Shown one piece after another: positions 1-64,000 of a DNA stretch of 64,000 nt. The position numbers and the translations under genes were made by a program. Origin of the DNA: a virus. Positions within the stretch are counted from its first letter, which is position 1. Each line of letters starts with the position of its first letter. Where the stretch lies: the IMG/VR virus record IMGVR_UViG_3300036791_000399, positions 1 to 64,000 of that record; one strand, written 5' to 3'. The notes under the pieces are model-generated. The model was not told the DNA's origin. It saw nothing but the letters and a program-made list of their open reading frames with translations, and made no database searches.

Positions 1-700
1 GACGATAGGACGAAAAGCGGGTTATTTGCGGGGACATCAGCGGGGTCATCGCCGGTAGAGTTGACAAGAGCCCCAGAAATGTGCGTTTTTCCGCGACCCC
101 CCCCTCGCGTACGCGCCCGCGCCCGCGTAAACGCCCACCGATCGAACGTGTGGAACCGAGCGCGTGCCGTGCGAGGCTACAAGCCGAGCCCCGGCCAAGC
201 TCTCCGGTAAACATTAGCCTACTGCATCCGCGCACACGCGCTCGCGCGCGTACGTGCGCGTGAAAAAAACCCGCTCCAGACCCCGGAACGTCGCACTTCA
301 TGCACAAAGCCCGTCCTGGAAACGGGGGTTACGCTCGGACCCTGAAGGGCGCTCGCCTGGGGGCTCGCTATCCGAGCTTCACCCCCTCGTTGGAAGGGTG
401 AAAAGAACGACCGCCTGATCGTACGATTTGTACCCCGGCGCGGGGCTTGCGGCGGCCGTGTGGCAACGCCGGTTTTTGGACAACTGGGGGACAGGCTGGG
501 GGACAATCGGCAATGCCGGTTTTTGGACAACGCCTAACCCGCTGATGTAGCAGGGGCTGCGACGCGATGTTGACGCCATGCCCACTGGGATCACCACCGC
601 CACCACCCCCTGGTGGGCCATGCGATCGACCCACCTCCCCCAGGCCTGGGCCGGAGGGGAGAAAGGGGGGGGGGGGAGCCCCTGCCGCGTCCATTGTCAT
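1..700. other. Non-coding region upstream of terS; probable packaging-initiation or genome-end region
   Basis: No credible ORF; alternating CG/CA tracts (108-141, 229-262); 12-nt G run at 665-676; C-rich before about 650 and G/T-rich after. Confidence 0.5.
462..531 (+). repeat. 23-bp direct repeat enclosing a 12-bp-spaced TGGGGGACA pair
   Basis: GGCAACGCCGGTTTTTGGACAAC (462-484) and GGCAATGCCGGTTTTTGGACAAC (509-531); TGGGGGACA at 485 and 497. Confidence 0.9.
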
Positions 701-765
701 TGTCAGCCCCCCGGCTAATATGCGGCTTGCTTTCTTCGCTACTCCATATAGATTTTGTGGTTCAC

Positions 766-1344
766 ATGAAAAAGCCGCGTCGAGTACTAAAGCATGTAGG
801 CCTCAAGGGCTGGGAGACGCTAGTGCCGGAGTGGCCAGTACCGCCTCCGAGGCCTTATGTACCGAGTACAGAGCCATTGCCTTTGTACTATGACCCGTGT
901 GACTATCGTTCTGGTCCGCGTGGGAGACAGCCCTCTGCTGAGGCGAGGGCGATAGTCAGTCGGATGGCGCGGTTTGGATTTAGTGCGCAGAAGATTGCGC
1001 GACTGACGGGTTTCCGGCCTAGCACTTTGTACCGGTCATTCAGAGAAGAATTGACCACTGCCGCCGACCTCGCGGATTTGGAGGTTCTGCAGAGTGCGTT
1101 TGATCAGGCGGTTGGGGGACCGGAGCGGAATTTTCGGCATGCTGACGCCTCGATGACCCGTTTGTGGTTAGGGCAGCGGCTGGGTTGGAAGCAGCCGACG
1201 GCGTATGATCAGGAGCGTCGTGCGCAGACGACGATTGATTTGGATCTTTTGTCAGACGAGGAATTGCATGAGCTTGATAGGCTCGTTAGCCGAGCGAGTG
1301 ACGGCGGATCAGGTGAGGGAGGCTCTTCGTCGTCGGGCCAGTGA
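766..1344 (+). CDS. terS: Terminase small subunit
   Basis: HTH-like segment (MARFGFSAQKIARLTG..STLYRSFREEL), C-terminal DLDLLSDEELHEL, overlaps terL; start set at ATG 766. Confidence 0.75.
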   Translation: MKKPRRVLKHVGLKGWETLVPEWPVPPPRPYVPSTEPLPLYYDPCDYRSGPRGRQPSAEARAIVSRMARFGFSAQKIARLTGFRPSTLYRSFREELTTAADLADLEVLQSAFDQAVGGPERNFRHADASMTRLWLGQRLGWKQPTAYDQERRAQTTIDLDLLSDEELHELDRLVSRASDGGSGEGGSSSSGQ

Positions 1345-2938
1345 TCAGCAGGCGAGGAATGTTGACCGCTCGGTTCCGGCGGTCAGAGCCAGATGCGAGC
1401 GGAGCCTTTACGCTTTCGTTCGGGAGGCTTGGCATGTTTTGGAGCCGGCGACGGAGTTTATTGGCAACTGGCATTTAGAGGCGATTTGCGAGCATTTGGA
1501 GGCGGTGTCGCAAGGCCTCATAACCAGACTGCTGATCAACATTCCTCCTGGCTCGATGAAGAGCCTGCTTGTCTCCAGCTTTTGGCCGGCCTGGGAGTGG
1601 GGTCCGCGCTCGATGATGAGCCTGCGCTATTTGACGACCTCATTCGCCGAGGTTGCCGTGGGCCGCGATTGCCGGCGGATGCGGGATCTCATTTTGAGTG
1701 ACTGGTATCAGAAGCACTGGCCCGATGTTCAACTCAAAAGGGTCGGGGAGTTTTCATTCGAAAACAGTATGACCGGATCCCGCGATGGCGTCGCCTTCGG
1801 CTCTCTGACCTCGAAGCGCGCTGATCGGTTGATCATTGACGACCCGCACAGCGTGATCAAGTCCGAGAGCAAGCTTGAGCGGCAGACGACCGTCCGCAAA
1901 TTCAGAGAGGGCGCGATCAACCGGCTGAACGATCAGAAGCGCTCGGCGATTGTGGTGGTGATGCAGCGGCTGCATTCGGGCGACATTGCCGGCGAGATCA
2001 TGGACACGGGGATGGGCTATGTGTGTCTGGTTTTGCCGATGGAGTACGAGAGCGGGCGGCATTGCAGTACAGAACTGGGGTTCTCTGACCCGCGCCGCGA
2101 GGAGGGGCAACTTCTGTGTCCGAGGCGGTGGCCGCGCGAGGTGTGCGACGACCTGAAGCGGGACATGGGGCCGGTTGGCTACGCCAGTCAGTATCAGCAG
2201 AGGCCGGTGCCGAGGGGCGGCGGGATCCTGCCGTACAATGGCTGGGAGTACTGGTGCAAGTCTGCGGCGCTGCCTTATGGCAGGAACGAGAACCAGTTCC
2301 CAGAGTTTGAGTACATTCTTGGCGTGGCGGACACGGCGTTCAACGAGAAGCAGGAGAACGACTACTCGGCGTTCGTTGTCTTAGGCATTTGGGCGAACTT
2401 GTATGGCCAGCCGCAGGTGATGCTGATCAGGGCGTGGCGGAAGCGGCTGAAGTTTCATGATCTGGTGCAGGAACTGATTAAGAGCGCCGAGAAGTGGCGG
2501 TGCGATCGGGTTCTGGTGGAGAACAAGGCGTCTGGGATCTCGGTGTTCCAGGAGATTGTGCGGCTGACGCGGGATGAGAGTTTCAGCGTGCAGTTGGTTG
2601 ACCCGAAGGGGGAGGACAAGGAGGCGCGGGCGAACAGTGTGTCGCACTTCCTCGGCGAGGAGCGGGATGACGGGACGCGGCGGGTGGGGATGGTCTGGGT
2701 GCCGTGCGTGACGCAAGCCGATGGGGCGGTATGGCCGCGCGACTGGGGGGAATTATTGATGGCGGAGGCCTCGGAGTTTCCCAAGGGCAAGCACGACGAT
2801 CTCGTCGACTGCTTTGTCCATGGGTTGCGTTTTCTGCGACTGCGTGGTTTGGTTCGGCGGGCTCGGGAGGTCGAGGTTGAGGTCGAGAGCGCGCTGCGGG
2901 ATCCGGGGACTGGGCCGCCGCCGCTCTATCCCACTTAA
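1268..2938 (+). CDS. terL: Terminase large subunit
   Basis: Walker A-like LLINIPPGSMKS, Walker B LIIDDP, VVMQRLH, YQQRP, nuclease motifs ADTA, DYSA, VENKASG, FPKGKHDDLVD. Confidence 0.95.
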   Translation: MSLIGSLAERVTADQVREALRRRASDQQARNVDRSVPAVRARCERSLYAFVREAWHVLEPATEFIGNWHLEAICEHLEAVSQGLITRLLINIPPGSMKSLLVSSFWPAWEWGPRSMMSLRYLTTSFAEVAVGRDCRRMRDLILSDWYQKHWPDVQLKRVGEFSFENSMTGSRDGVAFGSLTSKRADRLIIDDPHSVIKSESKLERQTTVRKFREGAINRLNDQKRSAIVVVMQRLHSGDIAGEIMDTGMGYVCLVLPMEYESGRHCSTELGFSDPRREEGQLLCPRRWPREVCDDLKRDMGPVGYASQYQQRPVPRGGGILPYNGWEYWCKSAALPYGRNENQFPEFEYILGVADTAFNEKQENDYSAFVVLGIWANLYGQPQVMLIRAWRKRLKFHDLVQELIKSAEKWRCDRVLVENKASGISVFQEIVRLTRDESFSVQLVDPKGEDKEARANSVSHFLGEERDDGTRRVGMVWVPCVTQADGAVWPRDWGELLMAEASEFPKGKHDDLVDCFVHGLRFLRLRGLVRRAREVEVEVESALRDPGTGPPPLYPT

Positions 2939-2952
2939 GGGGGAGGGTTAGG

Positions 2953-3225
2953 TTGGACAGTCGTTGGTGGCTGAAGGACAGCGTGATCGACACTTGGTTT
3001 GCGATGGGCGCTCGGGTGCTGAAGACGGAGGCGGCGCCGCAGAGCCTGCGGCCGCCGAGCTTGCGCGAAGCGATTTACGCCTGGGCTTTGGCTCAGCGCC
3101 CGTCCGAGACAATGACCACCCCGGAGACGGTCGAGTCTTACGTCAACGGGCTTGAGCTAGGCGCGATGAGCGCGTTGCGCGACGCCTGGGAGAGGCGCCA
3201 TGGCGAAAAAGAAGCGAGAAACTGA
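2953..3225 (+). CDS. Hypothetical protein
   Basis: ORF in tightly packed + strand block; start uncertain. Confidence 0.45.
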   Translation: MDSRWWLKDSVIDTWFAMGARVLKTEAAPQSLRPPSLREAIYAWALAQRPSETMTTPETVESYVNGLELGAMSALRDAWERRHGEKEARN

Positions 3226-3505
3226 GATCCCGCTTCGCGAGGGGGTTCGCGAGGGGATGCCTCGGCTGGAGCAGGTCAACGGCCTGATCATGAGTTTCGG
3301 CGTCCTGTGCAACGGCTATCCGAACGTCGACGTGATCAACGCCTTGATGCTGTTCACCGCGCAAGTGCTCACTTCCCAAACGCAGGACGAGCACATGGGG
3401 AAGATGGTCGACCGCTACACCGATTTTTTAACCGAGCGGGTGGCTGAAATGACTGCGGGGGCGCGGTCGAAGACGAAAGGAGGCGCGAGCCATGGAAAGG
3501 ACTGA
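3200..3505 (+). CDS. Hypothetical protein
   Basis: RBS-like GGAGAGG, packed ORF. Confidence 0.6.
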   Translation: MAKKKRETEIPLREGVREGMPRLEQVNGLIMSFGVLCNGYPNVDVINALMLFTAQVLTSQTQDEHMGKMVDRYTDFLTERVAEMTAGARSKTKGGASHGKD

Positions 3506-3908
3506 GATCGTCAACGCGAAGACGAAGGTGGAGATTGAGGTGCCGCCGCAATTGACGAAGAGCACCCGGCGCAAGAACGCCTATCACTGCGTGTTCGCCG
3601 AGGCCTGCACCAGGAGCCTGCATGTCGAGGAGGCGATCATTCACCTTTCGACGGCCTATCTCCGGTTTAAGGGCGAAAGGGTGTTTCGCCGCTACCGGGT
3701 GCAGATGCGGCTGCGCGATCAGATCATTTCGTTCGACCGGTTTGGCGTCTTCGACCCTGGTATTTACACGCTCGGCACCATCCAGCCGTCGCATCGGGCG
3801 AGCGGCGAGCGCCAGGGCTCGGACAAGGCTGGCAAGAGCGGCCAGAAGCGGCGCGGCGGCGTCAAGATCAAGGGCGTGCGCGAGCGCGCCAACATCGCCA
3901 CGCTTTAG
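3492..3908 (+). CDS. Hypothetical basic protein
   Basis: Strong RBS AAGGAGG; typical codon usage. Confidence 0.7.
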   Translation: MERTEIVNAKTKVEIEVPPQLTKSTRRKNAYHCVFAEACTRSLHVEEAIIHLSTAYLRFKGERVFRRYRVQMRLRDQIISFDRFGVFDPGIYTLGTIQPSHRASGERQGSDKAGKSGQKRRGGVKIKGVRERANIATL

Positions 3909-3910
3909 CG

Positions 3911-4132
3911 ATGCATGAGCGGCTGATCGATTGGTGGCGCCGGAAGAAGGAGCGCGAGGCGGAGCGCAGGCGTATCGCGGCGAGGATCGAGGAGCGCCTT
4001 TCTCCGCGCCAGGATGATGACCCGCCGCCGTCCTGGCCGAGCTTTGACTCATCGCCACCGGCGCCGGATCCGCCATCGTTTGATGGAGGCGGCGGCAGTT
4101 CGGGCGGCGGCGGCGCCTCTGGGGATTGGTGA
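3911..4132 (+). CDS. Small protein with Gly-rich FDGGGGSSGGGGASGDW tail
   Basis: C-terminus resembles the Gly-rich tail of TPM-domain proteins. Confidence 0.6.
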   Translation: MHERLIDWWRRKKEREAERRRIAARIEERLSPRQDDDPPPSWPSFDSSPPAPDPPSFDGGGGSSGGGGASGDW

Positions 4133-4323
4133 AGGAGAAGCGCTCGATGCTGATCAAGTACGACGACGAAAACGGCAAACCGCAGAACACCCAGATCCAG
4201 GACTGGGACGAGGACGACGACTACATCGAGATCGTCAATGGCTGGCATCATGAGGCCGAGGGGGTGCTGATCCCGCGCGCCAAGATCCAGGAGGTCATTT
4301 CGGCGCTGCGAGACTTGCAGTGA
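4129..4323 (+). CDS. Hypothetical protein
   Basis: GTGA overlap with upstream stop. Confidence 0.55.
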   Translation: MKEKRSMLIKYDDENGKPQNTQIQDWDEDDDYIEIVNGWHHEAEGVLIPRAKIQEVISALRDLQ

Positions 4324-4326
4324 GGA

Positions 4327-4530
4327 ATGGCGGTGCTGGCGATGATCCTGGCCTTGTGGCGAGCGCGGCAACGCGCGATCGACCTTAAGATCCTGTGGCC
4401 GATCTGTAAGCAGGGCGCGCCAGACCTCGATCACGCCAAGGCGGCGTTCGCCTATCATGCTTTCAGCGACCCGGCGTGGCTGTGTCTCGGCGAGGAGGCG
4501 ATCGTCGAGGCGATCGACAAGCTGGAATGA
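4327..4530 (+). CDS. Hypothetical protein
   Basis: Packed ORF, ATGA coupling to next gene. Confidence 0.55.
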   Translation: MAVLAMILALWRARQRAIDLKILWPICKQGAPDLDHAKAAFAYHAFSDPAWLCLGEEAIVEAIDKLE

Positions 4531-4712
4531 ACGAAATCGAAAAGGCGCTGCGGGCGCTCGTCGACCGGCTCGATGAGATCGTCGCTGATCCGGCGTTCAA
4601 AAGCGTGTGGGTAATCAATCAAATCCACGCAGGGCCCTATCGGGGTCCGAACTGGGTCGACGCTCTCGACCGCGCCCGCGCTGCTCTTGCTTCGATCGAA
4701 CGCCGTGAATGA
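4527..4712 (+). CDS. Hypothetical protein
   Basis: ATGA coupling; start set at ATG 4527. Confidence 0.55.
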   Translation: MNEIEKALRALVDRLDEIVADPAFKSVWVINQIHAGPYRGPNWVDALDRARAALASIERRE

Positions 4713-4869
4713 GATCTACGTCATCGCGTTCTTCGCGGCCATGATCGGCACGATGATTGGCTGGGCCCTCGGGTTTTATTTCGGCTGGAAGCTCGGCAGG
4801 AAGTGGGGCGAGGCTGACGGTGTCGCCTGGGCGACCAAGCGCCTGCAGGATCTCAGGAGGCGGGGATGA
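4705..4869 (+). CDS. Small membrane protein
   Basis: Hydrophobic IYVIAFFAAMIGTMIGWALGFYFGW followed by basic tail. Confidence 0.55.
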   Translation: MNEIYVIAFFAAMIGTMIGWALGFYFGWKLGRKWGEADGVAWATKRLQDLRRRG

Positions 4870-5138
4870 ACGACGTTGACACAGTCAATGATCGGGTCGG
4901 GCGGATCCGGCCGCTGCTCTCCGGCCTTGATCCGATCATGCAGATGAGCATTCTGGCTGATCTTATTTCCATGTTTCTCGTCGGTCATCTTGTGTTCGAT
5001 GAGAACGACCAGCTTGACCCGCTGGTGACGCAGAAACTGCGTGAGGAGAGGCTGCAGACTCTCGGCCGCATGGCGCAGGAACTGATGCCGATCAACCATG
5101 CTATGCTGATGGAGAGGAGAGGGGAGGCGTTGAATTGA
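4866..5138 (+). CDS. Hypothetical protein
   Basis: RBS AGGAGG, ATGA coupling. Confidence 0.6.
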   Translation: MNDVDTVNDRVGRIRPLLSGLDPIMQMSILADLISMFLVGHLVFDENDQLDPLVTQKLREERLQTLGRMAQELMPINHAMLMERRGEALN

Positions 5139-5380
5139 CTGAGCGGCCGCGAGGCGGGGCCAGAGGGATGCGTCCTGGCGACGCGACCCACGGGCTGCGC
5201 TGGTACGTCGTGCGGAGCAAGTACTGTTCGTACGATATAGACGATGACGAGGCGAAGGTTTGGACGCTCAGCCTAAGCCCATACATCCCCGGATGGGCCA
5301 CGGACAGCGGCTTTGGCGGCTACGGACTCCCTTATCCGCTAGCGCGCGAATTGGCCGACTCGGCGAACAGCCACAGTTGA
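5135..5380 (+). CDS. Hypothetical protein
   Basis: TTGA coupling with neighbours. Confidence 0.5.
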   Translation: MTERPRGGARGMRPGDATHGLRWYVVRSKYCSYDIDDDEAKVWTLSLSPYIPGWATDSGFGGYGLPYPLARELADSANSHS

Positions 5381-5577
5381 GCATCGCGGAGCGGCGCCGG
5401 GTAGTCGCCCGCGCAATGGACATGCAGGGGCGGATTTGGTGCTGGGACTGCGGCCAGGAGTGCGCGACGGTCGCTGATTACGAGCTAATCGTCGTCACCG
5501 AGGCCGAAGACATCGAGTTGATCTGCCTTGAATGCCGGGATGCGCTGATCGGCCGCAAGCGCAAGGGCCAGGATTAG
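5377..5577 (+). CDS. Small putative zinc-ribbon protein
   Basis: CWDC...CLEC; start set at TTG 5377. Confidence 0.5.
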   Translation: MSIAERRRVVARAMDMQGRIWCWDCGQECATVADYELIVVTEAEDIELICLECRDALIGRKRKGQD

Positions 5578-5621
5578 CTTGCCTGTCATCACTCGGTTGT
5601 GTTCAATCCACAGATTGTCGC

Positions 5622-5650
5622 TTGACAGTCTGTCGCGCTGTCTGCGACAG
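5622..5650 (+). promoter_or_regulatory. Promoter -35 plus palindromic operator
   Basis: TTGACA (5622-5627) followed by perfect TGTCGC-N7-GCGACA (5631-5649). Confidence 0.65.
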
Positions 5651-5673
5651 TGGGGAATACCGAGGATCATCCC

Positions 5674-6420
5674 ATGAAAAACCTTCTGCTCGCTACCACG
5701 CTTCTGGCTGCGGTCGGGGCGACGCCAGCCCATGCCCGTTTGCAGCTTTCGATCACCGCCAACGGCGCGACTTTTTCCTGTTTCGACGGGCAATTGTCGT
5801 GCGATCAGAGCGGCGGCGCGAATAACCTTCTCGTCATCGACCAGACCGTCGGCGGCGCGTTTGTCGAGGTCACTCTGGCCCAGAGCACGTTCGGGCACCC
5901 AGACATTCTCCAGCTTTCAAGCTCCAACATCGAGAACGTGAGCGGCGCTCCGATTCGGATCGGCTTGTTCGCCAGCGACACGGGCTTTTCGCCGCCCGTG
6001 CGCTCGATTTTGGAGAGCGGCTCGTTGACGTTCAACGACGCGGTTGGCTCTGGCCCGAGCGCCCTGTCGTTTTTTGCCGACACGCTCAACCGGCAGGGCG
6101 CGAATCCGACCAACACGCCAGGGACGAACCTCGATACGGTCGTCGGGACGCCGGTCACCAACCCGGATTCGTTCTCAGGCTCGCGTCTGTCGGCGTTTGC
6201 GTCCGACTCGCCGTTCTCGATGACGGAGAGCGCGTCCTTGGCGCTGATCGCTGGCGGCTCGATCACCGGCTTTAACCAGTCGATGCAGACCGCCGCGATC
6301 CCAGAGCCCTCGACTTGGGCTATGCTCGTCGCAGGCTTCGCGCTGTTCAGCCTTGTCGGCTGGAAGCGCAAGCGCACTGCGCGGGCGTTCGATTGCGAGG
6401 CGCAAGCGGGCAAATTGTAA
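5674..6420 (+). CDS. PEP-CTERM (PEPxxWA-type) sorting-domain surface protein
   Basis: Signal peptide MKNLLLATTLLAAVGATPAHA; S/T/G-rich body; C-terminal IPEPSTWAMLVAGFALFSLVGWKRKR. Confidence 0.92.
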   Translation: MKNLLLATTLLAAVGATPAHARLQLSITANGATFSCFDGQLSCDQSGGANNLLVIDQTVGGAFVEVTLAQSTFGHPDILQLSSSNIENVSGAPIRIGLFASDTGFSPPVRSILESGSLTFNDAVGSGPSALSFFADTLNRQGANPTNTPGTNLDTVVGTPVTNPDSFSGSRLSAFASDSPFSMTESASLALIAGGSITGFNQSMQTAAIPEPSTWAMLVAGFALFSLVGWKRKRTARAFDCEAQAGKL

Positions 6421-6553
6421 ATGGCTTGATTGCCCTATCCCTGGCGCTGGCGGTCTGGAGATTGACCGGCAGCGTTCTCGGATGGGCGGTGTTGTTCGTT
6501 CCCGGCGCGGTGCTTGTGACGATCGGGACCATCAGAGTTTTTGGAGGGGATGA

Positions 6554-7264
6554 ATGAAAAGGCTGCTTCTGGCCGGGACGTTCCTGGCGGCGATCTGCGC
6601 GCCCGCGCTGGCGGTGACGAGCTTCCATGTCGGCGGCAATCTGGCCTCCGGCTCGGATCCGATCGTCCTCGGGCAATCGAGCGAGTTCAAGATCATCGAC
6701 AACAACGGCGACGCCATCAATTCGCCGCTGACGGTCATCTTCGCCATTCCGTTCGGGGCGAATGACCCGACCGTATCGAGCTTCGATTTCGATGGCGGCC
6801 CGCACCAGACGTTGGTCGGCTCGCTGCTCGGCAAGGGTCTGTGGATCCCAGGCGCGCCAGGAGCGCCGAAAGACCTCTATTCGTTCGTCGGCTGCACCAA
6901 GGGCTGCGACAACTCGATCAACGAGACGAACATCGATCTGGCGCTCGGCAAGGCGGGCCTCGGGGATCCCTCGTTCTTTGGCGTGTTCGAATTGACGATC
7001 AATCAGGCGTTCGCCGCGAAGAACGATTTCGAGGACGTGTTCGGCTCGTTCGCCAACGGAACGGTGATTGCGCCGCTTGCCGATAATGACGTGAACGGCA
7101 AGACGACGTTCTTCGACACCTCATGGACGAACGCCGGCTTCGTCAATGCGGCGGCCGTCGTGCCTACGATCCCCGAGCCGTCGACCTGGGTGATGCTGGT
7201 GACCGGCTTCGCCTTCATGGCGTGGGGCGCCGCCACCCGCAGGCGCCTGCGCAACTTCTACTAA
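6554..7264 (+). CDS. PEP-CTERM (PEPxxWA-type) sorting-domain surface protein
   Basis: Signal peptide MKRLLLAGTFLAAICAPALA; C-terminal IPEPSTWVMLVTGFAFMAWGAATRRRLR. Confidence 0.92.
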   Translation: MKRLLLAGTFLAAICAPALAVTSFHVGGNLASGSDPIVLGQSSEFKIIDNNGDAINSPLTVIFAIPFGANDPTVSSFDFDGGPHQTLVGSLLGKGLWIPGAPGAPKDLYSFVGCTKGCDNSINETNIDLALGKAGLGDPSFFGVFELTINQAFAAKNDFEDVFGSFANGTVIAPLADNDVNGKTTFFDTSWTNAGFVNAAAVVPTIPEPSTWVMLVTGFAFMAWGAATRRRLRNFY

Positions 7265-7352
7265 TTGGGTTCGCGGCCGCCCTCCGGTTGGGCGAGAACG
7301 GAAGGCTGGGGGCGAGTGCCGCTATGCTCCCGGCGTAAAACGGGAGGTGCCA

Positions 7353-7478
7353 ATGATGCCTGACGAGGAAAATCCTCCGGTCGAGGTTAAGACCGAAGCG
7401 CCCGCAGAGCCGCCGCACGAGGCGGACGCGCCCGCAGAGCCCAAGTCCGAGGAGGCTGAGAAGGCTCCTCCAGCGTAA
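7353..7478 (+). CDS. Small acidic Pro/Glu/Ala-rich peptide (41 aa)
   Basis: RBS GGGAGG; MMPDEENPPVEVKTEAPAEPPHEADAPAEPKSEEAEKAPPA; below ORF-track cutoff. Confidence 0.55.
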   Translation: MMPDEENPPVEVKTEAPAEPPHEADAPAEPKSEEAEKAPPA

Positions 7479-7599
7479 GAGTTCTTGCGTCCGGGGGCGG
7501 ACTTCCGGCCGTCCCCGTGTTTCTTCCCCATTCATGATCGTACGATGCGGAGCTACGGCGCGGTCGCCGAGCGCTTTCGGCGAAACTAGGAGAGAAGCA

Positions 7600-8064
7600 A
7601 TGTCAACAACGGTTAAGATCGTCGGCGGCTATCTTGAAGTCGATATGGGTGCGAGTGGTCAGCCCCCATTGGGAATTTGGGGAGGTCGTCCGCCGAACTA
7701 TGTGGATATCGGCGGGCCGCCCCCGCAGCCGGGTATTGGTGGCGGTCCTGGTTCTCTGCCGCCATGGGTGATGCCGCCGATCCACTATCCGCCGAGCGGT
7801 GGCGGCGGACAGCCTCCTGGGATTTGGGGCGGCGCAAACGAGCCATTCCCGACGCCTCCGATTTATATCCAGCCGCCGGGAGCGCCTATTCCTCCGGGCG
7901 CGCCGCCGTGGGTGTCCCACCCAATTCCGCCGACTGTCTGGCCAGAGCCGCCGGTCGAGGGCGTGACACCGACGATGATCGAATGGAAGAGCGGTTGGTC
8001 GCAGGCGACCGGCTGGGTGGTCATTGGCATTCCGCAAGCGCCGCACCCGACGCCGTCGGCTTAA
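7600..8064 (+). CDS. Proline-rich protein with GIWGG repeats
   Basis: RBS AGGAGAG; PPxGIWGG twice; C-terminal IEWKSGWSQATGWVVIGIP. Confidence 0.75.
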   Translation: MSTTVKIVGGYLEVDMGASGQPPLGIWGGRPPNYVDIGGPPPQPGIGGGPGSLPPWVMPPIHYPPSGGGGQPPGIWGGANEPFPTPPIYIQPPGAPIPPGAPPWVSHPIPPTVWPEPPVEGVTPTMIEWKSGWSQATGWVVIGIPQAPHPTPSA

Positions 8065-8072
8065 GGGTGTTA

Positions 8073-8180
8073 GGCTCCAGGCACGGACAGCCGTGACGTT
8101 GGCTCGGGGGCGTCGTTAGCCCCCAAATTCGACGCCAGAAGCTTCCCCGATTTCCCCTTTCGGGGAACTGTGCCTGGGCC
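8073..8180 (+). ncRNA. Candidate structured RNA (four-way junction)
   Basis: Closing stem GGCTCCAGGCACGG/CTGTGCCTGGGCC enclosing three hairpins; intergenic; strand assumed from neighbours. Confidence 0.45.
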
Positions 8181-8198
8181 AGAGAGTTGGCTGTTCTA

Positions 8199-8231
8199 GG
8201 GGAGGGCGGTTTCCTTTCGTCCGCCCTCCCC
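8199..8231 (+). terminator. GC-rich hairpin, terminator-like
   Basis: GGGGAGGGCGG / CCGCCCTCCCC 11-bp perfect stem; no strong U tract. Confidence 0.5.
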
Positions 8232-8295
8232 GCCCTGGGGAGCATTTTCGTATAGAGTGACGGAGAGCGCAGAGGGACTGACCGGAGAGACTGAG

Positions 8296-8778
8296 ATGTC
8301 AGGCCTCGTGCAATTCATCGTCAACATCATCGCCCTCTTAGCCGCTGGCGGCATTTTCTTCGTCTCAATCGACAAGGTCGCGCCAGACGCTTTCTTCGCC
8401 CAGATCGCCAAGATCGCGATCGGCGCGCTCCTCCTGATCGCCCTGGTCGTCACTGTCGCCGCGGTGTTCGGGCTCGGCGGCGGCGCGATCGCTGTCTCGC
8501 CGCTCGGCGTCGTCTACTTCGCCGTCGCGGTGATCATCGCCGTCGTCGTCCTGTACGTCATCAACCTGATCGTCGATTGGTTCGGTTCGCAGATGGGCGC
8601 TGTTGCCCCGCTGGTCGGCTCGATTAAGTACATTCTCGGCGCGATCGTGCTGATCGGCCTTCTCATCGCGGCGGCGGACCTCTTGTTCGGAGTGCGCTTC
8701 GGCTCCTTTCCCGCAGGCGTCAAAACCGGAGCTTTGCCGACAAGAGAACAACTACTGCCACCCCGACGGGTGGCGTGA
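8296..8778 (+). CDS. Four-helix membrane protein with internal duplication (possible holin-like)
   Basis: Two similar helix pairs (FIVNIIALL..IAKIAIGALLLIAL and FAVAVIIAVVVLYVI..IKYILGAIVLIGLL). Confidence 0.7.
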   Translation: MSGLVQFIVNIIALLAAGGIFFVSIDKVAPDAFFAQIAKIAIGALLLIALVVTVAAVFGLGGGAIAVSPLGVVYFAVAVIIAVVVLYVINLIVDWFGSQMGAVAPLVGSIKYILGAIVLIGLLIAAADLLFGVRFGSFPAGVKTGALPTREQLLPPRRVA

Positions 8779-8803
8779 TCCAAACATCAACGGAGGCAAT
8801 TAA

Positions 8804-9121
8804 ATGGTTGAAGCAAAGATCCAGCCGCTGACGGTGGCGCAAGCCCAGTCGGTGCTCTCGCGCGCCGCGCGCAATGTCGGCCGGGTCTATGGCGTCGGCT
8901 TGAGTGTCGGTCAGCAGGGCAACGAGCTTATTTTTGTCGATGACCTGGGCGACCCGGCGGTCGACGGCTTCGCCAACGACGGCGATCCGGCGATCGTCTG
9001 CGCCACTCAGCAGGAGATCGAGGACGGCTCGTTTCTCAGGCTGTTCGCCGCGCGCTCGCTTTACGCCGCCCTGGCGCTCAAGGTCATGGAGATTGTCGAA
9101 ACCGAGCCGCTGAAGCCGTGA
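8804..9121 (+). CDS. Hypothetical protein
   Basis: RBS GGAGG. Confidence 0.65.
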   Translation: MVEAKIQPLTVAQAQSVLSRAARNVGRVYGVGLSVGQQGNELIFVDDLGDPAVDGFANDGDPAIVCATQQEIEDGSFLRLFAARSLYAALALKVMEIVETEPLKP

Positions 9122-9492
9122 GGAAGCGGTCCAGGCGATATCTGACCGATGTTCCGGATCTGGAATGGTGCGGTCAGTACATCCTCGGCGGCGAGGACGG
9201 GCACACGCCCGTCCCCTGCTATTCGCTACACGAGTGGGGTAAATGGATTGAGGAGACGGATCATCGCGTCGTCGCCCAGACTGGGAACGACGACTGGCGT
9301 GTTTCGACTGTTTTTCTCGGCCTTGACCATCGGCACTGGGGCAACGGTCCACCGATCCTGTTTGAAACGATGGTGTTCCGCCACGGCAAGAGCGCCGACG
9401 AGATGGAACGCTACTCGTCCTGGGATGACGCGGAGACTGGCCACAAGGCGATGGTGCGCAAGGTGTTCGGAAAGGCTGTGGTGGCCAAATGA
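9118..9492 (+). CDS. Conserved phage hypothetical protein
   Basis: VSTVFLGLDH..LFETMVF..RYSSWDDAETGH pattern familiar from phage small proteins. Confidence 0.7.
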   Translation: MRKRSRRYLTDVPDLEWCGQYILGGEDGHTPVPCYSLHEWGKWIEETDHRVVAQTGNDDWRVSTVFLGLDHRHWGNGPPILFETMVFRHGKSADEMERYSSWDDAETGHKAMVRKVFGKAVVAK

Positions 9493-9755
9493 CCCACCTG
9501 ATGAACATGAGCTTGAGCGTCCAGGGCTGGTCGGTCGAGGCCGAGCTTCTCGACGACGTCCGCATCGAGATCCATCATTCCGAGCAGTTCGGCGATACGC
9601 TGCGGATCAAGCTCATGTTCAAAAGCGGGCGCGAATCGCTGCTGGAGGGTGAACTGAGGGACGGCGCCGGTCACCCCTTCTACGACGCTCTGATGAGGGA
9701 GATCACCGCCCCGTCGAAGACGGTGATCGAGCACGAGGAGTTGCCTGATGATTGA
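9489..9755 (+). CDS. Hypothetical protein
   Basis: ATGA coupling. Confidence 0.6.
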   Translation: MTHLMNMSLSVQGWSVEAELLDDVRIEIHHSEQFGDTLRIKLMFKSGRESLLEGELRDGAGHPFYDALMREITAPSKTVIEHEELPDD

Positions 9756-10059
9756 GATCGGACGGCGCGGGTTCTTCACCGGGCTCATCGCGCTCGTCGC
9801 TGCGCCGGCCGTGATCCGCGTCGCGCCGCTGATGCCGATCTCGACCCGCCATATCCCGCTCTATGTGCCGGTTAGCTGGCTCGACAACACTCTCCTCGAC
9901 GTTCCGCGCCGGTTTTCCGACCTCAAGCTCCACGCGTGGCCGCAGCCGCAGGGCGCCGCCTGGGTCAACATCAACGACTATGATCCCGGCTTCGTTAAGG
10001 TCTGGGCCGCGAGGCTGAGAGAGGAAGCCGAGAGAACGAGGTGGAGAGGCTATGCCTAA
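9748..10059 (+). CDS. Protein with twin-arginine-like N-terminus
   Basis: IGRRGFFTGLIALVAAPA. Confidence 0.6.
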   Translation: MIEIGRRGFFTGLIALVAAPAVIRVAPLMPISTRHIPLYVPVSWLDNTLLDVPRRFSDLKLHAWPQPQGAAWVNINDYDPGFVKVWAARLREEAERTRWRGYA

Positions 10060-10285
10060 GATTTTGGAAGACGCGGTCAAAGCGATCAAGAAATCTAGCC
10101 CTGGCGTGAATCCGTGGGCTGTCGGAACGGCTAGCCTCCAACGCGCGGGTGAACTCAAAGCCGGAACTAACCAACCGACCAAGCTCGGCGTGAAGCGTGG
10201 CAAGATGAGTCGCAAAGAGCGTCACGCACATCCGCTAGCGACGGGAGGGGCGGTTAAGCCGTCGCTCGGCCGAGCGGGGCGCTAA
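10052..10285 (+). CDS. Small basic protein ending in ATGG motif
   Basis: MPKILEDAVKAIK...HPLATGGAVKPSLGRAGR. Confidence 0.7.
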   Translation: MPKILEDAVKAIKKSSPGVNPWAVGTASLQRAGELKAGTNQPTKLGVKRGKMSRKERHAHPLATGGAVKPSLGRAGR

Positions 10286-10503
10286 GCGCCAGGACCGTTG
10301 ATCCGCCGAAGGATGTCGGTGCATTCGTCGATCACATTGATCAGTTTGCCGTCGACGGTTTGGATCGAGCAGTGGACGTCGGAGTGCAGAAGGTCGCTCT
10401 GCGGCTTGCGGATTGACACGATCTCTCGCGGGTTGACGTAAATGTCCTGCCCGTCCAGGCTGTGAACCAAGATCAGTATCACGGCGGCGACAAGCAGCTT
10501 CAT
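10282..10503 (-). CDS. FlbD-like small protein with hydrophobic N-terminus
   Basis: LHS/DGQDIYVNPREIVSIR..IQTVDGKLINVIDECTDILRRI resembles the FlbD family pattern. Confidence 0.55.
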   Translation of the reverse strand: MKLLVAAVILILVHSLDGQDIYVNPREIVSIRKPQSDLLHSDVHCSIQTVDGKLINVIDECTDILRRINGPGA

Positions 10504-10621
10504 GGCGCGCACCGCCGCCTGGACCCCTCCGCTCGGTAGATTAGCAGATCTTTGTCACGCGCGCTGGAGTGGGATAGAACTTTTCGCGAGGTGAGAGGGG
10601 AGGTGCTGGAGATCTCATCCC

Positions 10622-10972
10622 ATGGCCACGACGCCAACGACACCCCAGAAGCCTGCCGACCCGCACCCGGCCGGTAAACCTGCCGACAATGCGACTAAGC
10701 CCGAGCCGCCGAAGCCGCTGAAGGTTGAAGACGCCGCCGAGCTATTCAGGAGCGGCAGTCGGCTCGCCAAAATGGGCGATCCGCCGGAGAAATGGTTCTC
10801 GATGGGCCGCACCCCGGACGGAACCGCTGTCCTTCAGGAGCCGCTGAGCGACGCGAAGCTTGAGGAGGTCAAGAAGGGTTCGTACTACTTGGTCGAGGAT
10901 CAGGGCTCCTATCATATTCCGCCCCCGGCCCCGCCTCCAGCCTCAGAGCCAGCCCCAGCCAAAGGGACTTAA
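10622..10972 (+). CDS. Pro-rich hypothetical protein preceding portal
   Basis: RBS-like upstream; stop 3 nt before portal start. Confidence 0.7.
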   Translation: MATTPTTPQKPADPHPAGKPADNATKPEPPKPLKVEDAAELFRSGSRLAKMGDPPEKWFSMGRTPDGTAVLQEPLSDAKLEEVKKGSYYLVEDQGSYHIPPPAPPPASEPAPAKGT

Positions 10973-10975
10973 TCC

Positions 10976-13642
10976 ATGCCTGCAGGCCTTGGGGCCATCC
11001 GTCTGCCGGCGTCACCGGTCGACGGAATGGACGATATGGCGACGCCGCCATTCGGCGGCCGCCAGGGCACCGTCGTCATCGACCTGGGGGACGACGAGCC
11101 CGACATCCCCGAGGTCGATACCGACAAGGGCGTCGAGATCGAGGGCGGCGGCGTCATCGTCCGAATCGGGCCTGCGCTCGCCGACAGGAAGAACCTAAAG
11201 TTCAACGACAACCTCGCCGAGGCGATCCCGCGCAATGTTCTTGGCGGGATCGCCGACGAACTGCTGCAGCGCATCGAAGAGGACAATAACTCGCGCCGCG
11301 AATGGCTCGACACCCGAGCGCGCGGCATCGAGATCCTGGGCCTGAAGATCGAGGCTATGCGATCGAGCGGGCCCGATGGCTCAGCGCCCCTGGAGGGCCA
11401 GTCGCAGATCCGCGCCAGCCTCTTGTGTGAGGCGGTCGTACGATTTGGGGCGAACGCCTTTTCCGAGCTTTGCCCGACCGACGGGCCGGCGAAGGTCACC
11501 GAGGACACCGCAGCCTCGACCGCCGATCTCGACGACCTCGCCGACGCTCTGGAGAAGGTGCTCAACCATTACCTGACGACGATCGACAAGCCCTGGGTGC
11601 CAGACACCGACGCGATGCTGTTGCGGGTCGGCGTCGATGGTTGCGTGTTCAAGAAGGTCTATCACGATCCCATTCTCCGCAGACCGATCTCGCGCGCCGT
11701 GTTCGGCGAAGACGTGATCATCAACAATTCCGCGACCTCGATCTATGACGCCAAGCGCATCACGCACCGGGTGATGATGGCGCCGTCGACCCTGCGCCGG
11801 ATGCAATTGGTCGGCGCCTATCGCGACGTGCCGCTCGGCGATCCTGGCTGGAAGCAGAAGGACGCGCCCGAGATTCAGTCGGAGCAGATCGGCGGCGTAC
11901 GCAGGAACGAGAGCTACGAGCGCGACGATCGCGATCACGAGATCTTCGAATGCTACTGCGAACTCGACCTGGAGGGTTTCGAGCACGAGACAGCCGGCGA
12001 ACCGGACGGTCTTGCCGTGCCTTTCAAGGTGGCGATCGATCGTGAATCGAAGGAGGTGTTGGAGATCCGGAGGAATTGGAACGAAGAAGATGACATGTGT
12101 TTGCCAAAGACGTTCTTCGTCCAGTTTCCATTCATTCGAGGCTTTGGAATTTATGCTATTGGCCTCTCGCATCTCTTGGGCAATATTACAAACGGCATCA
12201 CTGCTGCTTGGCGAGAGTTCATCGATGCCGGGATGTTCGCGAACTTTCCTGGCCTATTGGCTGCAAAGGGGGCTGGGCGGCAAGACAATTCTGTAATCAG
12301 GATCCCTCCTGGCGGCGTTAAGGAGATTGAGACCGGCGGCTTGCCGATACAGCAAGTCGTGATGGGAATGCCCTACAAATCCCCCGACGCCACCTTCGTT
12401 CAGTTCATTCAGCAGCTAAACTCAGAGGGCCAGCGCCTCGGCGGCACCGCCGACGTGATGGTGGGCGAGGGCCGTCAGGACGCGCCAGTCGGGACGACCC
12501 TCGCTCTCATCGAGCAGGCGATCAAACCGCTCCTCGCCACTCACAAACGATTGTGCGCCGCGCAATCGGATGAGCTTCAGCTTCTTGTCGAGCGGTTCCG
12601 CGAGGATCCCCAGGCGCTCTTCCGGCATCAGCGGCCGAGCGCCAACGGGTTTTCCTGGGACGAGCAACTGGTTCTCAAGGCGCTGAACACCTACCAGATC
12701 GTCACGCGCGCGGATCCGAACACCGCCTCGCACCTGCAGCGCATGTTGCGCAACGCCGCGCTCTACATGATGGCGAAGGACGACCCTGCCGCCTTCAATC
12801 TGATGACGGTGCGGCAGGTTTGCATCCGGGGCATCGGGTTCGCGAATCCGGCGCAGTTCATCAATCAGAACCCGCAGCCGCCGCCCCCGGATCCGAAGGC
12901 GATCGCCGCGCAGACGACTGCCCAGGCGGCGCTTCTCGACGCCCAGGCGAAGATGGGGCAACTGCAACTCGACGCGAAGAACGCGCCGATGGAGGCGCAG
13001 GCGCGGCAGATGGACGCGAGCGCCAAGATCCAGGCGGCTCACGCCGGGGTGCAGAAGCAGCAGCTAGCCACGCAGACCGCCGGGATGCAGGCGCGTAACG
13101 AGCAAATGAAGCCGGCGATGGAGCAGGCTGGGCGCCAGCACGAGGCGGAGCAGAACCAAGCCGATCGGCAGACCGACATCCTCAAGGAGCAGTTGAAACA
13201 CGCGCACGAGATGCGGCTCGCGGGGATGGAGCAGCAAGGCGACATGCAGAAGGCCGGCATGGAGCAGCAGGGCCGTTTGGCCGAAGTCGGAGCTAAACAC
13301 CAGACTGAAGTTGCTAAAGCCGGGATGCAGCATCAGGCGTCGATGGAGGAGGCGCATCTGCAGCATCAATCCGCCATGGCCCAGGGCGCGCAGGCGCATC
13401 AGACCGAAATGGCGAAGGGGCAGCAGCAGCAGGCCACAGCCATGGCCACAGGCGCGCAGCAGCACGAGGGCAAGCTCGCCGAGATCAAGGCTCAGCCTAA
13501 GCCCGCGGCCGCGGCGCCGAAGCGGGCGACCGGCGGCCGGGTGACGACGCCGTTCGGCGAGGCGCGGCAGGCGCCTGACGGGCACCACTACGTCAAGCAC
13601 CCGATTTCTGGGCAGTACTTCCGGGTGAAGAGGGGCGAATAA
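10976..13642 (+). CDS. Portal protein with long C-terminal extension
   Basis: FNDNLAE..SRREW, FKKVYHD, GFGIYAIGLSHLLGN, DAGMFAN, APVGTTLALIEQ; position after terminase. Confidence 0.9.
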   Translation: MPAGLGAIRLPASPVDGMDDMATPPFGGRQGTVVIDLGDDEPDIPEVDTDKGVEIEGGGVIVRIGPALADRKNLKFNDNLAEAIPRNVLGGIADELLQRIEEDNNSRREWLDTRARGIEILGLKIEAMRSSGPDGSAPLEGQSQIRASLLCEAVVRFGANAFSELCPTDGPAKVTEDTAASTADLDDLADALEKVLNHYLTTIDKPWVPDTDAMLLRVGVDGCVFKKVYHDPILRRPISRAVFGEDVIINNSATSIYDAKRITHRVMMAPSTLRRMQLVGAYRDVPLGDPGWKQKDAPEIQSEQIGGVRRNESYERDDRDHEIFECYCELDLEGFEHETAGEPDGLAVPFKVAIDRESKEVLEIRRNWNEEDDMCLPKTFFVQFPFIRGFGIYAIGLSHLLGNITNGITAAWREFIDAGMFANFPGLLAAKGAGRQDNSVIRIPPGGVKEIETGGLPIQQVVMGMPYKSPDATFVQFIQQLNSEGQRLGGTADVMVGEGRQDAPVGTTLALIEQAIKPLLATHKRLCAAQSDELQLLVERFREDPQALFRHQRPSANGFSWDEQLVLKALNTYQIVTRADPNTASHLQRMLRNAALYMMAKDDPAAFNLMTVRQVCIRGIGFANPAQFINQNPQPPPPDPKAIAAQTTAQAALLDAQAKMGQLQLDAKNAPMEAQARQMDASAKIQAAHAGVQKQQLATQTAGMQARNEQMKPAMEQAGRQHEAEQNQADRQTDILKEQLKHAHEMRLAGMEQQGDMQKAGMEQQGRLAEVGAKHQTEVAKAGMQHQASMEEAHLQHQSAMAQGAQAHQTEMAKGQQQQATAMATGAQQHEGKLAEIKAQPKPAAAAPKRATGGRVTTPFGEARQAPDGHHYVKHPISGQYFRVKRGE

Positions 13643-16600
13643 TGCCCGTCCAGGATTTCGGCGACACTGACGGTTGGACCGCCGAGCCGGTCGATCATGA
13701 TCCGTTCTCTTCTGAAACGAACCCGTTCGTTGCAGGGAATGTAGGGAACGAATCGGGACCGTTTCGGAAAACCGGATTTGCTGGCCACATTGCGGCGACC
13801 TCGGACGCCAGCCATCCGCTCACGGCGCGCTCGCTGCCGTTCGCCGCCAGCCAGCCGCAGGAATCCGTTTCATCGTACGATCCATCCTGGGCCGAGCAGA
13901 TCGAGTCCGGGGTGGGTGACACCGCTGAGAGCGCGGGGATCCCCAGGGTAGGCGCGCAACGGCTCGGGTCGACGGCGCGCACTGCGGCCGAATTTACGCC
14001 GTTCGTCGGCAACGTCCTGGCGGGCAATGAGGCTTATCGCGCTCAGCAGCGTGGCGATCCCTTTGGCGCAGTGCTGCATGGCGCGATGGCGGTGCCGATC
14101 CCTGGCGCGTCAACTGAGGAAGGCGCGGCGCGTCGTTTGACGCCGCTCGGGTTCTATTCGCATGGCGCCGATGTCGCGGCGAACCTGCCGCAGGCGAAGG
14201 GAACGGCCGAGCAAATGCTCTCCCAACTGGGCAAGCGCGGCGTCAAGCCAGAGGAAATGACACGAGCCGGGGTCACCGAAGACAATCTTGCCCTGCCCTT
14301 ATTCGCCAAGCAGCCGATCACCAGAGAGGAACTGGCCGAGCGCTTCGATCAAGCCATGCCAAAGCTTCAGGAGACGGGCTACGGCCAGCAATACTATCGG
14401 AACGACGAGTATGGCGGCGGGACTAAATACGATCAGTACACGCTCCCTGGCGGCCAGAATTATCGCGAGTTGCTGCTGCATCTGCCGGAGGGGCAGGAAA
14501 CGACGCCTCGCCAGGGCTACGCCATTTTCCACGCTAGCAATGACGACCGGACCCCGGAAAGTCCTGTATTTGCCACCGAAGCAGAAGCGCGGCGCGAGCT
14601 TGAACGATATCCGCCCAGCCTCGCCTATGAGGTTAGAGATGCGCCGTTTAAGGGAGAGGGCGAGGGGGCAGGCGATTACCAAAGCTCCCATTGGGACGTC
14701 CCCAATGTCGTCGCTCACTTGCGGATGTCAGATCGGAAAGGCACAGGTGGCGAAAACCTACTGCACCTTGAAGAACTGCAAAGCGATTGGGGGCAGGAGG
14801 CGCGAAAGGAAGCGGAGGTGAATAGGGTCGCCCCTGGCCCAAGCGATACCGGCGTCCCTAACGCTCCCTTCATTGGCTCGACTCAAGGCTGGACGGATCT
14901 CGGTCTGAAGCGGGCGCTGATTGAGGCTGCGCGCGGCAATTACGATGGCTTGATTTGGACTTCGGGCGCCGATCAGGCGGCGCGCTATGACCTCTCCAAA
15001 CAGATCAGCGATTTGTCGTACAGCCCTGACTTCGGTTCTTTGCAGGGGCGCACCACGCGGGGTTATCGAGGCATCAACGAATCCAACATTCCGCCCGAGA
15101 AGCTGGCGGACTACGTCGGCGCCGAGACTGCGAAGAAGCTGCTGGGTACGCCGCTTGGCCCGCATTGGAATGCTGGGGGCGGGGCTACATTCGAGGACGG
15201 CTGGCACACGCTCTCCGGCCTCGATCTCCAGACTGGCGGCGAGGGAATGAAGGGCTACTACGACCGCCTTCTTCCGAATCGGCTCGCAACGCTGACCAAA
15301 AAGCTCGACCCCGACGCTAAGGTCGGCACGACGCGGGTTCCAGGCTTCCTGGATTTGACCCCCTTTCGTGAAGGAGGCGGCCAATATTCGGTTCAGAACC
15401 GCGCAGGCGACTTCACCGATGCGGGACCGCGCTTCAACAGCAAGGCCGAGGCGCTTGACGAGATCGCGCGGCGCAAAGCCGCCGATCCTGGCAAGGAGTT
15501 CCAGCATCTCCCGATCACGCCGCTGATGCGTGAGAAGATCCTCAAGGGCCTGCCGCAGTACAAACGGGGAGGGAGAATCGCGATGGCTGACGGCGGCGCA
15601 TCTGACTACGTGCCAACCGGTTCCGTCACTTTCGCTCATGGCTCCCTGGAGCCGGTCGACGGGGATCCTTTCCCCCCTGCGCCTCAAGTCCTGGACAGCG
15701 ACATCAATCGCGCCAAGGGCTTTCCGGAGCCGCGCTCGCCGATGCACGATCGCATCGCCGCCGCCTCCCAGGACGATCATGGCGACGCGCCAGCCACGGG
15801 CGTCATCTCGCCCGAAGCCATGTATCAGCAAACCCCGCACTCGACGGAAACGCTGGCGCACTACGCCGGCAACCCGGAGCACGCGATGCCGCTGCGGATC
15901 GGCGCCGCGGTGGGCGAAGAGGGCAAGCGCATGGGCCAAGCGCTGTGGAGCGCCGCTACGGCTCCTGGGGACGTGCTCACCGGCAAGGCGAGCATGGCGG
16001 ATCCGGAGACGCAAAATCGGGTCATAGGGCTGGCTGCGTCGTTGCCTGGAGGAGGTCCGGAGGCGGCGCTCGGCGCTCGCGGGCCGGTCGGCGCTGCTGC
16101 CAAAGCCGCAAAGCGCGCCCCAGCGGAGCGCGAGCTTAACACCTGGAACGCAGAGACTGGCCAATGGGAGGGCCCAAAACCAAAGATGAACCCGCCGGAG
16201 GGCGTGACTTACCCGCCGCTGTTCAACCTCGACCCAGAGGTGATGAACAAGGTGCCGGATGTCCCCCAGTTCGACTTGCCGCGCTATGACCCGCCGCGCG
16301 GCGTCTCGGAGCGGATGCGCGACTTGGTGACCAATCCGGATGTCCGGAAGCAAATGATCCAGTTGGTCCGCAACGGGATGCAGACCGTTGGGCTGAGTTG
16401 GTACAATACTGGCCAGCTACGCGCCATGTTCTTGAAGGAACTGGGTGACACTGAGGGGCAGCAGGCTTTTGAGAAGTACATGAATCTCGTGTCAGCCACG
16501 AGTCCTGAGAACAAGATCCCGCAGAACATCAGAACAGCTAGCCATTTCTATGAGAGAGACGCGCAAGGCGTGCCGCCGCCGGAACGAGGCGATCCAATTG

Positions 16601-17298
16601 CGCAGCCCTACGGCTCTAAGGCGCAGAAGCTTCACCAGCAAAACGTGAAGAACGTCCTAACCGAAGGCTATGACGTCCTGCAAAATCCGAAGCCGCCGTC
16701 TTTCGTTCAGAACCTGATGGGTAATTACGCCCCTGGCACGATGGACCGGCACGCCTTCAAGCTCCCGGCGATGCTGTCTCGTGATCCGCGCTTCCTGGAG
16801 ACGTCGTTCACGCCGGAGAAAGGCGCGGCGCCGGTGCGCCCCCAAGAGATGTATCGAAACGGGAAGCTGACGATTGACGATGCGGTCAATCAGCCGACCA
16901 TGTGGGCGGGTATGCCGAACAAGAACGAATATGCCGCGCTTGAGGGCTACTACAAATCGATCGCCGATGAACTCGGGATCACGCCAGCCCAGGTGCAGGC
17001 GTCGGCCTGGGTGGGCGGCGGACACGTCACGGGGCTGGCCTCAGCCGCTGACGAGACGTTCCTGCATTCTTTCCAGGGGAGAGTCTTCAACACTGCGCAC
17101 CATACCGGGCAGACGCCCGCGGAAGTGGTCAGGAAGATGATTCGCGGCGAGCAGCCTTTGTTGGCGGGCGGGCCGGGAATGGCACCAGTTCTCCCGCAGG
17201 GTCAGGCTCGGAAAGAAGCTCAAACTTCGACGGCTGGGGCGGGAGCTTTGCCTCCGCAACCATCTGATCAAGAACTTCGCGAACACCCGTTTTATTGA
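13642..17298 (+). CDS. Large two-module (polyvalent-type) virion cargo protein
   Basis: Module 1 with YTLPGG..NYRELL, SHW, EELQSDW; module 2 with WY..SATSP..PK..SF..N..MDRH..QASAW; both start with EPVDxDPF. Confidence 0.75.
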   Translation: MPVQDFGDTDGWTAEPVDHDPFSSETNPFVAGNVGNESGPFRKTGFAGHIAATSDASHPLTARSLPFAASQPQESVSSYDPSWAEQIESGVGDTAESAGIPRVGAQRLGSTARTAAEFTPFVGNVLAGNEAYRAQQRGDPFGAVLHGAMAVPIPGASTEEGAARRLTPLGFYSHGADVAANLPQAKGTAEQMLSQLGKRGVKPEEMTRAGVTEDNLALPLFAKQPITREELAERFDQAMPKLQETGYGQQYYRNDEYGGGTKYDQYTLPGGQNYRELLLHLPEGQETTPRQGYAIFHASNDDRTPESPVFATEAEARRELERYPPSLAYEVRDAPFKGEGEGAGDYQSSHWDVPNVVAHLRMSDRKGTGGENLLHLEELQSDWGQEARKEAEVNRVAPGPSDTGVPNAPFIGSTQGWTDLGLKRALIEAARGNYDGLIWTSGADQAARYDLSKQISDLSYSPDFGSLQGRTTRGYRGINESNIPPEKLADYVGAETAKKLLGTPLGPHWNAGGGATFEDGWHTLSGLDLQTGGEGMKGYYDRLLPNRLATLTKKLDPDAKVGTTRVPGFLDLTPFREGGGQYSVQNRAGDFTDAGPRFNSKAEALDEIARRKAADPGKEFQHLPITPLMREKILKGLPQYKRGGRIAMADGGASDYVPTGSVTFAHGSLEPVDGDPFPPAPQVLDSDINRAKGFPEPRSPMHDRIAAASQDDHGDAPATGVISPEAMYQQTPHSTETLAHYAGNPEHAMPLRIGAAVGEEGKRMGQALWSAATAPGDVLTGKASMADPETQNRVIGLAASLPGGGPEAALGARGPVGAAAKAAKRAPAERELNTWNAETGQWEGPKPKMNPPEGVTYPPLFNLDPEVMNKVPDVPQFDLPRYDPPRGVSERMRDLVTNPDVRKQMIQLVRNGMQTVGLSWYNTGQLRAMFLKELGDTEGQQAFEKYMNLVSATSPENKIPQNIRTASHFYERDAQGVPPPERGDPIAQPYGSKAQKLHQQNVKNVLTEGYDVLQNPKPPSFVQNLMGNYAPGTMDRHAFKLPAMLSRDPRFLETSFTPEKGAAPVRPQEMYRNGKLTIDDAVNQPTMWAGMPNKNEYAALEGYYKSIADELGITPAQVQASAWVGGGHVTGLASAADETFLHSFQGRVFNTAHHTGQTPAEVVRKMIRGEQPLLAGGPGMAPVLPQGQARKEAQTSTAGAGALPPQPSDQELREHPFY

Positions 17299-17407
17299 GA
17301 AACTCCTTGAGCGGGAGGCGCTCGATCACCGTCGGGCCCTCCTCTTCGAAGACTTCCAGTTCCCAGCGGTTATTCCGCCAAAGCGGCCAAGCTGTGTAGC
17401 GCATCAC
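17129..17407 (-). CDS. Small protein overlapping the 3' end of the cargo gene in antisense
   Basis: GTGA coupling with 17404..17745. Confidence 0.5.
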   Translation of the reverse strand: MMRYTAWPLWRNNRWELEVFEEEGPTVIERLPLKEFLNKTGVREVLDQMVAEAKLPPQPSKFELLSEPDPAGELVPFPARPPTKAARRESSS

Positions 17408-17745
17408 TGGTCACCTGCCGTAGTGTGAAGAAGCTCCATCAACTTGTTGATCTCGATCTTATGCGCCGCGACCGCCCGATCATGGTCGAGACTATCCTGA
17501 ATCTGCTCCGGGGTCCGCTGATCCGCTTCCGCGGGCGTGACAGGCTCGACCGTGGGCTCGACTGGCTCGACCGCCGGCAGGGGGATTGAATCTGGCGGGA
17601 TCTTCGTAATCTCGACGTAATAGGCTTTTGACGTGCGGGCGTGGATCCCGCCGCAGTGCTGCGGCCATGGGTATGACCAAACGCTGTAGCAGTGGGCGTG
17701 CGCGGGTTGAGCGATGAGCAGTGCGGCGATAGCGAGTTTGTACAT
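17404..17745 (-). CDS. Secreted small protein
   Basis: RBS AGGAGG; signal peptide MYKLAIAALLIAQPAHA; HCYSVWSYPWPQHC. Confidence 0.7.
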   Translation of the reverse strand: MYKLAIAALLIAQPAHAHCYSVWSYPWPQHCGGIHARTSKAYYVEITKIPPDSIPLPAVEPVEPTVEPVTPAEADQRTPEQIQDSLDHDRAVAAHKIEINKLMELLHTTAGDQ

Positions 17746-17760
17746 AGTGCCTCCTGTTGA

Positions 17761-17797
17761 TGTCGCTATTTCTGCTACAAGCGAGGCACATTGTCAA
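17761..17797 (-). promoter_or_regulatory. Leftward promoter with operator
   Basis: TTGACA on minus strand (17797-17792); TGTCGC-N7-GCTACA (17761-17779). Confidence 0.55.
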
Positions 17798-17862
17798 CCG
17801 GGCGGTTTGTGCTAAAAACAGCGACTGAGGCAGTTGTGGGATCGATGACGGGAGGGCTCCCC

Positions 17863-18417
17863 TTATGGGGAGCGCCAATAGTGAAACTGTCCTCGCTCTT
17901 TCATGGCCGCGATCTCGTAGATACGGGCCGCCTCTTCGGCGGTAGCGAAATATCCAAGATGGCGTTTTACGCCATTGGAGCGTATCTCGGCTTGAAATTT
18001 CCTATTGCGCTGCACCACTCCACGGAACCCAGACTTGCTCTTCGTCTTTCGTTCTTGGTTCCAATTTTGCTCCGTCACTGTCGCCAACCGCAGTTGCTCC
18101 CAGCGATTATCGTTAGGCTTGCGATCCTTGTGATCGATCGTGTTCGGAGGGTCGCGGCCGGTCATCCATTTCCAAATCACGCGATGCGCGAGATAGAGAT
18201 CGCCAGCGATGCCGATTTGGCATTCACCACGCTTTTTGGGCACCCCCGCAGGTTTCCTTGCGTAGCGCGTGTTCCAAATTTTCCAAGCCCTTGTCGTGAC
18301 GAAATGGTCTTGCGGTCGCTGCTTCCATGTCAGCGCGCCATTCTCCGGGTCATAATCGAAACAGGCGCGCAAGAAGTTCTGCGAAGGCAGAATTTTGTTA
18401 GGATAGGAGTTAGGCAT
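17863..18417 (-). CDS. HNH homing endonuclease with AP2-like DNA-binding domain
   Basis: YDPENG, AHRVIW, IDHKD..DNRWEQLR, SGFRGV, HLGYFATAEEAA. Confidence 0.9.
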   Translation of the reverse strand: MPNSYPNKILPSQNFLRACFDYDPENGALTWKQRPQDHFVTTRAWKIWNTRYARKPAGVPKKRGECQIGIAGDLYLAHRVIWKWMTGRDPPNTIDHKDRKPNDNRWEQLRLATVTEQNWNQERKTKSKSGFRGVVQRNRKFQAEIRSNGVKRHLGYFATAEEAARIYEIAAMKERGQFHYWRSP

Positions 18418-18499
18418 CGGAAGATAGCCCTTCTGATGTTCAGAGACGCCGTCGTCCTTGCCGGGAGGCGGCGTCTCGTCAGCTTAGCGGAGTTGAGCT

Positions 18500-19393
18500 A
18501 TGCCAGCTAGCCTCACGCCCAAAGATCATACCTCCGCCGTCCTCAAGCGCATGAACCTCGCCGGGTCGATTCCCGGTAATCTCGACCGGAATAACGATGC
18601 TCAAGCGGACAACTACGGTCTAGCCTCCGCCCGCTCGTCCGACGCTTCCAGTTTTAAACTCACCGGAGCCCCGAAATCGCCTCACATGGGGCGCCCTGGC
18701 AGGCAGGCTGGCGGCCGGATCTCAGGCGATCTTGTCCGCACCCGGCGCACTCCGCGAGAAACCGCCGCCGATATCGCGGACGAAGAGAGGACTGTCCAGG
18801 CGCTCGCCAAGGACCGCGCGACCGGCGGCCGGATCGGGCGCTCGCTCGGCGGCTCGGCGACCGCCAAAGACGAATACACCCAAGCCGGGAGGACGATGAC
18901 CAACGAGGACGCCTCCGGGAAGGATCGATTTACCGGCGGAGATTTCCCTCCCAGCCACGCTAGTGGCGGCCGGGTCGGCCGCGCGCATGGCGGCCGCACC
19001 GCCAAGGGCAAGACCACAGTCAACGTGATCATCGGGGGACAAAAGGCCAATGCGCCGACGCCTCCCATGCCGCCACCGCCGATGGCCGCTCCCGGACCCG
19101 TCGGCCCGCCTCGTCCGCCGCCAGTGATGCCGCCTCCCGGTGGGCCTCCTGGCGGAATGCCGATGGGCGGCGCGCCTCCGGGCATGGCTGGCGCCTCACC
19201 TCCCGGCGCTCCGCCGATGCTCAGAGCGCGCGGGGGGAGGATCGAGGCCGAAACCGCCGGCAGGCACGACTTCGGCAAGGCCGGCGTCCACAGTTTCGGC
19301 AAGGGGGGCACTAGGGCCGGGGTCAGCCTCAAGCGCGAGTACGGATCTGGCAGCGGCCTCGGCCGCATGGAGATCGCGCGCAAGGAGAAATGA
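18500..19393 (+). CDS. Low-complexity head-region protein with multiple AxGG motifs
   Basis: RQAGGRI, RATGGRI, RSLGGS, HASGGRV, RAHGGRT, RARGGRI; KTTVNVII; Pro/Met-rich segment. Confidence 0.75.
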   Translation: MPASLTPKDHTSAVLKRMNLAGSIPGNLDRNNDAQADNYGLASARSSDASSFKLTGAPKSPHMGRPGRQAGGRISGDLVRTRRTPRETAADIADEERTVQALAKDRATGGRIGRSLGGSATAKDEYTQAGRTMTNEDASGKDRFTGGDFPPSHASGGRVGRAHGGRTAKGKTTVNVIIGGQKANAPTPPMPPPPMAAPGPVGPPRPPPVMPPPGGPPGGMPMGGAPPGMAGASPPGAPPMLRARGGRIEAETAGRHDFGKAGVHSFGKGGTRAGVSLKREYGSGSGLGRMEIARKEK

Positions 19394-19611
19394 TGCTCGA
19401 TGCGTCGTCGCTCTATTTCGGGCGCAGGCTCCTGGAGATGATTCAAGAGAAACAACTCGAAATGCAAAAGCCGCTCTTGTCGGGGGCGGCGCTCGATTAC
19501 CCCGACTACAAGGACCGCGCCGGGTATCTGCGGGCCTTAGCCAACGTCGTTAGCTGGATGGAAAAGATCAGCCTGGAGGAGGAAAACACTCGTGGCGCAA
19601 GTAGCCTATAG
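19390..19611 (+). CDS. Small conserved head-module protein
   Basis: LLSGAALDYPDYKDRAGYLRAL; directly before the GroES-like gene. Confidence 0.7.
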   Translation: MMLDASSLYFGRRLLEMIQEKQLEMQKPLLSGAALDYPDYKDRAGYLRALANVVSWMEKISLEEENTRGASSL

Positions 19612-20005
19612 GGTCGTCCATAAAGAGGATCCGCGCGACGCAATCATGCGCGACCTCGGCTCGCTTGATGGCTTTGACATTGCCGCGCAAGGCGTCCTCA
19701 TCGCCACCTACGAGCGCTCCGACGATATCAAAACCGAAGGCAACATCATCCTCCCCCATGCTCATCTGAAAGAGGATGAGTTCCAGTCGCGGGTCGGCTT
19801 GGTGGTGAAGCTCGGCCGGCGCGCCTTCGTCGATGACGAGCATATCCAGTGGCACGGCTTCCGCTGCGACGTCGGTGATTGGGTCGTCTACCGGCTGTCC
19901 GAGGGCATCAAGATGCAGATCCCCGGCCCTGGCGGGGTCAAGTGTCGCTTGATGTCCGATGCCTACCTCAAGCTCAAGGTTTCTCATCCAGATGCCGTAT
20001 TCTGA
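19592..20005 (+). CDS. GroES-like co-chaperonin
   Basis: KTEGNIILP mobile loop, VGLVVKLG, CDVGDWVVY, RLMSD. Confidence 0.8.
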   Translation: MAQVAYRVVHKEDPRDAIMRDLGSLDGFDIAAQGVLIATYERSDDIKTEGNIILPHAHLKEDEFQSRVGLVVKLGRRAFVDDEHIQWHGFRCDVGDWVVYRLSEGIKMQIPGPGGVKCRLMSDAYLKLKVSHPDAVF

Positions 20006-20007
20006 AA

Positions 20008-20538
20008 ATGGAGCATATCTCGATCCATTTCTTATCCGAGTGCTTTGAGCATCAAGGCGACGGAGTTCTGTTGTGGAAAGCGCGCCCAAGGGCGCACTTC
20101 TTCTCAGATTCATCTTGTCTGAAGTGGAACCGCAAATACGCGGGAACGATAGCGGGAATAAGCAAACAAGGTCGTGGATATCATCAGATTGGTTTGACGT
20201 ATCAAGGACAACGACGTGGTCTTTTAGTCCATCGCGTAATCTGGGCGCTGTCGAATGGCCGGTGGCCAAACGAAATCGATCATCGCAATGGTGATCGTGG
20301 CGATAATCAGATCAGTAATCTTCGCGAGGCGGATCGATCTCAACAGATGCAAAACCAGCATCCGAAGAGGCTCATTGGCGCGTCTGAGGATCGCCGAGAT
20401 GGAAGATTCCAAGCTTACATAAACTTGCGAGGAAAGCGGACGGCGCTTGGTCGATATGAGACAGCCGAGCAAGCGCACGCTGCTTATCTCGTCGCCAAAA
20501 AACGGCTGCATTCTTTCCAGCCTGAATTTCGAGATTGA
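20008..20538 (+). CDS. HNH homing endonuclease with AP2-like C-terminus
   Basis: VHRVIWAL, EIDHRNGDRGDNQISNLR, LGRYETAEQAHAAY; AT-richer DNA. Confidence 0.9.
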   Translation: MEHISIHFLSECFEHQGDGVLLWKARPRAHFFSDSSCLKWNRKYAGTIAGISKQGRGYHQIGLTYQGQRRGLLVHRVIWALSNGRWPNEIDHRNGDRGDNQISNLREADRSQQMQNQHPKRLIGASEDRRDGRFQAYINLRGKRTALGRYETAEQAHAAYLVAKKRLHSFQPEFRD

Positions 20539-21518
20539 TGCGGGATGTACTGATGCCGATCGACGACGAAGACACAGCCAAGGCGCAAAAGGATCACGGG
20601 AGCTACTTCGCGGCGTCGACCCAGGATGATGAAGGTCCGGAGACTCGCTACGAGCCGATCGAGGTCGACCTCAGTCAGCCGGAACCGAAGAAGGGCGAGA
20701 CCGGGCGCGACACTGGCGCCGCGGCCGAAGAGCTTCGTGCGCAGCTAAGGCAGGCGCAAAACGCCGCCCAGGCGGCTCAGCGCATGGCCCAGGAGCAGAG
20801 CCAAAGGGCGGCGCTCGCCGAGCAGCGCGCCCAGGGCTCGACGGTCAGCATGATCGATTCGGCGCTTGAGGCCGCGCAGGTCACTGCCGCCAACGCCAAG
20901 GCTAAGTTCCAGGCCGCGCTCGACGCCGCGGACAGTGCAGCCGCTGCCCAGGCGCAGGAAGAATTGTCCGACGCTCGGCATAACCTGCTGCGCCTGCAGG
21001 AACACCGCGCCATGACAGCGGCGGAGGTCCGCCAGCCGCCCCCGCAGCGGCAGCAGCCGCAACTGAACTCAGTCGACCAAATGGCGAGCAATCTCGTTGA
21101 AAGCGGTTACCCGCGATCGGCGGACTGGCTTCGCGCCCACCCGGACTGGGCGGCGCGCGGCGACTTGCTCGACCGGATTGCGACCGCCGACCGGCACCTC
21201 GTCAACAACAAGGGCTTCGTGCGCGAGACGGATGAGTATTTCGACGCCCTGGAGAATGAGCTTGGGATGAGATCACAGCAGCAGCAACGAACCCCTGGCG
21301 CGGATTACAGCCACGTCCAGCGTCGGACGCCGCCGGCCGCGGCGCCGACCTCCAACAACGCGGTGAGCTTGCGCACCGGTCAGCCGATGATGCGTTCGCA
21401 CGTCCCGCTCACGCCAGCGATGCGCGAGGCGGCCGAGCTTAGCGGCATGTCCGAGCGCGAGTACGCCAAGGAGTTCGAAGAGGCCAGAGTGGCTGGCAAA
21501 TTGATAGGTTACCGATGA
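20535..21518 (+). CDS. Putative scaffolding protein
   Basis: Acidic N-terminus, Ala/Gln coiled coil, TDEYFDALE, C-terminal LTPAMREAAELSGMSEREYAK; upstream of capsid genes. Confidence 0.7.
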   Translation: MMRDVLMPIDDEDTAKAQKDHGSYFAASTQDDEGPETRYEPIEVDLSQPEPKKGETGRDTGAAAEELRAQLRQAQNAAQAAQRMAQEQSQRAALAEQRAQGSTVSMIDSALEAAQVTAANAKAKFQAALDAADSAAAAQAQEELSDARHNLLRLQEHRAMTAAEVRQPPPQRQQPQLNSVDQMASNLVESGYPRSADWLRAHPDWAARGDLLDRIATADRHLVNNKGFVRETDEYFDALENELGMRSQQQQRTPGADYSHVQRRTPPAAAPTSNNAVSLRTGQPMMRSHVPLTPAMREAAELSGMSEREYAKEFEEARVAGKLIGYR

Positions 21519-22078
21519 CTGACGCTCCCACTACGCACGTCCCCAACAATCGAGTCGGCAACAAAGAGACTGTCCGGAGCGCGGACGAGGTCGCCTCGGC
21601 CAAGCCGCAGATCATCGACCACGAAGCTCGGGCTCGCGCTCGCGTCGCCGAAATCAGGGCCATTCATGGTGACGATGACTTCAGTGAGGTCTACGTCGAC
21701 AAGTGGTTTGCCGAAGCGCCTCCCGGCTGGACGTATAACTGGAAGACCCACAGCGTCTGGAATAAGGAGTATCCGCAATACCTTAGTGCGCTGCAGCACA
21801 CGGGCTGGAGTCCGGTTCCGGCGCATCGCGTGCGGCACCTCCTCTATCCGGAGTACGAGGGCGAGAACGTGATTCTTGACGGGATGATCCTGATGGAGCG
21901 CCCGAGGGAGTTGACAGATCGCGTAATCCAGCGTGAATATCGCCGCGCTGTGGATGTAGTGCGTAGTTCTGAGCGAAAGCTTTCGGATGCGCCGGCTGGT
22001 ACGGCGCCCAGAACTGCCTTCGCAGAAACCTCGCCGCGAGTTCGCGGCCACGTCGGTCCCGTCGAAATCGACGGCTAA
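21515..22078 (+). CDS. Conserved head-module hypothetical protein
   Basis: PPGWTYNWK..GWSPV..GMILMERP. Confidence 0.75.
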   Translation: MTDAPTTHVPNNRVGNKETVRSADEVASAKPQIIDHEARARARVAEIRAIHGDDDFSEVYVDKWFAEAPPGWTYNWKTHSVWNKEYPQYLSALQHTGWSPVPAHRVRHLLYPEYEGENVILDGMILMERPRELTDRVIQREYRRAVDVVRSSERKLSDAPAGTAPRTAFAETSPRVRGHVGPVEIDG

Positions 22079-22087
22079 CCGGCAAAA

Positions 22088-22189
22088 CGGCGGCCCCTTG
22101 GCGCTCTCGGGGTCACCGACAATCTGATGTCATCGGCGGCGCTCGCTTGATGACGAACCTTCCAACCCTCACGGGAGAAGTTCGTCATG
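22088..22189 (+). promoter_or_regulatory. Structured 5' leader of the capsid operon
   Basis: Two hairpins with GCGCT loops; ATGACGAAC (22150-22158) complementary to GTTCGTCAT (22180-22188) over the start codon. Confidence 0.5.
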
Positions 22190-22822
22190 GCGAACATATT
22201 TGCGCCCTTCGGTTTCGCGGAGTCTCACCGTCTCGGGGCCGCGCCCACCTATCAGATGTCGAAGCGCTGGATTAACCCAGCGAGCGCCGTTCCGATCTAT
22301 TTTGGCGACCCCGTCATCCAGACGTCGTCCGGTTATGTCGCCCAGGCGGCTCCGGCGGGCCAAGTCAGCGGCGTCTTCGCCGGCTGCGAGTACGTCTCGA
22401 AAGCAGCCAAGAAGATCATCTGGAGCCCCTGGTGGCCGGGGATCCCTAGCGACGTCGTGACCGGCGGCCAGGGCTTCGACGTCAACGCCAAGGTGATCGA
22501 CGATCCGGCGATCGTCTTCAGGGTCCAGGCGAACGGTCAGATGACGGTGGGGATGATTGGCCTCAACGCCACGTTCACCTTCGGACTGGCCGCGGTTGCC
22601 GCCCCCGGCACCAATCCCGCGCCCAATCAGATGAGCGGCATTAGCAACATCGCTCTCGATATCACGCAGACCGTGCCGGCGGTCACCGCCACCTTGCCGT
22701 TCCGCATTGTCGACATCATCCGCGACCCGCCTGGGGTGAACGGGACAGATATCACAACGCCTTACAGTTGGGCGTTCGTGACCTTCAACAACCAGGACTT
22801 CAAGATCACAACCGGTATCTGA
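22187..22822 (+). CDS. Capsid decoration or minor capsid protein
   Basis: MANIFAPFGF, IYFGDPV, GVFAGCEY, DDP..F; immediately upstream of MCP. Confidence 0.7.
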   Translation: MANIFAPFGFAESHRLGAAPTYQMSKRWINPASAVPIYFGDPVIQTSSGYVAQAAPAGQVSGVFAGCEYVSKAAKKIIWSPWWPGIPSDVVTGGQGFDVNAKVIDDPAIVFRVQANGQMTVGMIGLNATFTFGLAAVAAPGTNPAPNQMSGISNIALDITQTVPAVTATLPFRIVDIIRDPPGVNGTDITTPYSWAFVTFNNQDFKITTGI

Positions 22823-22867
22823 CGCACTGACGGAGCAGGCTAACCGTCATAGGATTGGAGAAGTAAC

Positions 22868-23782
22868 ATGGCCGTCTCCGTCGCCCAGGCGTACGATCTA
22901 ATGTTTCCTGGCCTGCGCAAGGTCGCAGGGGAATATAAGGATATCGACCGGATCTATCCAAAGATCTATGCGGTCGATAAGTCCTACATGGCTGTCGAAC
23001 GTACAGCGTCGATGCGCTTTCTAAGTCTTGCAGGCTTGAAGAATGAAGGCGCACCGACGATCTTCGATAATCAAGCCGGTGAACGGTATATCTACAATCA
23101 ATACCACAAGGAGATTGGATTAGGATATGCGTTCACCAGAAGGATGGTGGACGACAACTTATATAAGAGACAATGGCGTCCATCTAATCTTGGTCTACAG
23201 AAGTCATTTAACCAGACCAAGGAGATTTACGGCGCAACTCCACTGAACACCGCGACGACCTACGACCCGTCGGTGCTCGGCGATCAGCAGCCGCTCTGCT
23301 CCCTCAACCATCCGATCGACGGCGCGGTTGTTCCTAACCGGTTCACCCTCGATATGGATCTCAACGAGGCCTCGCTGCTTAACGCCCAGGCCTCGATCCG
23401 CGGCCAGTTCCGCGACAATGCCGGTCTGCGTATGCAGGCGCGAGCGAAACGCCTAGTCGTTCCCATCGCTCTTGAGCCTATAGCCATTCGGCTCCTCAAG
23501 ACTGTCCTAAGACCAGGAACCTCAGACAACGACGTCAACGCGATCCTTGAGACGTCAGGCGGCATTCCGGACGGGTATCTTGTTCACGATTACCTGACCT
23601 CGCCGACTTTCTGGTTCATCCTTACCGATCAGGAAGGCTTGCTGTACTTGCAGCGCGTACCGTTCGAAATGTCAATGCAGGTCGACTTCACGACAGACAA
23701 TCTACTTGTGAAGGGCTACGAGCGGTATAGTTTCGGGTACTTCGACTTTAGAGCAATCTGGGGCTCATTCCCGACGCAGTAA
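22868..23782 (+). CDS. Major capsid protein
   Basis: 304 aa; LMFPGL, KNEG, DDNLY, LCSLNHP, LVVPIAL, DNDVN, YLTSPTFWF, ERYSFG. Confidence 0.9.
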   Translation: MAVSVAQAYDLMFPGLRKVAGEYKDIDRIYPKIYAVDKSYMAVERTASMRFLSLAGLKNEGAPTIFDNQAGERYIYNQYHKEIGLGYAFTRRMVDDNLYKRQWRPSNLGLQKSFNQTKEIYGATPLNTATTYDPSVLGDQQPLCSLNHPIDGAVVPNRFTLDMDLNEASLLNAQASIRGQFRDNAGLRMQARAKRLVVPIALEPIAIRLLKTVLRPGTSDNDVNAILETSGGIPDGYLVHDYLTSPTFWFILTDQEGLLYLQRVPFEMSMQVDFTTDNLLVKGYERYSFGYFDFRAIWGSFPTQ

Positions 23783-23806
23783 CTGTAGCGGGAAGGAGTA
23801 AGACTT

Positions 23807-24343
23807 ATGGATATCACTCCTGGACTTGGTAATCTCCAACTAGTCGGGCAACCGACGTATGCCGCTGGCAACACGTTCAGCGGCCCGGTGATCGCTGGGT
23901 CGATCAAGAATAGCTCGGGCCCAAGCTCGCTTCCGGCTGGAGCCGGCGGAATGCAAGGCCTCGCCAACGCCGGCTATGCCGAGATGGGCCAGTCGGCGGC
24001 TATCACCCAGGCGGCTGGCGCCGTTGGCACGCCAATCGTCATTCCTGGGCAAAGCCAGATCCTCTCGATCACCCTGATGGTGACGGCGGCCTGGACCGGC
24101 GGGGCGACCACCGTGTCGGTCGGGCGCACGGGCGGCGGTGTTGCTGATCTGGTCGCGCTGACGGCGGCTGCGGCGCTCGGGCAGCTTGCGCTCCTGCCCG
24201 GTACGGTCGCAGCGGCGGTTGCGCTCTGGAACGACGTCGGCAACGCCGACATGCAGATCACGGTGAACTCGGCCAACGCTGGCGCCGGCGCCGGCATCTT
24301 GACCGTCCGCTATCTGCAAGGGATCAACATGACCGCCGGATAA
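23807..24343 (+). CDS. Putative head structural protein
   Basis: TFSGPV N-terminal motif; IVIPGQSQI; beta-rich; follows MCP. Confidence 0.7.
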   Translation: MDITPGLGNLQLVGQPTYAAGNTFSGPVIAGSIKNSSGPSSLPAGAGGMQGLANAGYAEMGQSAAITQAAGAVGTPIVIPGQSQILSITLMVTAAWTGGATTVSVGRTGGGVADLVALTAAAALGQLALLPGTVAAAVALWNDVGNADMQITVNSANAGAGAGILTVRYLQGINMTAG

Positions 24344-24362
24344 CCGGTGTAAGGAGGTTTCC

Positions 24363-24758
24363 ATGAGCGGTGGTGAAGAAGGTCGAGCATACCGGGCGAG
24401 AGGCGGCGTAGTCTTCGCCGGCAAGGGCTCGCAGCCGCTGAAGCGCTTTAAATCCACGAGCCATCCATCCATCGCGGTCGATGCTTCGACGAAGCGCGGC
24501 GCAGGGCCGCTGTTCCGAAAGCGCGGCGGACGGCTCCCCGAGGCCTTTAAGGAGCACGAGGGGGATCCGGAGGAGGGTCGCGAGGAGAAGGCGACGGGCG
24601 GCGGGATCTCAGGCGGCGCTGCGAAGCCGAGCATGGGGCGCGCGGGGCGCAAGGTCGGAGGCGGCGTCGGCGCCGACTGTTCCCCGCTGACGCACGCGCA
24701 GACCCCTTCGAAGCCGAAGGGCCGAAAGCTCATGGGCGAAGGCGAGAAGACTCCGTAG
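24363..24758 (+). CDS. Small basic protein with AxGG motifs
   Basis: YRARGGV, RKRGGRL, KATGGGI, KPSMGRAGRKVGGGV, CSPLT. Confidence 0.7.
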   Translation: MSGGEEGRAYRARGGVVFAGKGSQPLKRFKSTSHPSIAVDASTKRGAGPLFRKRGGRLPEAFKEHEGDPEEGREEKATGGGISGGAAKPSMGRAGRKVGGGVGADCSPLTHAQTPSKPKGRKLMGEGEKTP

Positions 24759-24877
24759 TCATTTGGTTGACCCTTCCCCTCTGCCTCAAACAGGAGCGGG
24801 GTCGTTTCGCTGGAAACCATCAGGCGCCGCTGTCTTCTCCGCATGAGGGCAGCGGCGATTTTCGTAGGAGACGGCAA

Positions 24878-25225
24878 ATGCGCCCAATTAGCGTCACCGT
24901 CGGCCCCGGCACCACCCCGCTTACGAGCGCTCCGATCAGGCTCGACGAGTGGGCGGATGCGCAACTCGGCGTCCAGGTAGCGCCGATCGGCACGGCCAAT
25001 TTCACCGTCCAGACGAGCTTCGACGAAGGGCCGGATTCGCTTGTCAATCCGATCCCGGTGGGCTCGATGGTCTGGGATTCGACCTTGCTCCCGGCAGGGG
25101 CTGTAGCCGGTTCGGCCGCGATTTCGTTCACGCTCCTGGCCTCGCCGCTGTGGATCAGGCTCGTGCTGAATAGCGGCACGGGCTCGGCGCGGATGAATGT
25201 CGTTCAGTACGACAACGGGGCGTGA
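24878..25225 (+). CDS. Putative virion structural protein
   Basis: RBS AGGAG; MRPISVTV..NFTVQTSFD..IRLVLNSGTGS. Confidence 0.7.
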   Translation: MRPISVTVGPGTTPLTSAPIRLDEWADAQLGVQVAPIGTANFTVQTSFDEGPDSLVNPIPVGSMVWDSTLLPAGAVAGSAAISFTLLASPLWIRLVLNSGTGSARMNVVQYDNGA

Positions 25226-25524
25226 TGATGAATAATTCGACGCTTGAGATCACCGAGGGCGATCGTCAGATCAGCGAGATCGCAGGCGCCGTTGGCGCGC
25301 TCTCCGTTCACATTGCTGCCGATGATGGCGGGTGGATGGTCGCCGACTCGATCGGCCCGCCGGTTTCGGAGGCGATTATCTGGGCGGCGCCCTACGATAG
25401 CGCTTACGTCGCGAGCGGCGCGGTAGTTCGTCTCGACTTTCCAGTTCAGAAGGGTCTTTGGCTTCGCGTGCCGCTTGGCGGAGTGTGCTCGATCTCGTGG
25501 GATGGACCGGCGACGCCCAAATGA
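25222..25524 (+). CDS. Putative virion structural protein
   Basis: Coupled ORF in structural operon. Confidence 0.6.
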   Translation: MMMNNSTLEITEGDRQISEIAGAVGALSVHIAADDGGWMVADSIGPPVSEAIIWAAPYDSAYVASGAVVRLDFPVQKGLWLRVPLGGVCSISWDGPATPK

Positions 25525-26210
25525 GCCTCACCCTCACCAACACCTTCGACTTCGCCCCTTCGGCCGGCGAATGCGTCCTCAATGCGCTTTCGCGCATCCA
25601 GATCCGCGGCCCAATGGTGAAGACCGAAATGCTGCACATGGCGGCGATGGAGGCCAACCTGATGCAGGTCGAGTGGTCGAATCGGGGTCCGAACCTGTGG
25701 ACGGTCGATGAGCAGGAGATCGAAACCGAGGCGGCGTTCGCCACCTACCCCGTCGACCCCTCGACGATCGCCGTCCTGGAGGTGACCCTCGGCCAGGGCA
25801 GTCCGCCCAACGAAACAGAGATCATGCTGACTTCGATCTCGCGCACCCAGTACATGTCTTATCCGAACAAGGCCTTGCCGGGGCGTCCGACAGTCTATTG
25901 GTTCGACATCCTGATCGCGCCGACGATCACTCTGTGGCCGGTCCCTGATCAGGTCTACAATCTGCACTTCAGCCGCTATCGCCAGCAAATGGACGCGACG
26001 TTGCGTAACGCCGGCAATTTTGAGGCGCCCTACCGGTGGCTCGATGCGGCGAGCGCGGGCTTAGCGCACCGGCTGGCGCGTCATTACGCGCCTGGATTGG
26101 AGCAGCAGCGCAAAGCGGATTACGTCGAGGCCTACGGCCATGCCGCGGCGCGCGACAAGGAGAACGCGCCGGTCTTCATCAGCCCGATGTTGGAGTTCTA
26201 CAGCGCGTGA
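25521..26210 (+). CDS. Head-tail adaptor
   Basis: EWSNRGPNLW, ISRTQYMSYPNK..GRP, LWPVPD, PYRWLDA..GLA. Confidence 0.75.
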   Translation: MSLTLTNTFDFAPSAGECVLNALSRIQIRGPMVKTEMLHMAAMEANLMQVEWSNRGPNLWTVDEQEIETEAAFATYPVDPSTIAVLEVTLGQGSPPNETEIMLTSISRTQYMSYPNKALPGRPTVYWFDILIAPTITLWPVPDQVYNLHFSRYRQQMDATLRNAGNFEAPYRWLDAASAGLAHRLARHYAPGLEQQRKADYVEAYGHAAARDKENAPVFISPMLEFYSA

Positions 26211-26219
26211 GGAGAGACT

Positions 26220-26594
26220 ATGGCTTGGGCTTCACGCTCTGGGAGGGCCGTCACTAATCCTGAACACCCGCGGGCGTTCGCCGTCTGCGATAATTGCCGC
26301 TTTTGGTACAACCATAACAAGCTGAAATGGCAGCGCGAGTGGCAGGGCACTCAGATCATCAACAAGGGCTTCCTGGTCTGCGAGGGATGTCTCGACAAGC
26401 CCAATCCGCAGCTTAAGGCGCGGTTGATGCCGCCGGATCCGGTGCCGATCGCCAATCCGCGGCCCGAGATCAACATCTACCCGCTCGACGTCTTTCATGT
26501 TGGAGTCGAAACGACTCCGCGCGCCGCGGTCGCGACCGAAACGGACGCCTCTCGCAACTGGCCAGCCGGCGCGCCGATGGAAATTGAGGATTAA
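26220..26594 (+). CDS. Conserved CxxC-CxxC protein of the neck module
   Basis: AFAVCDNC..LVCEGCLDKPNPQL..DPVPIANPRP. Confidence 0.75.
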   Translation: MAWASRSGRAVTNPEHPRAFAVCDNCRFWYNHNKLKWQREWQGTQIINKGFLVCEGCLDKPNPQLKARLMPPDPVPIANPRPEINIYPLDVFHVGVETTPRAAVATETDASRNWPAGAPMEIED

Positions 26595-26595
26595 T

Positions 26596-26988
26596 ATGTC
26601 TAGTTGGAAACATGGACAAGCTCCTCAAGGAGCAGGGAAGCCTGAGACGAAGGAATATCGTGCGTGGCGCAATATGATACGGCGCTGCACCGAAATAAAT
26701 AACGCGAGCTATTCTTATTACGGCCCGCGAGGAATTTCGGTGTGCGAGCGCTGGCGGAATGATTTTATTACGTTTCTGGCGGATATTGGTAAGGCACCAT
26801 CTCAACAACATTGGCTCGATCGTATTAATGGTGACGGCAATTACGAGCCGGGGAATGTACGCTGGGTAACTCCGGCAGAATCTGCCCGTAACAGGCGTGG
26901 AAATTATCACACGCCAAAGAGAGAGGAAGCGGTGAAGAAGTGGCGGGAGGCTGGGCCAAGAGCGCGCCGCAGGGAGCTTCAGCCGTGA
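26596..26988 (+). CDS. HNH-type homing endonuclease
   Basis: [41 protein letters not shown]; AT-richer DNA. Confidence 0.85.
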
Positions 26989-28337
26989 ACGACTTCAGCG
27001 AGAAGCCGAGCGCCTGGAAGGGCCCCTTCCAGCGGGCCTATGTCGACCTATCGACCTCGACCCGCCAGACGTCGCTCGCTGCGCAGCCCACCAAGGCACG
27101 CGCGAAGAAGCCCCTCGGCCAGTCTGCCAAGACCTCGGCCCGTCAGAACCCATTCCAACGAGCCCCTGGCGAGCCGGCCTCCCCGAAGCCGCTCGACACG
27201 CTTCCGCCGCCGATCGAGCAAGAGATCCCGATCAGTCAGCTTCCGCTCGCGGGACCAATTCTCGGCGCCGAGATGGTCCCGATTGTGCAGAATGGGATTA
27301 CCTGTCGTACGACCAGTGTCGGATTGGTCGGCCCGGTGGGATCCCAGGGGCCGATGGGACCGCCTGGGCCAGTAGGTCCGAAGGGCGCTGACAGCACGGT
27401 CCCTGGCCCGACAGGTCCGCAGGGCGCGCAGGGAGCCACAGGGCCGGCTGGGCCCCAGGGCGCGGCGAGCACGGTTCCTGGCCCGCAAGGACCGCAGGGC
27501 GCAACTGGCGCGGCCGGGGCGACCGGGGCGGCTGGACCCTCTGGCGCTGTCGGGGCAACCGGCCCTGCAGGACCGCAAGGGCCCCAGGGCAATGTGGGTC
27601 CAGCGGGTCCGCAAGGTGCGCAGGGCGCTGCGAGCACCGTCCCCGGCCCGCAAGGACCGACCGGGGCGACGGGTGCGGCAAGCACGGTCCCTGGCCCTGT
27701 AGGCCCAAGCGGACCCACTGGGGCGACTGGACCCCAAGGCCCACAGGGCGTCGCTGGCCCTCCTGGCGGCCTGGGCGAAGCGCCGCAAGACGGGCACATC
27801 TACGGCCGCGAAAACGCCGCCTGGGTGCAGGTAACGGGCGGCGGCGGAGCGAGCGTCACGATCTCGGACACGGCGCCCTCATCGCCGAACGTCGGCGATC
27901 TCTGGTGGTCGTCGACGCTTCTGACGATGTTCGTCTATTACAACGACGGCACCTCGAGCCAGTGGGTCGTAGCGAGTCCGGGGATCAGCGCGTCGAGTCC
28001 CTTGGTCAATGCGCCGTTCTCGGTCGCCAATGTCGCCGCCAGCGGCGCGACTGCGCTCAACTGGACGAACGGCGACATCCAGAAGGTCACGCTCAACGCC
28101 AATTCGACCATCGCCGTCTCGGGCTGGCCGGCTTCCGGCACGCTCGCCAAGCTCACGCTCGATATTCAGAACACCGGCGCTTTCAACATCACTGGCTGGC
28201 CCACCGGGACGAAATGGGCGGGCGGCGCGGCGCCGACGATTACTTCCGGCGCCGGAAAGCAGGACGTGATCGTTCTGATGTCGCTCGACGGCGGAACGAC
28301 CGTTCTGGGCTCGGTCGCGGGGCAGAATTACTCATGA
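26985..28337 (+). CDS. Collagen-like fibre protein 1
   Basis: IPISQLP anchor, G-X-Y repeats, foldon-like [29 protein letters not shown] module. Confidence 0.85.
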
Positions 28338-28355
28338 CCGGGGTAGTGTGAAAAA

Positions 28356-29816
28356 TTGGCTATTTGGTACTGGGTCGCGGCGTCCGCGGCGAACTTCGCC
28401 ACCGCGAACTGGGCGACCAGTTCGGGAGGGACGGCGTCGGGCCAGCCGACGACCGGCGACACCGCCATCTTCGACAGCAAGTCGTCGGCCTCCTGCACCC
28501 TCGCGGCAAGCGTCTCGTTGGCGTCGCTCGACTGTCAGGGCGGCGTCGGGAATTTCGCCGGCCTCCTGATCCACAACAATGGCGTGACGGTCACGATCAG
28601 CGCGGCCGGCGCAGCGGCGTTCCGGCTGTCGCCGCAGATGAGCTACAACGGCCCGACTTCCGGGTGCCTCCTCACCTTCACCAACACTTCCGGCGTCGCC
28701 ATGCTGACCAGCGCCGGGAAGAAATTCGGCGCGATCACGATCAACGGCGCGGGTGGAACGGTGCGTCAGGCCGACGACCTCAGCGTCAACACCGCGCTCA
28801 ACAGCCCGTTCACGGTGACCGCCGGAACCTTCGACGCCAACGGATTCAACACCACCGCAATCTCTTTCCTTTGCAGCGGCGCGGGCGTTCGCACGGTCCT
28901 TCTCGGCGCGACGCTCAACCTCGGCGGCAATACCGGATCCGGCGCGACCGTCTTCACCACCGCGACGTCCACCAACCTGACTTTCACGGTCGGCGCTTGC
29001 GTCATCAACGTGGTGAGTACGGGCGGCGCGTCCTATGTCATCATGGCGTTTAGCGCCCTCACCTACAACGCCATCAATTTTCAGACGACCAGCGCGGCGC
29101 TATACGTCTCGCTCACCGGCTCGCCGACATTCTCCAATTTCAACGTCGCTCCTGGCTGGGTTTTCTATCTTCCCGGCCAAGTGATCGGATCCCCGGTCCT
29201 TACGGTCCAGAATGCTTTCGCCCTCGTTGGATCGCCGACTCTTCCGGTCGGCTTCGTCTGCACCGCCGTTGCGACTTTCAATTTCTGTCCGGTGTCCTGC
29301 CCTAGCGGGAACTGCTCGATCCAGTGGGGAATCTTGAGCGCCTGCACCGGAATCGGCGGGGCCAATTTCTCCGCCACCGACACCTTGGCGGTCGGCCTGA
29401 ACACCGGATGGGCGATCACGCCGCCAATCGACGCTTCCATACCAGCCGCCGTTGCTTCGGCGGTATGGGGCGACTTGCTGAGTTCCAGCGATTTCACTGT
29501 GGCCGGCAGCGCTGGCGCGCTGATGGCGGCGATGGCTAATCTGCAATACACGGTGCCGGCGATCGGCCGCGGCACGACCGCCTCCGGCGGCACCCGGACG
29601 TCCATCCCGACTTCCGCCTTTGCGCCCGCGACATCCGCGTCGGTCGCCAATCAACTTGTCGGAAGAGCGGTGCTGTTCGATGCTGCGACGGCTACGGTCG
29701 CCTTGCGCGGTCAGGCGGCGGTGATCTCGGCCAGTTCCGCTGCCGCCGCCCCGACGCTCACCGTATCGACGCTGACGGCTGCGCCAGCCTCCGGCGACAC
29801 CTTTAGCGTCGTGTGA
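28356..29816 (+). CDS. Putative fibre or spike protein (beta-helix-like)
   Basis: YWV..NWATSSGG..PTTGDTAIFD N-terminus; T/A/G/S-rich repeats. Confidence 0.7.
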   Translation: MAIWYWVAASAANFATANWATSSGGTASGQPTTGDTAIFDSKSSASCTLAASVSLASLDCQGGVGNFAGLLIHNNGVTVTISAAGAAAFRLSPQMSYNGPTSGCLLTFTNTSGVAMLTSAGKKFGAITINGAGGTVRQADDLSVNTALNSPFTVTAGTFDANGFNTTAISFLCSGAGVRTVLLGATLNLGGNTGSGATVFTTATSTNLTFTVGACVINVVSTGGASYVIMAFSALTYNAINFQTTSAALYVSLTGSPTFSNFNVAPGWVFYLPGQVIGSPVLTVQNAFALVGSPTLPVGFVCTAVATFNFCPVSCPSGNCSIQWGILSACTGIGGANFSATDTLAVGLNTGWAITPPIDASIPAAVASAVWGDLLSSSDFTVAGSAGALMAAMANLQYTVPAIGRGTTASGGTRTSIPTSAFAPATSASVANQLVGRAVLFDAATATVALRGQAAVISASSAAAAPTLTVSTLTAAPASGDTFSVV

Positions 29817-29819
29817 CAC

Positions 29820-29927
29820 ATGGGCATAACCAAGCTCGGTCCAGGCGGCTACTCGGTCGCGGTTAACGCCCCAGCGGCGCCCGCGGCGCCAGTCTCCGGC
29901 GCGGCTATCCTCCTGGTGGGGATGTAG
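29820..29927 (+). CDS. Small peptide (35 aa)
   Basis: Fills the gap between fibre genes; [12 protein letters not shown]. Confidence 0.4.
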
Positions 29928-29929
29928 CG

Positions 29930-31663
29930 ATGGCTGTTAATTTCCCTGACAGCCCGACCAACGGCGAGACCTTCACCACCGGCGGAATCACCTATCAGTG
30001 GAACGGCTCGGCTTGGATCGTGACCGGCAGCGGCGTCGCGGGCCCTGCCGGCCCACAAGGCCCCGCTGGGCCGACGGGGCCGACTGGCGCCACCGGAGCG
30101 CCAGGGGCGACGGGCGCGCAGGGTCCACAGGGCTTGACGGGCGCGCAAGGGGTGCAGGGACCAACCGGGTCGATGGGCGCGCAGGGGCCGGCCGGCTCTG
30201 CCGGCGCGACCGGGCCTCCTGGCGCCGATAGCACGGTCCCCGGCCCGACAGGTCCGCAGGGCCCTCCAGGGGCCGCTGGGGCGACAGGCAATACCGGAGC
30301 CACAGGACCGCCAGGGGCGACCGGCGCCCAAGGCGCAGCGGGATCTCAAGGCCCCACAGGACCGGCTGGGGCAGCGGGACCAGCGGGGCCGACCGCAGTC
30401 AGCACTGATGCCAATAACGTCGCGACGCTTGGCAGCGATCATCTGATCTTCGTGCCGCGCCCGCCGAGCGTCACTGTCTCCGATACGGCTCCGTCTTCGC
30501 CAAAAGCGGGCGATCTCTGGTGGGATTCAGTAGGCGGGCAACTTTATGTTTGGTACGTCGACGCAAATTCAAGCCAGTGGGTGGTCGCCAACAATTCCGG
30601 CGGCAATTATCTGCCGCTGACCGGCGGCGCTCTGACGGGGCCGGTTACGGCCGCCGCCGATCCGGTCGTTCCGCTCGGCCTCGCCACCAAGCAATACGTC
30701 GACGCGACGAACTCTCGCTACCGCAACCGGATCATCAACGGCGACATGTCGGTCGATCAGCGCGGGGGCAGCGGAGCTATCGCTGCAAGCGGCAGCAAAT
30801 ACATAATCGACCGTTGGGCCGCTGGCGTGTCGGTTGGCGGCAAGTGCAGCGTCGGCAGCATTGCCGGAGCGCCTTATCCGTTTGCCTTGGGCTGGACGAC
30901 AACCACTGCCTACACGGTGACGGCTGGCGACTATTTCAATCTCAACCAAAAAGTCGAGGCTTATAATTTTCTCGACGCCAATTGGGGAACCGCGAACGCA
31001 CAGCCGGTCGTATTGGAGTTTTGGGCCTTCTCGTCGCTTGCCGGGACGTTCGGCGGATCGTTGAGCAATGGCGCTTTCAACCGTTCTTACCCTTTCACCT
31101 ATACGCTGACGGCGAATACGTGGACGAAGATCAGGCTCAACATTCCCGGCGATACGGCTGGAACGTGGTCAGTCGCCAACACCGCTAACGCCTTGACCGT
31201 GACGTTCGGCTGTGGCGTTGGCGCAACTTATTCGGCGGCTCCTGGCTCATGGCAAGCGGGAGCTTTTCTTTCAGCGACTGGCGCGGTCAGCGTCGTCGGC
31301 ACGCTCAACGCGACGCTTAACATCACCGGCGTTGCGCTGATGGTCGGCGCGGCGGCGGCTAACGCCGAACCTGAGTTCCGCAAGTACAGCGACAATCTGA
31401 TCGACTGTCAGCGGTATTTTTGCAGCGTGCCCTTCAATGTATCGGCCTATACTGCTGCGGGTGTGACGGTTGGTTATGCGCAGACTTTGCCGGTTATGAT
31501 GCGAGCCGCGCCAACGATCACAGTAAGCACTACGGGCAGCAGCAATTTTGGTGCTATGGCTGTGTCAGCTACCAGCGCAAATGCTGTTACGCCAAGCGCC
31601 GCCGGAACAGCGACGGGGGGCGCTTATTTCTATGGCTCCTTCAAGGCGGACGCGGATTTCTGA
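29930..31663 (+). CDS. Collagen-like fibre protein 2
   Basis: [10 protein letters not shown]-terminus, G-X-Y repeats, [27 protein letters not shown]. Confidence 0.85.
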
Positions 31664-31665
31664 CC

Positions 31666-33138
31666 ATGCTGGATTTCCCGTCATCCCCCACAACCGGCCA
31701 GATCTTCACCGCGCCCAATGGCTCGACCTGGATTTACGATGGCGTGAAATGGGCCTCGACTTCGGCCGGAACAGGCTTCCTGCCGCTGTCAGGCGGCACG
31801 CTGAGCGGCAATCTGACCATCGCTCCGGCTGGTGACGCCAACCTGATTTTGAACAAGAGCGGTTCCGGCCACTCGAACGACATTTTCTCTTACACCGCCG
31901 GCTCGCCGCGCTGGCTGTTTCAATTCGGCAATTCCACCGCTGAGGGATCTAGCAACACCGGCTCGGACTTCGTTCTCGCTCGCTATGACAACAGCGGCAA
32001 TTACCTCGATGCGCCGCTGATCGTTCAGCGCGGTGACGGGCGCGCGACGGTCACGCAAGATCCGATCGTTCCGCTCGGGATCGCCACCAAGGAGTACGTG
32101 GACAACACTGGAGGGTTCAACAACGTCGGGCGCAACCTGATCAACAACTCGATGATGCGCGTCGCCCAGCGCGGCAATGGGCCGTTCACGGCGGCTGGCT
32201 ATAGCCTCGATCAGTGGGTTGTTTACGTCAACGCTGACACAGTGAGCGTCGCACGGGGGGCTTTTGGAGTTGGAGGCCCGACCGGCGATGAGGCGGCGCA
32301 ATATTTTCTCACCAGTAGTTTCACTGGTACGTCGGGAGCGGCGGCGGTCAACGGGATCGTCCAGAAGATCGAGAACGTAGCGCGCCTGTCGGGCAAGACG
32401 ATCATCGTCTCGTTCTGGGCTAACACAAACACAGCGCCGAAGCTCGGCGTCAATGTTTATCAGAGTTTCGGTTCAGGCGGCTCGCCATCAACGGGCGCGT
32501 ATGTGCTTGCTACTGGACAGCAATTCGCTATCGGCTCGACGTGGGCGCGTTATTCGTGCGCAATCGCCATCCCGTCGATTGTCGGCAAGACGCTGGGAAC
32601 CAATGGTGACGATCACACTCAGTTTATATTTTTCTATTCCAGCGGCGCGACCAACAATCAGATCGCAGGCAACATCGGTGTGCAGAGCGGCACGATCAAC
32701 ATCTGGGGCGTGCAGGTCGAGATCGCCGCGCCCGGTCAGACCCAGCCGTCGCCGTTGGAGAAGCCCGACTTGGCGACCGAACTGGTGCGCTGCCAGCGGT
32801 ATTTTGAGAAATCGTACAATCAATTTATTGCTCCCGGCGCAGTGAATGGTGGTGGGCGCTGCCAAGCTTTATTGTCGCAGGGGGTTACTCCGACAGCGGT
32901 AGTCGGGCTAAGTCAAACTATACGCTATGCCGCCACCAAACGTGCCGTGCCGACAATTACTCTATACTCAGACGCCACGGGGGCGTCGGGTAAAGCCCGC
33001 GACAATCAGTCTAACGTGGATGTAACAGGCACTCTGGTCGTTAATGGCGATAGTTCATTTGGTTGGTCAGCAGTTCAGAGCGTCGCTTCTTATAACGTGA
33101 ACCTTACCTGTCATTGGACCGCCAGCGCGGAGCTATGA
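31666..33138 (+). CDS. Fibre protein 3
   Basis: LDFPSSPTTG N-terminus, ATKEYVD, GRNLINN..QRG, ELVRCQRYFEKSY. Confidence 0.85.
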   Translation: MLDFPSSPTTGQIFTAPNGSTWIYDGVKWASTSAGTGFLPLSGGTLSGNLTIAPAGDANLILNKSGSGHSNDIFSYTAGSPRWLFQFGNSTAEGSSNTGSDFVLARYDNSGNYLDAPLIVQRGDGRATVTQDPIVPLGIATKEYVDNTGGFNNVGRNLINNSMMRVAQRGNGPFTAAGYSLDQWVVYVNADTVSVARGAFGVGGPTGDEAAQYFLTSSFTGTSGAAAVNGIVQKIENVARLSGKTIIVSFWANTNTAPKLGVNVYQSFGSGGSPSTGAYVLATGQQFAIGSTWARYSCAIAIPSIVGKTLGTNGDDHTQFIFFYSSGATNNQIAGNIGVQSGTINIWGVQVEIAAPGQTQPSPLEKPDLATELVRCQRYFEKSYNQFIAPGAVNGGGRCQALLSQGVTPTAVVGLSQTIRYAATKRAVPTITLYSDATGASGKARDNQSNVDVTGTLVVNGDSSFGWSAVQSVASYNVNLTCHWTASAEL

Positions 33139-33329
33139 CCATGCAGCTTGTCTACACAGACCCCGACAAAACCACGATCAAGGTGACGCTCGATGAGGGC
33201 GAGAGCCTCGGCAACCTCAATGGGCCGGTCGAGGCGTTCGTCCCGACCGATCGGGCCAACACTGACTATGCGGCGATTCTTAGCAAGAAACTGAAAGTCG
33301 AATCTCATAAAGCGAGCCCTCCAGGATGA
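33135..33329 (+). CDS. Small fibre-associated protein (possible assembly chaperone)
   Basis: FVPTDRANTDY motif directly after the last fibre. Confidence 0.6.
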   Translation: MTMQLVYTDPDKTTIKVTLDEGESLGNLNGPVEAFVPTDRANTDYAAILSKKLKVESHKASPPG

Positions 33330-34075
33330 GCTACACCTACATCACCTTCAAGAGCGCTCTGGCGATCGAAATGGCGGTGCCGAACAACGACCCCACCAAC
33401 CCGCAGTTCATCGCCATCATCAACACCCTGGTCGATCAGGCCGAACAGCGCTGCTATCGCGATCTCGACCTTCTCAACGCCACCTCGACGCAAACGCTGC
33501 CGCTCACCGCGGGCTCTTCAAAGCTCGATTTCTCGACCCTGTCGCCGAACCTTCTCATCCTTGAGGACGTGAACATCGTTCTGCCGGCGACGGTGACCAA
33601 TCCGGAACTCGGCGAGCGGGCGCCGGTCTATCCCGTCAGCAAGGAATGGCTCCGGATGACCTACGGGGTCAGCGGAACCAAGGGTGTGCCGGTCTGGTAC
33701 GCCATGAATGACGATCGTACGATCTTGCTGGGGCCCTTCCCCGACCAGGGCTACACCGTCGAACTCATCGGCAAATATCGGCCGACGCCGCTCTATTCGG
33801 CGCCGCCTGGGGACGGAACCCAGACGACCGTGCTCACCTCGATGCTGCCGGATCTCTTCCTCGCCGCGGCAATGTGCGCCGGTAGCGCCTATCAGCATAA
33901 TTGGGGCGCCCAGTCCGACGATCCGCGTCAGGCGATGTCCTGGGAGACGAACTACCAGACCTTGCTCGGGTCAGCGAAGGGCGAGGAGATGCGCAAGAAA
34001 ACACATGGGTGGATGAGTATGACATCGGAGATCCCGGCAATGCCGAACCCGCCAGGAACGCCAGGACCGCCCTAA
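33326..34075 (+). CDS. Tail adaptor (tubular protein A-like)
   Basis: AEQRCYRDLD, GVPVWYA, LGPFPDQGYTVEL, PDLFLAA. Confidence 0.75.
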   Translation: MSYTYITFKSALAIEMAVPNNDPTNPQFIAIINTLVDQAEQRCYRDLDLLNATSTQTLPLTAGSSKLDFSTLSPNLLILEDVNIVLPATVTNPELGERAPVYPVSKEWLRMTYGVSGTKGVPVWYAMNDDRTILLGPFPDQGYTVELIGKYRPTPLYSAPPGDGTQTTVLTSMLPDLFLAAAMCAGSAYQHNWGAQSDDPRQAMSWETNYQTLLGSAKGEEMRKKTHGWMSMTSEIPAMPNPPGTPGPP

Positions 34076-34548
34076 TGCCGCCGATTAGCGCGCTGCTCTT
34101 TGGGGGTCGACCATCGGCAATTCCCAGGCTCGTAGTCGCCATTGTTGTCGATGCGATCAATGCTGTGCTTCGAACTTGGTTTCCGACCCATGTCGGCGAG
34201 AAAGTTTTCGTAGCGGTCCCATCGATGACACACCGTAATGCCGCGACCTCCGTAGTAGTGATACTCATTGTAACTTGGAGACTGGCAGCGACGACGAAGG
34301 TTATACCAAGCCTTTAACTCTGGTGTATTAGGATGGCTTTCGCCATGCGTGCGATTCATTCGCCCAGCGCGTATACGGAGACATCCGCAGGATCGGGTTT
34401 CGCCACTTTTCAAGTGGCAGGCGGAGACAACTGCTTCACTCCCGCAGTCGCAGCGGCAGAGCCAGTGGGCGTTGCGGTTTCGTACTTCTACAAAGGAAAG
34501 AGCAATTAGAAGATGAAAGCGCTGACCTGCTATATTGATGACGGACAT
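34072..34548 (-). CDS. HNH-type homing endonuclease
   Basis: GQRF..WLCRCDCG..SCGC, YYGGRGITVC, IDRIDNNGDYEPGNCRW. Confidence 0.9.
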   Translation of the reverse strand: MSVINIAGQRFHLLIALSFVEVRNRNAHWLCRCDCGSEAVVSACHLKSGETRSCGCLRIRAGRMNRTHGESHPNTPELKAWYNLRRRCQSPSYNEYHYYGGRGITVCHRWDRYENFLADMGRKPSSKHSIDRIDNNGDYEPGNCRWSTPKEQRANRRH

Positions 34549-34571
34549 GCGTTGTTTCCTGGGCTGCTGTC

Positions 34572-37500
34572 ATGCCATTTATGACTGTGAAATTAATTCC
34601 GGGGGTCAGGGCTGAACAGACGCCATTGTTGCTACAGACTGGAATTACACAAAGCAACAACATTCGCTGGCGCGATGGCCTCGCGGAGAAAATCGGCGGC
34701 TGGAAGAAGTTCTACAACGCGGCGATTGCCGGCCCGGTGCGCGAGCTATGGACGTGGGCCGACCTGGACGGCGCCAACCATCTGGCGGCCGCGGGCGGCA
34801 ATAACGTCAATGTCATCACCGGCACTTCCCTAAGCCCGGTCGGCCCGCTCGCCGCAACTCGACATCCGAGCGGATTGGCGACGACCGCCGGGTCGCCGCT
34901 CGTTGTGGTCACCGACACCGGTTCGAACGCTAGTACTTATGAAAGCGTCACCCTGCAGACCCCCTATGCCATTAGCGGTGCAGGTGGCTTCGTCATCTAT
35001 CCAGGCAGCTATCCGATCGTCGCCGTCGCTGACGGTTCTCACTACACGATCAACATCGGCCAAAACGCTACTCTGACCGCCTCCACTGGGACGCTCTGCA
35101 CGATCAGCAGCACTCTGGGCTCGGCGACGTTCACGGTCGCTCTTCCGAACCACAATCTTGCCGTCGGGGCGAGCTTCTCGATCATTCTCCCGACTGCGGT
35201 TGGCGGAGTGGTGCTGTCAGGCTTCTATACGGTCGCTTCGGTTGTCGACTCCGGCCACTTCACCATCATGGGGCCGAACCAAGCAGTATCCGCCCAGACT
35301 TCGAACTACGGCAATCTCTCGACTACCCAACTCATCCAATGGGTCGTTAAAAGCCAACAGCCTCCGCCAACGCTTACGGCCATTGCTGCATTCGCGTCTG
35401 GTTATGCGGGCATCATGATGCCGCCGAACCCCGGCAACATTACGCCAGGGATGACGGTGTACGATGAGACAACCAACCAGACACTCGGCATCGTGCAGAG
35501 CTATGGCCCGCTGACGGCCAGTCAGACCCTGACCAATGGGTTCGCCTCTGGGGCGACGTCGATCAACATGGCGCCCAATACGAACACGCTTGGCGTGATT
35601 CCCGGCATGACCGCTACGATCAGATCATCGCTCTTGGGCACGGTTTCAGCCTATGTCGGCAGTACGCTCACCCTGGCCGCTGCTACGACTTTCCCGTCCA
35701 CGTACAGCATCACAGCCTCGGCTGCGTTTACGACCGCCTACCAGGGCATCATGGTGCCGCCCAATCCAGGCTTCGCAGCCGCAGGCTTGACTGTCACCGA
35801 CCTCACGACTGGCCACTCGCTCGGCACGGTCGCGACCTACAAGAATTACCCGATACTGACCGATCTTGTTCAGTTCGCTAATCACTCCTGGGTGATCGGC
35901 GCGACCTCTGTCGACATGACCCCCTACACCAATGCTGGCAATGGCGGCGGCGGTGATAATCCCATCATCCCCGGCATGACGATTGGTGACTCCAATGTCG
36001 GGGGAGGCACGGTCGTCCTCAGCACGGTCGGCGCCTATATCGGCCATACGCTCACCTTTGCGACTCCGGCTGCATACAGTTCTGCTACAGGCTTTGACCG
36101 GCTTGAATTTCAGACCACCGGGACGCAAAACGTCCTCGGCCTGACAGGCAACATCGCCGCCAACAGCGCCGGATCCAACGACACTCTGGGGTTCGTAGGC
36201 GCTTCGATTTCCAATGATCCGGTGACGTTCAGCAGCGGATCCAATCACGTCCTGATTTTCACTGCGCCTCTCAGCACCAGTAGCGCCGGGGCGAACGATG
36301 TCCTGGCGTTCATCGGGGCATCGGCGCCGCCGCCGACTGTGACAGCGCAAGCAGGGTTTACGACCGACTACTGGGGCATCGCGGTGCCAGCTAACCCAGG
36401 GCCCATTGTCAATGGCATGTCGGTTGTCGATCAGACCACCAATCAGTTTCTCGGCACGGTCGCAAGTTACGGGACGGTGACGAACGCTCGGCAAGTAGTG
36501 GCATGGGGAATGGCGGGCGGCGAAGGCACTCCGGTCGGCATCGGCGAGACTAGCGCGGACATGACCCCCTATACGAACCATTTTCCAACACCGATCATTC
36601 CCGGCATGACGATCGTCGACCATGATCAGAGCAAGACTGTCGGCACAGTCGTCAGCTACATCGGCAACATCCTGACCTGGACGCCTGCGATCACCTTCAC
36701 TGCAGATCCTGGCGATGAGTGGCTGTTCAGCAGCGGGACACAAAACGTCCTCGGCTTGAACACCTTTCTCGATGCCAACAGCGCCGGATCCAGCGACCTC
36801 CTGTCGTTCATTGCTCCATCAGGGCCGCCACCGGCTGGCACAACGCCGATGTCGGCCGACGATTGGTGCATGTTCAATTTCGGCAGCGTCCTTCTCATCA
36901 ATCCGCAAGACGGGCCGATCTTTCAGTATGACCCGACGAGCGGCCTTAGCACTGCGCAATTGGTTCCGAACGCGCCGGTCGCGGCGCATGGCATGTTCCT
37001 CGCCATGCCGCAGCAGATGGTGGTCGCCTACGGCGCCTCGGTCCAGGGCGTCCAGGATCCGATGCTGGTCGCTTGGTCCGACGCGGGCAACTACAACACC
37101 TGGAAGCTCGCCGTCGGCAATCAGGCCGGAACCTTTCGCTTGTCGCGCGGCTCGATGATCGTCGGCGGGATGCAGATGCCGATGCAGGCGATGCTGTGGA
37201 CCGACGTCGGTCTTTGGCTGATGACGTACATCGGTTATCCGGATGTCTGGGGGTTCTCCGAGATCGCCCAAGAGTGCGGGCTGATCGCCAAGAAGGCGGC
37301 GGGCGTGCTCGGCTCCCAGGTCTTCTGGATGGGCAGGGATAAGTTCTGGACATTCACCCAGGGCCAAGTTCAGCCGCTCCCGTGCGAGGTCTGGGACGCT
37401 GTCTTTCAAAACCTCAATACGGATCTCCTCCACCTCATTCGCTGCGGCACAGACACCGCCTTCGACGGCGTCGGATGGTTCTATCCGTCGCTCGCGACGA

Positions 37501-38081
37501 AGCAGCCAGGGGCGCTGCAGGAGAACGATTCCTTCGTCAAGTTCAACCGGGTCACCGGAGAGTGGGACTATGGAACGCCGATCGACGTCTTTGGCGACGG
37601 GAAGACCGGCGGCTCCCTGATCTCCGACTGGATCGATGCGAACGTGTACGGCAATCCGATCTCGGCGATGACCGATTCGACCGGCACGCTCTCGCAACTC
37701 ATGTGGATGGACATGGGTCAGGACGCCGATGGCGCGCCGATCGATTGGTGGTTCCGCACCGGTCTTTTCCTGCTTAGCGAGGGCGAAGATTTCCTTTTTG
37801 TCGACCGCTGCCGGCCTGACTTCAAATGGCGGAAGTTCTCAAGCCCATCGACGCCGAGCGCGCAGATCAAAATCACCTTGTACGCCTACGAGGACAGCGA
37901 CAATCCGGCGAAGCCGCCTTCCATCTATGGGCCGTTCACCGTCGCTGATGATTCGGGACCGTTTGACCCGAGAGCGCGCGGGCGTTACTTCTCGCTGAAG
38001 GTAGAAGGGAACGATCTCGGCAGCTTCGCCCGCATGGGTGCGGTGAAGTTTCGCTTTGCACCGGACGGAAGGGCCGGGTGA
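34572..38081 (+). CDS. Tail nozzle (tubular protein B / stabilisation protein-like) with large inserted repeats
   Basis: KLIPGV, RWRDG..EKIGGW, VAWSD, VFWMG, LPCEVWD, WFYPS, RARGR, C-terminal PDGR. Confidence 0.8.
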   Translation: MPFMTVKLIPGVRAEQTPLLLQTGITQSNNIRWRDGLAEKIGGWKKFYNAAIAGPVRELWTWADLDGANHLAAAGGNNVNVITGTSLSPVGPLAATRHPSGLATTAGSPLVVVTDTGSNASTYESVTLQTPYAISGAGGFVIYPGSYPIVAVADGSHYTINIGQNATLTASTGTLCTISSTLGSATFTVALPNHNLAVGASFSIILPTAVGGVVLSGFYTVASVVDSGHFTIMGPNQAVSAQTSNYGNLSTTQLIQWVVKSQQPPPTLTAIAAFASGYAGIMMPPNPGNITPGMTVYDETTNQTLGIVQSYGPLTASQTLTNGFASGATSINMAPNTNTLGVIPGMTATIRSSLLGTVSAYVGSTLTLAAATTFPSTYSITASAAFTTAYQGIMVPPNPGFAAAGLTVTDLTTGHSLGTVATYKNYPILTDLVQFANHSWVIGATSVDMTPYTNAGNGGGGDNPIIPGMTIGDSNVGGGTVVLSTVGAYIGHTLTFATPAAYSSATGFDRLEFQTTGTQNVLGLTGNIAANSAGSNDTLGFVGASISNDPVTFSSGSNHVLIFTAPLSTSSAGANDVLAFIGASAPPPTVTAQAGFTTDYWGIAVPANPGPIVNGMSVVDQTTNQFLGTVASYGTVTNARQVVAWGMAGGEGTPVGIGETSADMTPYTNHFPTPIIPGMTIVDHDQSKTVGTVVSYIGNILTWTPAITFTADPGDEWLFSSGTQNVLGLNTFLDANSAGSSDLLSFIAPSGPPPAGTTPMSADDWCMFNFGSVLLINPQDGPIFQYDPTSGLSTAQLVPNAPVAAHGMFLAMPQQMVVAYGASVQGVQDPMLVAWSDAGNYNTWKLAVGNQAGTFRLSRGSMIVGGMQMPMQAMLWTDVGLWLMTYIGYPDVWGFSEIAQECGLIAKKAAGVLGSQVFWMGRDKFWTFTQGQVQPLPCEVWDAVFQNLNTDLLHLIRCGTDTAFDGVGWFYPSLATKQPGALQENDSFVKFNRVTGEWDYGTPIDVFGDGKTGGSLISDWIDANVYGNPISAMTDSTGTLSQLMWMDMGQDADGAPIDWWFRTGLFLLSEGEDFLFVDRCRPDFKWRKFSSPSTPSAQIKITLYAYEDSDNPAKPPSIYGPFTVADDSGPFDPRARGRYFSLKVEGNDLGSFARMGAVKFRFAPDGRAG

Positions 38082-38082
38082 T

Positions 38083-38310
38083 ATGGCTCCCCTATCGGGC
38101 TTAACGGGCGATCTGCAGACCGTCGTGACTGCTTTGCAGCAGTTGACGGTCAAGGTCGGCGATCTCATCAAGCAAATTTCGCTCTCGGCGCCGCCGGCAA
38201 ATATCGCCGGTCTCGTGAATGCGGCGAACGATAGCGCCGCAGCCACCGCAGGCGTGCCGGTCGCGGGCATGTACCGGAATGGCAGCGTACTCATGGTTAG
38301 AGTGACGTGA
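38083..38310 (+). CDS. Small tail-associated protein
   Basis: AANDSAAATAGVPVAGMYRNG motif. Confidence 0.65.
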   Translation: MAPLSGLTGDLQTVVTALQQLTVKVGDLIKQISLSAPPANIAGLVNAANDSAAATAGVPVAGMYRNGSVLMVRVT

Positions 38311-39041
38311 TGCCCGGTTTCAATCCAATCCCCTCCAGCATTCAGATCTCGCGGATGTTGCGCCGGCCGCCGGCTGTCGGGGGCATCGGGTTCCACTCCG
38401 GCATTAAGCAGGCGCCGTTCCCCTTAAAGCGGGCTTTAGGTGGGTCCATCCCCGACAATCCGATGACGCCGGTCATCGGCGCCATCAACACGGCGACCCC
38501 AGGGCGCGCCGACGCGCACCCGACGCACGTCCCGCCTGGAAGCTACGTCATGCCTGCCGACCTCGTCTCGATGATCGGCGAAGGCAACACCGCGGCAGGG
38601 CAGGCGATGCTCGCCAAGATGTTTCTGCCGATACAGGCTCAGTCGACGAATCCGATTGCGCAGATGCGGGGCGGCCCGCCTGGAGGCGGGGGTGCGCCTT
38701 TCGGAGCCGAGATGCCGGGATTGCGATCGAAGCCGATGGGTCCGCCACGGCCGATCGAACCGACAATCGTCGGCGAACCCAAATATCCGATCTACGCTGG
38801 GCCCGGTAAGCAGGGCCCTAACTTCGTCCAGGCGCATGGCGGCGTCGTGCAAGGCTCTCCGGACCAACCGGGCACTCCGATCAACATTAGCGGCGGCGAG
38901 TTTGTGATCCCTCCGCAGGAGGTCAAGCGTCGGGGGCGGGGGGACATCAACCGGGGGCACGAGATCCTCGACGCCTGGATGAAAGACCTCCGCCAGGAGC
39001 ACATTAAGACGCTGAAGAAGCTCCCAGGGCCAGCGACGTGA
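38307..39041 (+). CDS. Protein with duplicated AxGG...G[SE][YF]V domain
   Basis: RALGG..PGRAD..GSYVMPADLVS and QAHGG..ISGGEFVIPP. Confidence 0.75.
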   Translation: MMPGFNPIPSSIQISRMLRRPPAVGGIGFHSGIKQAPFPLKRALGGSIPDNPMTPVIGAINTATPGRADAHPTHVPPGSYVMPADLVSMIGEGNTAAGQAMLAKMFLPIQAQSTNPIAQMRGGPPGGGGAPFGAEMPGLRSKPMGPPRPIEPTIVGEPKYPIYAGPGKQGPNFVQAHGGVVQGSPDQPGTPINISGGEFVIPPQEVKRRGRGDINRGHEILDAWMKDLRQEHIKTLKKLPGPAT

Positions 39042-39589
39042 GCAAGAAGTTCAGCCACAACAATCGGCCGCCGAAACCGCCGACGGATCTCTCCCACATT
39101 CGGCTCGCTGGAGAAGCCGATGAGATGCAGATCTTCAACTTGTGCAGCCTGATGCACGCGGAGGTCGGGCTTCACCCGCTGGACTGGCCGAAGATCGCTG
39201 CCATGATCCGGCTGGCGACCATGCGAACGCGGGGGATCGTCGGCGTCATTGGCGAGCCGCACGATCTCAAGGCGGCGATCTTCATGATGATCGAGCCGGT
39301 CTGGTACAGCAGCGCTTTCGTTCTTTTGGACTACTTCACTTACGTCAGGCCTGACGCTCGCCAGAGCACCTACGCCACCGACCTCATCGCCTATGGCAAG
39401 CAGTGCGCTGACGGCCTCGGCATCGATTTTGTTTGTGGCGTATTTTCAACTGTTCGTACAGAAGCAAAGTGTAAACTCTATCGCCGCGTGATGCCGAAGG
39501 TCGGTGAGTTTTATCGCTATCAGCCGAAACCGGAGACGGCAGAGCTTAGCCATTTGTCACAAACCGCCAACCGCGTAGCCGCAGAGTAG
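39038..39589 (+). CDS. GNAT-family acyltransferase-like protein
   Basis: IRLA, WYS, FTYVRPDARQSTYA..LI; directly before the first ejection protein. Confidence 0.7.
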   Translation: MSKKFSHNNRPPKPPTDLSHIRLAGEADEMQIFNLCSLMHAEVGLHPLDWPKIAAMIRLATMRTRGIVGVIGEPHDLKAAIFMMIEPVWYSSAFVLLDYFTYVRPDARQSTYATDLIAYGKQCADGLGIDFVCGVFSTVRTEAKCKLYRRVMPKVGEFYRYQPKPETAELSHLSQTANRVAAE

Positions 39590-39601
39590 TGGAGACTTGC
39601 G

Positions 39602-42600
39602 ATGGGCTCGGTATGCGGAGGCAGCAGCAACCAAACAACGACCAATTCGAGTTCGCCTCCGCCGCAGACGCAGGCTGACTACCAGGGCTTAATCAATCGC
39701 GCGACCGCGGTCGCGAACACGCCCTACACCCCCTATCCCGGCGAGCAGGTCGCCCCGCTCAGCAATCAGACAAACACCGGCCTCGCCAACCTCAACCAGT
39801 ACGCCTACGCCGCTCAGCCCTATCTGCAGAAAGCGGGCCAGATGACGCAGGGCGCTGCGGCGCCGGTCACTCCGCAGGCCTTCTCCGGCTCGGCGGTCGG
39901 CCAATTTGAGAACCCGTTCACGAGCGACGTGATTCAGGCGACGCAGAACGAGTTCAACAATCAGAACGCTCAGCAGGCGCAATTCCTCAATAGCCAGAAC
40001 ATTGGCGCGGGCGCATTCGGCGGTGATCGGGCGGGCCTGTCGCAGGCGATCTTGGCCGGTCAACAACAGACAGCCCAGGCCCCGGTAATCGCAGGCTTGA
40101 ATCAGGCGAACTACAATCAGGCGCTGGCGGAGTTCAACAATCAGCAGCAGACCGGCCTCGGCGCGCAGGAGTTCAACAATCAGCAACTCGGCCAGATGGC
40201 CAATCAGTACGGCCAGATCGGCCAGGGGATACAGACTGGAGGCCTGCAGGGCGCAACCGGCCAAATCACCGGAGGCATGGTCCCGCAGGGCGAACAGCAA
40301 GCGATCGACACCGCGCTGCAGAACAACTGGAACCTCGGGCAGGCTTACCCGTATCAGTCGACCGGATTCCTCGGCAACATCATCGAGGGGATCGGAAGCC
40401 AGCAGGGTGGGGTCGGGCAGACGACGTCGCCGGGGCCGAGCGGGCTCAGCCAAATCCTGGGCGCCGCCACCGCGGGCACGGGCGCGCTGTCGAACCTGTT
40501 CGGCTCTGCCGCTGGGGGCACGAGCGCGGCGGCCGGGATCGGCACCGCGCTCTCTTCCCTCTTCGGCTTCTCGGACGAGCGCCTGAAAGAGAACATCGTC
40601 CCGGTCGGCAAGACCTTCGACGGTCAGACGATCCATAAGTACAACTTCAAAGGCGACCCCAGGACCCAGATCGGGTTGCTCGCGCAGGAGGTCGAGCGGC
40701 GCCATCCTCATGCCGTCGCCGAGGGCCTGGGCGGCCTGAAGGGCGTCAACTACGACGCGGCGACGAGAGAGTCCGAGCGCGCCGGTTTCGCGGACGGCGG
40801 CGTTTCCCCCGGCTCGATCTTCGACCTCGGCGTCGGCAAGCAGGCGTCTCCGGCCGGCGCGCTGGCGTTGATGGGTGTTCCTGGCGCGAGCGCGGGGACG
40901 GGTCGGTTCGGCGCCGGCTCCCTGTCCATGACGCCAGGGGGCACGCTCTTCGGCCGCGGCGAAGCGCCGGTATCCACCGGAGGCAATGGACCGTCGCCTT
41001 CCAATCCCCTCCAGGGCGGCCCCTGGCAGCATCCCGCTGCGCCGTATACCGCCCCGCAGCCAGGGCCGATGCTAGCGCCTCGGTCCGGAGTGCAAATGCA
41101 AGCGCCAGCGGGGCTGGCCCATGGCGGTCGCGCAGGTTTCGACATTGGCGGTCCGACCGGGCTCGGCAATGTTGACATGACCAACATTCCGAACACGCCG
41201 TTCGTCGATTTCTCGACCCCGTTTGCGATTGCCCAGGGCACCGGGGTTCCAGGCCCCAACGCCGGTATTGCGAATATCGAGTTCTCCTCGGCCAGTGAGG
41301 CGGGAGGCGGGAACAAAGTCTCCGGGCAGACGATCGGCACGTCGAACCTCGCGCCGTCGCAGATCAATCTCTCGGGCGCCCCTCCTGGCACGACCTTCGC
41401 GCCGATCGACTATCAGAACCCAGGCAGCGACTTTCAGACCGCAGGCGCAGAGGCGAGCCTCGGCCCGCATTATTTCACCGTCGGCAAGAATGGTGAATTG
41501 GTCTACGGCGGCGAAGGCACGGGCCCGAGCGGCAGCGTCAATCAGGGGGAGTTGCTCCCTCGTCCCGGCGGGAACCTGCCTACCGACACGCCGAAGACTG
41601 AGAACGCGCCGCCCGTCGCCGCGCCTGCGGCTGGTCCTGCTGCTCCTGCGGCTGGTCCCGCTACGCCCGTTATCCCAGCGGGGGGTCGCTCAACGGGGTA
41701 CAGCGCGAGGGCCATAGCCAACAACCCGTGGCTGGCGAATATGTCTATTCCGGGTGATGCGTTGACTGCTCCCCAGGCCCATGGCGGCCCTGGCGCAGGC
41801 GCGAGCGGCGGTGGGGCGGGCGCGGGCGCGTGGACTGGCGGCAGAATGCCCTTCCAAGGCGGTGGAGGCCTCGATGACCCCCGCTACAGCTTCTATACGC
41901 CGACGACCGGCAACGCGCGCGGGGCGACCTATCATCCGCCAATCCCGACGCCGCCCACTCCGCAACCGATATATACGCCGCGTCATGTCGTGCGTCAGCG
42001 TGCGCCGGTCGCTCCGCCGCCGCCCAGGAACTACCCATTGCCTCCGCCTCGGCCGCAGGATCCGCCGCCGCCGCCCACAGTGGCCGCCGCTCCGATGCCG
42101 CTGCCAAGGCTGGATGATTTTCCGCCTCCGCACCCGGACTTCACCGCCCCCAGGTCGGTCGTCGACCCGATGTCTGGAACGAATGCGGGAATGAACCCGC
42201 CACAGGCTGGCGGGAGCATCTTCCATTCCCTCTTGCCCGCCATGCAGGGTCCGCGTGGCTACACGGCGTCGCCGCCGTCCGACCCCGATCCAGATAGGGC
42301 CCGAGGGATCGATATCGCCAGAGGCCTCCTGGACAACCGTCCAGGCTTTTGGAACTCGGGCGGCGTGATGGGCCAGATGCCGCTCGCGGGCGCCACCGGT
42401 TACACGCCGCAGGGCCAGGGCGTGACTGGCTTTGACAGCCAGGGCGCGGCGATGGGCTCGGGCAGCGTGGCGAAGAAGGCTGCGGGCTTCGACGGTCTGT
42501 TCGGCTCCGGTCTGCGCCAGGGCGGTCGCGTGAGCTTCGCGGACGGCGGTCTGAGCGGGCTCGGGATAGATCCGTCTGGGGTGCCGGTCATCCAACCGAT

Positions 42601-45600
42601 CCCCTTCGATATTCTCAAGGGTGTCCAGCCGTTGCCGGTGGGCAAGGGGCCGCCGCATCCGACCGATCCGAAGCAGCAGCAGTCGTCCAGCGACGCAGCG
42701 AATACCGGCGGGGCGCTCGGCAAGAGCATCAGTTCGCTCGCGAACGCTTTCAAGGGCAGCGGCAGCGGCGACGATGCCCTCGACGCCGCCATTCCGTCAG
42801 ATCTCTCCGGCGTCGACATGAGTGGCGATTTTGCCGCGTTGCCTGACGACACCTTCGACTTTGGCCTTGGCGGGATCGTACGACCGCATTTTGACGATGG
42901 CGGCGGCTCTACCGGTGATGGCGGCGACGGCGATGGCGGCTCTACCGGGTTCGGCGGCGGCGACACCGGATTTGGCGGCGACACCGGATTTGGCGGGATG
43001 GGGATGAGTGTCGGTTATGCTGGTTCTCCGACCGGTCCTGGCATCGGGTCTGACGCCGTGGCGGGGGGAACGGCGGGCGATACTGGCGGCGTCGCAGCAG
43101 GGGCCGGTCCTCACGGCACCGCAGGTGCTGTCGGTTACGGCGGCGGGAGCGTCGGCTATGGCGGGACGCATGGCGGCGGGACGGCAGCGGGCAGCGCAGG
43201 AAGCGCAGGTGCTGGTGCGGCTGGCCCAGGCGGGGCGGGCCCTGGCGGAGGCACGGGCGGCGGCGGACATGGAGTGGGTGCAAGTGCAGGAGCGCCAGGA
43301 AACGTCGTAGCAGGCGATTCGCCTCGCGCAATATCTACGGCACTCGAAAATGCGCTGCATCAACAGGCGCTAGACGCGCTTTACGGGATGCAGCACAGCA
43401 GCCCAATCGGCAACCCGCTTACGGAATTTGGAGTGCAGAGGGCCGGTGGGGTTAGCACAACTGGCGTTCCAGGCCTCAATTCACAGTCAATCGCTGATCT
43501 CTCTGGACAGAATGGTCCAGCTGCACAAGTTGCGGCTCGTCAGGCAAGGGCGGGGGTCGGTGCCCCTAGCCCAGGGCTGAGCCCTGCTGTCATTTCGGCG
43601 ATAAATAACGGAATGCGTACAAACGCATTTAACACTCGTCCGACAGGAGCGGAAAGCGTAAGCACGGCCGGTTTGAGCGCGCCCAGGGCGGCTCCGGCTG
43701 TGAGCACGTCGGTGAGCCCGTCAGTAAGTAAGCCGCCTAGCTTTGAGATTGCGCCGACTTATTCGTTTGCGCCGCGAGGCACGCCTGTTTCCTCGCCCGC
43801 GAATACGCCGACAGCGTTCGCGCCCCGAAACACGCCGACGGTCATCGCTAATCCTGGCGACACCACCCCAGGCCTCGGAGGGCTGACCACAGACCCTGGA
43901 AGCACCCAGCCAGCCGGGGGACGGATACCGGGCCTCGCCGTCGCAGGCGACCAGTATGCGCAGCAGGTGGGGCATGGCGGCCGCTGGGGCGGCGGCAGAA
44001 TTTCCTTCGGCCTCGGAGGAATTGCACGATCTGGTTATGCTGATGGCGGCACGCTTCTCGGTCCAGGTCCGCCCGCGCCTCCGGAGCCCCCGGAGCCTGC
44101 TCCGACCGCTCCTATTGCTCCTGCCGCGCCCCTGGCGGAGGCCGCGCCTGCGCCCGCATCGTCCGCATCGTCCGCATCTCCGTTCGTCAAGCCGACGCGC
44201 GAGCAGGTGCTCGCCTACAATGAGTCGATCGCGGCGAAGCACGGGAATAACCCGGACGTCGTGCGCAAGGTGCTCAGCGGCGAAATGGGGGGGAAGGATC
44301 CCTATCAGGTCGGCGACGCCGGATCGAGTTTCGGCCCCTGGCAACTGCACGAGGGTGGTATCAACCCGGCGATGAACCACCCCGGCATGGGCGACGAGTA
44401 TAAGGCCGCGACCGGGCACGATCCGAACGATCCGCATTACTGGCAGGAACAGAGCGACTTCGCGCAGTCGAAGATGGCGGAGCGGGGCCTGCAGCCCTGG
44501 GCGACGACGGCTGGCAAGCTCGGCCTTGGCCGCTATGCCAACTTGAACGCCGATGCGCCCTCCGGCGGTGCGCAGCCCGTCCAGGCGGAACAGGCGCAGC
44601 AGCAGACGCAGGCAGTGATGGACGACGCCGAGCGGGCTCCGGACAGGCGGATGATCCAGCCGAGCGTTGGCGACGCCTTGATGGCGGCCGGTTTCGCGAT
44701 GATGGCGGGCACCTCGCCGCACGCCATGGTCAACATAGGCCAGGGCGCGCTGGAGGGCATGAAGTACTACCAGAACCAGCGACAACTCGATCGCGAGTGG
44801 ATGAAGAACCAAGCTGAGATCGACAACTATGGCAGCGAGGCGCGCTATCGTGATGCCCAGACCTCTATCGCCACCCAGAACCTGAACATTGAAATGTACA
44901 AGGCCAAGCTCGGCCAGTGGAACGTCCAGTATCAGGGCTGGCTGGCGGCTGGCGGTCATGGCGATCCGCCTCCGATGCCAGCGTTGCCGACGTCGTTCGG
45001 CGGGTCGGCGACCACTAAGTCAGCGGCTGCGGCTGCGCCTGCCCCAGCGCCAGACTCAGCAGCGGCTCCGGCTCCGTCACCCACTGCGGCCACTCCCGCT
45101 CCGACCTCGACTGGCCCTGGCCCGCTTGTAGCCCCTAAGAAGGCCGCTGGAGCCCCTCCAGTTGCCGCGCCTACCGCGACACCCCCGAAGGCGGCAACGC
45201 CAGCCCCTGCGGCTCCTGCGGCTCCTGCTGACACGACTGCGGCTGCTGGTGCGCCATCCGGTGCGCCTGGGCCGACTGATCCGTTCTGGAAGAGCGTCCC
45301 TGCCGATCAGAACCCCTACGAACTGATCCGCTTGGCGAAGCTCTATCGGGCCGGGGCGGGCGTTAACCCCGAGAACGCGAAGACGGCGGACGAGTATGAA
45401 GCCCGCGCCCATTCCATCTGGGACAGCGGCATGGCTGGCGGCGTCCAGATCCCCGGCGTCTCGCAGCAAAAGGCGACGACGAAGTATAATGAGGAGATCG
45501 CGGGCGAGACTGGCAAGGAAGACGCCAAGCTCCCGGCGCAGATGGATAAGCGGGCTGAGATGGACACTCAGCTAAAGGAAATGCAGCACCTCATGCTGAC

Positions 45601-46147
45601 TTTCCAGCCGGAGCATTACGCCGAGCAAAAGGCGGAGATCGCCGCCGCGGTAAATTCGATATTCCCCGGCGCCGTCCCGCAGGGCGCGCTCGACAACGCG
45701 GCAAGCACGCAGCGCTTCCTCAAGGATCAGATGAACGCGGTGATGAACAAGGTTCAGTCGATGGGCGGAAGAGTCCTGGTCAGCGAGATCGAGACGTTCA
45801 AGCGAGCGGTGGCTTCGCCGAACATGCAGCCAGCGGCGGCCGCGGCGATCCTCGCGCAGATGCGCGGCCTGATGAAGTGGCAAGACCAGCACGATAATGA
45901 TTACCTCGATTGGCGCGACCAGAACGCCGCCGCGCCGAAGTCGCGGTTTGAAAGGCAGTGGCTCAAGGATCCGAAGAACAGCCCCGACACCTACATCACG
46001 AACGCGCGGCATAACTTCCCCTACCAGGGGCAGGTGATCCCGCCGAACGCTGAAGGGCGCGAGAAGGGCCAAGCCTACATGACGCCGAAGGGCCCACGAG
46101 TCTGGAACGGAACGGGCTGGGATCCGTTCGCAGCCCCGGCGGACTGA
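39602..46147 (+). CDS. Large ejection (DNA-transfer) polyprotein with internal S74 chaperone and lysozyme-like domains
   Basis: Q/N-rich N-terminus (FENPF, AGAFGGDR); SDERLKENI..GLLAQEVE at about 40571-40760; E..GDAGSSFGPWQL at about 44200-44540. Confidence 0.8.
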   Translation: MGSVCGGSSNQTTTNSSSPPPQTQADYQGLINRATAVANTPYTPYPGEQVAPLSNQTNTGLANLNQYAYAAQPYLQKAGQMTQGAAAPVTPQAFSGSAVGQFENPFTSDVIQATQNEFNNQNAQQAQFLNSQNIGAGAFGGDRAGLSQAILAGQQQTAQAPVIAGLNQANYNQALAEFNNQQQTGLGAQEFNNQQLGQMANQYGQIGQGIQTGGLQGATGQITGGMVPQGEQQAIDTALQNNWNLGQAYPYQSTGFLGNIIEGIGSQQGGVGQTTSPGPSGLSQILGAATAGTGALSNLFGSAAGGTSAAAGIGTALSSLFGFSDERLKENIVPVGKTFDGQTIHKYNFKGDPRTQIGLLAQEVERRHPHAVAEGLGGLKGVNYDAATRESERAGFADGGVSPGSIFDLGVGKQASPAGALALMGVPGASAGTGRFGAGSLSMTPGGTLFGRGEAPVSTGGNGPSPSNPLQGGPWQHPAAPYTAPQPGPMLAPRSGVQMQAPAGLAHGGRAGFDIGGPTGLGNVDMTNIPNTPFVDFSTPFAIAQGTGVPGPNAGIANIEFSSASEAGGGNKVSGQTIGTSNLAPSQINLSGAPPGTTFAPIDYQNPGSDFQTAGAEASLGPHYFTVGKNGELVYGGEGTGPSGSVNQGELLPRPGGNLPTDTPKTENAPPVAAPAAGPAAPAAGPATPVIPAGGRSTGYSARAIANNPWLANMSIPGDALTAPQAHGGPGAGASGGGAGAGAWTGGRMPFQGGGGLDDPRYSFYTPTTGNARGATYHPPIPTPPTPQPIYTPRHVVRQRAPVAPPPPRNYPLPPPRPQDPPPPPTVAAAPMPLPRLDDFPPPHPDFTAPRSVVDPMSGTNAGMNPPQAGGSIFHSLLPAMQGPRGYTASPPSDPDPDRARGIDIARGLLDNRPGFWNSGGVMGQMPLAGATGYTPQGQGVTGFDSQGAAMGSGSVAKKAAGFDGLFGSGLRQGGRVSFADGGLSGLGIDPSGVPVIQPIPFDILKGVQPLPVGKGPPHPTDPKQQQSSSDAANTGGALGKSISSLANAFKGSGSGDDALDAAIPSDLSGVDMSGDFAALPDDTFDFGLGGIVRPHFDDGGGSTGDGGDGDGGSTGFGGGDTGFGGDTGFGGMGMSVGYAGSPTGPGIGSDAVAGGTAGDTGGVAAGAGPHGTAGAVGYGGGSVGYGGTHGGGTAAGSAGSAGAGAAGPGGAGPGGGTGGGGHGVGASAGAPGNVVAGDSPRAISTALENALHQQALDALYGMQHSSPIGNPLTEFGVQRAGGVSTTGVPGLNSQSIADLSGQNGPAAQVAARQARAGVGAPSPGLSPAVISAINNGMRTNAFNTRPTGAESVSTAGLSAPRAAPAVSTSVSPSVSKPPSFEIAPTYSFAPRGTPVSSPANTPTAFAPRNTPTVIANPGDTTPGLGGLTTDPGSTQPAGGRIPGLAVAGDQYAQQVGHGGRWGGGRISFGLGGIARSGYADGGTLLGPGPPAPPEPPEPAPTAPIAPAAPLAEAAPAPASSASSASPFVKPTREQVLAYNESIAAKHGNNPDVVRKVLSGEMGGKDPYQVGDAGSSFGPWQLHEGGINPAMNHPGMGDEYKAATGHDPNDPHYWQEQSDFAQSKMAERGLQPWATTAGKLGLGRYANLNADAPSGGAQPVQAEQAQQQTQAVMDDAERAPDRRMIQPSVGDALMAAGFAMMAGTSPHAMVNIGQGALEGMKYYQNQRQLDREWMKNQAEIDNYGSEARYRDAQTSIATQNLNIEMYKAKLGQWNVQYQGWLAAGGHGDPPPMPALPTSFGGSATTKSAAAAAPAPAPDSAAAPAPSPTAATPAPTSTGPGPLVAPKKAAGAPPVAAPTATPPKAATPAPAAPAAPADTTAAAGAPSGAPGPTDPFWKSVPADQNPYELIRLAKLYRAGAGVNPENAKTADEYEARAHSIWDSGMAGGVQIPGVSQQKATTKYNEEIAGETGKEDAKLPAQMDKRAEMDTQLKEMQHLMLTFQPEHYAEQKAEIAAAVNSIFPGAVPQGALDNAASTQRFLKDQMNAVMNKVQSMGGRVLVSEIETFKRAVASPNMQPAAAAAILAQMRGLMKWQDQHDNDYLDWRDQNAAAPKSRFERQWLKDPKNSPDTYITNARHNFPYQGQVIPPNAEGREKGQAYMTPKGPRVWNGTGWDPFAAPAD

Positions 46148-46148
46148 C

Positions 46149-49121
46149 ATGGCCGAAACCGACGCGGACGTCGGCATTGCGCCGCCTCCGGATCAGGCGG
46201 CGCCCGCTCCTGCTCCAGCCGCGCCCGACGCCGCCAACGCCCCCGCTGCAGGTTCGGAAGGGCGAACTGTCGTCGTCCATGCGCGTCCTCCGCCGAAGCC
46301 GCCGCCAGCGCCGATCAAGCCGCACGAGACGGCGCCCGTCTCCGTCCAGCCTGCGGTTGTTGCGCCATCCGCGCCGGGACAGGAGCCGCCGCCCGCGGCT
46401 CCAAAGGGAGAGTCCGACAAAGACGTTGGCATCGAACCCTATCCAGGTTTGGCGACCGACATCGGCAAGGGCGCCTGGGGCGGCTTAGCGGAGGGGACAG
46501 AGGGGCTCCTCGGACTGCCCCATGACATTCCCAAGCTCGCTGACTACGGCCTTGCCTGGGCCGGAGCGCACGTCAATCAAGCGCTCGGGGGCGAGGACGC
46601 CCAAGAGGCTCTTCAGCGCACCCATGGCTCGCTCTTACGCGGAGCTTTGGGTGACAATGTCGTCAATGCGGCGAAGGCGTTTTTGCCCGATGCAATGCAG
46701 CATGGCGCGGCCGATTGGCAGCGCGCGTTCCAAAAGATCGGAATCGATCCTGGCTATAAGCCTCAGTCCGCGCTCGGGCGGTACGCGCACGAGATCGCCG
46801 CTTTCGCTCCTGGCGCGGTGATCCCCTTCGGCGAGGCTGGCATGGCCACACGGCTTGCCCAGACTGTCGCGCCCGCGATCGGCTCCGAGACGCTCGGAAA
46901 CTTGGCCAAAGGCACTGCCTGGGAGCCCTGGGCGCGGTTGGCCGGGGCAGGCCTCGGCGGCATAACGCACACCGGGATCGCGAGCTATACAGCGCCGATG
47001 CGGGCAAGCGGTCAGGCAGATCTTGCCTCGCAAGACTTGCGAGCCGCCACTGATAATCCCGACGCGGCGTTGGCCAAGCTTCGCGCCGCCCAGGCGCAAC
47101 GACAGCCGGGAATGGCGACGGGGGAGAACGTCCCAGGATCCCAGCCGACGACGGCGCAGATCACTGGCGATTACGGGCAGGTCGCGGCGGAGCGCGCCTA
47201 TCAATCCGGAGAGGGTCAAGCTGCGCATGGCCAGCGGATGGCTGAGCAGAGCGCGGCGCAGACCAAGGCGGCGCGTGGCGTGCAGCCGACGGGCGAACCG
47301 CAAACCGTCGCCGACATGATCACCAAGCGGCTGCAGGACATCGACGCGCAGCATGAACTCAATGTGGGCGTGCGGCAGCAGGCTCACGCATCCACCTTGC
47401 AAAACATGGAGCAGCAGGCGCGCTCCGCCGCCGGTCAGGTCGCGCGAAAGGGCGAGCCGGAAGCCCTGGGCGAGGCTGCACGCAAGCCGCTCGCCGAATC
47501 GATGGCTCGGGCGAAGGAACAAGAAAAGCGGCTGTGGGACGCGATCGACGCGAAGAAGATCGGCGTCTGGACGAATCAGGTCGGCGCTCGCGCACGCAAC
47601 ATCGCGAAGAACATTGGGCTGCAAAAGCCGCCGAGCGGCGAGGAAAAAGCGATCCTCGACACCGCCGGCAATCTGCCGCGCTGGACGAAGCTCTCGGATC
47701 TCACCGACCTCACTTCGCGCTTGAAAGCCGAGATGCGCAACGAGCGCTTCACCAACGGCAACACCCCGGCGCTGAGGCGCATGACGGAGCTTCTCAAGAC
47801 CTCAGAGAACGTGATCAAAGCCGCCGCCACCCGGCAGAGCGCCGCCGAGGCGAAGGCGGAAATGGAAGGCCTGCGCCGGATGACCCCGGAGGACCGGACC
47901 AACATCATGAAGGCCAGGGCGGCGACGAAGGCGCGCGGCGACATCGAGCGCGGGCCAGCCGGGGCAATCGTACGACAGGGTGCGACCTCCGGCACCTACC
48001 GGACGCTCGCCTCCCAGGTTCCCGGCAAGATCTTCGCTGCCGGTCCAACCGGCTATCAGAAACTCAAGGCTTACACCGAGGCGCTCGGTAAGCCGCACAT
48101 GGACCCCGTGCATGACATCGTCGCCGACTCGCTGTCTCGCGAAGCGACTACTGATGGGATGGTCGACGCTGCCAAGCTGAATCGCTGGCAGGCCAAATAC
48201 AGCGACGCGCTGCGCGCCTTGCCCGACGAGATCCGCCAGAAGTTTGTCCGAGGGCCGGGAGAGGCTGGCGAAGCCCTGGCAGAAGGCGCCGCGGCGCGGC
48301 GCGAGGCGCTAATCGCCCACAGCAAGCTCGACATCGCGAAGGAGATGGGCAAGCAGGCGCCGGAGGCGGAGGCGATACGTTCTAACCCGGCGCTCAAGGC
48401 CTTCGAAGGCGTCGACAATCCGCGAGATGTACAGAGCAAGGTCGGCGGCATCATGTCGCGACCGGACGCTGTCACCCGACTGGGAGAGCTACGCAAGCAT
48501 CTTGCTGGCACGCCAGCCGCTGACGGATTGAAGCGCGCCGCGCTCGATCATGTCTTGGAGAAAACGCTCAGCACGGCCGAAGCCGGGACGACCGGCGAAA
48601 AGATGCTGCAACCCGGCAACTTCCAGAAGTTCGTCGCCAAGAACCGGGCGGCGCTGAAGGCGGCTGGGCTCAGCGATCAGCAACTCGGCGTTCTGGACAA
48701 GATCTCAGGCGATTTAGAGCGCCAGCAACGCTTCAATGCCACTAAGGTCAGGACAGGGTCTGACACCGGGCAGAATATCTCTAAGACGCTCAAGCAGATT
48801 GCTAAAGGCGTTCATGAGGGTTCGGGTTTGTTGCCGATGGTTCTCGCGGGCAAGGAAATATACGAGCGCCTTCCAGAATCCCTTCATGGCGTGGCGGGTA
48901 TTACGGCGGCGGCCGCCGGGTACGGCGCTCACAAGGTTCTCAGCGCCACGCGCCATAGGGGGCTCGCCAAAGCTCAAGACCTCTATCATGAGGCTGTGAT
49001 GCACCCGGACGTGGCGGCTGACTTGCTAGGCCGGTCGACCCCAGGGAGGCTGGCGCGGCTCCGGCGCCACGCCATGTACGCCGGCCTCGCAGCCGAGCGC
49101 ACCGCCGCGCTGCGGCATTAG
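46149..49121 (+). CDS. Large ejection or internal virion protein
   Basis: 990 aa, Ala-rich helical; last gene of the structural operon. Confidence 0.7.
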   Translation: MAETDADVGIAPPPDQAAPAPAPAAPDAANAPAAGSEGRTVVVHARPPPKPPPAPIKPHETAPVSVQPAVVAPSAPGQEPPPAAPKGESDKDVGIEPYPGLATDIGKGAWGGLAEGTEGLLGLPHDIPKLADYGLAWAGAHVNQALGGEDAQEALQRTHGSLLRGALGDNVVNAAKAFLPDAMQHGAADWQRAFQKIGIDPGYKPQSALGRYAHEIAAFAPGAVIPFGEAGMATRLAQTVAPAIGSETLGNLAKGTAWEPWARLAGAGLGGITHTGIASYTAPMRASGQADLASQDLRAATDNPDAALAKLRAAQAQRQPGMATGENVPGSQPTTAQITGDYGQVAAERAYQSGEGQAAHGQRMAEQSAAQTKAARGVQPTGEPQTVADMITKRLQDIDAQHELNVGVRQQAHASTLQNMEQQARSAAGQVARKGEPEALGEAARKPLAESMARAKEQEKRLWDAIDAKKIGVWTNQVGARARNIAKNIGLQKPPSGEEKAILDTAGNLPRWTKLSDLTDLTSRLKAEMRNERFTNGNTPALRRMTELLKTSENVIKAAATRQSAAEAKAEMEGLRRMTPEDRTNIMKARAATKARGDIERGPAGAIVRQGATSGTYRTLASQVPGKIFAAGPTGYQKLKAYTEALGKPHMDPVHDIVADSLSREATTDGMVDAAKLNRWQAKYSDALRALPDEIRQKFVRGPGEAGEALAEGAAARREALIAHSKLDIAKEMGKQAPEAEAIRSNPALKAFEGVDNPRDVQSKVGGIMSRPDAVTRLGELRKHLAGTPAADGLKRAALDHVLEKTLSTAEAGTTGEKMLQPGNFQKFVAKNRAALKAAGLSDQQLGVLDKISGDLERQQRFNATKVRTGSDTGQNISKTLKQIAKGVHEGSGLLPMVLAGKEIYERLPESLHGVAGITAAAAGYGAHKVLSATRHRGLAKAQDLYHEAVMHPDVAADLLGRSTPGRLARLRRHAMYAGLAAERTAALRH

Positions 49122-49354
49122 GCTTTGGCGATCGGCGCTGGCGGCAGAACCTCGACGTCGATCGGCCGACCCTTCTCGTCCCAGGCGTGCCACCAGCGGG
49201 CTATTTGCCGACGCTTCCAGCCCACGATGACGGTTATTACGATGAACCACTCTATGGCGTCGTGCCAACCCCAGTCGGAGCCAGACTGCGCTACTATCGT
49301 GGTCGCCACGAGTTGAAGAATGAGGTACGGGCCCCAATTTTTGATCTGCAGCAT
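49118..49354 (-). CDS. Small membrane protein convergent on the last ejection gene (possible superinfection exclusion)
   Basis: Two hydrophobic segments; position comparable to exclusion genes in P22-like phages. Confidence 0.5.
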   Translation of the reverse strand: MLQIKNWGPYLILQLVATTIVAQSGSDWGWHDAIEWFIVITVIVGWKRRQIARWWHAWDEKGRPIDVEVLPPAPIAKA

Positions 49355-49734
49355 CAGGTTCGCTCCTCTTGTTGTCTTGCCAGAAGTAAGGCGCGCTGGG
49401 CGACGCGCTGATCCCGCAGCTTGGTGAAATTCCTAATTGCCTTTTCGTATTGATTGATCTCCCAATCGAGTTGCTCAAGGACGGCATCTATTTCTTGGGC
49501 CGTAGGCGGGTCGATGCTTGCCCACTGAAACAGGGTTGGCGGCGGATTAAAAAGGCGAAGAACCTGTTTCGCCACCCGTTGCAGGCCAGCCGTTTCAAGT
49601 TCGACCGTTTCAAGCTCAGTCAGGCCTTCATCCTTAATGGCTCGGATGAGTCGTCCTTTCGTGAGCTTGCGGGACGATCCTTGCGTCAACCGTCGTCCAA
49701 CTGTGAGCATATGTTCGTAAAGGTTCGTTGCCAT
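49354..49734 (-). CDS. Hypothetical protein
   Basis: Coupled to 49118..49354. Confidence 0.6.
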   Translation of the reverse strand: MATNLYEHMLTVGRRLTQGSSRKLTKGRLIRAIKDEGLTELETVELETAGLQRVAKQVLRLFNPPPTLFQWASIDPPTAQEIDAVLEQLDWEINQYEKAIRNFTKLRDQRVAQRALLLARQQEERT

Positions 49735-50071
49735 GCGTTGCTCCGTAGGCTACCGTCTCACTGAGAGAGTAGCCCCCAAAGGAACGAAAGGCAACGCCTT
49801 GCAACACAGCGCAGAAAAGACAACCTTTGGCCGAGTGCAGGGCGCGGTTATCTCCGTGATACGCAGCCACGCGCACGATCCCGTGGCTGCGATTCCATTG
49901 TCGACGATTGTCTTAGAAATTTTTCAAACGCCGCGAGTGGAACAAACGCGATCTCAACAGCAAACAGTGCGTCGAGCGCTTCGAACATTGGAACAACGCG
50001 GCATCGTTCGGCTCAGCAAATATATCCACCACCGGGAGCGGTGCTGGGAATTGACCGGGAAGGTCAAATAA
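49733..50071 (+). CDS. Putative winged-helix DNA-binding protein
   Basis: TVRRALRTLEQRGIV; true start probably downstream of 49733. Confidence 0.5.
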   Translation: MRCSVGYRLTERVAPKGTKGNALQHSAEKTTFGRVQGAVISVIRSHAHDPVAAIPLSTIVLEIFQTPRVEQTRSQQQTVRRALRTLEQRGIVRLSKYIHHRERCWELTGKVK

Positions 50072-50482
50072 TTATGCGGCTACGCCATAGGTGCCGTCGC
50101 CATTGGCCTTGACCTTGGCGCGCTTCTCCAGCCGGTTCAGCGCTGAGCCGACGCTGCTCGCAGCGAACCCGCTGGCCTTGAGGAAGTCACGCAGTTCGGA
50201 TGGCGCCTTGGGGCCTCCCTCCAACGCCTCCAAGACGCGGCTGTAGATCGAGCCTGCGGGCGGCCACTCGCCGCCATTGTTCTTCCGCGCGCGGATGATC
50301 TTCTTGTGGATCTTGGGCGCCGCGGCTGGGCGCATCGGGGGTTCGCCGACCGGCTCCGCCTTTGTCTCCCGCAGCGCCTCCAGACCGATCTCGACATCGA
50401 AGTCTCCCGAGACATGCGTCATGGCGTGAACCAGTTCGCCCAAATTCTTGTCATCGACCATAGCGGTTACACGATACTTCAC
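50072..50482 (-). CDS. Protein with C-terminal winged helix
   Basis: VLEALEGGP..SVGSALNRLEKRAKV..DGTY. Confidence 0.65.
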   Translation of the reverse strand: MKYRVTAMVDDKNLGELVHAMTHVSGDFDVEIGLEALRETKAEPVGEPPMRPAAAPKIHKKIIRARKNNGGEWPPAGSIYSRVLEALEGGPKAPSELRDFLKASGFAASSVGSALNRLEKRAKVKANGDGTYGVAA

Positions 50483-50697
50483 TTGTCATTCTCCTTTGAC
50501 ACCAGTGTCTCTGCCCATTTAGCTGTGACCATCATCCCTTCCAAGAGGGACTTGGCGTTATTGAGATGCCGCACCGCATCTTTCGGCCGCCTCGCTTGCA
50601 TCGCTTCTTCGGCGTCGCTGACGAGTTCTTCGACCTCTCGGCGATGATCGTAAATGTCCGAGATGGCGCGAGCGTAATTCCTGCTTTGCTCGCTCAC
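50479..50697 (-). CDS. Hypothetical protein
   Basis: GTGA coupling at both ends; start set at GTG 50697. Confidence 0.55.
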   Translation of the reverse strand: MSEQSRNYARAISDIYDHRREVEELVSDAEEAMQARRPKDAVRHLNNAKSLLEGMMVTAKWAETLVSKENDK

Positions 50698-51857
50698 GTC
50701 GCCACCTTCTGCGCCGTCTCCCGCCATGCTCTCTCCATCGGTACAGAGACGTGCGCGATCTCGTCGCTGTTGAGAAAGTCCAGCCATTCAGTGAGGGCGC
50801 GATCGCCCTTCGCGGCCGCGGCGTCGCCATCCGCCTGGATCCGCTCCTGGATGGAGGGCTTGCGCGGGGCCCTGGGGGCTCGCTGGGCGGCCTTGGGCGG
50901 ATCCTCTATCACTGCTTCGGGCGCGAGCCTTTGCCCGTCCTGGACGAACCCCTGGCCGGTTACTGCGGCGTCTTGGATGGCTTCCTTGATCTCGCCAGTC
51001 TCAGGATCGAACCTGGAGATCGCCTTAAGCTTGTCCTCCAGCGTCTCAGGCTTCGGTCCTGGCTGCACCTCTTCAGGGAACAACTGATCGAGCGTGGCGT
51101 CGCCGCTCTTCAGCGAGGAGCGCATCCCGCCCAGGTCGACGAGGTGATCGAGGGTGATGTCGTCCAGGTGGTTGACGCTCAGCGATTTGAGGATCCGCTC
51201 AGTCGGCACGCCCATCTTGTTGAAGTAAGAGAAGGCGGCGTCGCGCCGCTCGACCAGGGTCTTCTGGTCACCGCGGATGACGGCCTCAACCGCCTCCTGG
51301 GCGCGGCGCCAGACGGTTTTCGGAATGGCGCCGAGGATGGCGTTCCTCCTGGCGACCGAGGTCGCGGCCGCGCCGGCCAATTGAATCATGTCCGGGTCGA
51401 CGCTCTTGCGCCCCCTCTTCAGTTCGATGCGGCGCCGCGCGCGGGCGACGTAGCCGACGTTGGTTTCGAGGTCATGGACGAGCGCCTCGGCCTCGACATA
51501 CCGCTCGACGCGGTCCTCGTGAGTGACGCGGGCGGCGCAGCGCACGTTCCCCCAGGCGCTGAGGACGATCTCGGCGAAGCGGATGCTCGGCCCTCGGATC
51601 TGCTTGCCGCCGCGGGGCACTGAATAGATGCACTCCTCTGCCATCTGCTCATCGAGCGTGGCGAGCCCGATCATCCGATCACGGGCCTTCGACGGTGAGC
51701 GCGGATAGGCGTGCGCGGTGGCGATCTGCTGATCGAACTCCGCTTTAGTCAGTTCTGTGGCCAAGCTCGCCGGCACCAGCGGGTTCTCGACCTCGGGCTC
51801 CGGCCCAGGACCGGTGAGAACGGGCGTCTCCTCGTTGGGGTAGCGTTGGTCACTCAT
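50694..51857 (-). CDS. Putative single-strand annealing (recombination) protein
   Basis: AYPRS..YSVPRGG..GPSIRFAE..WGN, RRNAIL, FDPETGEI; downstream of YqaJ nuclease. Confidence 0.7.
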   Translation of the reverse strand: MSDQRYPNEETPVLTGPGPEPEVENPLVPASLATELTKAEFDQQIATAHAYPRSPSKARDRMIGLATLDEQMAEECIYSVPRGGKQIRGPSIRFAEIVLSAWGNVRCAARVTHEDRVERYVEAEALVHDLETNVGYVARARRRIELKRGRKSVDPDMIQLAGAAATSVARRNAILGAIPKTVWRRAQEAVEAVIRGDQKTLVERRDAAFSYFNKMGVPTERILKSLSVNHLDDITLDHLVDLGGMRSSLKSGDATLDQLFPEEVQPGPKPETLEDKLKAISRFDPETGEIKEAIQDAAVTGQGFVQDGQRLAPEAVIEDPPKAAQRAPRAPRKPSIQERIQADGDAAAAKGDRALTEWLDFLNSDEIAHVSVPMERAWRETAQKVAT

Positions 51858-52014
51858 CGGCTTTGTTCCTTGCGTTGCGCTGAATTGAGATAGCGCTCCG
51901 GCTTCTTGATCCGCTTCACCAGCGGCAGGTTCCTGGCGATGTATTTCATCCATCGTCGTGGGCTCACATGGCCAGTCGGCTTCGCGGCTTTCTTCTGGTC
52001 GTCTTCGTCTTCAC

Positions 52015-52473
52015 TCATATGTCGGGTTCCTCTTTCCAGATCTGGACGCCGGGAAGCTCCCGCAACCCGAGCAAGATTCCAGTCTTAATCGCCTCGTCGA
52101 CCGCGCTGGCGCGGAAGTAAGGCTTGAGCCGGTGAAACGGCACCGCCTCATAGTTGGTGATCTTGTACACCCAGCGGGCGGGCTCCTCCTGGGGCTCCGC
52201 CACCGGGATGTCTGTATGCTTCCGATAGGCGGCAATGATGCGTCGTAGCCGCTTCGACAGCGGATCGAAAAACAGATTGTTCTGTGTCCCGCCGCGGCTC
52301 TTGCGCCATGCGTCGAGCAGCCTGACCAGAGCCACCTCGGCCGCCTCGACGATGTAGGCAGCGTGCTTCTTGGGCTCGCTGCGAGAAGCATTGGCGCGCT
52401 CGGCGACAAGCTCGATATCGGCGAGCAATTCACGGTGCTGCTCATAGAGTTTCGTCTGAAAGGCGACGTTCAT
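52015..52473 (-). CDS. Recombination-module hypothetical protein
   Basis: C-terminal W.YKITN..VP..RELPGVQIW pattern. Confidence 0.6.
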   Translation of the reverse strand: MNVAFQTKLYEQHRELLADIELVAERANASRSEPKKHAAYIVEAAEVALVRLLDAWRKSRGGTQNNLFFDPLSKRLRRIIAAYRKHTDIPVAEPQEEPARWVYKITNYEAVPFHRLKPYFRASAVDEAIKTGILLGLRELPGVQIWKEEPDI

Positions 52474-53431
52474 ATTTCTGGTGCTGGCTCACAGTAATTT
52501 TACGGAACGAATAGGCCTTTCGCATCGCTTCTTGAACTTTGATCGTTGGCGCTTTGACCAGCGTGCCGCCGTAGCGCGCCGCCCTGGAATTGCCCATTCG
52601 GGCGATGATCTGGGCGTCGATCACCTTGCGCAGCTTTTCCGCCTTGGTCCCGGCTTCCTCGGTTCGCTTGAACTCTTCGCGCTGCCACAAGAGATTGCCG
52701 AACTCAGGGTCGCCGACAATGTCGACGGTCGAGCCGTCCTCATCGCGGTACGTCTCCAGGATGGCGGCGGCGTCTTTGCCCCAGTCCACCGGGTAGGGCT
52801 CCTTGGCCGCAACCCGGCGCCAGAAATCCTTAGCCAGTTCGCGGAATGTCTGCGCCACCCCTGGCATGATCGGGACGTCAATGATTTCAGCGTCGAGGCC
52901 GGCGTCGCCGATGGTGATCGCTGCCACCGCGCCCCACTTTATGTCTTCCGCTCCCCAGTACGCGCCCACCATTGCCGCCTGGATGTTGACCTGGATCGCC
53001 ATCCAGACCGGCAATTCGGAGTCGCCTGTGTCCTCGTCCCGCCACCTGCGAAAGGTTGCTGGGCCGACTGACTTGACGTCGATCAGGCCATAACCTCGGA
53101 CGGGACATCGCGCCCAGAGATCCGGCGTCGTGCCAATGCGCTCCTCCGGATCGCAGTAGTAGTACGGATTAGGCGTGACCTCCCAGTCTGGCCGCTCCTC
53201 CGCGATGATGTCGGGCGCGATCTTCTCGATATACTGGCCTCGGCGCGCGAGCTTCGGGTCGATCGGTTTCGCCGGCAGGAGGCCGCTCTTCAACGCCCAT
53301 TGCTGATAGGCGCTCGTATAAGGATGAACCTCGGCGCCGAACAGACATGCCCCCACTGACGATGTCATGTGCTCCGCGCGCCAGCCTAGCCATTCTTCCC
53401 GATCGCCGAGGGAGCGGACTTCGACGGTCAT
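52442..53431 (-). CDS. YqaJ-like (lambda Exo-type) recombination nuclease
   Basis: REEWLGWR..TSS, RGQYIE, GTTPD, IDVKS, IQVNIQ. Confidence 0.85.
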   Translation of the reverse strand: MTVEVRSLGDREEWLGWRAEHMTSSVGACLFGAEVHPYTSAYQQWALKSGLLPAKPIDPKLARRGQYIEKIAPDIIAEERPDWEVTPNPYYYCDPEERIGTTPDLWARCPVRGYGLIDVKSVGPATFRRWRDEDTGDSELPVWMAIQVNIQAAMVGAYWGAEDIKWGAVAAITIGDAGLDAEIIDVPIMPGVAQTFRELAKDFWRRVAAKEPYPVDWGKDAAAILETYRDEDGSTVDIVGDPEFGNLLWQREEFKRTEEAGTKAEKLRKVIDAQIIARMGNSRAARYGGTLVKAPTIKVQEAMRKAYSFRKITVSQHQKYERRLSDETL

Positions 53432-53641
53432 GCCAGATGCTCAAGCCGACCGAGTTTCTCGGCGATCTGCGTGTGGCCCTGTTGCTCCAGGACATAGGCG
53501 ACCATCTCCAGGAACCGCTCGACGCCGAGACGGTCGATGATCGTAGCGATCAGTTCTTCCCAGTGCTTGTTGTCGTATTCCAACATTTCCACCCCTCCCT
53601 GAGATAAGCGAGAGGGGGCGAACCCCTCCCGCTGTGATCAA

Positions 53642-53854
53642 TCAATCGTCGAGCGGCCTAAGACCCTCTGCCTTATCGACAAGCAATACCTGCGCCCTGG
53701 TCGGAGTGCAGACGCAGCAGGCAAGGCGCGCCTCGCCGAGGGCGACTGCGTGCTCGTTCCGAAAGGCGGCGAGCTTTTCCTTCTTGGTCAGTTTCTTGAC
53801 CTTGGGCTTCTCGATCACTTCGCCGCCAGGACTGGTGGTGTGTTCGTCGAACAT
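53642..53854 (-). CDS. Hypothetical protein
   Basis: RBS AAGGAGG. Confidence 0.55.
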   Translation of the reverse strand: MFDEHTTSPGGEVIEKPKVKKLTKKEKLAAFRNEHAVALGEARLACCVCTPTRAQVLLVDKAEGLRPLDD

Positions 53855-53930
53855 CCGTACCTCCTTCTCCGAAGACGCAATAAAGTGCGTCGGACATAGG
53901 CGACTTAATTGCGCCTATCGCCACCGCGCT

Positions 53931-54359
53931 TCATGGCTTCTTCACCCAAGCCTTGCCATTCCACATCAGCGAGCCCGGTGGCGGTACACAGGTCATCGTG
54001 CCCTCCTCGTAAGTGAAGCCGCCGATGCCGAGGTCCGCATCGCTCAGTCCGGTGTTCGGATCAGAATGGAAAATTCCCTTACAGGCTGGTGGTGGTTTTG
54101 CTGTCAGCGCCACGCCTATGACCAATACGATGGGAATGGCGGCAACGGTCAGGATGACGTTCCTGTGGCCCCGTACTTCTTCCCAAGGGATTAAGGTGGC
54201 GACGAACACAACGCCCCAAATGATGAGGCAAACGGTGCCGATGATCGGGTGGGCCATGAACCCGCCGATCACGATTATGACGCCGACGAAGTTGACGACC
54301 CAGCGAAACTCGCCCCCGGATATGCGGTCTAGGATCAGCAACAGAAGTAGGTCGTCCAT
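53931..54359 (-). CDS. Membrane protein
   Basis: Three hydrophobic segments then a Cys-containing C-terminal domain. Confidence 0.65.
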   Translation of the reverse strand: MDDLLLLLILDRISGGEFRWVVNFVGVIIVIGGFMAHPIIGTVCLIIWGVVFVATLIPWEEVRGHRNVILTVAAIPIVLVIGVALTAKPPPACKGIFHSDPNTGLSDADLGIGGFTYEEGTMTCVPPPGSLMWNGKAWVKKP

Positions 54360-54497
54360 ACTCTCTCCATTCCGTAGGGCGGAGACAGCGAGCGCCGCCG
54401 CCTCCGCCCCACTTGATCAGGCCGCTCACGACGTCGACGTCCGGATTCGCAAACGCCATCTCCCGGTCGCGGCCCGATTCATTTCCCTATATAAGGC

Positions 54498-54560
54498 TGT
54501 AGCAGCTTCCGCGACAACCGGCAAGGCCGCCGTTGACGTTGCGCAGCGGAATGTGAGACA
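54498..54560. promoter_or_regulatory. Divergent promoter region with two operator-like sites
   Basis: TGTAGC-N7-GCGACA (54498-54516); TTGACG (54533-54538) then degenerate CGCAGC-N7-GAGACA (54542-54560). Confidence 0.55.
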
Positions 54561-54571
54561 AAGGTGACGCC

Positions 54572-54796
54572 ATGCGTTTGGATATCTATCTCGAAAAGAG
54601 CAACACGCCGGTCAAGACGTTCGCCGGGATGATCGGCGTCCACCGGACCAGTGTTTATCGATTTATGAAGGGCTTAGCCTTCCCCCGACCACAGACGATC
54701 GAGCACATTACCCAGGTGACCCAGGGCAAGGTCACCGCCAACGACTTCATCGCGATTAACCCTAGAGAGTCACGCTCCCTTTCCGCTGTCGGCTAA
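54572..54796 (+). CDS. Cro-like HTH regulator
   Basis: MRLDIYL..FAGMIGVHRTSVYRFMKG..P..TQGKVTANDF. Confidence 0.85.
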   Translation: MRLDIYLEKSNTPVKTFAGMIGVHRTSVYRFMKGLAFPRPQTIEHITQVTQGKVTANDFIAINPRESRSLSAVG

Positions 54797-54801
54797 GTCG
54801 G

Positions 54802-55287
54802 ATGATCGTGCTTGGCATCGACATTGGCGTCAGTGGGGCTATTGCGGTCCTCTCCGACGGCGCCATCGTCCAAGTCCACGATATGCCGATCCTGCGCGAC
54901 GGGCCCAAAAACCGGGCGAGCGTCAACGCGCCGCTCCTGGCCGAAATCATCGCCACAAGCCACGCGCAGACAGTGTTCATAGAGTGGGTTGGCGTCCGTC
55001 CTGGGGAGGGCGCTGTCGGGGCATTCGCCTTCGGGCGGGCGCGCGGCGTTTGTGAAGGCGTTTGTGCGGGGCTCGCGATCCCGGTGGTGTTCATCACCAG
55101 CCCGCAGTGGAAGCGCGTTCACGGCATCGCCCCCGGCAAGAACGGCGCGAAAGACGCGGCGCGCTCTAAGGCGATTGCGCGCTGGCCCGGTAGTGCGGAC
55201 CTGTTCAAACGAGCCAGAGATGACGGACGCGCGGAGTCATGTTTAATTGCCACCGCAGGCATGTTAATAAGCGAGAATACTCGATGA
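54802..55287 (+). CDS. RuvC-like Holliday junction resolvase
   Basis: LGIDIGVSGAIA, VFIE, AFAFG, PQWK, DGRAESCLIA. Confidence 0.85.
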   Translation: MIVLGIDIGVSGAIAVLSDGAIVQVHDMPILRDGPKNRASVNAPLLAEIIATSHAQTVFIEWVGVRPGEGAVGAFAFGRARGVCEGVCAGLAIPVVFITSPQWKRVHGIAPGKNGAKDAARSKAIARWPGSADLFKRARDDGRAESCLIATAGMLISENTR

Positions 55288-55901
55288 GCGCGCTCGTTGA
55301 CCTGACTGGACGGCGATTTTATAAATGGACGGTTCTCAATCGCCACGATGCGAAGTGTGGCCAAGCACTTCTCTGGGTATGCGTGTGTGATTGCGGCGTA
55401 AAGCGCCCAGTTCTTGGCAATTCATTACGGCGCGGCAAATCGACAAATTGTGGCTGCATACAGTACGCACAGCTTTCTATACGTCAAAGAAAGCATGGGT
55501 ACTGCGAGCGAGGCCATAACAGTCGCGCGTATACACTTTGGCGGCACATCAATCAGCGTTGCTATAATCCCCGTTGCAAGGACTATCCATACTACGGCGG
55601 GCGGGGGATCGCGGTTTGCGATCGATGGCGCTCCTTTGAATCTTTTTATGCTGATGTCGGCGATCCGCCGCCAGATCTAACTTTAGACCGCGAAGATAAC
55701 GATGGCGATTATGAGCCAGGAAATTGGCGCTGGGCGACCCGGTATCAACAGGCCCACAACAGACGGAAGCCTAAGAAGACTGGGCCAATGCCATCTGAAA
55801 CTCGCGCTAAACTTTCAGCGGCTCTCAAGGGCCGGATACGTTCGCCGGAGCATTGCGCGAACATAAGCGCGGCCAAGAGACAAGCAGGCAGTCGGGCATG
55901 A
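55284..55901 (+). CDS. HNH-type homing endonuclease with NUMOD3-like tail
   Basis: DLTGRRF, CVCDCG, YGGRGIAVC, LDREDNDGDYEPGN, SETRAKLS..SPEHCANIS. Confidence 0.85.
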   Translation: MSALVDLTGRRFYKWTVLNRHDAKCGQALLWVCVCDCGVKRPVLGNSLRRGKSTNCGCIQYAQLSIRQRKHGYCERGHNSRAYTLWRHINQRCYNPRCKDYPYYGGRGIAVCDRWRSFESFYADVGDPPPDLTLDREDNDGDYEPGNWRWATRYQQAHNRRKPKKTGPMPSETRAKLSAALKGRIRSPEHCANISAAKRQAGSRA

Positions 55902-56209
55902 CCACGACAGCATTCGAGACGATGATCGGCGAAGCCGTCCTGGCCCATGTCAGGGACGCTGTCCTAAAAGTAATTGTGGACAAGCGCGCCTTCGCGGAGT
56001 CCTCGGCGGCGGTCGGGGGGACTCCGCTTAACGGCGAAGAGCTAAGTGAGCTTCGGGCGCTGGGCGCCGCAGCCGATTGCATCCAGTTCGCCTTGAGCGC
56101 GGGCCAGGACGCCAAGACCAAAGGCAAGTCCGCCCCCGAATGGGTTGTTCGCATGGCGGCGCAGGCGCGCTGCGCTCTTATTGAGGAAACCGCCCAGGAC
56201 GAAGCTTGA
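55898..56209 (+). CDS. Hypothetical protein
   Basis: ATGA coupling with the HNH gene. Confidence 0.55.
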   Translation: MTTTAFETMIGEAVLAHVRDAVLKVIVDKRAFAESSAAVGGTPLNGEELSELRALGAAADCIQFALSAGQDAKTKGKSAPEWVVRMAAQARCALIEETAQDEA

Positions 56210-56226
56210 TTTGACGAAGGCTGGAG

Positions 56227-57435
56227 ATGGCGGCGTTCGCGAGTCAGGGGGCATGGAACCAATGGATCGACCAGGGTCGCTCCGCCGACATCCTGGCTAT
56301 CGCCCAGTCTTTCGGCGCGCGGCTCAAGAAAGCAGGCACCGCTGAATTTGTAGGGCCCTGCCCGCTCTGCAGCGGCACTGACCGGTTCTCGATCAACAGC
56401 AAGAAGAAGGTCTGCAACTGTCGGGGCTGCGGCCTCAAGGGCGACGTAATCGCCTTCGTCGAGGGGATGACGGGCGCCTCGTTCATTGAAGCCGTTGAAC
56501 GCATCACCGGCACGCCCAGGCCTGACCGCTCACGCGACGAGACGCTGGAGGAGCGCAATGCGCGGCTGGCCAAGAACGCCGCTCGTCTCTCCGACTTCCA
56601 GAAGCGCGAGGAGGCGGAGCGCGCGGCCGAGGCGGCCAAGGCCAAGCGCGACGAGGAAGTCATCACCAAAGTGCTCGACCGGGCTCAGCCGCTCGCTGAG
56701 ACGCTTGGCGAGGCCTATCTGCGCGGGCGCGGCCTCACGCCGCATAAGCGGTTCACGGGCGATATCCGCTTCGTCCCGGAACTCGATTACTGGGGCGCGA
56801 CCGACAATGGCACCCGGTCGATCATTCACCTCGCCACCCTGCCCGCGATCGTCGCCATCATTCGCGATTTCAGCGGCGCCATCATTGGCTTGAGCCAGAC
56901 CTATCTCGACCCCCAGGAGCCCCGGAAATGGACGCCGACGGGTTCGCCGTCCAACAGCCCGACGAAGATCAGGGGCGAGAAGAAGGGCGGCATGATCAGG
57001 CTCGGGCGGATCGGCGCGACCCTGGCGATCGGCGAAGGGTGGGCGAACTGCCTCGCCTTCCATCAACTCGGCTTCGGGCCCGAGGATCTCACCCTGGCGG
57101 CCGCTGTCGACCTCGGAAACCTCGCGGGCGGCGCCACGGGCCCCTGGGGTCATCCCGTCGCCAAGGACGCCGACGGTCGGCAGGTGCGAATGAAGAACGG
57201 GATCCCAGATATGCAATCCCCAGGAATCATTCTCCCGGAGGGGATCACCTCGATTATCATCCTCGCGGATCTCGACAGCGAGAGCTATAGCACTGCGGCG
57301 CAGTTGCGCACCGCGGGCAATCGATTCCGAAACATGGGTATTGCGGTCGAGGTCGCATGGCCAAGCGCGGGCAAGGATTGGAATGACGTTCTTATAAGTC
57401 AGGAGGGGAGCATTGGCGGCTCCGCTAACCCTTGA
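56227..57435 (+). CDS. DNA primase (zinc finger plus Toprim-like)
   Basis: GPCPLCSGTDRF..CRGC..GDVI, YLRGRG, IGEG, LADLD, GKDWND. Confidence 0.85.
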   Translation: MAAFASQGAWNQWIDQGRSADILAIAQSFGARLKKAGTAEFVGPCPLCSGTDRFSINSKKKVCNCRGCGLKGDVIAFVEGMTGASFIEAVERITGTPRPDRSRDETLEERNARLAKNAARLSDFQKREEAERAAEAAKAKRDEEVITKVLDRAQPLAETLGEAYLRGRGLTPHKRFTGDIRFVPELDYWGATDNGTRSIIHLATLPAIVAIIRDFSGAIIGLSQTYLDPQEPRKWTPTGSPSNSPTKIRGEKKGGMIRLGRIGATLAIGEGWANCLAFHQLGFGPEDLTLAAAVDLGNLAGGATGPWGHPVAKDADGRQVRMKNGIPDMQSPGIILPEGITSIIILADLDSESYSTAAQLRTAGNRFRNMGIAVEVAWPSAGKDWNDVLISQEGSIGGSANP

Positions 57436-58729
57436 GCATCCCTATCTCACCATTGAATCCTTCGACGATTTCCTCAAGCGCACCGACTGGATTTTCCAGC
57501 CAGCGGTCAAAAGCCGCTTCGGCGCCATCAGCCTCGACCAGTTAGACGACGCCGGGGTCGAGCACGACTGGCTCGTCTCGGGCTGGCTGTCGAGCCGCGA
57601 CCGCTCGGTCCTGGCTGGCGATTCAAAGGCAGGCAAAAGCTTCTTCGCCCTGGAGACGGCGCTGTGCGTCGCGTTCGGCCGCGACCTGTTCGGGCTCCCC
57701 ACCAAAAGAGGCGGGGTCATCTATCAGGTCGGCGAAGGCCTGGGCGGCTTCAAAAAGCGGCTGCGCGCGTGGCGGTCGTATTACGGGGTCGAGTTCACCC
57801 GTGAGATCCCGTTCCGTCTCTTCCAGCGCGGGATCGACATCTATCGCGACTTCGATCAGGTCGACGCTTTGATCGAGGAGATCCTCGCCCATGCGGCGCT
57901 GTTCGACGGGCCGCTCCGGCTGGTGGTGATCGACACCCTGGCGAAAGCCAGCATCGGCGCCGACGAGAATGCCGTGAAGGACATGGGCATCGTGATGAAA
58001 AACGTCGAGCGCATCAACGAGCGCACGGGCGCCCATGTGATGCTCGTGCATCATTTGACGAAGGGCGGCGTCGTGCGCGGCTCGACCTCCGTCTATGCCG
58101 GCGTCGATCAGGTGCTGCTGCTCACCCGCGACGAGCAAACCAAAATGCGGACGCTGAGCCTCGACAAGCAGAAAGACGACGACGAGGGGGTCGCGCTCAA
58201 TTTCGAACTGGAGAAGGTCGTCCTGGGCCAGGACGAGGACGGGCGGCAAGTGACCTCCTGCGTCTGCCTTGCGGTCAGCGAGCGCGAGCGGGTGCGGCGC
58301 GAGGAGGAACTCCGGGGGCTGAGACTCTCGACCGCGCTTGAGGTGTTCCTCAAGGCGTTTTTCGAGACGGAGCGGCGCTATGGGATGCCGGTCCCGGCCG
58401 CCCTGGACGTGCCGAGCAAAGTTCGTACGATCGTGTACTGGGAGGATTTCAAGCGCGTCTACGGCGACATCTCGCCAGCCGATACTCTGACCCGCGAGGA
58501 ACTGACGACCGAGGAACAGGCGAAGGCGCTCGATCGGCATTACGAGAAAATGAAGAGCCGGGTGCGCCGATTCCGCGAGGAGACGATCGCCCAGGGCATT
58601 CTTGGGTTTGGGCAGTTTGAGGATAAGGCTGTGTGCTGGTGGACGGGAAAGCCACTGCGAGCCTTCCCGCACACGCAGCCGACGCAAGAGCGGGACAAAG
58701 ACGACCCGGCGCTGGCGATCGAGTTCTAA
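57413..58729 (+). CDS. RecA-family (RepA/AAA_25-type) replicative helicase
   Basis: Walker A GDSKAGKS, GEG, LVVIDTLA, DEN, VHH, RGSTS, KQKD. Confidence 0.9.
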   Translation: MAAPLTLEHPYLTIESFDDFLKRTDWIFQPAVKSRFGAISLDQLDDAGVEHDWLVSGWLSSRDRSVLAGDSKAGKSFFALETALCVAFGRDLFGLPTKRGGVIYQVGEGLGGFKKRLRAWRSYYGVEFTREIPFRLFQRGIDIYRDFDQVDALIEEILAHAALFDGPLRLVVIDTLAKASIGADENAVKDMGIVMKNVERINERTGAHVMLVHHLTKGGVVRGSTSVYAGVDQVLLLTRDEQTKMRTLSLDKQKDDDEGVALNFELEKVVLGQDEDGRQVTSCVCLAVSERERVRREEELRGLRLSTALEVFLKAFFETERRYGMPVPAALDVPSKVRTIVYWEDFKRVYGDISPADTLTREELTTEEQAKALDRHYEKMKSRVRRFREETIAQGILGFGQFEDKAVCWWTGKPLRAFPHTQPTQERDKDDPALAIEF

Positions 58730-59187
58730 AGATCACATGGGCGCAACAAGTCATCAAGCCGCTCGCCAAGGGTGAAGGTCATTTCATAGTCCGCGAATAC
58801 GAGGTCGCCTTCGAAGCGGCGCATCTCGCGCCCCGCTGGCAGCACGGCCGCCTTCGACGCTTCCCATAAGCCAGCGTACGGCGAGCGTTGACCCCGTGGC
58901 TTGTAACGCTTGATCACGCGCTCGCCGCCGCCGTTCCGAGTCACATAGTCGTAGGAAAGAACGACGAGGCCAGTGGCGTTGATGCGCTCAGCCTCCCAAA
59001 GCTTGCGGGCCAGAACCTCATCGAAGCGGTGCCCCTTGCTGATCGGTTGGTGGTATTCGTCGCCGGGTTGGGGCGGTAGTGGCGGCATATAGCTCGCGGA
59101 GTAATGGAGGACCGCGATCTCGGCGCCTTCCTCAAGGCCTTCGACATCGACGTGCCATTTGCCGATATAGCCGTGAACGATTTTCAT
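58726..59187 (-). CDS. Hypothetical protein
   Basis: Coupled in leftward operon. Confidence 0.6.
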   Translation of the reverse strand: MKIVHGYIGKWHVDVEGLEEGAEIAVLHYSASYMPPLPPQPGDEYHQPISKGHRFDEVLARKLWEAERINATGLVVLSYDYVTRNGGGERVIKRYKPRGQRSPYAGLWEASKAAVLPAGREMRRFEGDLVFADYEMTFTLGERLDDLLRPCDL

Positions 59188-59753
59188 GACTGCTTAGTCA
59201 GTTGCAGCTTTTTGGCGTTGAACAGCCGGAAGCCCTCGGCCCGCGTTTCTGCACTGGCGGAGTTGTCCGGATGCAGGCTCATCACGATCATCTTGAACTG
59301 CTCGACAGTGAAGATGGCGCGGTGGCGATCGATCAGAGTCTCATAGTGCTGCATCTTTTCGAAGGCCTCTTTCTCCATTTGCTCCAGGCGCGCGAGATAG
59401 GCTTTGCCATCCTTGAGCACGCGCTGGCGGACCTCTTCGTCGATCTGGTGCATACGGGCGGCGAAGGCGGCTTTGACCCGACGTTCACTTTGGCGCTTGG
59501 CGGCGTCGATATGTTCTTGCTGCGCCTTGTTGAACTTGACCGAAGCGACCTGTGCATCGTCCTTGGCCCGCGCCTGATCTTCTAACGCGCTAGCAACCTC
59601 GAATATGTAGTGGCTACCAATGTCGGGGTGCTCCTCGGCGAGCTTGCGCGCGTTGACCGGCTTTCCTTGGTCGAGCCTTTCGCGGACCTTGTCGCGCGCC
59701 TTGTCGCGCTGGGCTGATCCGCGCTTGGGCGCGCTCCGAGCCATAACGTCCAT
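59184..59753 (-). CDS. Coiled-coil protein with C-terminal HPD (J-domain-like) motif
   Basis: RBS GGAGA; FKMIVMSLHPD..AEGFRLFN. Confidence 0.6.
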   Translation of the reverse strand: MDVMARSAPKRGSAQRDKARDKVRERLDQGKPVNARKLAEEHPDIGSHYIFEVASALEDQARAKDDAQVASVKFNKAQQEHIDAAKRQSERRVKAAFAARMHQIDEEVRQRVLKDGKAYLARLEQMEKEAFEKMQHYETLIDRHRAIFTVEQFKMIVMSLHPDNSASAETRAEGFRLFNAKKLQLTKQS

Positions 59754-59816
59754 TTCGTGATTTCTCCAGGCAGCAAAAAGGGGCCGAGAAAGTCTAAACT
59801 TCCTCGACCCCGAGAT

Positions 59817-60207
59817 TTACTCAGCCGCTGTGGCTGAGATGGCGGCCTTCTGGCGAGCCTCAATGCGGCGAGCGCGGCGGCTGAGATTGCGCTCTTTCAT
59901 CCAGTTGCTGATCGCTTTGGCGATCTTCGCGTAGTCATGGCGCTCAACAGTGGCGTTAACCTTATTGAGCGCCTTGACGACCTCATCGACGAGCGCCTTC
60001 TCGTCGAACGCGACTCGGCCATAGACGGACGTCTCATTGTTGACGCCGTCCATCAACTGGCGCACCTCGGGATTGGCATAAAGCCCATTCTCCAAGATGT
60101 CGCGAACACGCGGCAGCCAATGAAGCTGCTTCTTCTCGCGCGGCGGCAAAACATCCGGCAACTCGCGCAAATGCGGCCGGAGCGACACAACGCTTCCCAT
60201 AGGCATA
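59817..60207 (-). CDS. Hypothetical protein
   Basis: RBS GAAGGAG before MPMGSVV. Confidence 0.6.
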
Positions 60208-60264
60208 CTCCTTCCCCCCGCTTGGGGGCTTGCGAACTTGGACAGTGCCAAGTCGCGAATCGAA

Positions 60265-60291
60265 TGTCGCAAATAGTGCGACTGGCGTCAA
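60265..60291 (-). promoter_or_regulatory. Leftward promoter with operator
   Basis: TTGACG on minus strand (60291-60286), 2 nt from TGTCGC-N7-GCGACT (60265-60283). Confidence 0.6.
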
Positions 60292-60398
60292 GCGGCGTGA
60301 AGTGGCGCTTTTGTGTGGAAAGATTCTGAGTCGCCCTTGCGCGAAATCCCCCCTGGCGAGGTATTGTCATGGCGTCTCATGCCCGAGAGTGCAGCCAT

Positions 60399-60593
60399 AT
60401 GCCACGTTTGAAACCCCGCGAACCGACGCAGCGCGTCACCGTCCGAATCAGCGAGGCAGCGAGAATGCTGGACGTCAGCGTCACCACGATTCGCCGCTGG
60501 CTCGCCAACGGCACGCTGCGCGCGATCGAGATCCCCGGCGCCGAGCGCAAGGTCGACGTCGCCAGCATTGAAAAGTTGTTGAAGCCGAAATGA
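60399..60593 (+). CDS. xis: Excisionase-like HTH protein
   Basis: ISEAARMLDVSVTTIRRWLANGTL; near attP and integrase. Confidence 0.75.
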   Translation: MPRLKPREPTQRVTVRISEAARMLDVSVTTIRRWLANGTLRAIEIPGAERKVDVASIEKLLKPK

Positions 60594-60799
60594 ACGAGGA
60601 ACTGAAGCTCAAGCGCTACCTTGGCGACGGGGTTTACGCGGGTTTTGACGGGTATCAGATTTGGGTCTGGGCCGAGCGCTGCGGTTTCACCCACGCCATC
60701 GCCTTTGAAGCCGAGACTTTGGCGTCGCTGGCCAAGTACACGGCTGACCTCAAGCACATGGCCCATGACGCTGAGAGTTTGAACCGAGAGCAAATATGA
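60590..60799 (+). CDS. Hypothetical protein
   Basis: YLGDGVYAGFDGYQIW; ATGA coupling. Confidence 0.65.
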   Translation: MNEELKLKRYLGDGVYAGFDGYQIWVWAERCGFTHAIAFEAETLASLAKYTADLKHMAHDAESLNREQI

Positions 60800-60823
60800 G
60801 AGGCGGCACGGTAAATTCCTGAC

Positions 60824-61072
60824 TGGGGTATTCTCCGGGGTACAGCGCCGCGAATCCTGTACCCCGCCCTCTTTTCTCCTGACATTTCCGATAGTTCTGT
60901 GGACGTTTATCCCGTCGCCCAGGGCGTCTACATACGCCCCAGGCGGCGTATGGTGGCGCGTCATGGCGCACTAACTCCTTGACATTGCTATTATCGGGCC
61001 GTAAACGTGTTGTCACTGAACACCACCTTACGTTACTGGACGCCACTTTCTGGGGGACAGGGCGGGGGACAG
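60824..61072. other. Probable attP
   Basis: 12-bp-spaced arm-like pairs TGGGGTATT/CGGGGTACA (60824, 60836) and TGGGGGACA/CGGGGGACA (61051, 61063); inverted TGTACCCCG (60858); IHF-like TAACTCCTTGA (60972). Confidence 0.65.
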
Positions 61073-61088
61073 AACCGGGAGCCGAACA

Positions 61089-62330
61089 ATGGATCAGAGC
61101 ATCAACAGACTGACAGACCGCCAAGTGCGCGAGGCCAGCGAAGGCAGGCACGCTGATGGCGGCTACCTCTTCCTTGTCGTTCGTGGCGCTAGCAAAAGCT
61201 GGGTTGTTCGCGGCCCGCGCACCAATGGCAAGCGCATCGAGGCGGGCCTGGGGAGCGTCGATCACGTCTCCCTGGCCAACGCGCGTCGCAAGCGCGACGA
61301 GCTTCTCGGGCAGATCCGCGACGGGCTCGATCCCATCGAGGAGAAGCGCAAGGCGGTCGAGGCCCAGGCGCGTCGCAAGACCTTCGCCCAGGTCGCCCAG
61401 GACGTGATCACGAACAACGTCGGCGCGTGGAAGGTCAACGAGCTAAAGGGCGTTAAAGCAACCCTCGGCAATTGGCAGCGCGACCTCCTGGTCGTCTGCA
61501 AGCCGCTCGCGGCCAAGCCCATTGACGAGATCGGGCTCGACGATATCCGCCCGATCGTGATGCCCATCTATCAGGCTGAGCATGACGATACAGCGAGGGC
61601 ATTGCTCAACCGGCTTGAAACGGTGTTCGACTATGCCGTCGTCTCCGGCTGGCGCACCGCAGCCAACCCGGCCACGAGCAAGATCTGGAAGCTGCTTGCG
61701 CCGAAGCGTGCGAAGGTCGAGGCCGAGGACGAGCCGCATCACGCCGCAGTGCCCTGGCAGGACGCGCCCGCGGCTCTTGCCAAGGTCCGCGCCTCCGACG
61801 TCGTCTCCGCTCGCTTGGCTGAGTTCGTGATCCTCACTGCAACGCGCAGCCAGGAGGCCCGTGGCGCCCGCTGGGACGAGATCGACCTCGACCGCAAGGT
61901 CTGGACGGTCCCCGGCTCGCGCATGAAGATGAGCCGCGACCATGAGGTGCCGCTCTCCGACGCGGCGATCGAGATCCTGGGGCGCATTGAGCGCACGAGC
62001 GAGTTCGTGTTCGTCGGCGGCCGCGGCGAGGCTGCGCAGGCCCAGGGCGCACCGATGAGCCATCCGGGGCTGTGGGCGTTCGTCAACCGCGCGACCGGCG
62101 CGACCGTCCATGGCTGGCGGAGCGTGTTCAAGGACTGGGCCGACAATCACGGCGTCGCCGACAAGCTCAGCGAGAAATGCCTCGCCCACCTGGAGAAGGA
62201 CAAAGTGAAGCGCGCCTATGCCCGCGACCAATTGACGGAACTGCGCCGGCCGGTGATGGCTGCTTGGGCTATGTTCCTCGACGGCGTCGTGGCGCCAGAC
62301 AACGTCGTGCCTCTGCCGAAGGTGGCGTGA
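61089..62330 (+). CDS. int: P4-type tyrosine integrase
   Basis: Arm-binding N-terminus (DGGYLFLVV..KSW..GLG..VSLANAR), TATRSQE, RMK, HGWRSVFKDW, CLAH, RAY. Confidence 0.95.
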   Translation: MDQSINRLTDRQVREASEGRHADGGYLFLVVRGASKSWVVRGPRTNGKRIEAGLGSVDHVSLANARRKRDELLGQIRDGLDPIEEKRKAVEAQARRKTFAQVAQDVITNNVGAWKVNELKGVKATLGNWQRDLLVVCKPLAAKPIDEIGLDDIRPIVMPIYQAEHDDTARALLNRLETVFDYAVVSGWRTAANPATSKIWKLLAPKRAKVEAEDEPHHAAVPWQDAPAALAKVRASDVVSARLAEFVILTATRSQEARGARWDEIDLDRKVWTVPGSRMKMSRDHEVPLSDAAIEILGRIERTSEFVFVGGRGEAAQAQGAPMSHPGLWAFVNRATGATVHGWRSVFKDWADNHGVADKLSEKCLAHLEKDKVKRAYARDQLTELRRPVMAAWAMFLDGVVAPDNVVPLPKVA

Positions 62331-62840
62331 TTGGGCAAGCGCTCAGACTTCGCTCGGATCGACCGGGATCTCTACAACACCCCTCCAGAGGCTGTTGCGC
62401 CGCTCCTACGCTGCCTTCAGCCTCAGACCCGGTTCTGGGAGCCATGCTACGGCGAAGGGTGGCTGGCGGCCGTCCTAAAGGCTGTGGGGCACCGGTTCCT
62501 CGGCGGCTTCGATCTGCCGATCGATGCGCGGTCCCACCGCTACGGCGAACTGGCCCCAGGCGAGGTCTTCATCACCAATCCGCCCTACTGGGGGAAGCGA
62601 CGCGATCTCCACCCGCTGATCAGGAACTTGAGCGATCAGGCGCCGACGTGGCTGTTGATGAACTCTGACTGGCTGTTCAACGTCTCGTCAGGACCGTTGA
62701 CACGTCGCGTGCAACGCATCATCGCGGTAGGCAGGGTGAAGTGGATCCCTGACTCACGCAACACCGGCATGGAGAACGCCGCGTGGCTCCTGTTCGACGG
62801 CAAGGCCGAGCACAGCGGCTTCTTCGTCGGTCGGCGATAA
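62331..62840 (+). CDS. Small amino (N6-A/N4-C) DNA methyltransferase
   Basis: DLYNTP, WEPCYGEG (motif I-like), ITNPPY (motif IV). Confidence 0.75.
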   Translation: MGKRSDFARIDRDLYNTPPEAVAPLLRCLQPQTRFWEPCYGEGWLAAVLKAVGHRFLGGFDLPIDARSHRYGELAPGEVFITNPPYWGKRRDLHPLIRNLSDQAPTWLLMNSDWLFNVSSGPLTRRVQRIIAVGRVKWIPDSRNTGMENAAWLLFDGKAEHSGFFVGRR

Positions 62841-63061
62841 TCGCGCTCCTGGCGGCCCTGGGAGCGGGCTGCAACGTGATCGACCGGCCGAAGGTCGTCA
62901 GCCCACCGGACAGTGACGATCAGGTTGTAGCCCTTCCTGGAGGCGGCGCGCTGATCCTCCAGCGGGCGTTGCAAAGGCCGCAGCAGTGCCTCGTGCGCGC
63001 CCGTGCCTTTCATGGCTTGATACCGGTCGACTGCGACCTCGTGCAGCAGATCCGACCATGA
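62783..63061 (+). CDS. Possible lipoprotein
   Basis: IIALLAALGAGC lipobox-like segment; start uncertain. Confidence 0.4.
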   Translation: MAPVRRQGRAQRLLRRSAIIALLAALGAGCNVIDRPKVVSPPDSDDQVVALPGGGALILQRALQRPQQCLVRARAFHGLIPVDCDLVQQIRP

Positions 63062-63606
63062 GGGAGCCGATCTGGATCACGCTACCCGATTGGGTCATCG
63101 AGTACGCCGACAATGTCGCGGCGCTTCGACAAGCGACGGCTTTCTTTAATGGGCGTCAGAACGCTAACGGTCTGACTGGAAGTTTCGACGAGCTTTTGTG
63201 GTTTCACCGCCGAGGCACTCGCTGTGAAGCGGTGGGCAAACTGTACATGAACCCGATCGTCTGGCACGCCTTCGCTGAAAGGATCACAGGCCTTCCCGAC
63301 CTCGGCGACTTCATCGATGTCAAGGGGCGACGCCTCTGGCGGCACAAGATGCTCGTGCAATTGGACGACGAAGACAATTTCGCCTTTCTCTCTGTCTGCT
63401 CCGAACAGCATCCTGACTATGCGATTTGCGGCTGGCTCTGGGGACACGAAGCCAAGAACGATAAATTCCGAGACGATCCGGTTGGCGGCCGACCCGCCTA
63501 TTTCGTGCCGCAAAAAGAACTGCGCGACCCCGAAGAGCTTCGCTTGATCATTCACCCGCCATCGGTTGGCGCCCCCAGGAGCAACGCGGTGGGCTTGCCG
63601 GCGTAG
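63058..63606 (+). CDS. Putative PD-(D/E)XK-fold protein
   Basis: GTRCEAV..PDLGDFIDVKG..GWLWG..PAYFVP; start set at ATG 63058. Confidence 0.6.
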   Translation: MREPIWITLPDWVIEYADNVAALRQATAFFNGRQNANGLTGSFDELLWFHRRGTRCEAVGKLYMNPIVWHAFAERITGLPDLGDFIDVKGRRLWRHKMLVQLDDEDNFAFLSVCSEQHPDYAICGWLWGHEAKNDKFRDDPVGGRPAYFVPQKELRDPEELRLIIHPPSVGAPRSNAVGLPA

Positions 63607-63953
63607 CCGAGCTTGATCTGCTCGCGCGTCATCTCCCACACGGTCTTGCCGGTGTCTGGCATCACGATGTCGCCCACGAAGGCCTCTTCGAAGGTGACCA
63701 CCTTGGCGTCGACCGCTTCCAACTTGGCCTTGACCAGGAGAAGCAGCGTGCGCCAGCGCGAGCGCGCGGGCTGCGGGTGTTGCGGCACCAGGAGGGTGAA
63801 GCGGATATGCCGCTCGTGGGCGATGAAGCTCACCTGGGCGCGGTCGCCTTGCCAGCCGGCCGCGAAGCCCTTGGCGCCATATTTGCGCACGAGCTTCTCA
63901 ATGTCGGCTTTCGTCTGCTCGACGGAAACCTTGGTGCTCGCGGCGTAGGTCAT
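63552..63953 (-). CDS. Conserved phage hypothetical protein
   Basis: YAASTKVSVEQTKADIEKLVRKYGA..WRTLLLLVKAKLEAV..FEEAF. Confidence 0.7.
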   Translation of the reverse strand: MTYAASTKVSVEQTKADIEKLVRKYGAKGFAAGWQGDRAQVSFIAHERHIRFTLLVPQHPQPARSRWRTLLLLVKAKLEAVDAKVVTFEEAFVGDIVMPDTGKTVWEMTREQIKLGYAGKPTALLLGAPTDGG

Positions 63954-64000
63954 GACGCCAGCTTGGAAGGCGCCTTGATGGGCACTAGGCGGCCTTTCCA

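Follow-up and report, generated by a model that had tools for sequence, protein, structure and literature searches.

A short peptide motif, x-Ala-x-Gly-Gly-Arg-Ile/Val, often doubled, is found at about 25 sites across seven virion proteins of this phage, where it is a real recurrent peptide at module boundaries. It is enriched, and its position is conserved at the protein level. Positions below refer to the window, i.e., the whole stretch of 64,000 nucleotides that was analysed; all features lie on the + strand, and an arrow within a motif marks a cut. A cutting site is the most likely function, because the motif matches a mapped cut in the tape measure protein of phage T5 and replaces a self-cutting domain in related proteins. 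From these comparisons and analogies, we give about even chances to the motif being a proteolytic maturation site at module borders, cut N-terminal of Ala and read by a host peptidase; that it is cut, where, and by what are three things that we infer.

In such a system, x↓A-x-G-G-(R)-(I/V), often in the form GGR[IV]x[F/R]xxGG, would be a conserved joint between independently folding modules. The proteins that carry it (the portal tail, the post-portal cargo, small basic head proteins, and ejection proteins) would travel in the virion and be expelled into the host, and long precursors would be separated into modules by cuts immediately before the Ala. The products would include the end piece of the portal, the modules of the cargo protein, and the small basic peptides of a 297-aa protein. 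The leader of a 244-aa protein would also be set free, as would the Peptidase_S74 chaperone remnant and the downstream modules of a 2181-aa protein.

Recurrence of the motif and its carriers

In the virion block, GGR[IVLM] was observed 13 times, against 1.31 expected from per-protein shuffles (0/2000 reached 13). When shuffling was restricted to 30-aa windows, 1.41 were expected and the maximum in 1000 shuffles was 7. The looser pattern of the preliminary description was observed 12 times against 2.3 expected, and the doublet GGR.{5}GG seven times against 0.12, which agrees with the claim that the motif is often a tandem doublet. The excess, approximately 10-fold for the single motif and 60-fold for the doublet, is confined to virion proteins; GGR[IVLM] does not occur in the 65 ORFs outside the virion block, as the preliminary description had suggested for replication and accessory proteins. 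All the examples quoted there were found in place, and the enrichment holds against whole-protein and local-window shuffles alike. The patterns were defined post hoc, after the data had been seen, and were replicated in two relatives (G001 and G002), whose orthologues of these proteins carry them. Among 120 homologues of the ejection protein, 82 doublets were counted against 0.8 expected. The pattern x↓A-x-G-G is found at approximately 20 places in the window, and codons differ among the motif copies of this phage.

Several carriers are small, and the four small ones had no match in Pfam at E <= 10. A 77-aa basic protein (10052..10285) bears LATGGAV at 10235-10255, followed by the C-terminal KPSLGRAGR; its ORF is kept in six relatives at 62-86% identity, with the motif retained. 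A 131-aa basic protein (24363..24758) contains RARGGVV (24393-24413), KRGGRL (24519-24536), KATGGGI (24588-24608), and RKVGGGV (24648-24668). These two proteins have a stretch of approximately 59 aa in common; the description of the carriers as unrelated is right for most of the seven and fails for this one pair. The 297-aa Gly/Pro/Arg-rich protein (18500..19393), for which no family match was found, is probably a head-internal protein. It has five motif sites, including two doublets (18704-18721, 18815-18859, 18956-19000, and 19223-19243), and its homologues of 269-601 aa carry GGR[IV]x[RK]xxGG three to seven times, the copies being spaced by inserts that vary.

The 888-aa portal protein (10976..13642; phrog_1216) has a long Q-rich C-terminal extension with RATGGRV near its end (13523-13543), followed by a conserved 32-aa end piece (13544-13639). 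The form R-A-[T/A/S]-G-G-R-V is invariant across nine loci and 18 protein clusters, although indels occur immediately before it, and its codons show six synonymous and no non-synonymous changes. Judged from codons that change only synonymously, selection on the motif acts at the protein level. The portal core is only 27-47% identical to that of the nearest cultured relatives, and megablast of the portal/cargo region against GenBank phages gave no match.

The gene next to the portal encodes a 1218-aa mosaic, polyvalent-like cargo protein (13642..17298), in which a DUF7178 domain (aa 914-1041) is the sole domain match. Its doublet, KRGGRIAMADGG at 15562-15603, divides two modules that each open with an EPVDxDPF tag (13684-13707 and 15649-15672), and the stretch that follows the doublet, ADGG[A/S]LEPVEGNPF, resembles DGWTAEPVDHDPF, with which the native protein starts. 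Relatives of 1041-2217 aa have only pieces in common with it, and the BLAST boundaries of these shared pieces start or stop at the doublet (aa 643 here corresponds to aa 704 in G001). Polyvalent proteins are large, mosaic, multidomain proteins that are packaged in the virion and encoded beside the portal gene, and their processing into units has been predicted (Iyer et al. 2017, PMC5512222). The cargo protein agrees with this description in that it adjoins the portal gene and its domains are shuffled between relatives; motif carriers on other contigs contain ART-PolyVal and LPD23 domains. It differs in that built-in metallopeptidase domains were proposed as the processing agent (PMC5512222), whereas no such peptidase was found here. 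A glycine joint is not mentioned in that paper.

Upstream of the ejection genes lies the 244-aa protein (38307..39041). It consists of two homologous modules (GSYVxPAD... and GGEFVxxP...) with one motif ahead of each (RALGG at 38430-38450 and QAHGG at 38829-38849), and both GG pairs are at least 90% conserved among 128 homologues. In an AlphaFold model the modules have pLDDT values of 85-97 and the motifs values below 50. Together with the BLAST boundaries that start at the doublet, these low-confidence linkers ahead of confident modules uphold the earlier proposal that the motif sits at domain boundaries. Of 51 loci that were found by the motif alone, 23 have a member of the 244-aa family as a neighbour or as part of a motif-bearing protein. 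The protein itself was considered as a possible protease, which is unsupported because fold searches with the model gave no match (Foldseek E > 8; best VIA-align Z 3.0); PDB sequences gave none either.

Beyond this phage, a back-translated scan of IMG/VR gave 52 matches, every one of them in frame; the ORFs measure 321-2217 aa, and the contigs have 31-70% GC. One additional match lies in a frame of approximately 80 aa. The carriers include S74 ejection proteins, ART-PolyVal proteins, and lysozyme+LPD23 polyvalent proteins. Scanning of 596 Gb of cellular genomes gave nine matches, mostly in short frames. The motif is specific to phages, and it is also present in the tail tape measure proteins of lambda and T5. 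The suggestion of a code peculiar to this phage does not survive this spread across viral contigs of 31-70% GC. In the homologues compared, the motif sits at mosaic breakpoints and keeps its position while the flanks diverge. No Pfam family covering the motif was found, and literature searches by word and by letter string returned no description of it; the letter strings matched primer sequences only.

Exchange with the Peptidase_S74 domain

The largest carrier is a 2181-aa ejection protein (39602..46147) that matches the phrog_4287 DNA ejection protein over aa 7-387. It is laid out as an N-domain, an internal Peptidase_S74 domain, and a series of modules divided by motifs. The motif coordinates are 40787-40807, 41114-41152, 41831-41866, 42515-42556, 42860-42904, 43910-43927, and 43985-44056. 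The doublets keep their positions in G001 and G002 at a local identity of approximately 0.2. The S74 intramolecular-chaperone domain (40562..40786; PF13884, 27.5 bits against a cut-off of 22, aa 324-368) had been missed in the preliminary description. It retains the self-cleavage motif FGF↓SDERLKEN, with SDxRxK present, and RAGFADGG closes its C-terminal side. Most homologues of the ejection protein likewise have AERGH[FY]AxGG after S74, with [FY]AxGG closing the domain.

At the junction that follows the N-domain, 48 homologues have an S74 site, and all eight S74-less homologues have a GG motif (Fisher P = 7e-10). In these eight, [A/S/N]-[R/T]-G-G-[R/V] stands at the exact place of S74. Among these homologues, the GG motif is exchangeable with the S74 self-cleavage site: the domain border that carries S74 in the 2181-aa protein is occupied by the motif in orthologues without it. 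The two differ in kind, as S74 of the endosialidase/tail-fibre type is an autocatalytic folded domain of approximately 75 aa, whereas the GG joint has 7-13 residues and would need an outside reader. S74 domains typically form the C-terminus of a fibre or spike and are released; here the domain is internal and followed by approximately 1790 residues. The same pattern of exchange would, however, be produced by a plain flexible linker in place of S74 if release of the N-domain is not essential.

Mapped cuts in other phages and the candidate reader

The T5 tape measure protein pb2 matures to pb2* and pb2C, and mass spectrometry placed the cut after R1127 (Linares et al. 2023, PMC10038345). The sequence at this cut is FVPR↓AEGG, and AxGG occurs only twice in the 1219 aa of pb2. 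As proposed for the phage described here, x↓A-x-G-G lies at the cut of a virion protein that is expelled at infection, and the cut detaches a module at the C-terminus; no protease was named. T5 has one such site, in a long-tail tape measure, whereas approximately 25 sites are spread here over seven proteins, the portal among them, of a short-tailed phage. No family of tape measure proteins was detected among the carriers, which belong instead to a podovirus-type module (SU10 adaptor, nozzle, and phrog_4287).

The lambda tape measure protein gpH is processed to gpH* and gpHC by a cut in a Gly-rich region, with neither site nor protease identified (PMC12617516). It carries AIGG (706), FATGG (733), and YATGG (778), then GEFV...GxGN, and the statement that FATGG and YATGG occur in it was correct. 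The fragment sizes (77-80 kDa) fit a cut at S705↓AIGG or F733↓ATGG. As in the modules of the 244-aa protein, GEFV...GxGN is found with the motifs, and the likeness of GE[FY]V...GxG[ND] to gpH 752-775 is at the level of the motif, the 244-aa family HMM having no match there. Residues common to both modules and gpH are mainly Gly, Val, and Asn/Asp, and look structural rather than catalytic. On the other side, gpH is a tail and not a head protein with an unmapped site, and the likeness is consistent in fragment size only. The family HMM matched neither gpH nor pb2 at E <= 10, and in Pfam no family covers the AxGG...GEFV stretch of either. As the tape measures have no profile-level homology to the 244-aa family, the link to T5 and lambda rests on the short motif.

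A third precedent comes from a podovirus. According to the account of gp7 in PMC8402733, which cites Conlin et al. 1992, P22 gp7 is cut by the host oligopeptidase A (OpdA) at E20↓KGGKGG, giving the N-terminus KGGKG; the same account describes the removed 20-aa leader as dispensable and places procapsid binding in residues 21-154. Like the 244-aa protein, gp7 is an ejection protein, with a similar size and gene position, and on that account an enzyme of the host, and not of the phage, takes off its short leader immediately ahead of a basic GG doublet. The two have no detectable homology (hhalign probability 1%) and differ in register and doublet spacing. The registers of the two precedents differ as well, T5 being cut two residues before GG and P22 one. 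The motif alone is insufficient for cutting, as no cut has been reported at RALGG of T5 pb2 (aa 138-142) or at ATGG of P22 gp7 (aa 109-112), which counts against cleavage.

No suitable phage-encoded protease was found, and a host peptidase is therefore the likely reader. The profiles S78, S49, ClpP, and M3 had no match in the 74-kb genome, in line with the earlier remark, confirmed for the first three, that no canonical prohead protease is visible. A Pfam scan of 80 ORFs gave no peptidase besides S74 among the matches listed, and a divergent enzyme is possible. M3 peptidases are present in 11 of 14 control genomes; the enzyme is therefore widely available. The analogy with oligopeptidase A and P22 gp7 also points to a host enzyme as the probable reader. 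Oligopeptidase A itself usually acts on short peptides, a preference that suits the terminal pieces but not internal cuts in the 2181-aa protein. Adenovirus provides a viral analogue, as its own cysteine protease cuts several unrelated virion precursors after GG at (M/I/L)XGG↓X. One short GG consensus thus spans unrelated precursors there, and seven carriers here. Unlike in adenovirus, a virus-encoded cysteine protease was not found in this phage, and the T5 and P22 precedents are cut before the motif.

Alternative readings and wider meaning

A less probable but still sizeable alternative is that the joint is never cut and serves as a hinge or linker for independent folding, unfolded threading through the portal/tail channel, and cassette exchange. 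It would account for the low-confidence linkers in the 244-aa model, the placement at mosaic breakpoints, the varying copy number between homologues, and the T5 and P22 copies at which no cut is reported. Flexible linkers, however, rarely keep Ala, Arg, and Ile/Val at fixed positions, and the portal RATGGRV is invariant in 18 clusters through synonymous changes. The motif also falls exactly on the scissile position of S74 in eight of eight S74-less proteins, and T5 is cut exactly at it.

It is unlikely that the motif is a docking or packaging tag. Such a tag would recruit or position cargo by binding a partner in the particle, be it the inside of the capsid, the barrel of the portal, or the GEFV modules in the 244-aa protein. 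The motif loosely resembles the Gly-rich peptides with which cargo is loaded into encapsulins of the HK97 fold, and both its restriction to proteins inside the particle and its co-occurrence with members of the 244-aa family (23 of 51 loci) would suit this function. Its internal, repeated placement is not that of a terminal tag, and in the gp7 account cited above the P22 leader is dispensable and residues 21-154 bind the procapsid. The motif is also borne by the tape measures of lambda and T5, proteins that are assembled in tails and never enter the head; loading into the head is therefore unsupported. Of the two functions offered in the preliminary description, maturation cleavage gains support from the comparisons and analogies above, and the head-loading signal does not.

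Contact of internal proteins with packaged DNA through an RGG-like or AT-hook-like motif is improbable: the carriers are basic and Gly/Arg-rich, and GRAGR and GRPGR adjoin the motif in three proteins, but many copies run into acidic stretches (FADGG followed by DDDD), Arg is often absent (FADGG, YADGG), and such a contact would not explain why the motif sits at junctions or exchanges with S74. A chance product of a Gly/Arg-rich, high-GC proteome (62% GC genome; 11-21% Gly in the carriers) or a DNA-level repeat has next to no likelihood, and such artefacts are ruled out by the shuffles, by the motif in contigs of 31-37% GC, and by the differing codons.

Lambda, T5, and P22 have provided examples of maturation cleavage in tape measure and ejection proteins for 50 years, and neither the site in lambda nor the protease that acts in lambda or in T5 has been named. 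We tentatively propose, as a generalization that is rather doubtful at present, that a GG joint system is common to short- and long-tailed phages of many hosts. Swappable modules of virion proteins would be joined at x↓A-x-G-G-R-[IV] and cut by a conserved host peptidase during assembly or after ejection, and the joint could replace S74. Such a system, if true, would reveal where lambda gpH and T5 pb2 are cut and by which protease. The motif predicts cuts at S705↓A706 or F733↓A734 in lambda and at approximately 20 places in the proteins of this phage. Cutting of the motif, if it takes place, would explain how strings of exchangeable enzymes are carried into the host as one gene, and would provide a simple annotation rule for the mature virion proteins of metagenomic phages.

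Distribution of the GG motif

The IMG/VR record has 74,075 bp, 62% GC and an estimated completeness of 99%, and the window covers its first 64 kb. The genes are arranged as in a temperate short-tailed phage, with a large terminase (1205-2938; phrog_38), a portal (10976-13642; phrog_1216), a weakly matched major head protein (22868-23782), an SU10-type adaptor (33326-34075), a nozzle-like protein of 1169 aa (34572-38081), an ejection gene block (38307-49121), and integrase and replication genes. Its portal core is just 27-47% identical to those of the nearest GenBank phages. A GroES/Cpn10-like protein of 137 aa (19592-20005; PF00166, phrog_3188) lies between the portal and head genes and is kept even in the distantly related loci L014 and L015. 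Between the 244-aa protein and the 2181-aa ejection protein is a 183-aa protein that weakly matches an acetyltransferase (39038-39589; phrog_1249). A Pfam scan of all ORFs also matched two proteins to the PEP-CTERM motif (5650-7264) and two to collagen triple-helix repeats.

The phage has no tape measure, and the GG joint, x-A-x-G-G-(R)-(I/V), is found in portal, head-internal, cargo, and ejection proteins. All peptides quoted in the preliminary description are present where it placed them, and its own pattern is enriched (12 observed, 2.3 expected). The enrichment in structural proteins that it proposed to test is borne out: the 32 virion-block proteins hold 13 copies of GGR[IVLM] where 1.31 are expected, a count reached by 0 of 2000 per-protein shuffles, and the 65 remaining ORFs hold none. 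The doublet GGR.{5}GG was observed seven times versus 0.12 expected under per-protein shuffling. Shuffling in 30-residue windows, which preserves the local Gly-rich composition, gave expectations of 1.41 (maximum 7 in 1000) and 0.08, respectively, for these patterns, which were picked post hoc, after the data had been seen. The enrichment repeats in two related phage genomes, G001 and G002, where all GGR[IVLM] copies but one fall in the same orthologous carriers, and 120 ejection-protein homologues hold 82 doublets against 0.8 expected. Codons vary among motif copies, and the portal copy shows six synonymous and zero non-synonymous changed positions among relatives; it is thus the peptide that is constrained and not the DNA. 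Except for the 77-aa and 131-aa pair, the carriers have only the motif and composition in common.

A back-translated GGR[IVM]xFADGG pattern scanned against IMG/VR gave 52 matches, every one of them in frame and, with a single exception, within ORFs of 321-2217 aa, so the motif is not peculiar to this phage. Their consensus is [FY]A..GGR[IVM]GFADGG with an acidic run behind it. The matches lie on contigs of 31-70% GC, and a high-GC effect was rejected on this basis. Carriers include ejection proteins with Peptidase_S74 (PF13884), a self-cleaving intramolecular-chaperone domain, one ART-PolyVal protein and one lysozyme+LPD23+GP88 protein, the latter two belonging to the polyvalent virion proteins described by Iyer et al. 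2017. The same pattern gave 9 matches in 596 Gb of bacterial and archaeal genomes, most of them in short, chance-looking frames, plus one prophage-like case. The distribution is phage-specific across the GC range, and no description of the motif was found in Pfam or in the literature searched.

Portal, cargo, and small virion proteins

At its C-terminus the portal is extended by about 260 residues (12830-13640) that are missing in cultured relatives, whose match ends near aa 620. This extension runs from a repetitive, Q-rich region of helix-like character, in which indels occur, through the motif to a conserved 32-aa end piece (TPFGEAxxAPDGxxYVxHPxxGQYFRVK). The motif is conserved in position: R-A-[T/A/S]-G-G-R-V does not vary across 9 loci and 18 protein clusters, while the Q-rich stretch immediately upstream gains and loses segments.

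The post-portal cargo protein is mosaic (1041-2217 aa in relatives), and its shared pieces start or stop at the doublet (own residue 643 aligned with G001 residue 704). The sequence past the doublet, ADGG[A/S]LEPVEGNPF, is similar to the native cargo-protein N-terminus, DGWTAEPVDHDPF; each cargo module thus starts like a separate protein. Every post-portal cargo protein has an EPVD[H/F/G][D/N]PF tag some 10-20 residues in from its N-terminus and a second copy straight after the internal doublet (13684-13707 and 15649-15672; also in L009, L006, G001, and G002). This tag may be what actually addresses each module to the portal or capsid for binding.

The 297-aa protein has homologues of 269-601 aa that carry 3-7 copies of GGR[IV]x[RK]xxGG with variable inserts between them. 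A second short motif, of AT-hook-like appearance, P-[S/H]-[L/M]-G-R-[A/P]-G-R, adjoins the GG motif in the 77-aa (10259-10285), 131-aa (24627-24650), and 297-aa (18680-18703) proteins. Across 128 homologues in the 244-aa family, the two GG pairs are each conserved to 90% or more, and the AlphaFold model places them in low-confidence linkers that lead straight into two confident modules resembling each other. In 23 of the 51 loci located by motif alone, a member of this family is the neighbour of a motif-bearing protein or forms its C-terminal end.

The 2181-aa ejection protein and Peptidase_S74

The S74 domain usually sits at the very C-terminus of fibres or spikes, whereas in the 2181-aa protein it is internal (40562-40786; 27.5 bits, cut-off 22), with about 1790 more residues after it and the self-cleavage motif FGF/SDERLKEN (slash, cut or junction here and below). 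Doublets in this protein are position-conserved in G001 and G002 at a local three-way identity of only ~0.2. Its N-domain family has 5902 representatives, and 57 homologues could be anchored for comparison of the junction. An S74 site is at the N-domain junction in 48 of the 57, none of which has a GG motif upstream of S74. All eight complete proteins without S74 carry [A/S/N]-[R/T]-G-G-[R/V]-[I/V/A] at exactly that position, for example L/ARGGRI, L/ATGGRV, and L/SRGGRVGRDMGG; the remaining homologue is a truncated fragment with neither. G001 and G002 repeat the pattern with well-aligned flanks. Judged from these alignments, the GG joint and the S74 self-cleavage site exchange and are mutually exclusive (Fisher P = 7e-10). 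In most homologues AERGH[FY]AxGG closes S74 C-terminally, and cutting at this site too would separate the chaperone remnant from the chain downstream.

Six orthologues (P0133, P0159, P0170, P0172, P0179, and P0206) contain six different cell-wall hydrolase domains (Phage_lysozyme2, SLT, GH108, Phage_lysozyme, Hydrolase_2, and VanY), each with an AxGG motif 20-80 residues upstream. The wall-cutting enzyme looks like a cassette swapped among ejection orthologues.

Cleavage site or hinge

The S78, S49, and ClpP proteases are absent from the genome, in agreement with the earlier remark that no canonical prohead protease is visible, as are M3 peptidases and, among the families listed in a Pfam scan of 80 ORFs, any peptidase other than S74. 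The putative enzyme reading the joint would therefore probably come from the host. M3 oligopeptidases, which favour short peptides, occur in 11 of 14 control genomes.

Mass spectrometry puts the cut in T5 pb2 after R1127 (PMC10038345), at FVPR/AEGGMMYPG; only two AxGG occur in its 1219 residues, and a random bond would fall exactly there with a chance of ~0.002. Host oligopeptidase A cuts P22 gp7 behind residue 20 (PMC8402733), so that the mature chain opens with KGGKG and a basic GG doublet immediately follows the cut. In lambda gpH, whose cut site is not mapped (PMC12617516), S705/AIGG or F733/ATGG would yield a gpH* of 77-80 kDa, in line with the ~78 kDa reported for it. The motif does not suffice for cutting by itself: RALGG in T5 pb2 and ATGG in P22 gp7 are uncut so far as reported. 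The 244-aa family profile does not reach the lambda and T5 proteins, so the link to these phages rests on a short motif. An uncut, specifically recognised hinge therefore stays a serious rival. A head-loading tag, the other proposal of the preliminary description, is weak, since tail tape measures carry the motif too and the P22 gp7 leader is dispensable, with procapsid binding mapping elsewhere (PMC8402733). Its alternative proposal, cleavage, is favoured by T5, P22, and the S74 exchange: the GG joint is a candidate cutting site that would serve maturation cleavage of injected virion proteins.

Follow-up and report, generated by a model that had tools for sequence, protein, structure and literature searches.

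The C-terminal ends of tape-measure proteins (TMPs) lie in the lumen of the tail tip and are the first to leave (PMC10038345, PMC12617516). In lambda the TMP, gpH, is a 92.3-kDa protein that loses ~14 kDa on maturation; according to the same work neither the cut site nor the responsible enzyme has been identified, and cryo-EM does not resolve residues 690-817 (PMC12617516). In T5 the maturation cut of the TMP, pb2, has been placed 'after R1127', producing pb2* and a 92-aa fragment, pb2C (PMC10038345). The sequence context, VPR|AEGGMMYPGVSYQMGEHGTEVVTP, puts this cut directly before AEGG, a match to the motif AxGG. To our knowledge, it is the only precisely mapped maturation cut of a TMP. For gp46, the TMP of JBD30, a hook consisting of a short hairpin and a pair of helices is predicted at residues 1022-1066 and proposed to hold the protein inside the baseplate (PMC11445458). 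A different group of proteins with relevance here is the polyvalent cargo proteins, whose InPase and other domains are treated as likely virion-packaged and injected as far as the main text of the survey goes (Iyer et al., PMC5512222).

A stand-alone gene between nozzle and ejection genes

The window (the whole stretch of DNA analyzed) covers the initial 64 kb of an IMG/VR record of 74,075 bp that is rated 99% complete. The complement of terminase, portal, cargo protein, head genes, fibres, nozzle and ejection protein identifies its source as a short-tailed phage. The sequence-only reading had described the gene under study (hereafter the target) as a separate gene in a phage that lacks a tape measure and as lying close before an AxGG-bearing ejection protein. 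Both descriptions hold: the 244-aa product stands alone, all ORFs of the 74-kb genome include no TMP and no second unit-bearing gene, and the target is followed by a GNAT gene and then by an ejection protein with AxGG joints. The target, the parts of its product and the other relevant genes are as follows (A1 and A2, alignments, the latter of the family; AF2, AlphaFold2):

13642-17298, portal-adjacent cargo protein, 1,218 aa (DUF7178 / phrog_3842)
18500-19393, basic, Pro/Gly-rich, probably disordered head-module protein, 297 aa, with repeated xA/xGGR[IV] motifs, four of which fit AxGG; no family match
34572..38081, + strand, tail nozzle or 'stabilization' protein, 1,169 aa (phrog_3287, E 1.7e-51; syntenic in 81 loci)
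38056..38310, + strand, small upstream ORF, 84 aa, probably shorter; its stop overlaps the target start, and it is kept in the closest loci
38307..38432, + strand, target: N-terminal basic leader, 42 aa (FNPIPSSIQISRML...), pI 12 (alignment A1)
38433..38444, + strand, target: AxGG motif 1, A43-L-G-G46 (RALGG, aa 42-46); G46 invariant in A2, pLDDT <50
38478..38636, + strand, target: unit 1, with G58, GRxD (66-69), hairpin HVPPGSYVMP, helix ADLVSMI, GEGNT loop and helix AAGQAMLAKMF (invariant columns, AF2)
38637..38831, + strand, target: Pro/Gly-rich linker between the units, low-confidence in the model; variable, 5 to about 270 aa in relatives
38832..38843, + strand, target: AxGG motif 2, A176-H-G-G179 (QAHGG, aa 175-179), which aligns with FATGG of lambda gpH
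38871..39020, + strand, target: unit 2, with hairpin PINISGGEFVIP, helix PQEVKRR, GRGD loop and a long helix carrying invariant H218 and D222 (invariant columns, AF2)
39021..39038, + strand, target: C-terminal tail L-P-G-P-x-K/T, at the extreme end of the protein
39038..39589, + strand, GNAT-type acetyltransferase (phrog_1249; synteny); its start overlaps the target stop
39602..46147, + strand, ejection protein, 2,181 aa (N-terminal phrog_4287; Peptidase_S74, aa 324-368; [FY]AxGG joints at aa 397, 980 and 1480)

The target ORF (38307-39041, + strand, stop codon included) is open throughout, as first observed. Initiation at the GTG at 38307 would give a product of 244 aa and initiation at the ATG at 38310 one of 243 aa, of which the ATG is the likelier start. 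This ATG shares one base with the TGA of the upstream 84-aa ORF, and the target in turn ends in a TGA that overlaps with the start codon, GTG, of the GNAT gene; the overlaps suggest translational coupling of the three genes. The order tail protein, nozzle, (small ORF), target, GNAT and ejection protein recurs in MW202675 and 80 IMG/VR loci, even where identity falls to 33%, and the target occupies the same place in 81/81 related contigs, with the nozzle before it and the GNAT and ejection genes after. Related nozzle genes occur with no target in the cultured phages phiM5, HTVC023P, CRP-902 and Octadecabacter DB2, and phiM5 has an unrelated ORF of 120 aa in its place. Among the cultured relatives searched, none combines the gene with a particle proteome, phiM5 having the proteome and lacking the gene. 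The GNAT gene is a fixed member of the nozzle-to-ejection block, even where the target is absent (L163, L164 and L165). The structural module also holds two HNH endonuclease genes, one among the head genes (19879-20538) and one ahead of the fibres (26497-26988).

PHROGs detect no similarity of the target to named ejection protein families (T7 gp14-16 or P22 gp7/20/16 type), the gene position alone being analogous. A location between nozzle and ejection genes, with coupled translation, would also suit a non-structural assembly factor that helps to load ejection proteins or assemble the nozzle and is absent from the finished particle, a role that we take to be analogous to that of P22 gp14. However, such a factor would stay behind, which is hard to reconcile with the injected-type cargo fused to the module at the same locus in relatives (see below), and the TMP counterparts of the module are virion components. 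We therefore regard an assembly factor as improbable.

Two homologous units related to tape-measure ends

Both copies of the unit quoted in the sequence-only reading are present, RALGG with GSYVMP (aa 78-83) in unit 1 and QAHGG with GGEFVIP (aa 196-202) in unit 2. An HMM of unit 1 (92 homologues) matches unit 2 of the target (E 3.5e-6) and an HMM of unit 2 matches unit 1 (E 1.8e-7); judged by these profiles, the two units are homologous and result from duplication, not chance. In alignments A1 and A2 the first conserved block comprises G58, G66-R67-x-D69, G78-x-Y80-V81-x-P83-A84, N94 and G98, and the second G196-G197-E198-x-V200, G210-x-G212, G217-H218 and D222, each with a GG ahead of it (G45-G46 and G178-G179). 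The invariant polar residues among these, R67, D69 and N94 in unit 1 and E198, H218 and D222 in unit 2, exceed what a pure adaptor would seem to need.

AlphaFold2, run on a 92-sequence alignment, models the target with a pLDDT of 72 and a pTM of 0.57, both units being confident. The predicted secondary structure of unit 1 (strands 71-75 and 80-82; helices 84-90 and 95-106) is the same as that of unit 2 (strands 190-194 and 199-201; helices 203-209 and 214-238), and a minimal relative of 150 aa (P0195) is predicted to have the same plan (pLDDT 84, pTM 0.75). The AxGG segments have pLDDT <50 in the target model, and in the P0195 model the second GG leads directly into the first strand, which makes AxGG the N-terminal edge of the unit in the models. 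The earlier proposal that the domain folds around an AxGG strand is not borne out, given the low confidence of these segments in the target and the GG merely preceding the strand in P0195.

Structure comparisons return no described fold for either model. Foldseek finds no solved fold with E <1 for the two AF2 models, in VIA-align comparisons with 48,161 chains neither model, one of which has a pLDDT of 84, exceeds a Z of 3.2, and four structure searches on the two models produce no PDB match at Z ≥5. Only uncharacterised phage proteins are matched in BFVD. KH domains recur in the result rows, but at E >1 and Z ~2.5, and this identity was distrusted. A likeness of 'G-x-V-I-P-x-x-V-x-x-x-G' to SpoVT/AbrB hairpins found no backing in any search and was dropped. 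In the ESM Atlas a crAss cargo-protein lead scored 0.82, under the trust level, and the remaining matches are unnamed viral clusters only.

The sequence-only reading held that a FAxGG...GEFV unit closes siphovirus TMPs, with FATGG..HRGEFV in lambda gpH as its example. The gpH sequence reads KFHFATGGFTGTGGKYEPAGIVHRGEFVFTKEATSRIGVGNLYRLMRGYATGG, that is FATGG...HRGEFV, and a tblastn search with gpH 722-792 matched 1,046 phage records, so the segment is conserved as claimed. Among the 40 records listed of the 1,046, every match falls in an annotated TMP or in an unannotated or 'hypothetical' stretch, and the hosts of phages with matches to the TMP unit include Arthrobacter, Acinetobacter, Halomonas and Xanthomonas. 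Pfam has no family over the C-terminal unit region of gpH, and no paper on the motif turned up when its letters were searched for in full-text literature.

A homologue search with gpH 722-792 gave 120 identical Escherichia coli TMPs and hence no diverse profile, and an alignment of nine diverse TMP units from nine phage records (A3) was built instead. Its invariant columns are F, GG, T, G, G, V, H, E, V, G, G and Y. Alignment of the family (A2) with these TMP units by hhalign gives a probability of 77.7% (E 1.9e-5) over 40 columns, placing AxGG on FAxGG and GGEFV on H-x-GEFV, and unit 2 alone matches the TMP unit with a probability of 89% (E 2e-6). In contrast, 60 column-shuffled controls reach at most 8% and a score of 18, versus the 32.8 observed. 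The profile check against TMP C-termini that had been called for thus comes out in favor of the proposed kinship, at 78-89% against at most 8% for shuffled controls. By these profile comparisons, the link is real, and the target carries, as a separate protein and in two copies, the module found at the end of lambda-type TMPs. BLASTP of the target against gpH finds nothing, profiles alone revealing the link.

Unit 2 aligns with HRGEFVFTKEATSRIGVGNLYR of gpH, and it resembles the TMP units in spacing, A176 lying 20-21 residues before G196/G197 compared with a family median of 18 and ~17-20 in TMP units; unit 1 has a spacing of 35 and Ser in place of Glu. Residues ~728-785 of gpH, which are part of the cleaved fragment gpHC, and their counterparts in T1-like, Webervirus, Arthrobacter, Acinetobacter, Halomonas and Xanthomonas phage TMPs have in common with the target the AxGG, the G-E-F-V strand, the helix and the G-x-G-[DN]-[IL] turn. 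Unlike these TMP ends, which terminate a long coiled-coil ruler, the target is a free-standing protein of 244 aa, carries two units instead of one, adds H218 and D222 (unit 2) and an LPGPxK end, and belongs to a short-tailed phage. It is not embedded near a TMP C-terminus, and no long-tail gene module surrounds it. A further difference concerns H25 and E28 (H-x-G-E), invariant in 9/9 TMP units: the His is missing from the target, where unit 2 reads I-S-G-G-E and unit 1 P-P-G-S, the family consensus being A/S-G-G-E. This absent His is the difference that matters for function.

The HMM of target unit 2 also matches residues 1019-1056 of JBD30 gp46 (FASGGHIKGPGTGTSDSIPILASNDEFM...; E about 1e-4), within the region of the TMP hook. 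The hook has FASGG ahead of it and a secondary structure equal to the AF2 plan of the target units, but it is itself a prediction (PMC11445458) and, unlike the target, belongs to a TMP.

Distribution and fused cargo

A word-indexed search identified 128 close homologues of the target, and exhaustive phmmer found 1,838 representatives of clusters at 50% identity with E ≤1e-3, of which 1,243 reach E ≤1e-10. Nearly all family members come from metagenomic phage contigs of 60-80 kb, and the gene is present in only one of 50,697 deposited phage records. Pfam has no family for the protein or the family profile, PHROGs give a single marginal match (phrog_11341, function unassigned, E 4.6e-4), and a PDB sequence search with the family profile finds no match. 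Unit 1 has a strict AxGG ahead of it in 84% of members and unit 2 in 75%; for a plain GG the figures are 98% and 94%, respectively. Of 269 family proteins, 254 have a C-terminal L[PK][GPAS]P among their last 10 residues, where it invariably closes the chain.

The slot of the target is filled in some relatives by proteins of 448, 467, 611, 730 or 1,391 aa, the last 150-200 residues of which are the two-unit module. In all ~60 long relatives the module sits at the extreme C-terminus, and it is the N-terminal part or the linker between the units that varies. The N-terminal domains fused in this way include InPase, ART-PolyVal, LPD23, DUF6496 and DUF7178, the last in relative P0191. The target itself has no effector-type cargo domain, just the 42-aa leader at the place where fused relatives have as much as ~1,200 aa of cargo. 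A search for loci with relative P0061 returned only N-terminal DUF6496 look-alikes that have no units. ART-PolyVal and LPD23 bear in Pfam the polyvalent-protein names of the survey cited above and are absent from its main text (PMC5512222). The target's relatives thus share InPase, ART-PolyVal and LPD23 fusions with the polyvalent cargo proteins, whereas the target has no cargo domain and the module is not among the Pfam domains that stem from that work.

Single units also close proteins of the ejection clusters of other podoviruses. HMM scans find a C-terminal unit in a 304-aa protein of Synechococcus phage MinM2 (E 4e-13), in a 462-aa protein of phage 023Pt_psg01, and in a 792-aa ejection-cluster protein of phage DSL-LC04 (L160:16033-18408), which ends in a TMP-type unit (GPGTATSDSIPAMLSDGEFVF). 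The DSL-LC04 protein is annotated 'tail tape measure protein', though this phage has a podovirus-type nozzle.

AxGG joints and the role of the module

Over all the phage's proteins, plain AxGG shows no enrichment (27 sites versus about 23 expected), whereas the stricter [RKHFYQ]AxGG, defined post hoc, is seen 12 times versus 4.2 expected, an about 3-fold excess reached by 1 of 500 shuffles. RAxGGR, likewise defined post hoc, occurs four times versus 0.0 expected (three in the 297-aa head protein and one in the portal tail). The [RKHFYQ]AxGG sites cluster in the 297-aa head-module protein, the portal tail and the ejection protein. In the last of these, [FY]xxGG directly follows the S74 domain in nearly all 47 relatives (strict xAxGG in 31/47), at the point where the phiM5 gene ends. 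The S74 chaperone domain (aa 324-388 region) follows a Q/N-rich N-terminal part of 320 aa. Since the phiM5 homologue ends just past this domain, auto-cleavage at the S74 serine would, by analogy, split the giant protein into a needle-like trimer and a C-terminal fragment of 1,850 aa.

These joints are central to the proposal made in the sequence-only reading, that the target reads or cuts AxGG tags in trans. Its substrates would be the AxGG joints that lack units, in the ejection protein, the portal tail, the cargo protein and the basic 297-aa protein of the head. The about 3-fold excess of [RKHFYQ]AxGG in structural proteins, the [FY]xxGG just past the S74 domain in nearly all 47 relatives, and the lack of any other recognized protease in the head/tail module are consistent with it. 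Co-occurrence, suggested earlier as a check, gives a partial answer: unit-bearing podoviruses tend to have joints and unit-less ones few, but the comparison covers about ten phages of few independent lineages. The enriched motif was defined post hoc while plain AxGG is unenriched, the module is fused to cargo as an end-piece, which would be odd for an enzyme acting on other proteins, and TMP phages hold joints and units in one chain with no need for a separate reader. The protease idea also finds no backing in peptidase profiles (Pfam, PHROGs), PDB sequences or structure searches (Z at most 3.2), none of which gives a peptidase family or fold, and the H-x-G-E His is absent. We consider a trans-acting reader or protease very unlikely. 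Instead, the AxGG motifs appear to be the N-terminal boundaries of units and not separate tags for the domain to read.

By analogy with T5, AxGG is likely a processing site. In T5 pb2 the AxGG at the cut is followed by G-x-E-V-V-x-P, and the C-terminal fragment lies in the tail-tip lumen and is expelled first, but hhalign of the T5 segment with the unit gives a probability of 0.2%, which is not significant, and the parallel with T5 is confined to the motif. For gpH, a hypothetical cut at F733|A734, placed by analogy with R1127|A1128 of T5, would give computed fragments of 79.8 and 12.5 kDa, mature gpH* having a mass of 79 kDa. Such a cut would fit the reported ~14-kDa loss.

These parallels could be taken further, each unit catalyzing or structurally forcing a cut before its own AxGG and so freeing the leader or cargo after assembly or ejection, a reading that partly overlaps with the one we prefer. 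It is encouraged by the position of the T5 cut directly before AEGG (PMC10038345), by the fit of the gpH fragments to the mass loss (PMC12617516), by the motif and unit being always adjacent in cis, and by the invariant Glu in the hairpin strand. However, both target units lack the H-x-G-E His, some family members have no GG ahead of a unit, the structure searches matched no known autoproteolytic fold, and the Ala is not always preceded by the same residue (F, R, Q or K). Self-cleavage is on these grounds unlikely. A bolder combination, to which we assign a low probability, is that the unit represents a new Gly-Gly-directed processing device of long- and short-tailed phages, cutting in cis at x|AxGG in TMPs and released here as a two-unit processor that would act in trans on joints of the portal, head-cargo and ejection polyproteins. 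Catalysis is neither demonstrated nor excluded by any of the results.

T5 pb2 also raises the possibility of a domain directed at the cell wall that binds or hydrolyzes peptidoglycan, as claimed for the motif region of pb2C. The pb2 region from AEGG onward holds a 'metallopeptidase motif' and is reported to be muralytic (PMC10038345), a segment that by eye resembles an M23-type peptidase comes after the unit of an Arthrobacter TMP, and an Atlas cluster of 602-aa relatives carries LysM. Lambda virions, however, have the unit yet no wall-degrading activity (PMC12617516), the H-x-x-E that accompanies the reported muralytic activity of pb2C is absent from the target, and the structure searches gave no hydrolase fold. 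A cell-wall role for the target therefore seems highly improbable.

The explanation that we favor, and to which we give about an even chance, is that the target is an ejected virion protein serving as a docking or joint module at the C-terminus, which corresponds in podoviruses to the end-piece of the TMP and has in AxGG both its own boundary and a probable site of cutting. It would be a small basic virion-associated protein in the tail-tip or ejection apparatus of this short-tailed lineage, made up of the leader, the tail and two copies of the module that long-tailed phages possess once, at the C-terminal end of the TMP that meets the tail tip and is cut. The two units would pack into one compact domain which, with the C-terminal tail, may dock the protein inside the nozzle or the ejection-protein assembly, its putative partners. 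An N-terminal fusion partner (none here, and enzyme cargo of up to about 1,200 aa in relatives) would thereby enter the virion and exit through the tail, and the AxGG motifs may be processed at the unit boundaries, by analogy with the cut of T5 pb2 before AEGG. The duplication, the kinship with TMP units, the constant place of the gene, the position of the module at the C-terminus and the cargo fusions are observed, and virion location, docking and cleavage are proposed from them.

The module at the cut end of TMPs is very widespread, yet it has had no name, fold or function, and the mechanism and site of the lambda gpH cut have been open for 50 years (PMC12617516). A confidently folding protein of 150-250 aa is far more tractable than an 850-aa tape measure for the study of docking, x|AxGG cleavage and cargo delivery. 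The occurrence of a free-standing, duplicated module in phages with no tape measure indicates that the module is not a feature of the ruler. As the stand-alone gene is always beside nozzle and ejection genes, and often has enzyme cargo, the module looks like general machinery for holding proteins in the tail tip and sending them into the host.
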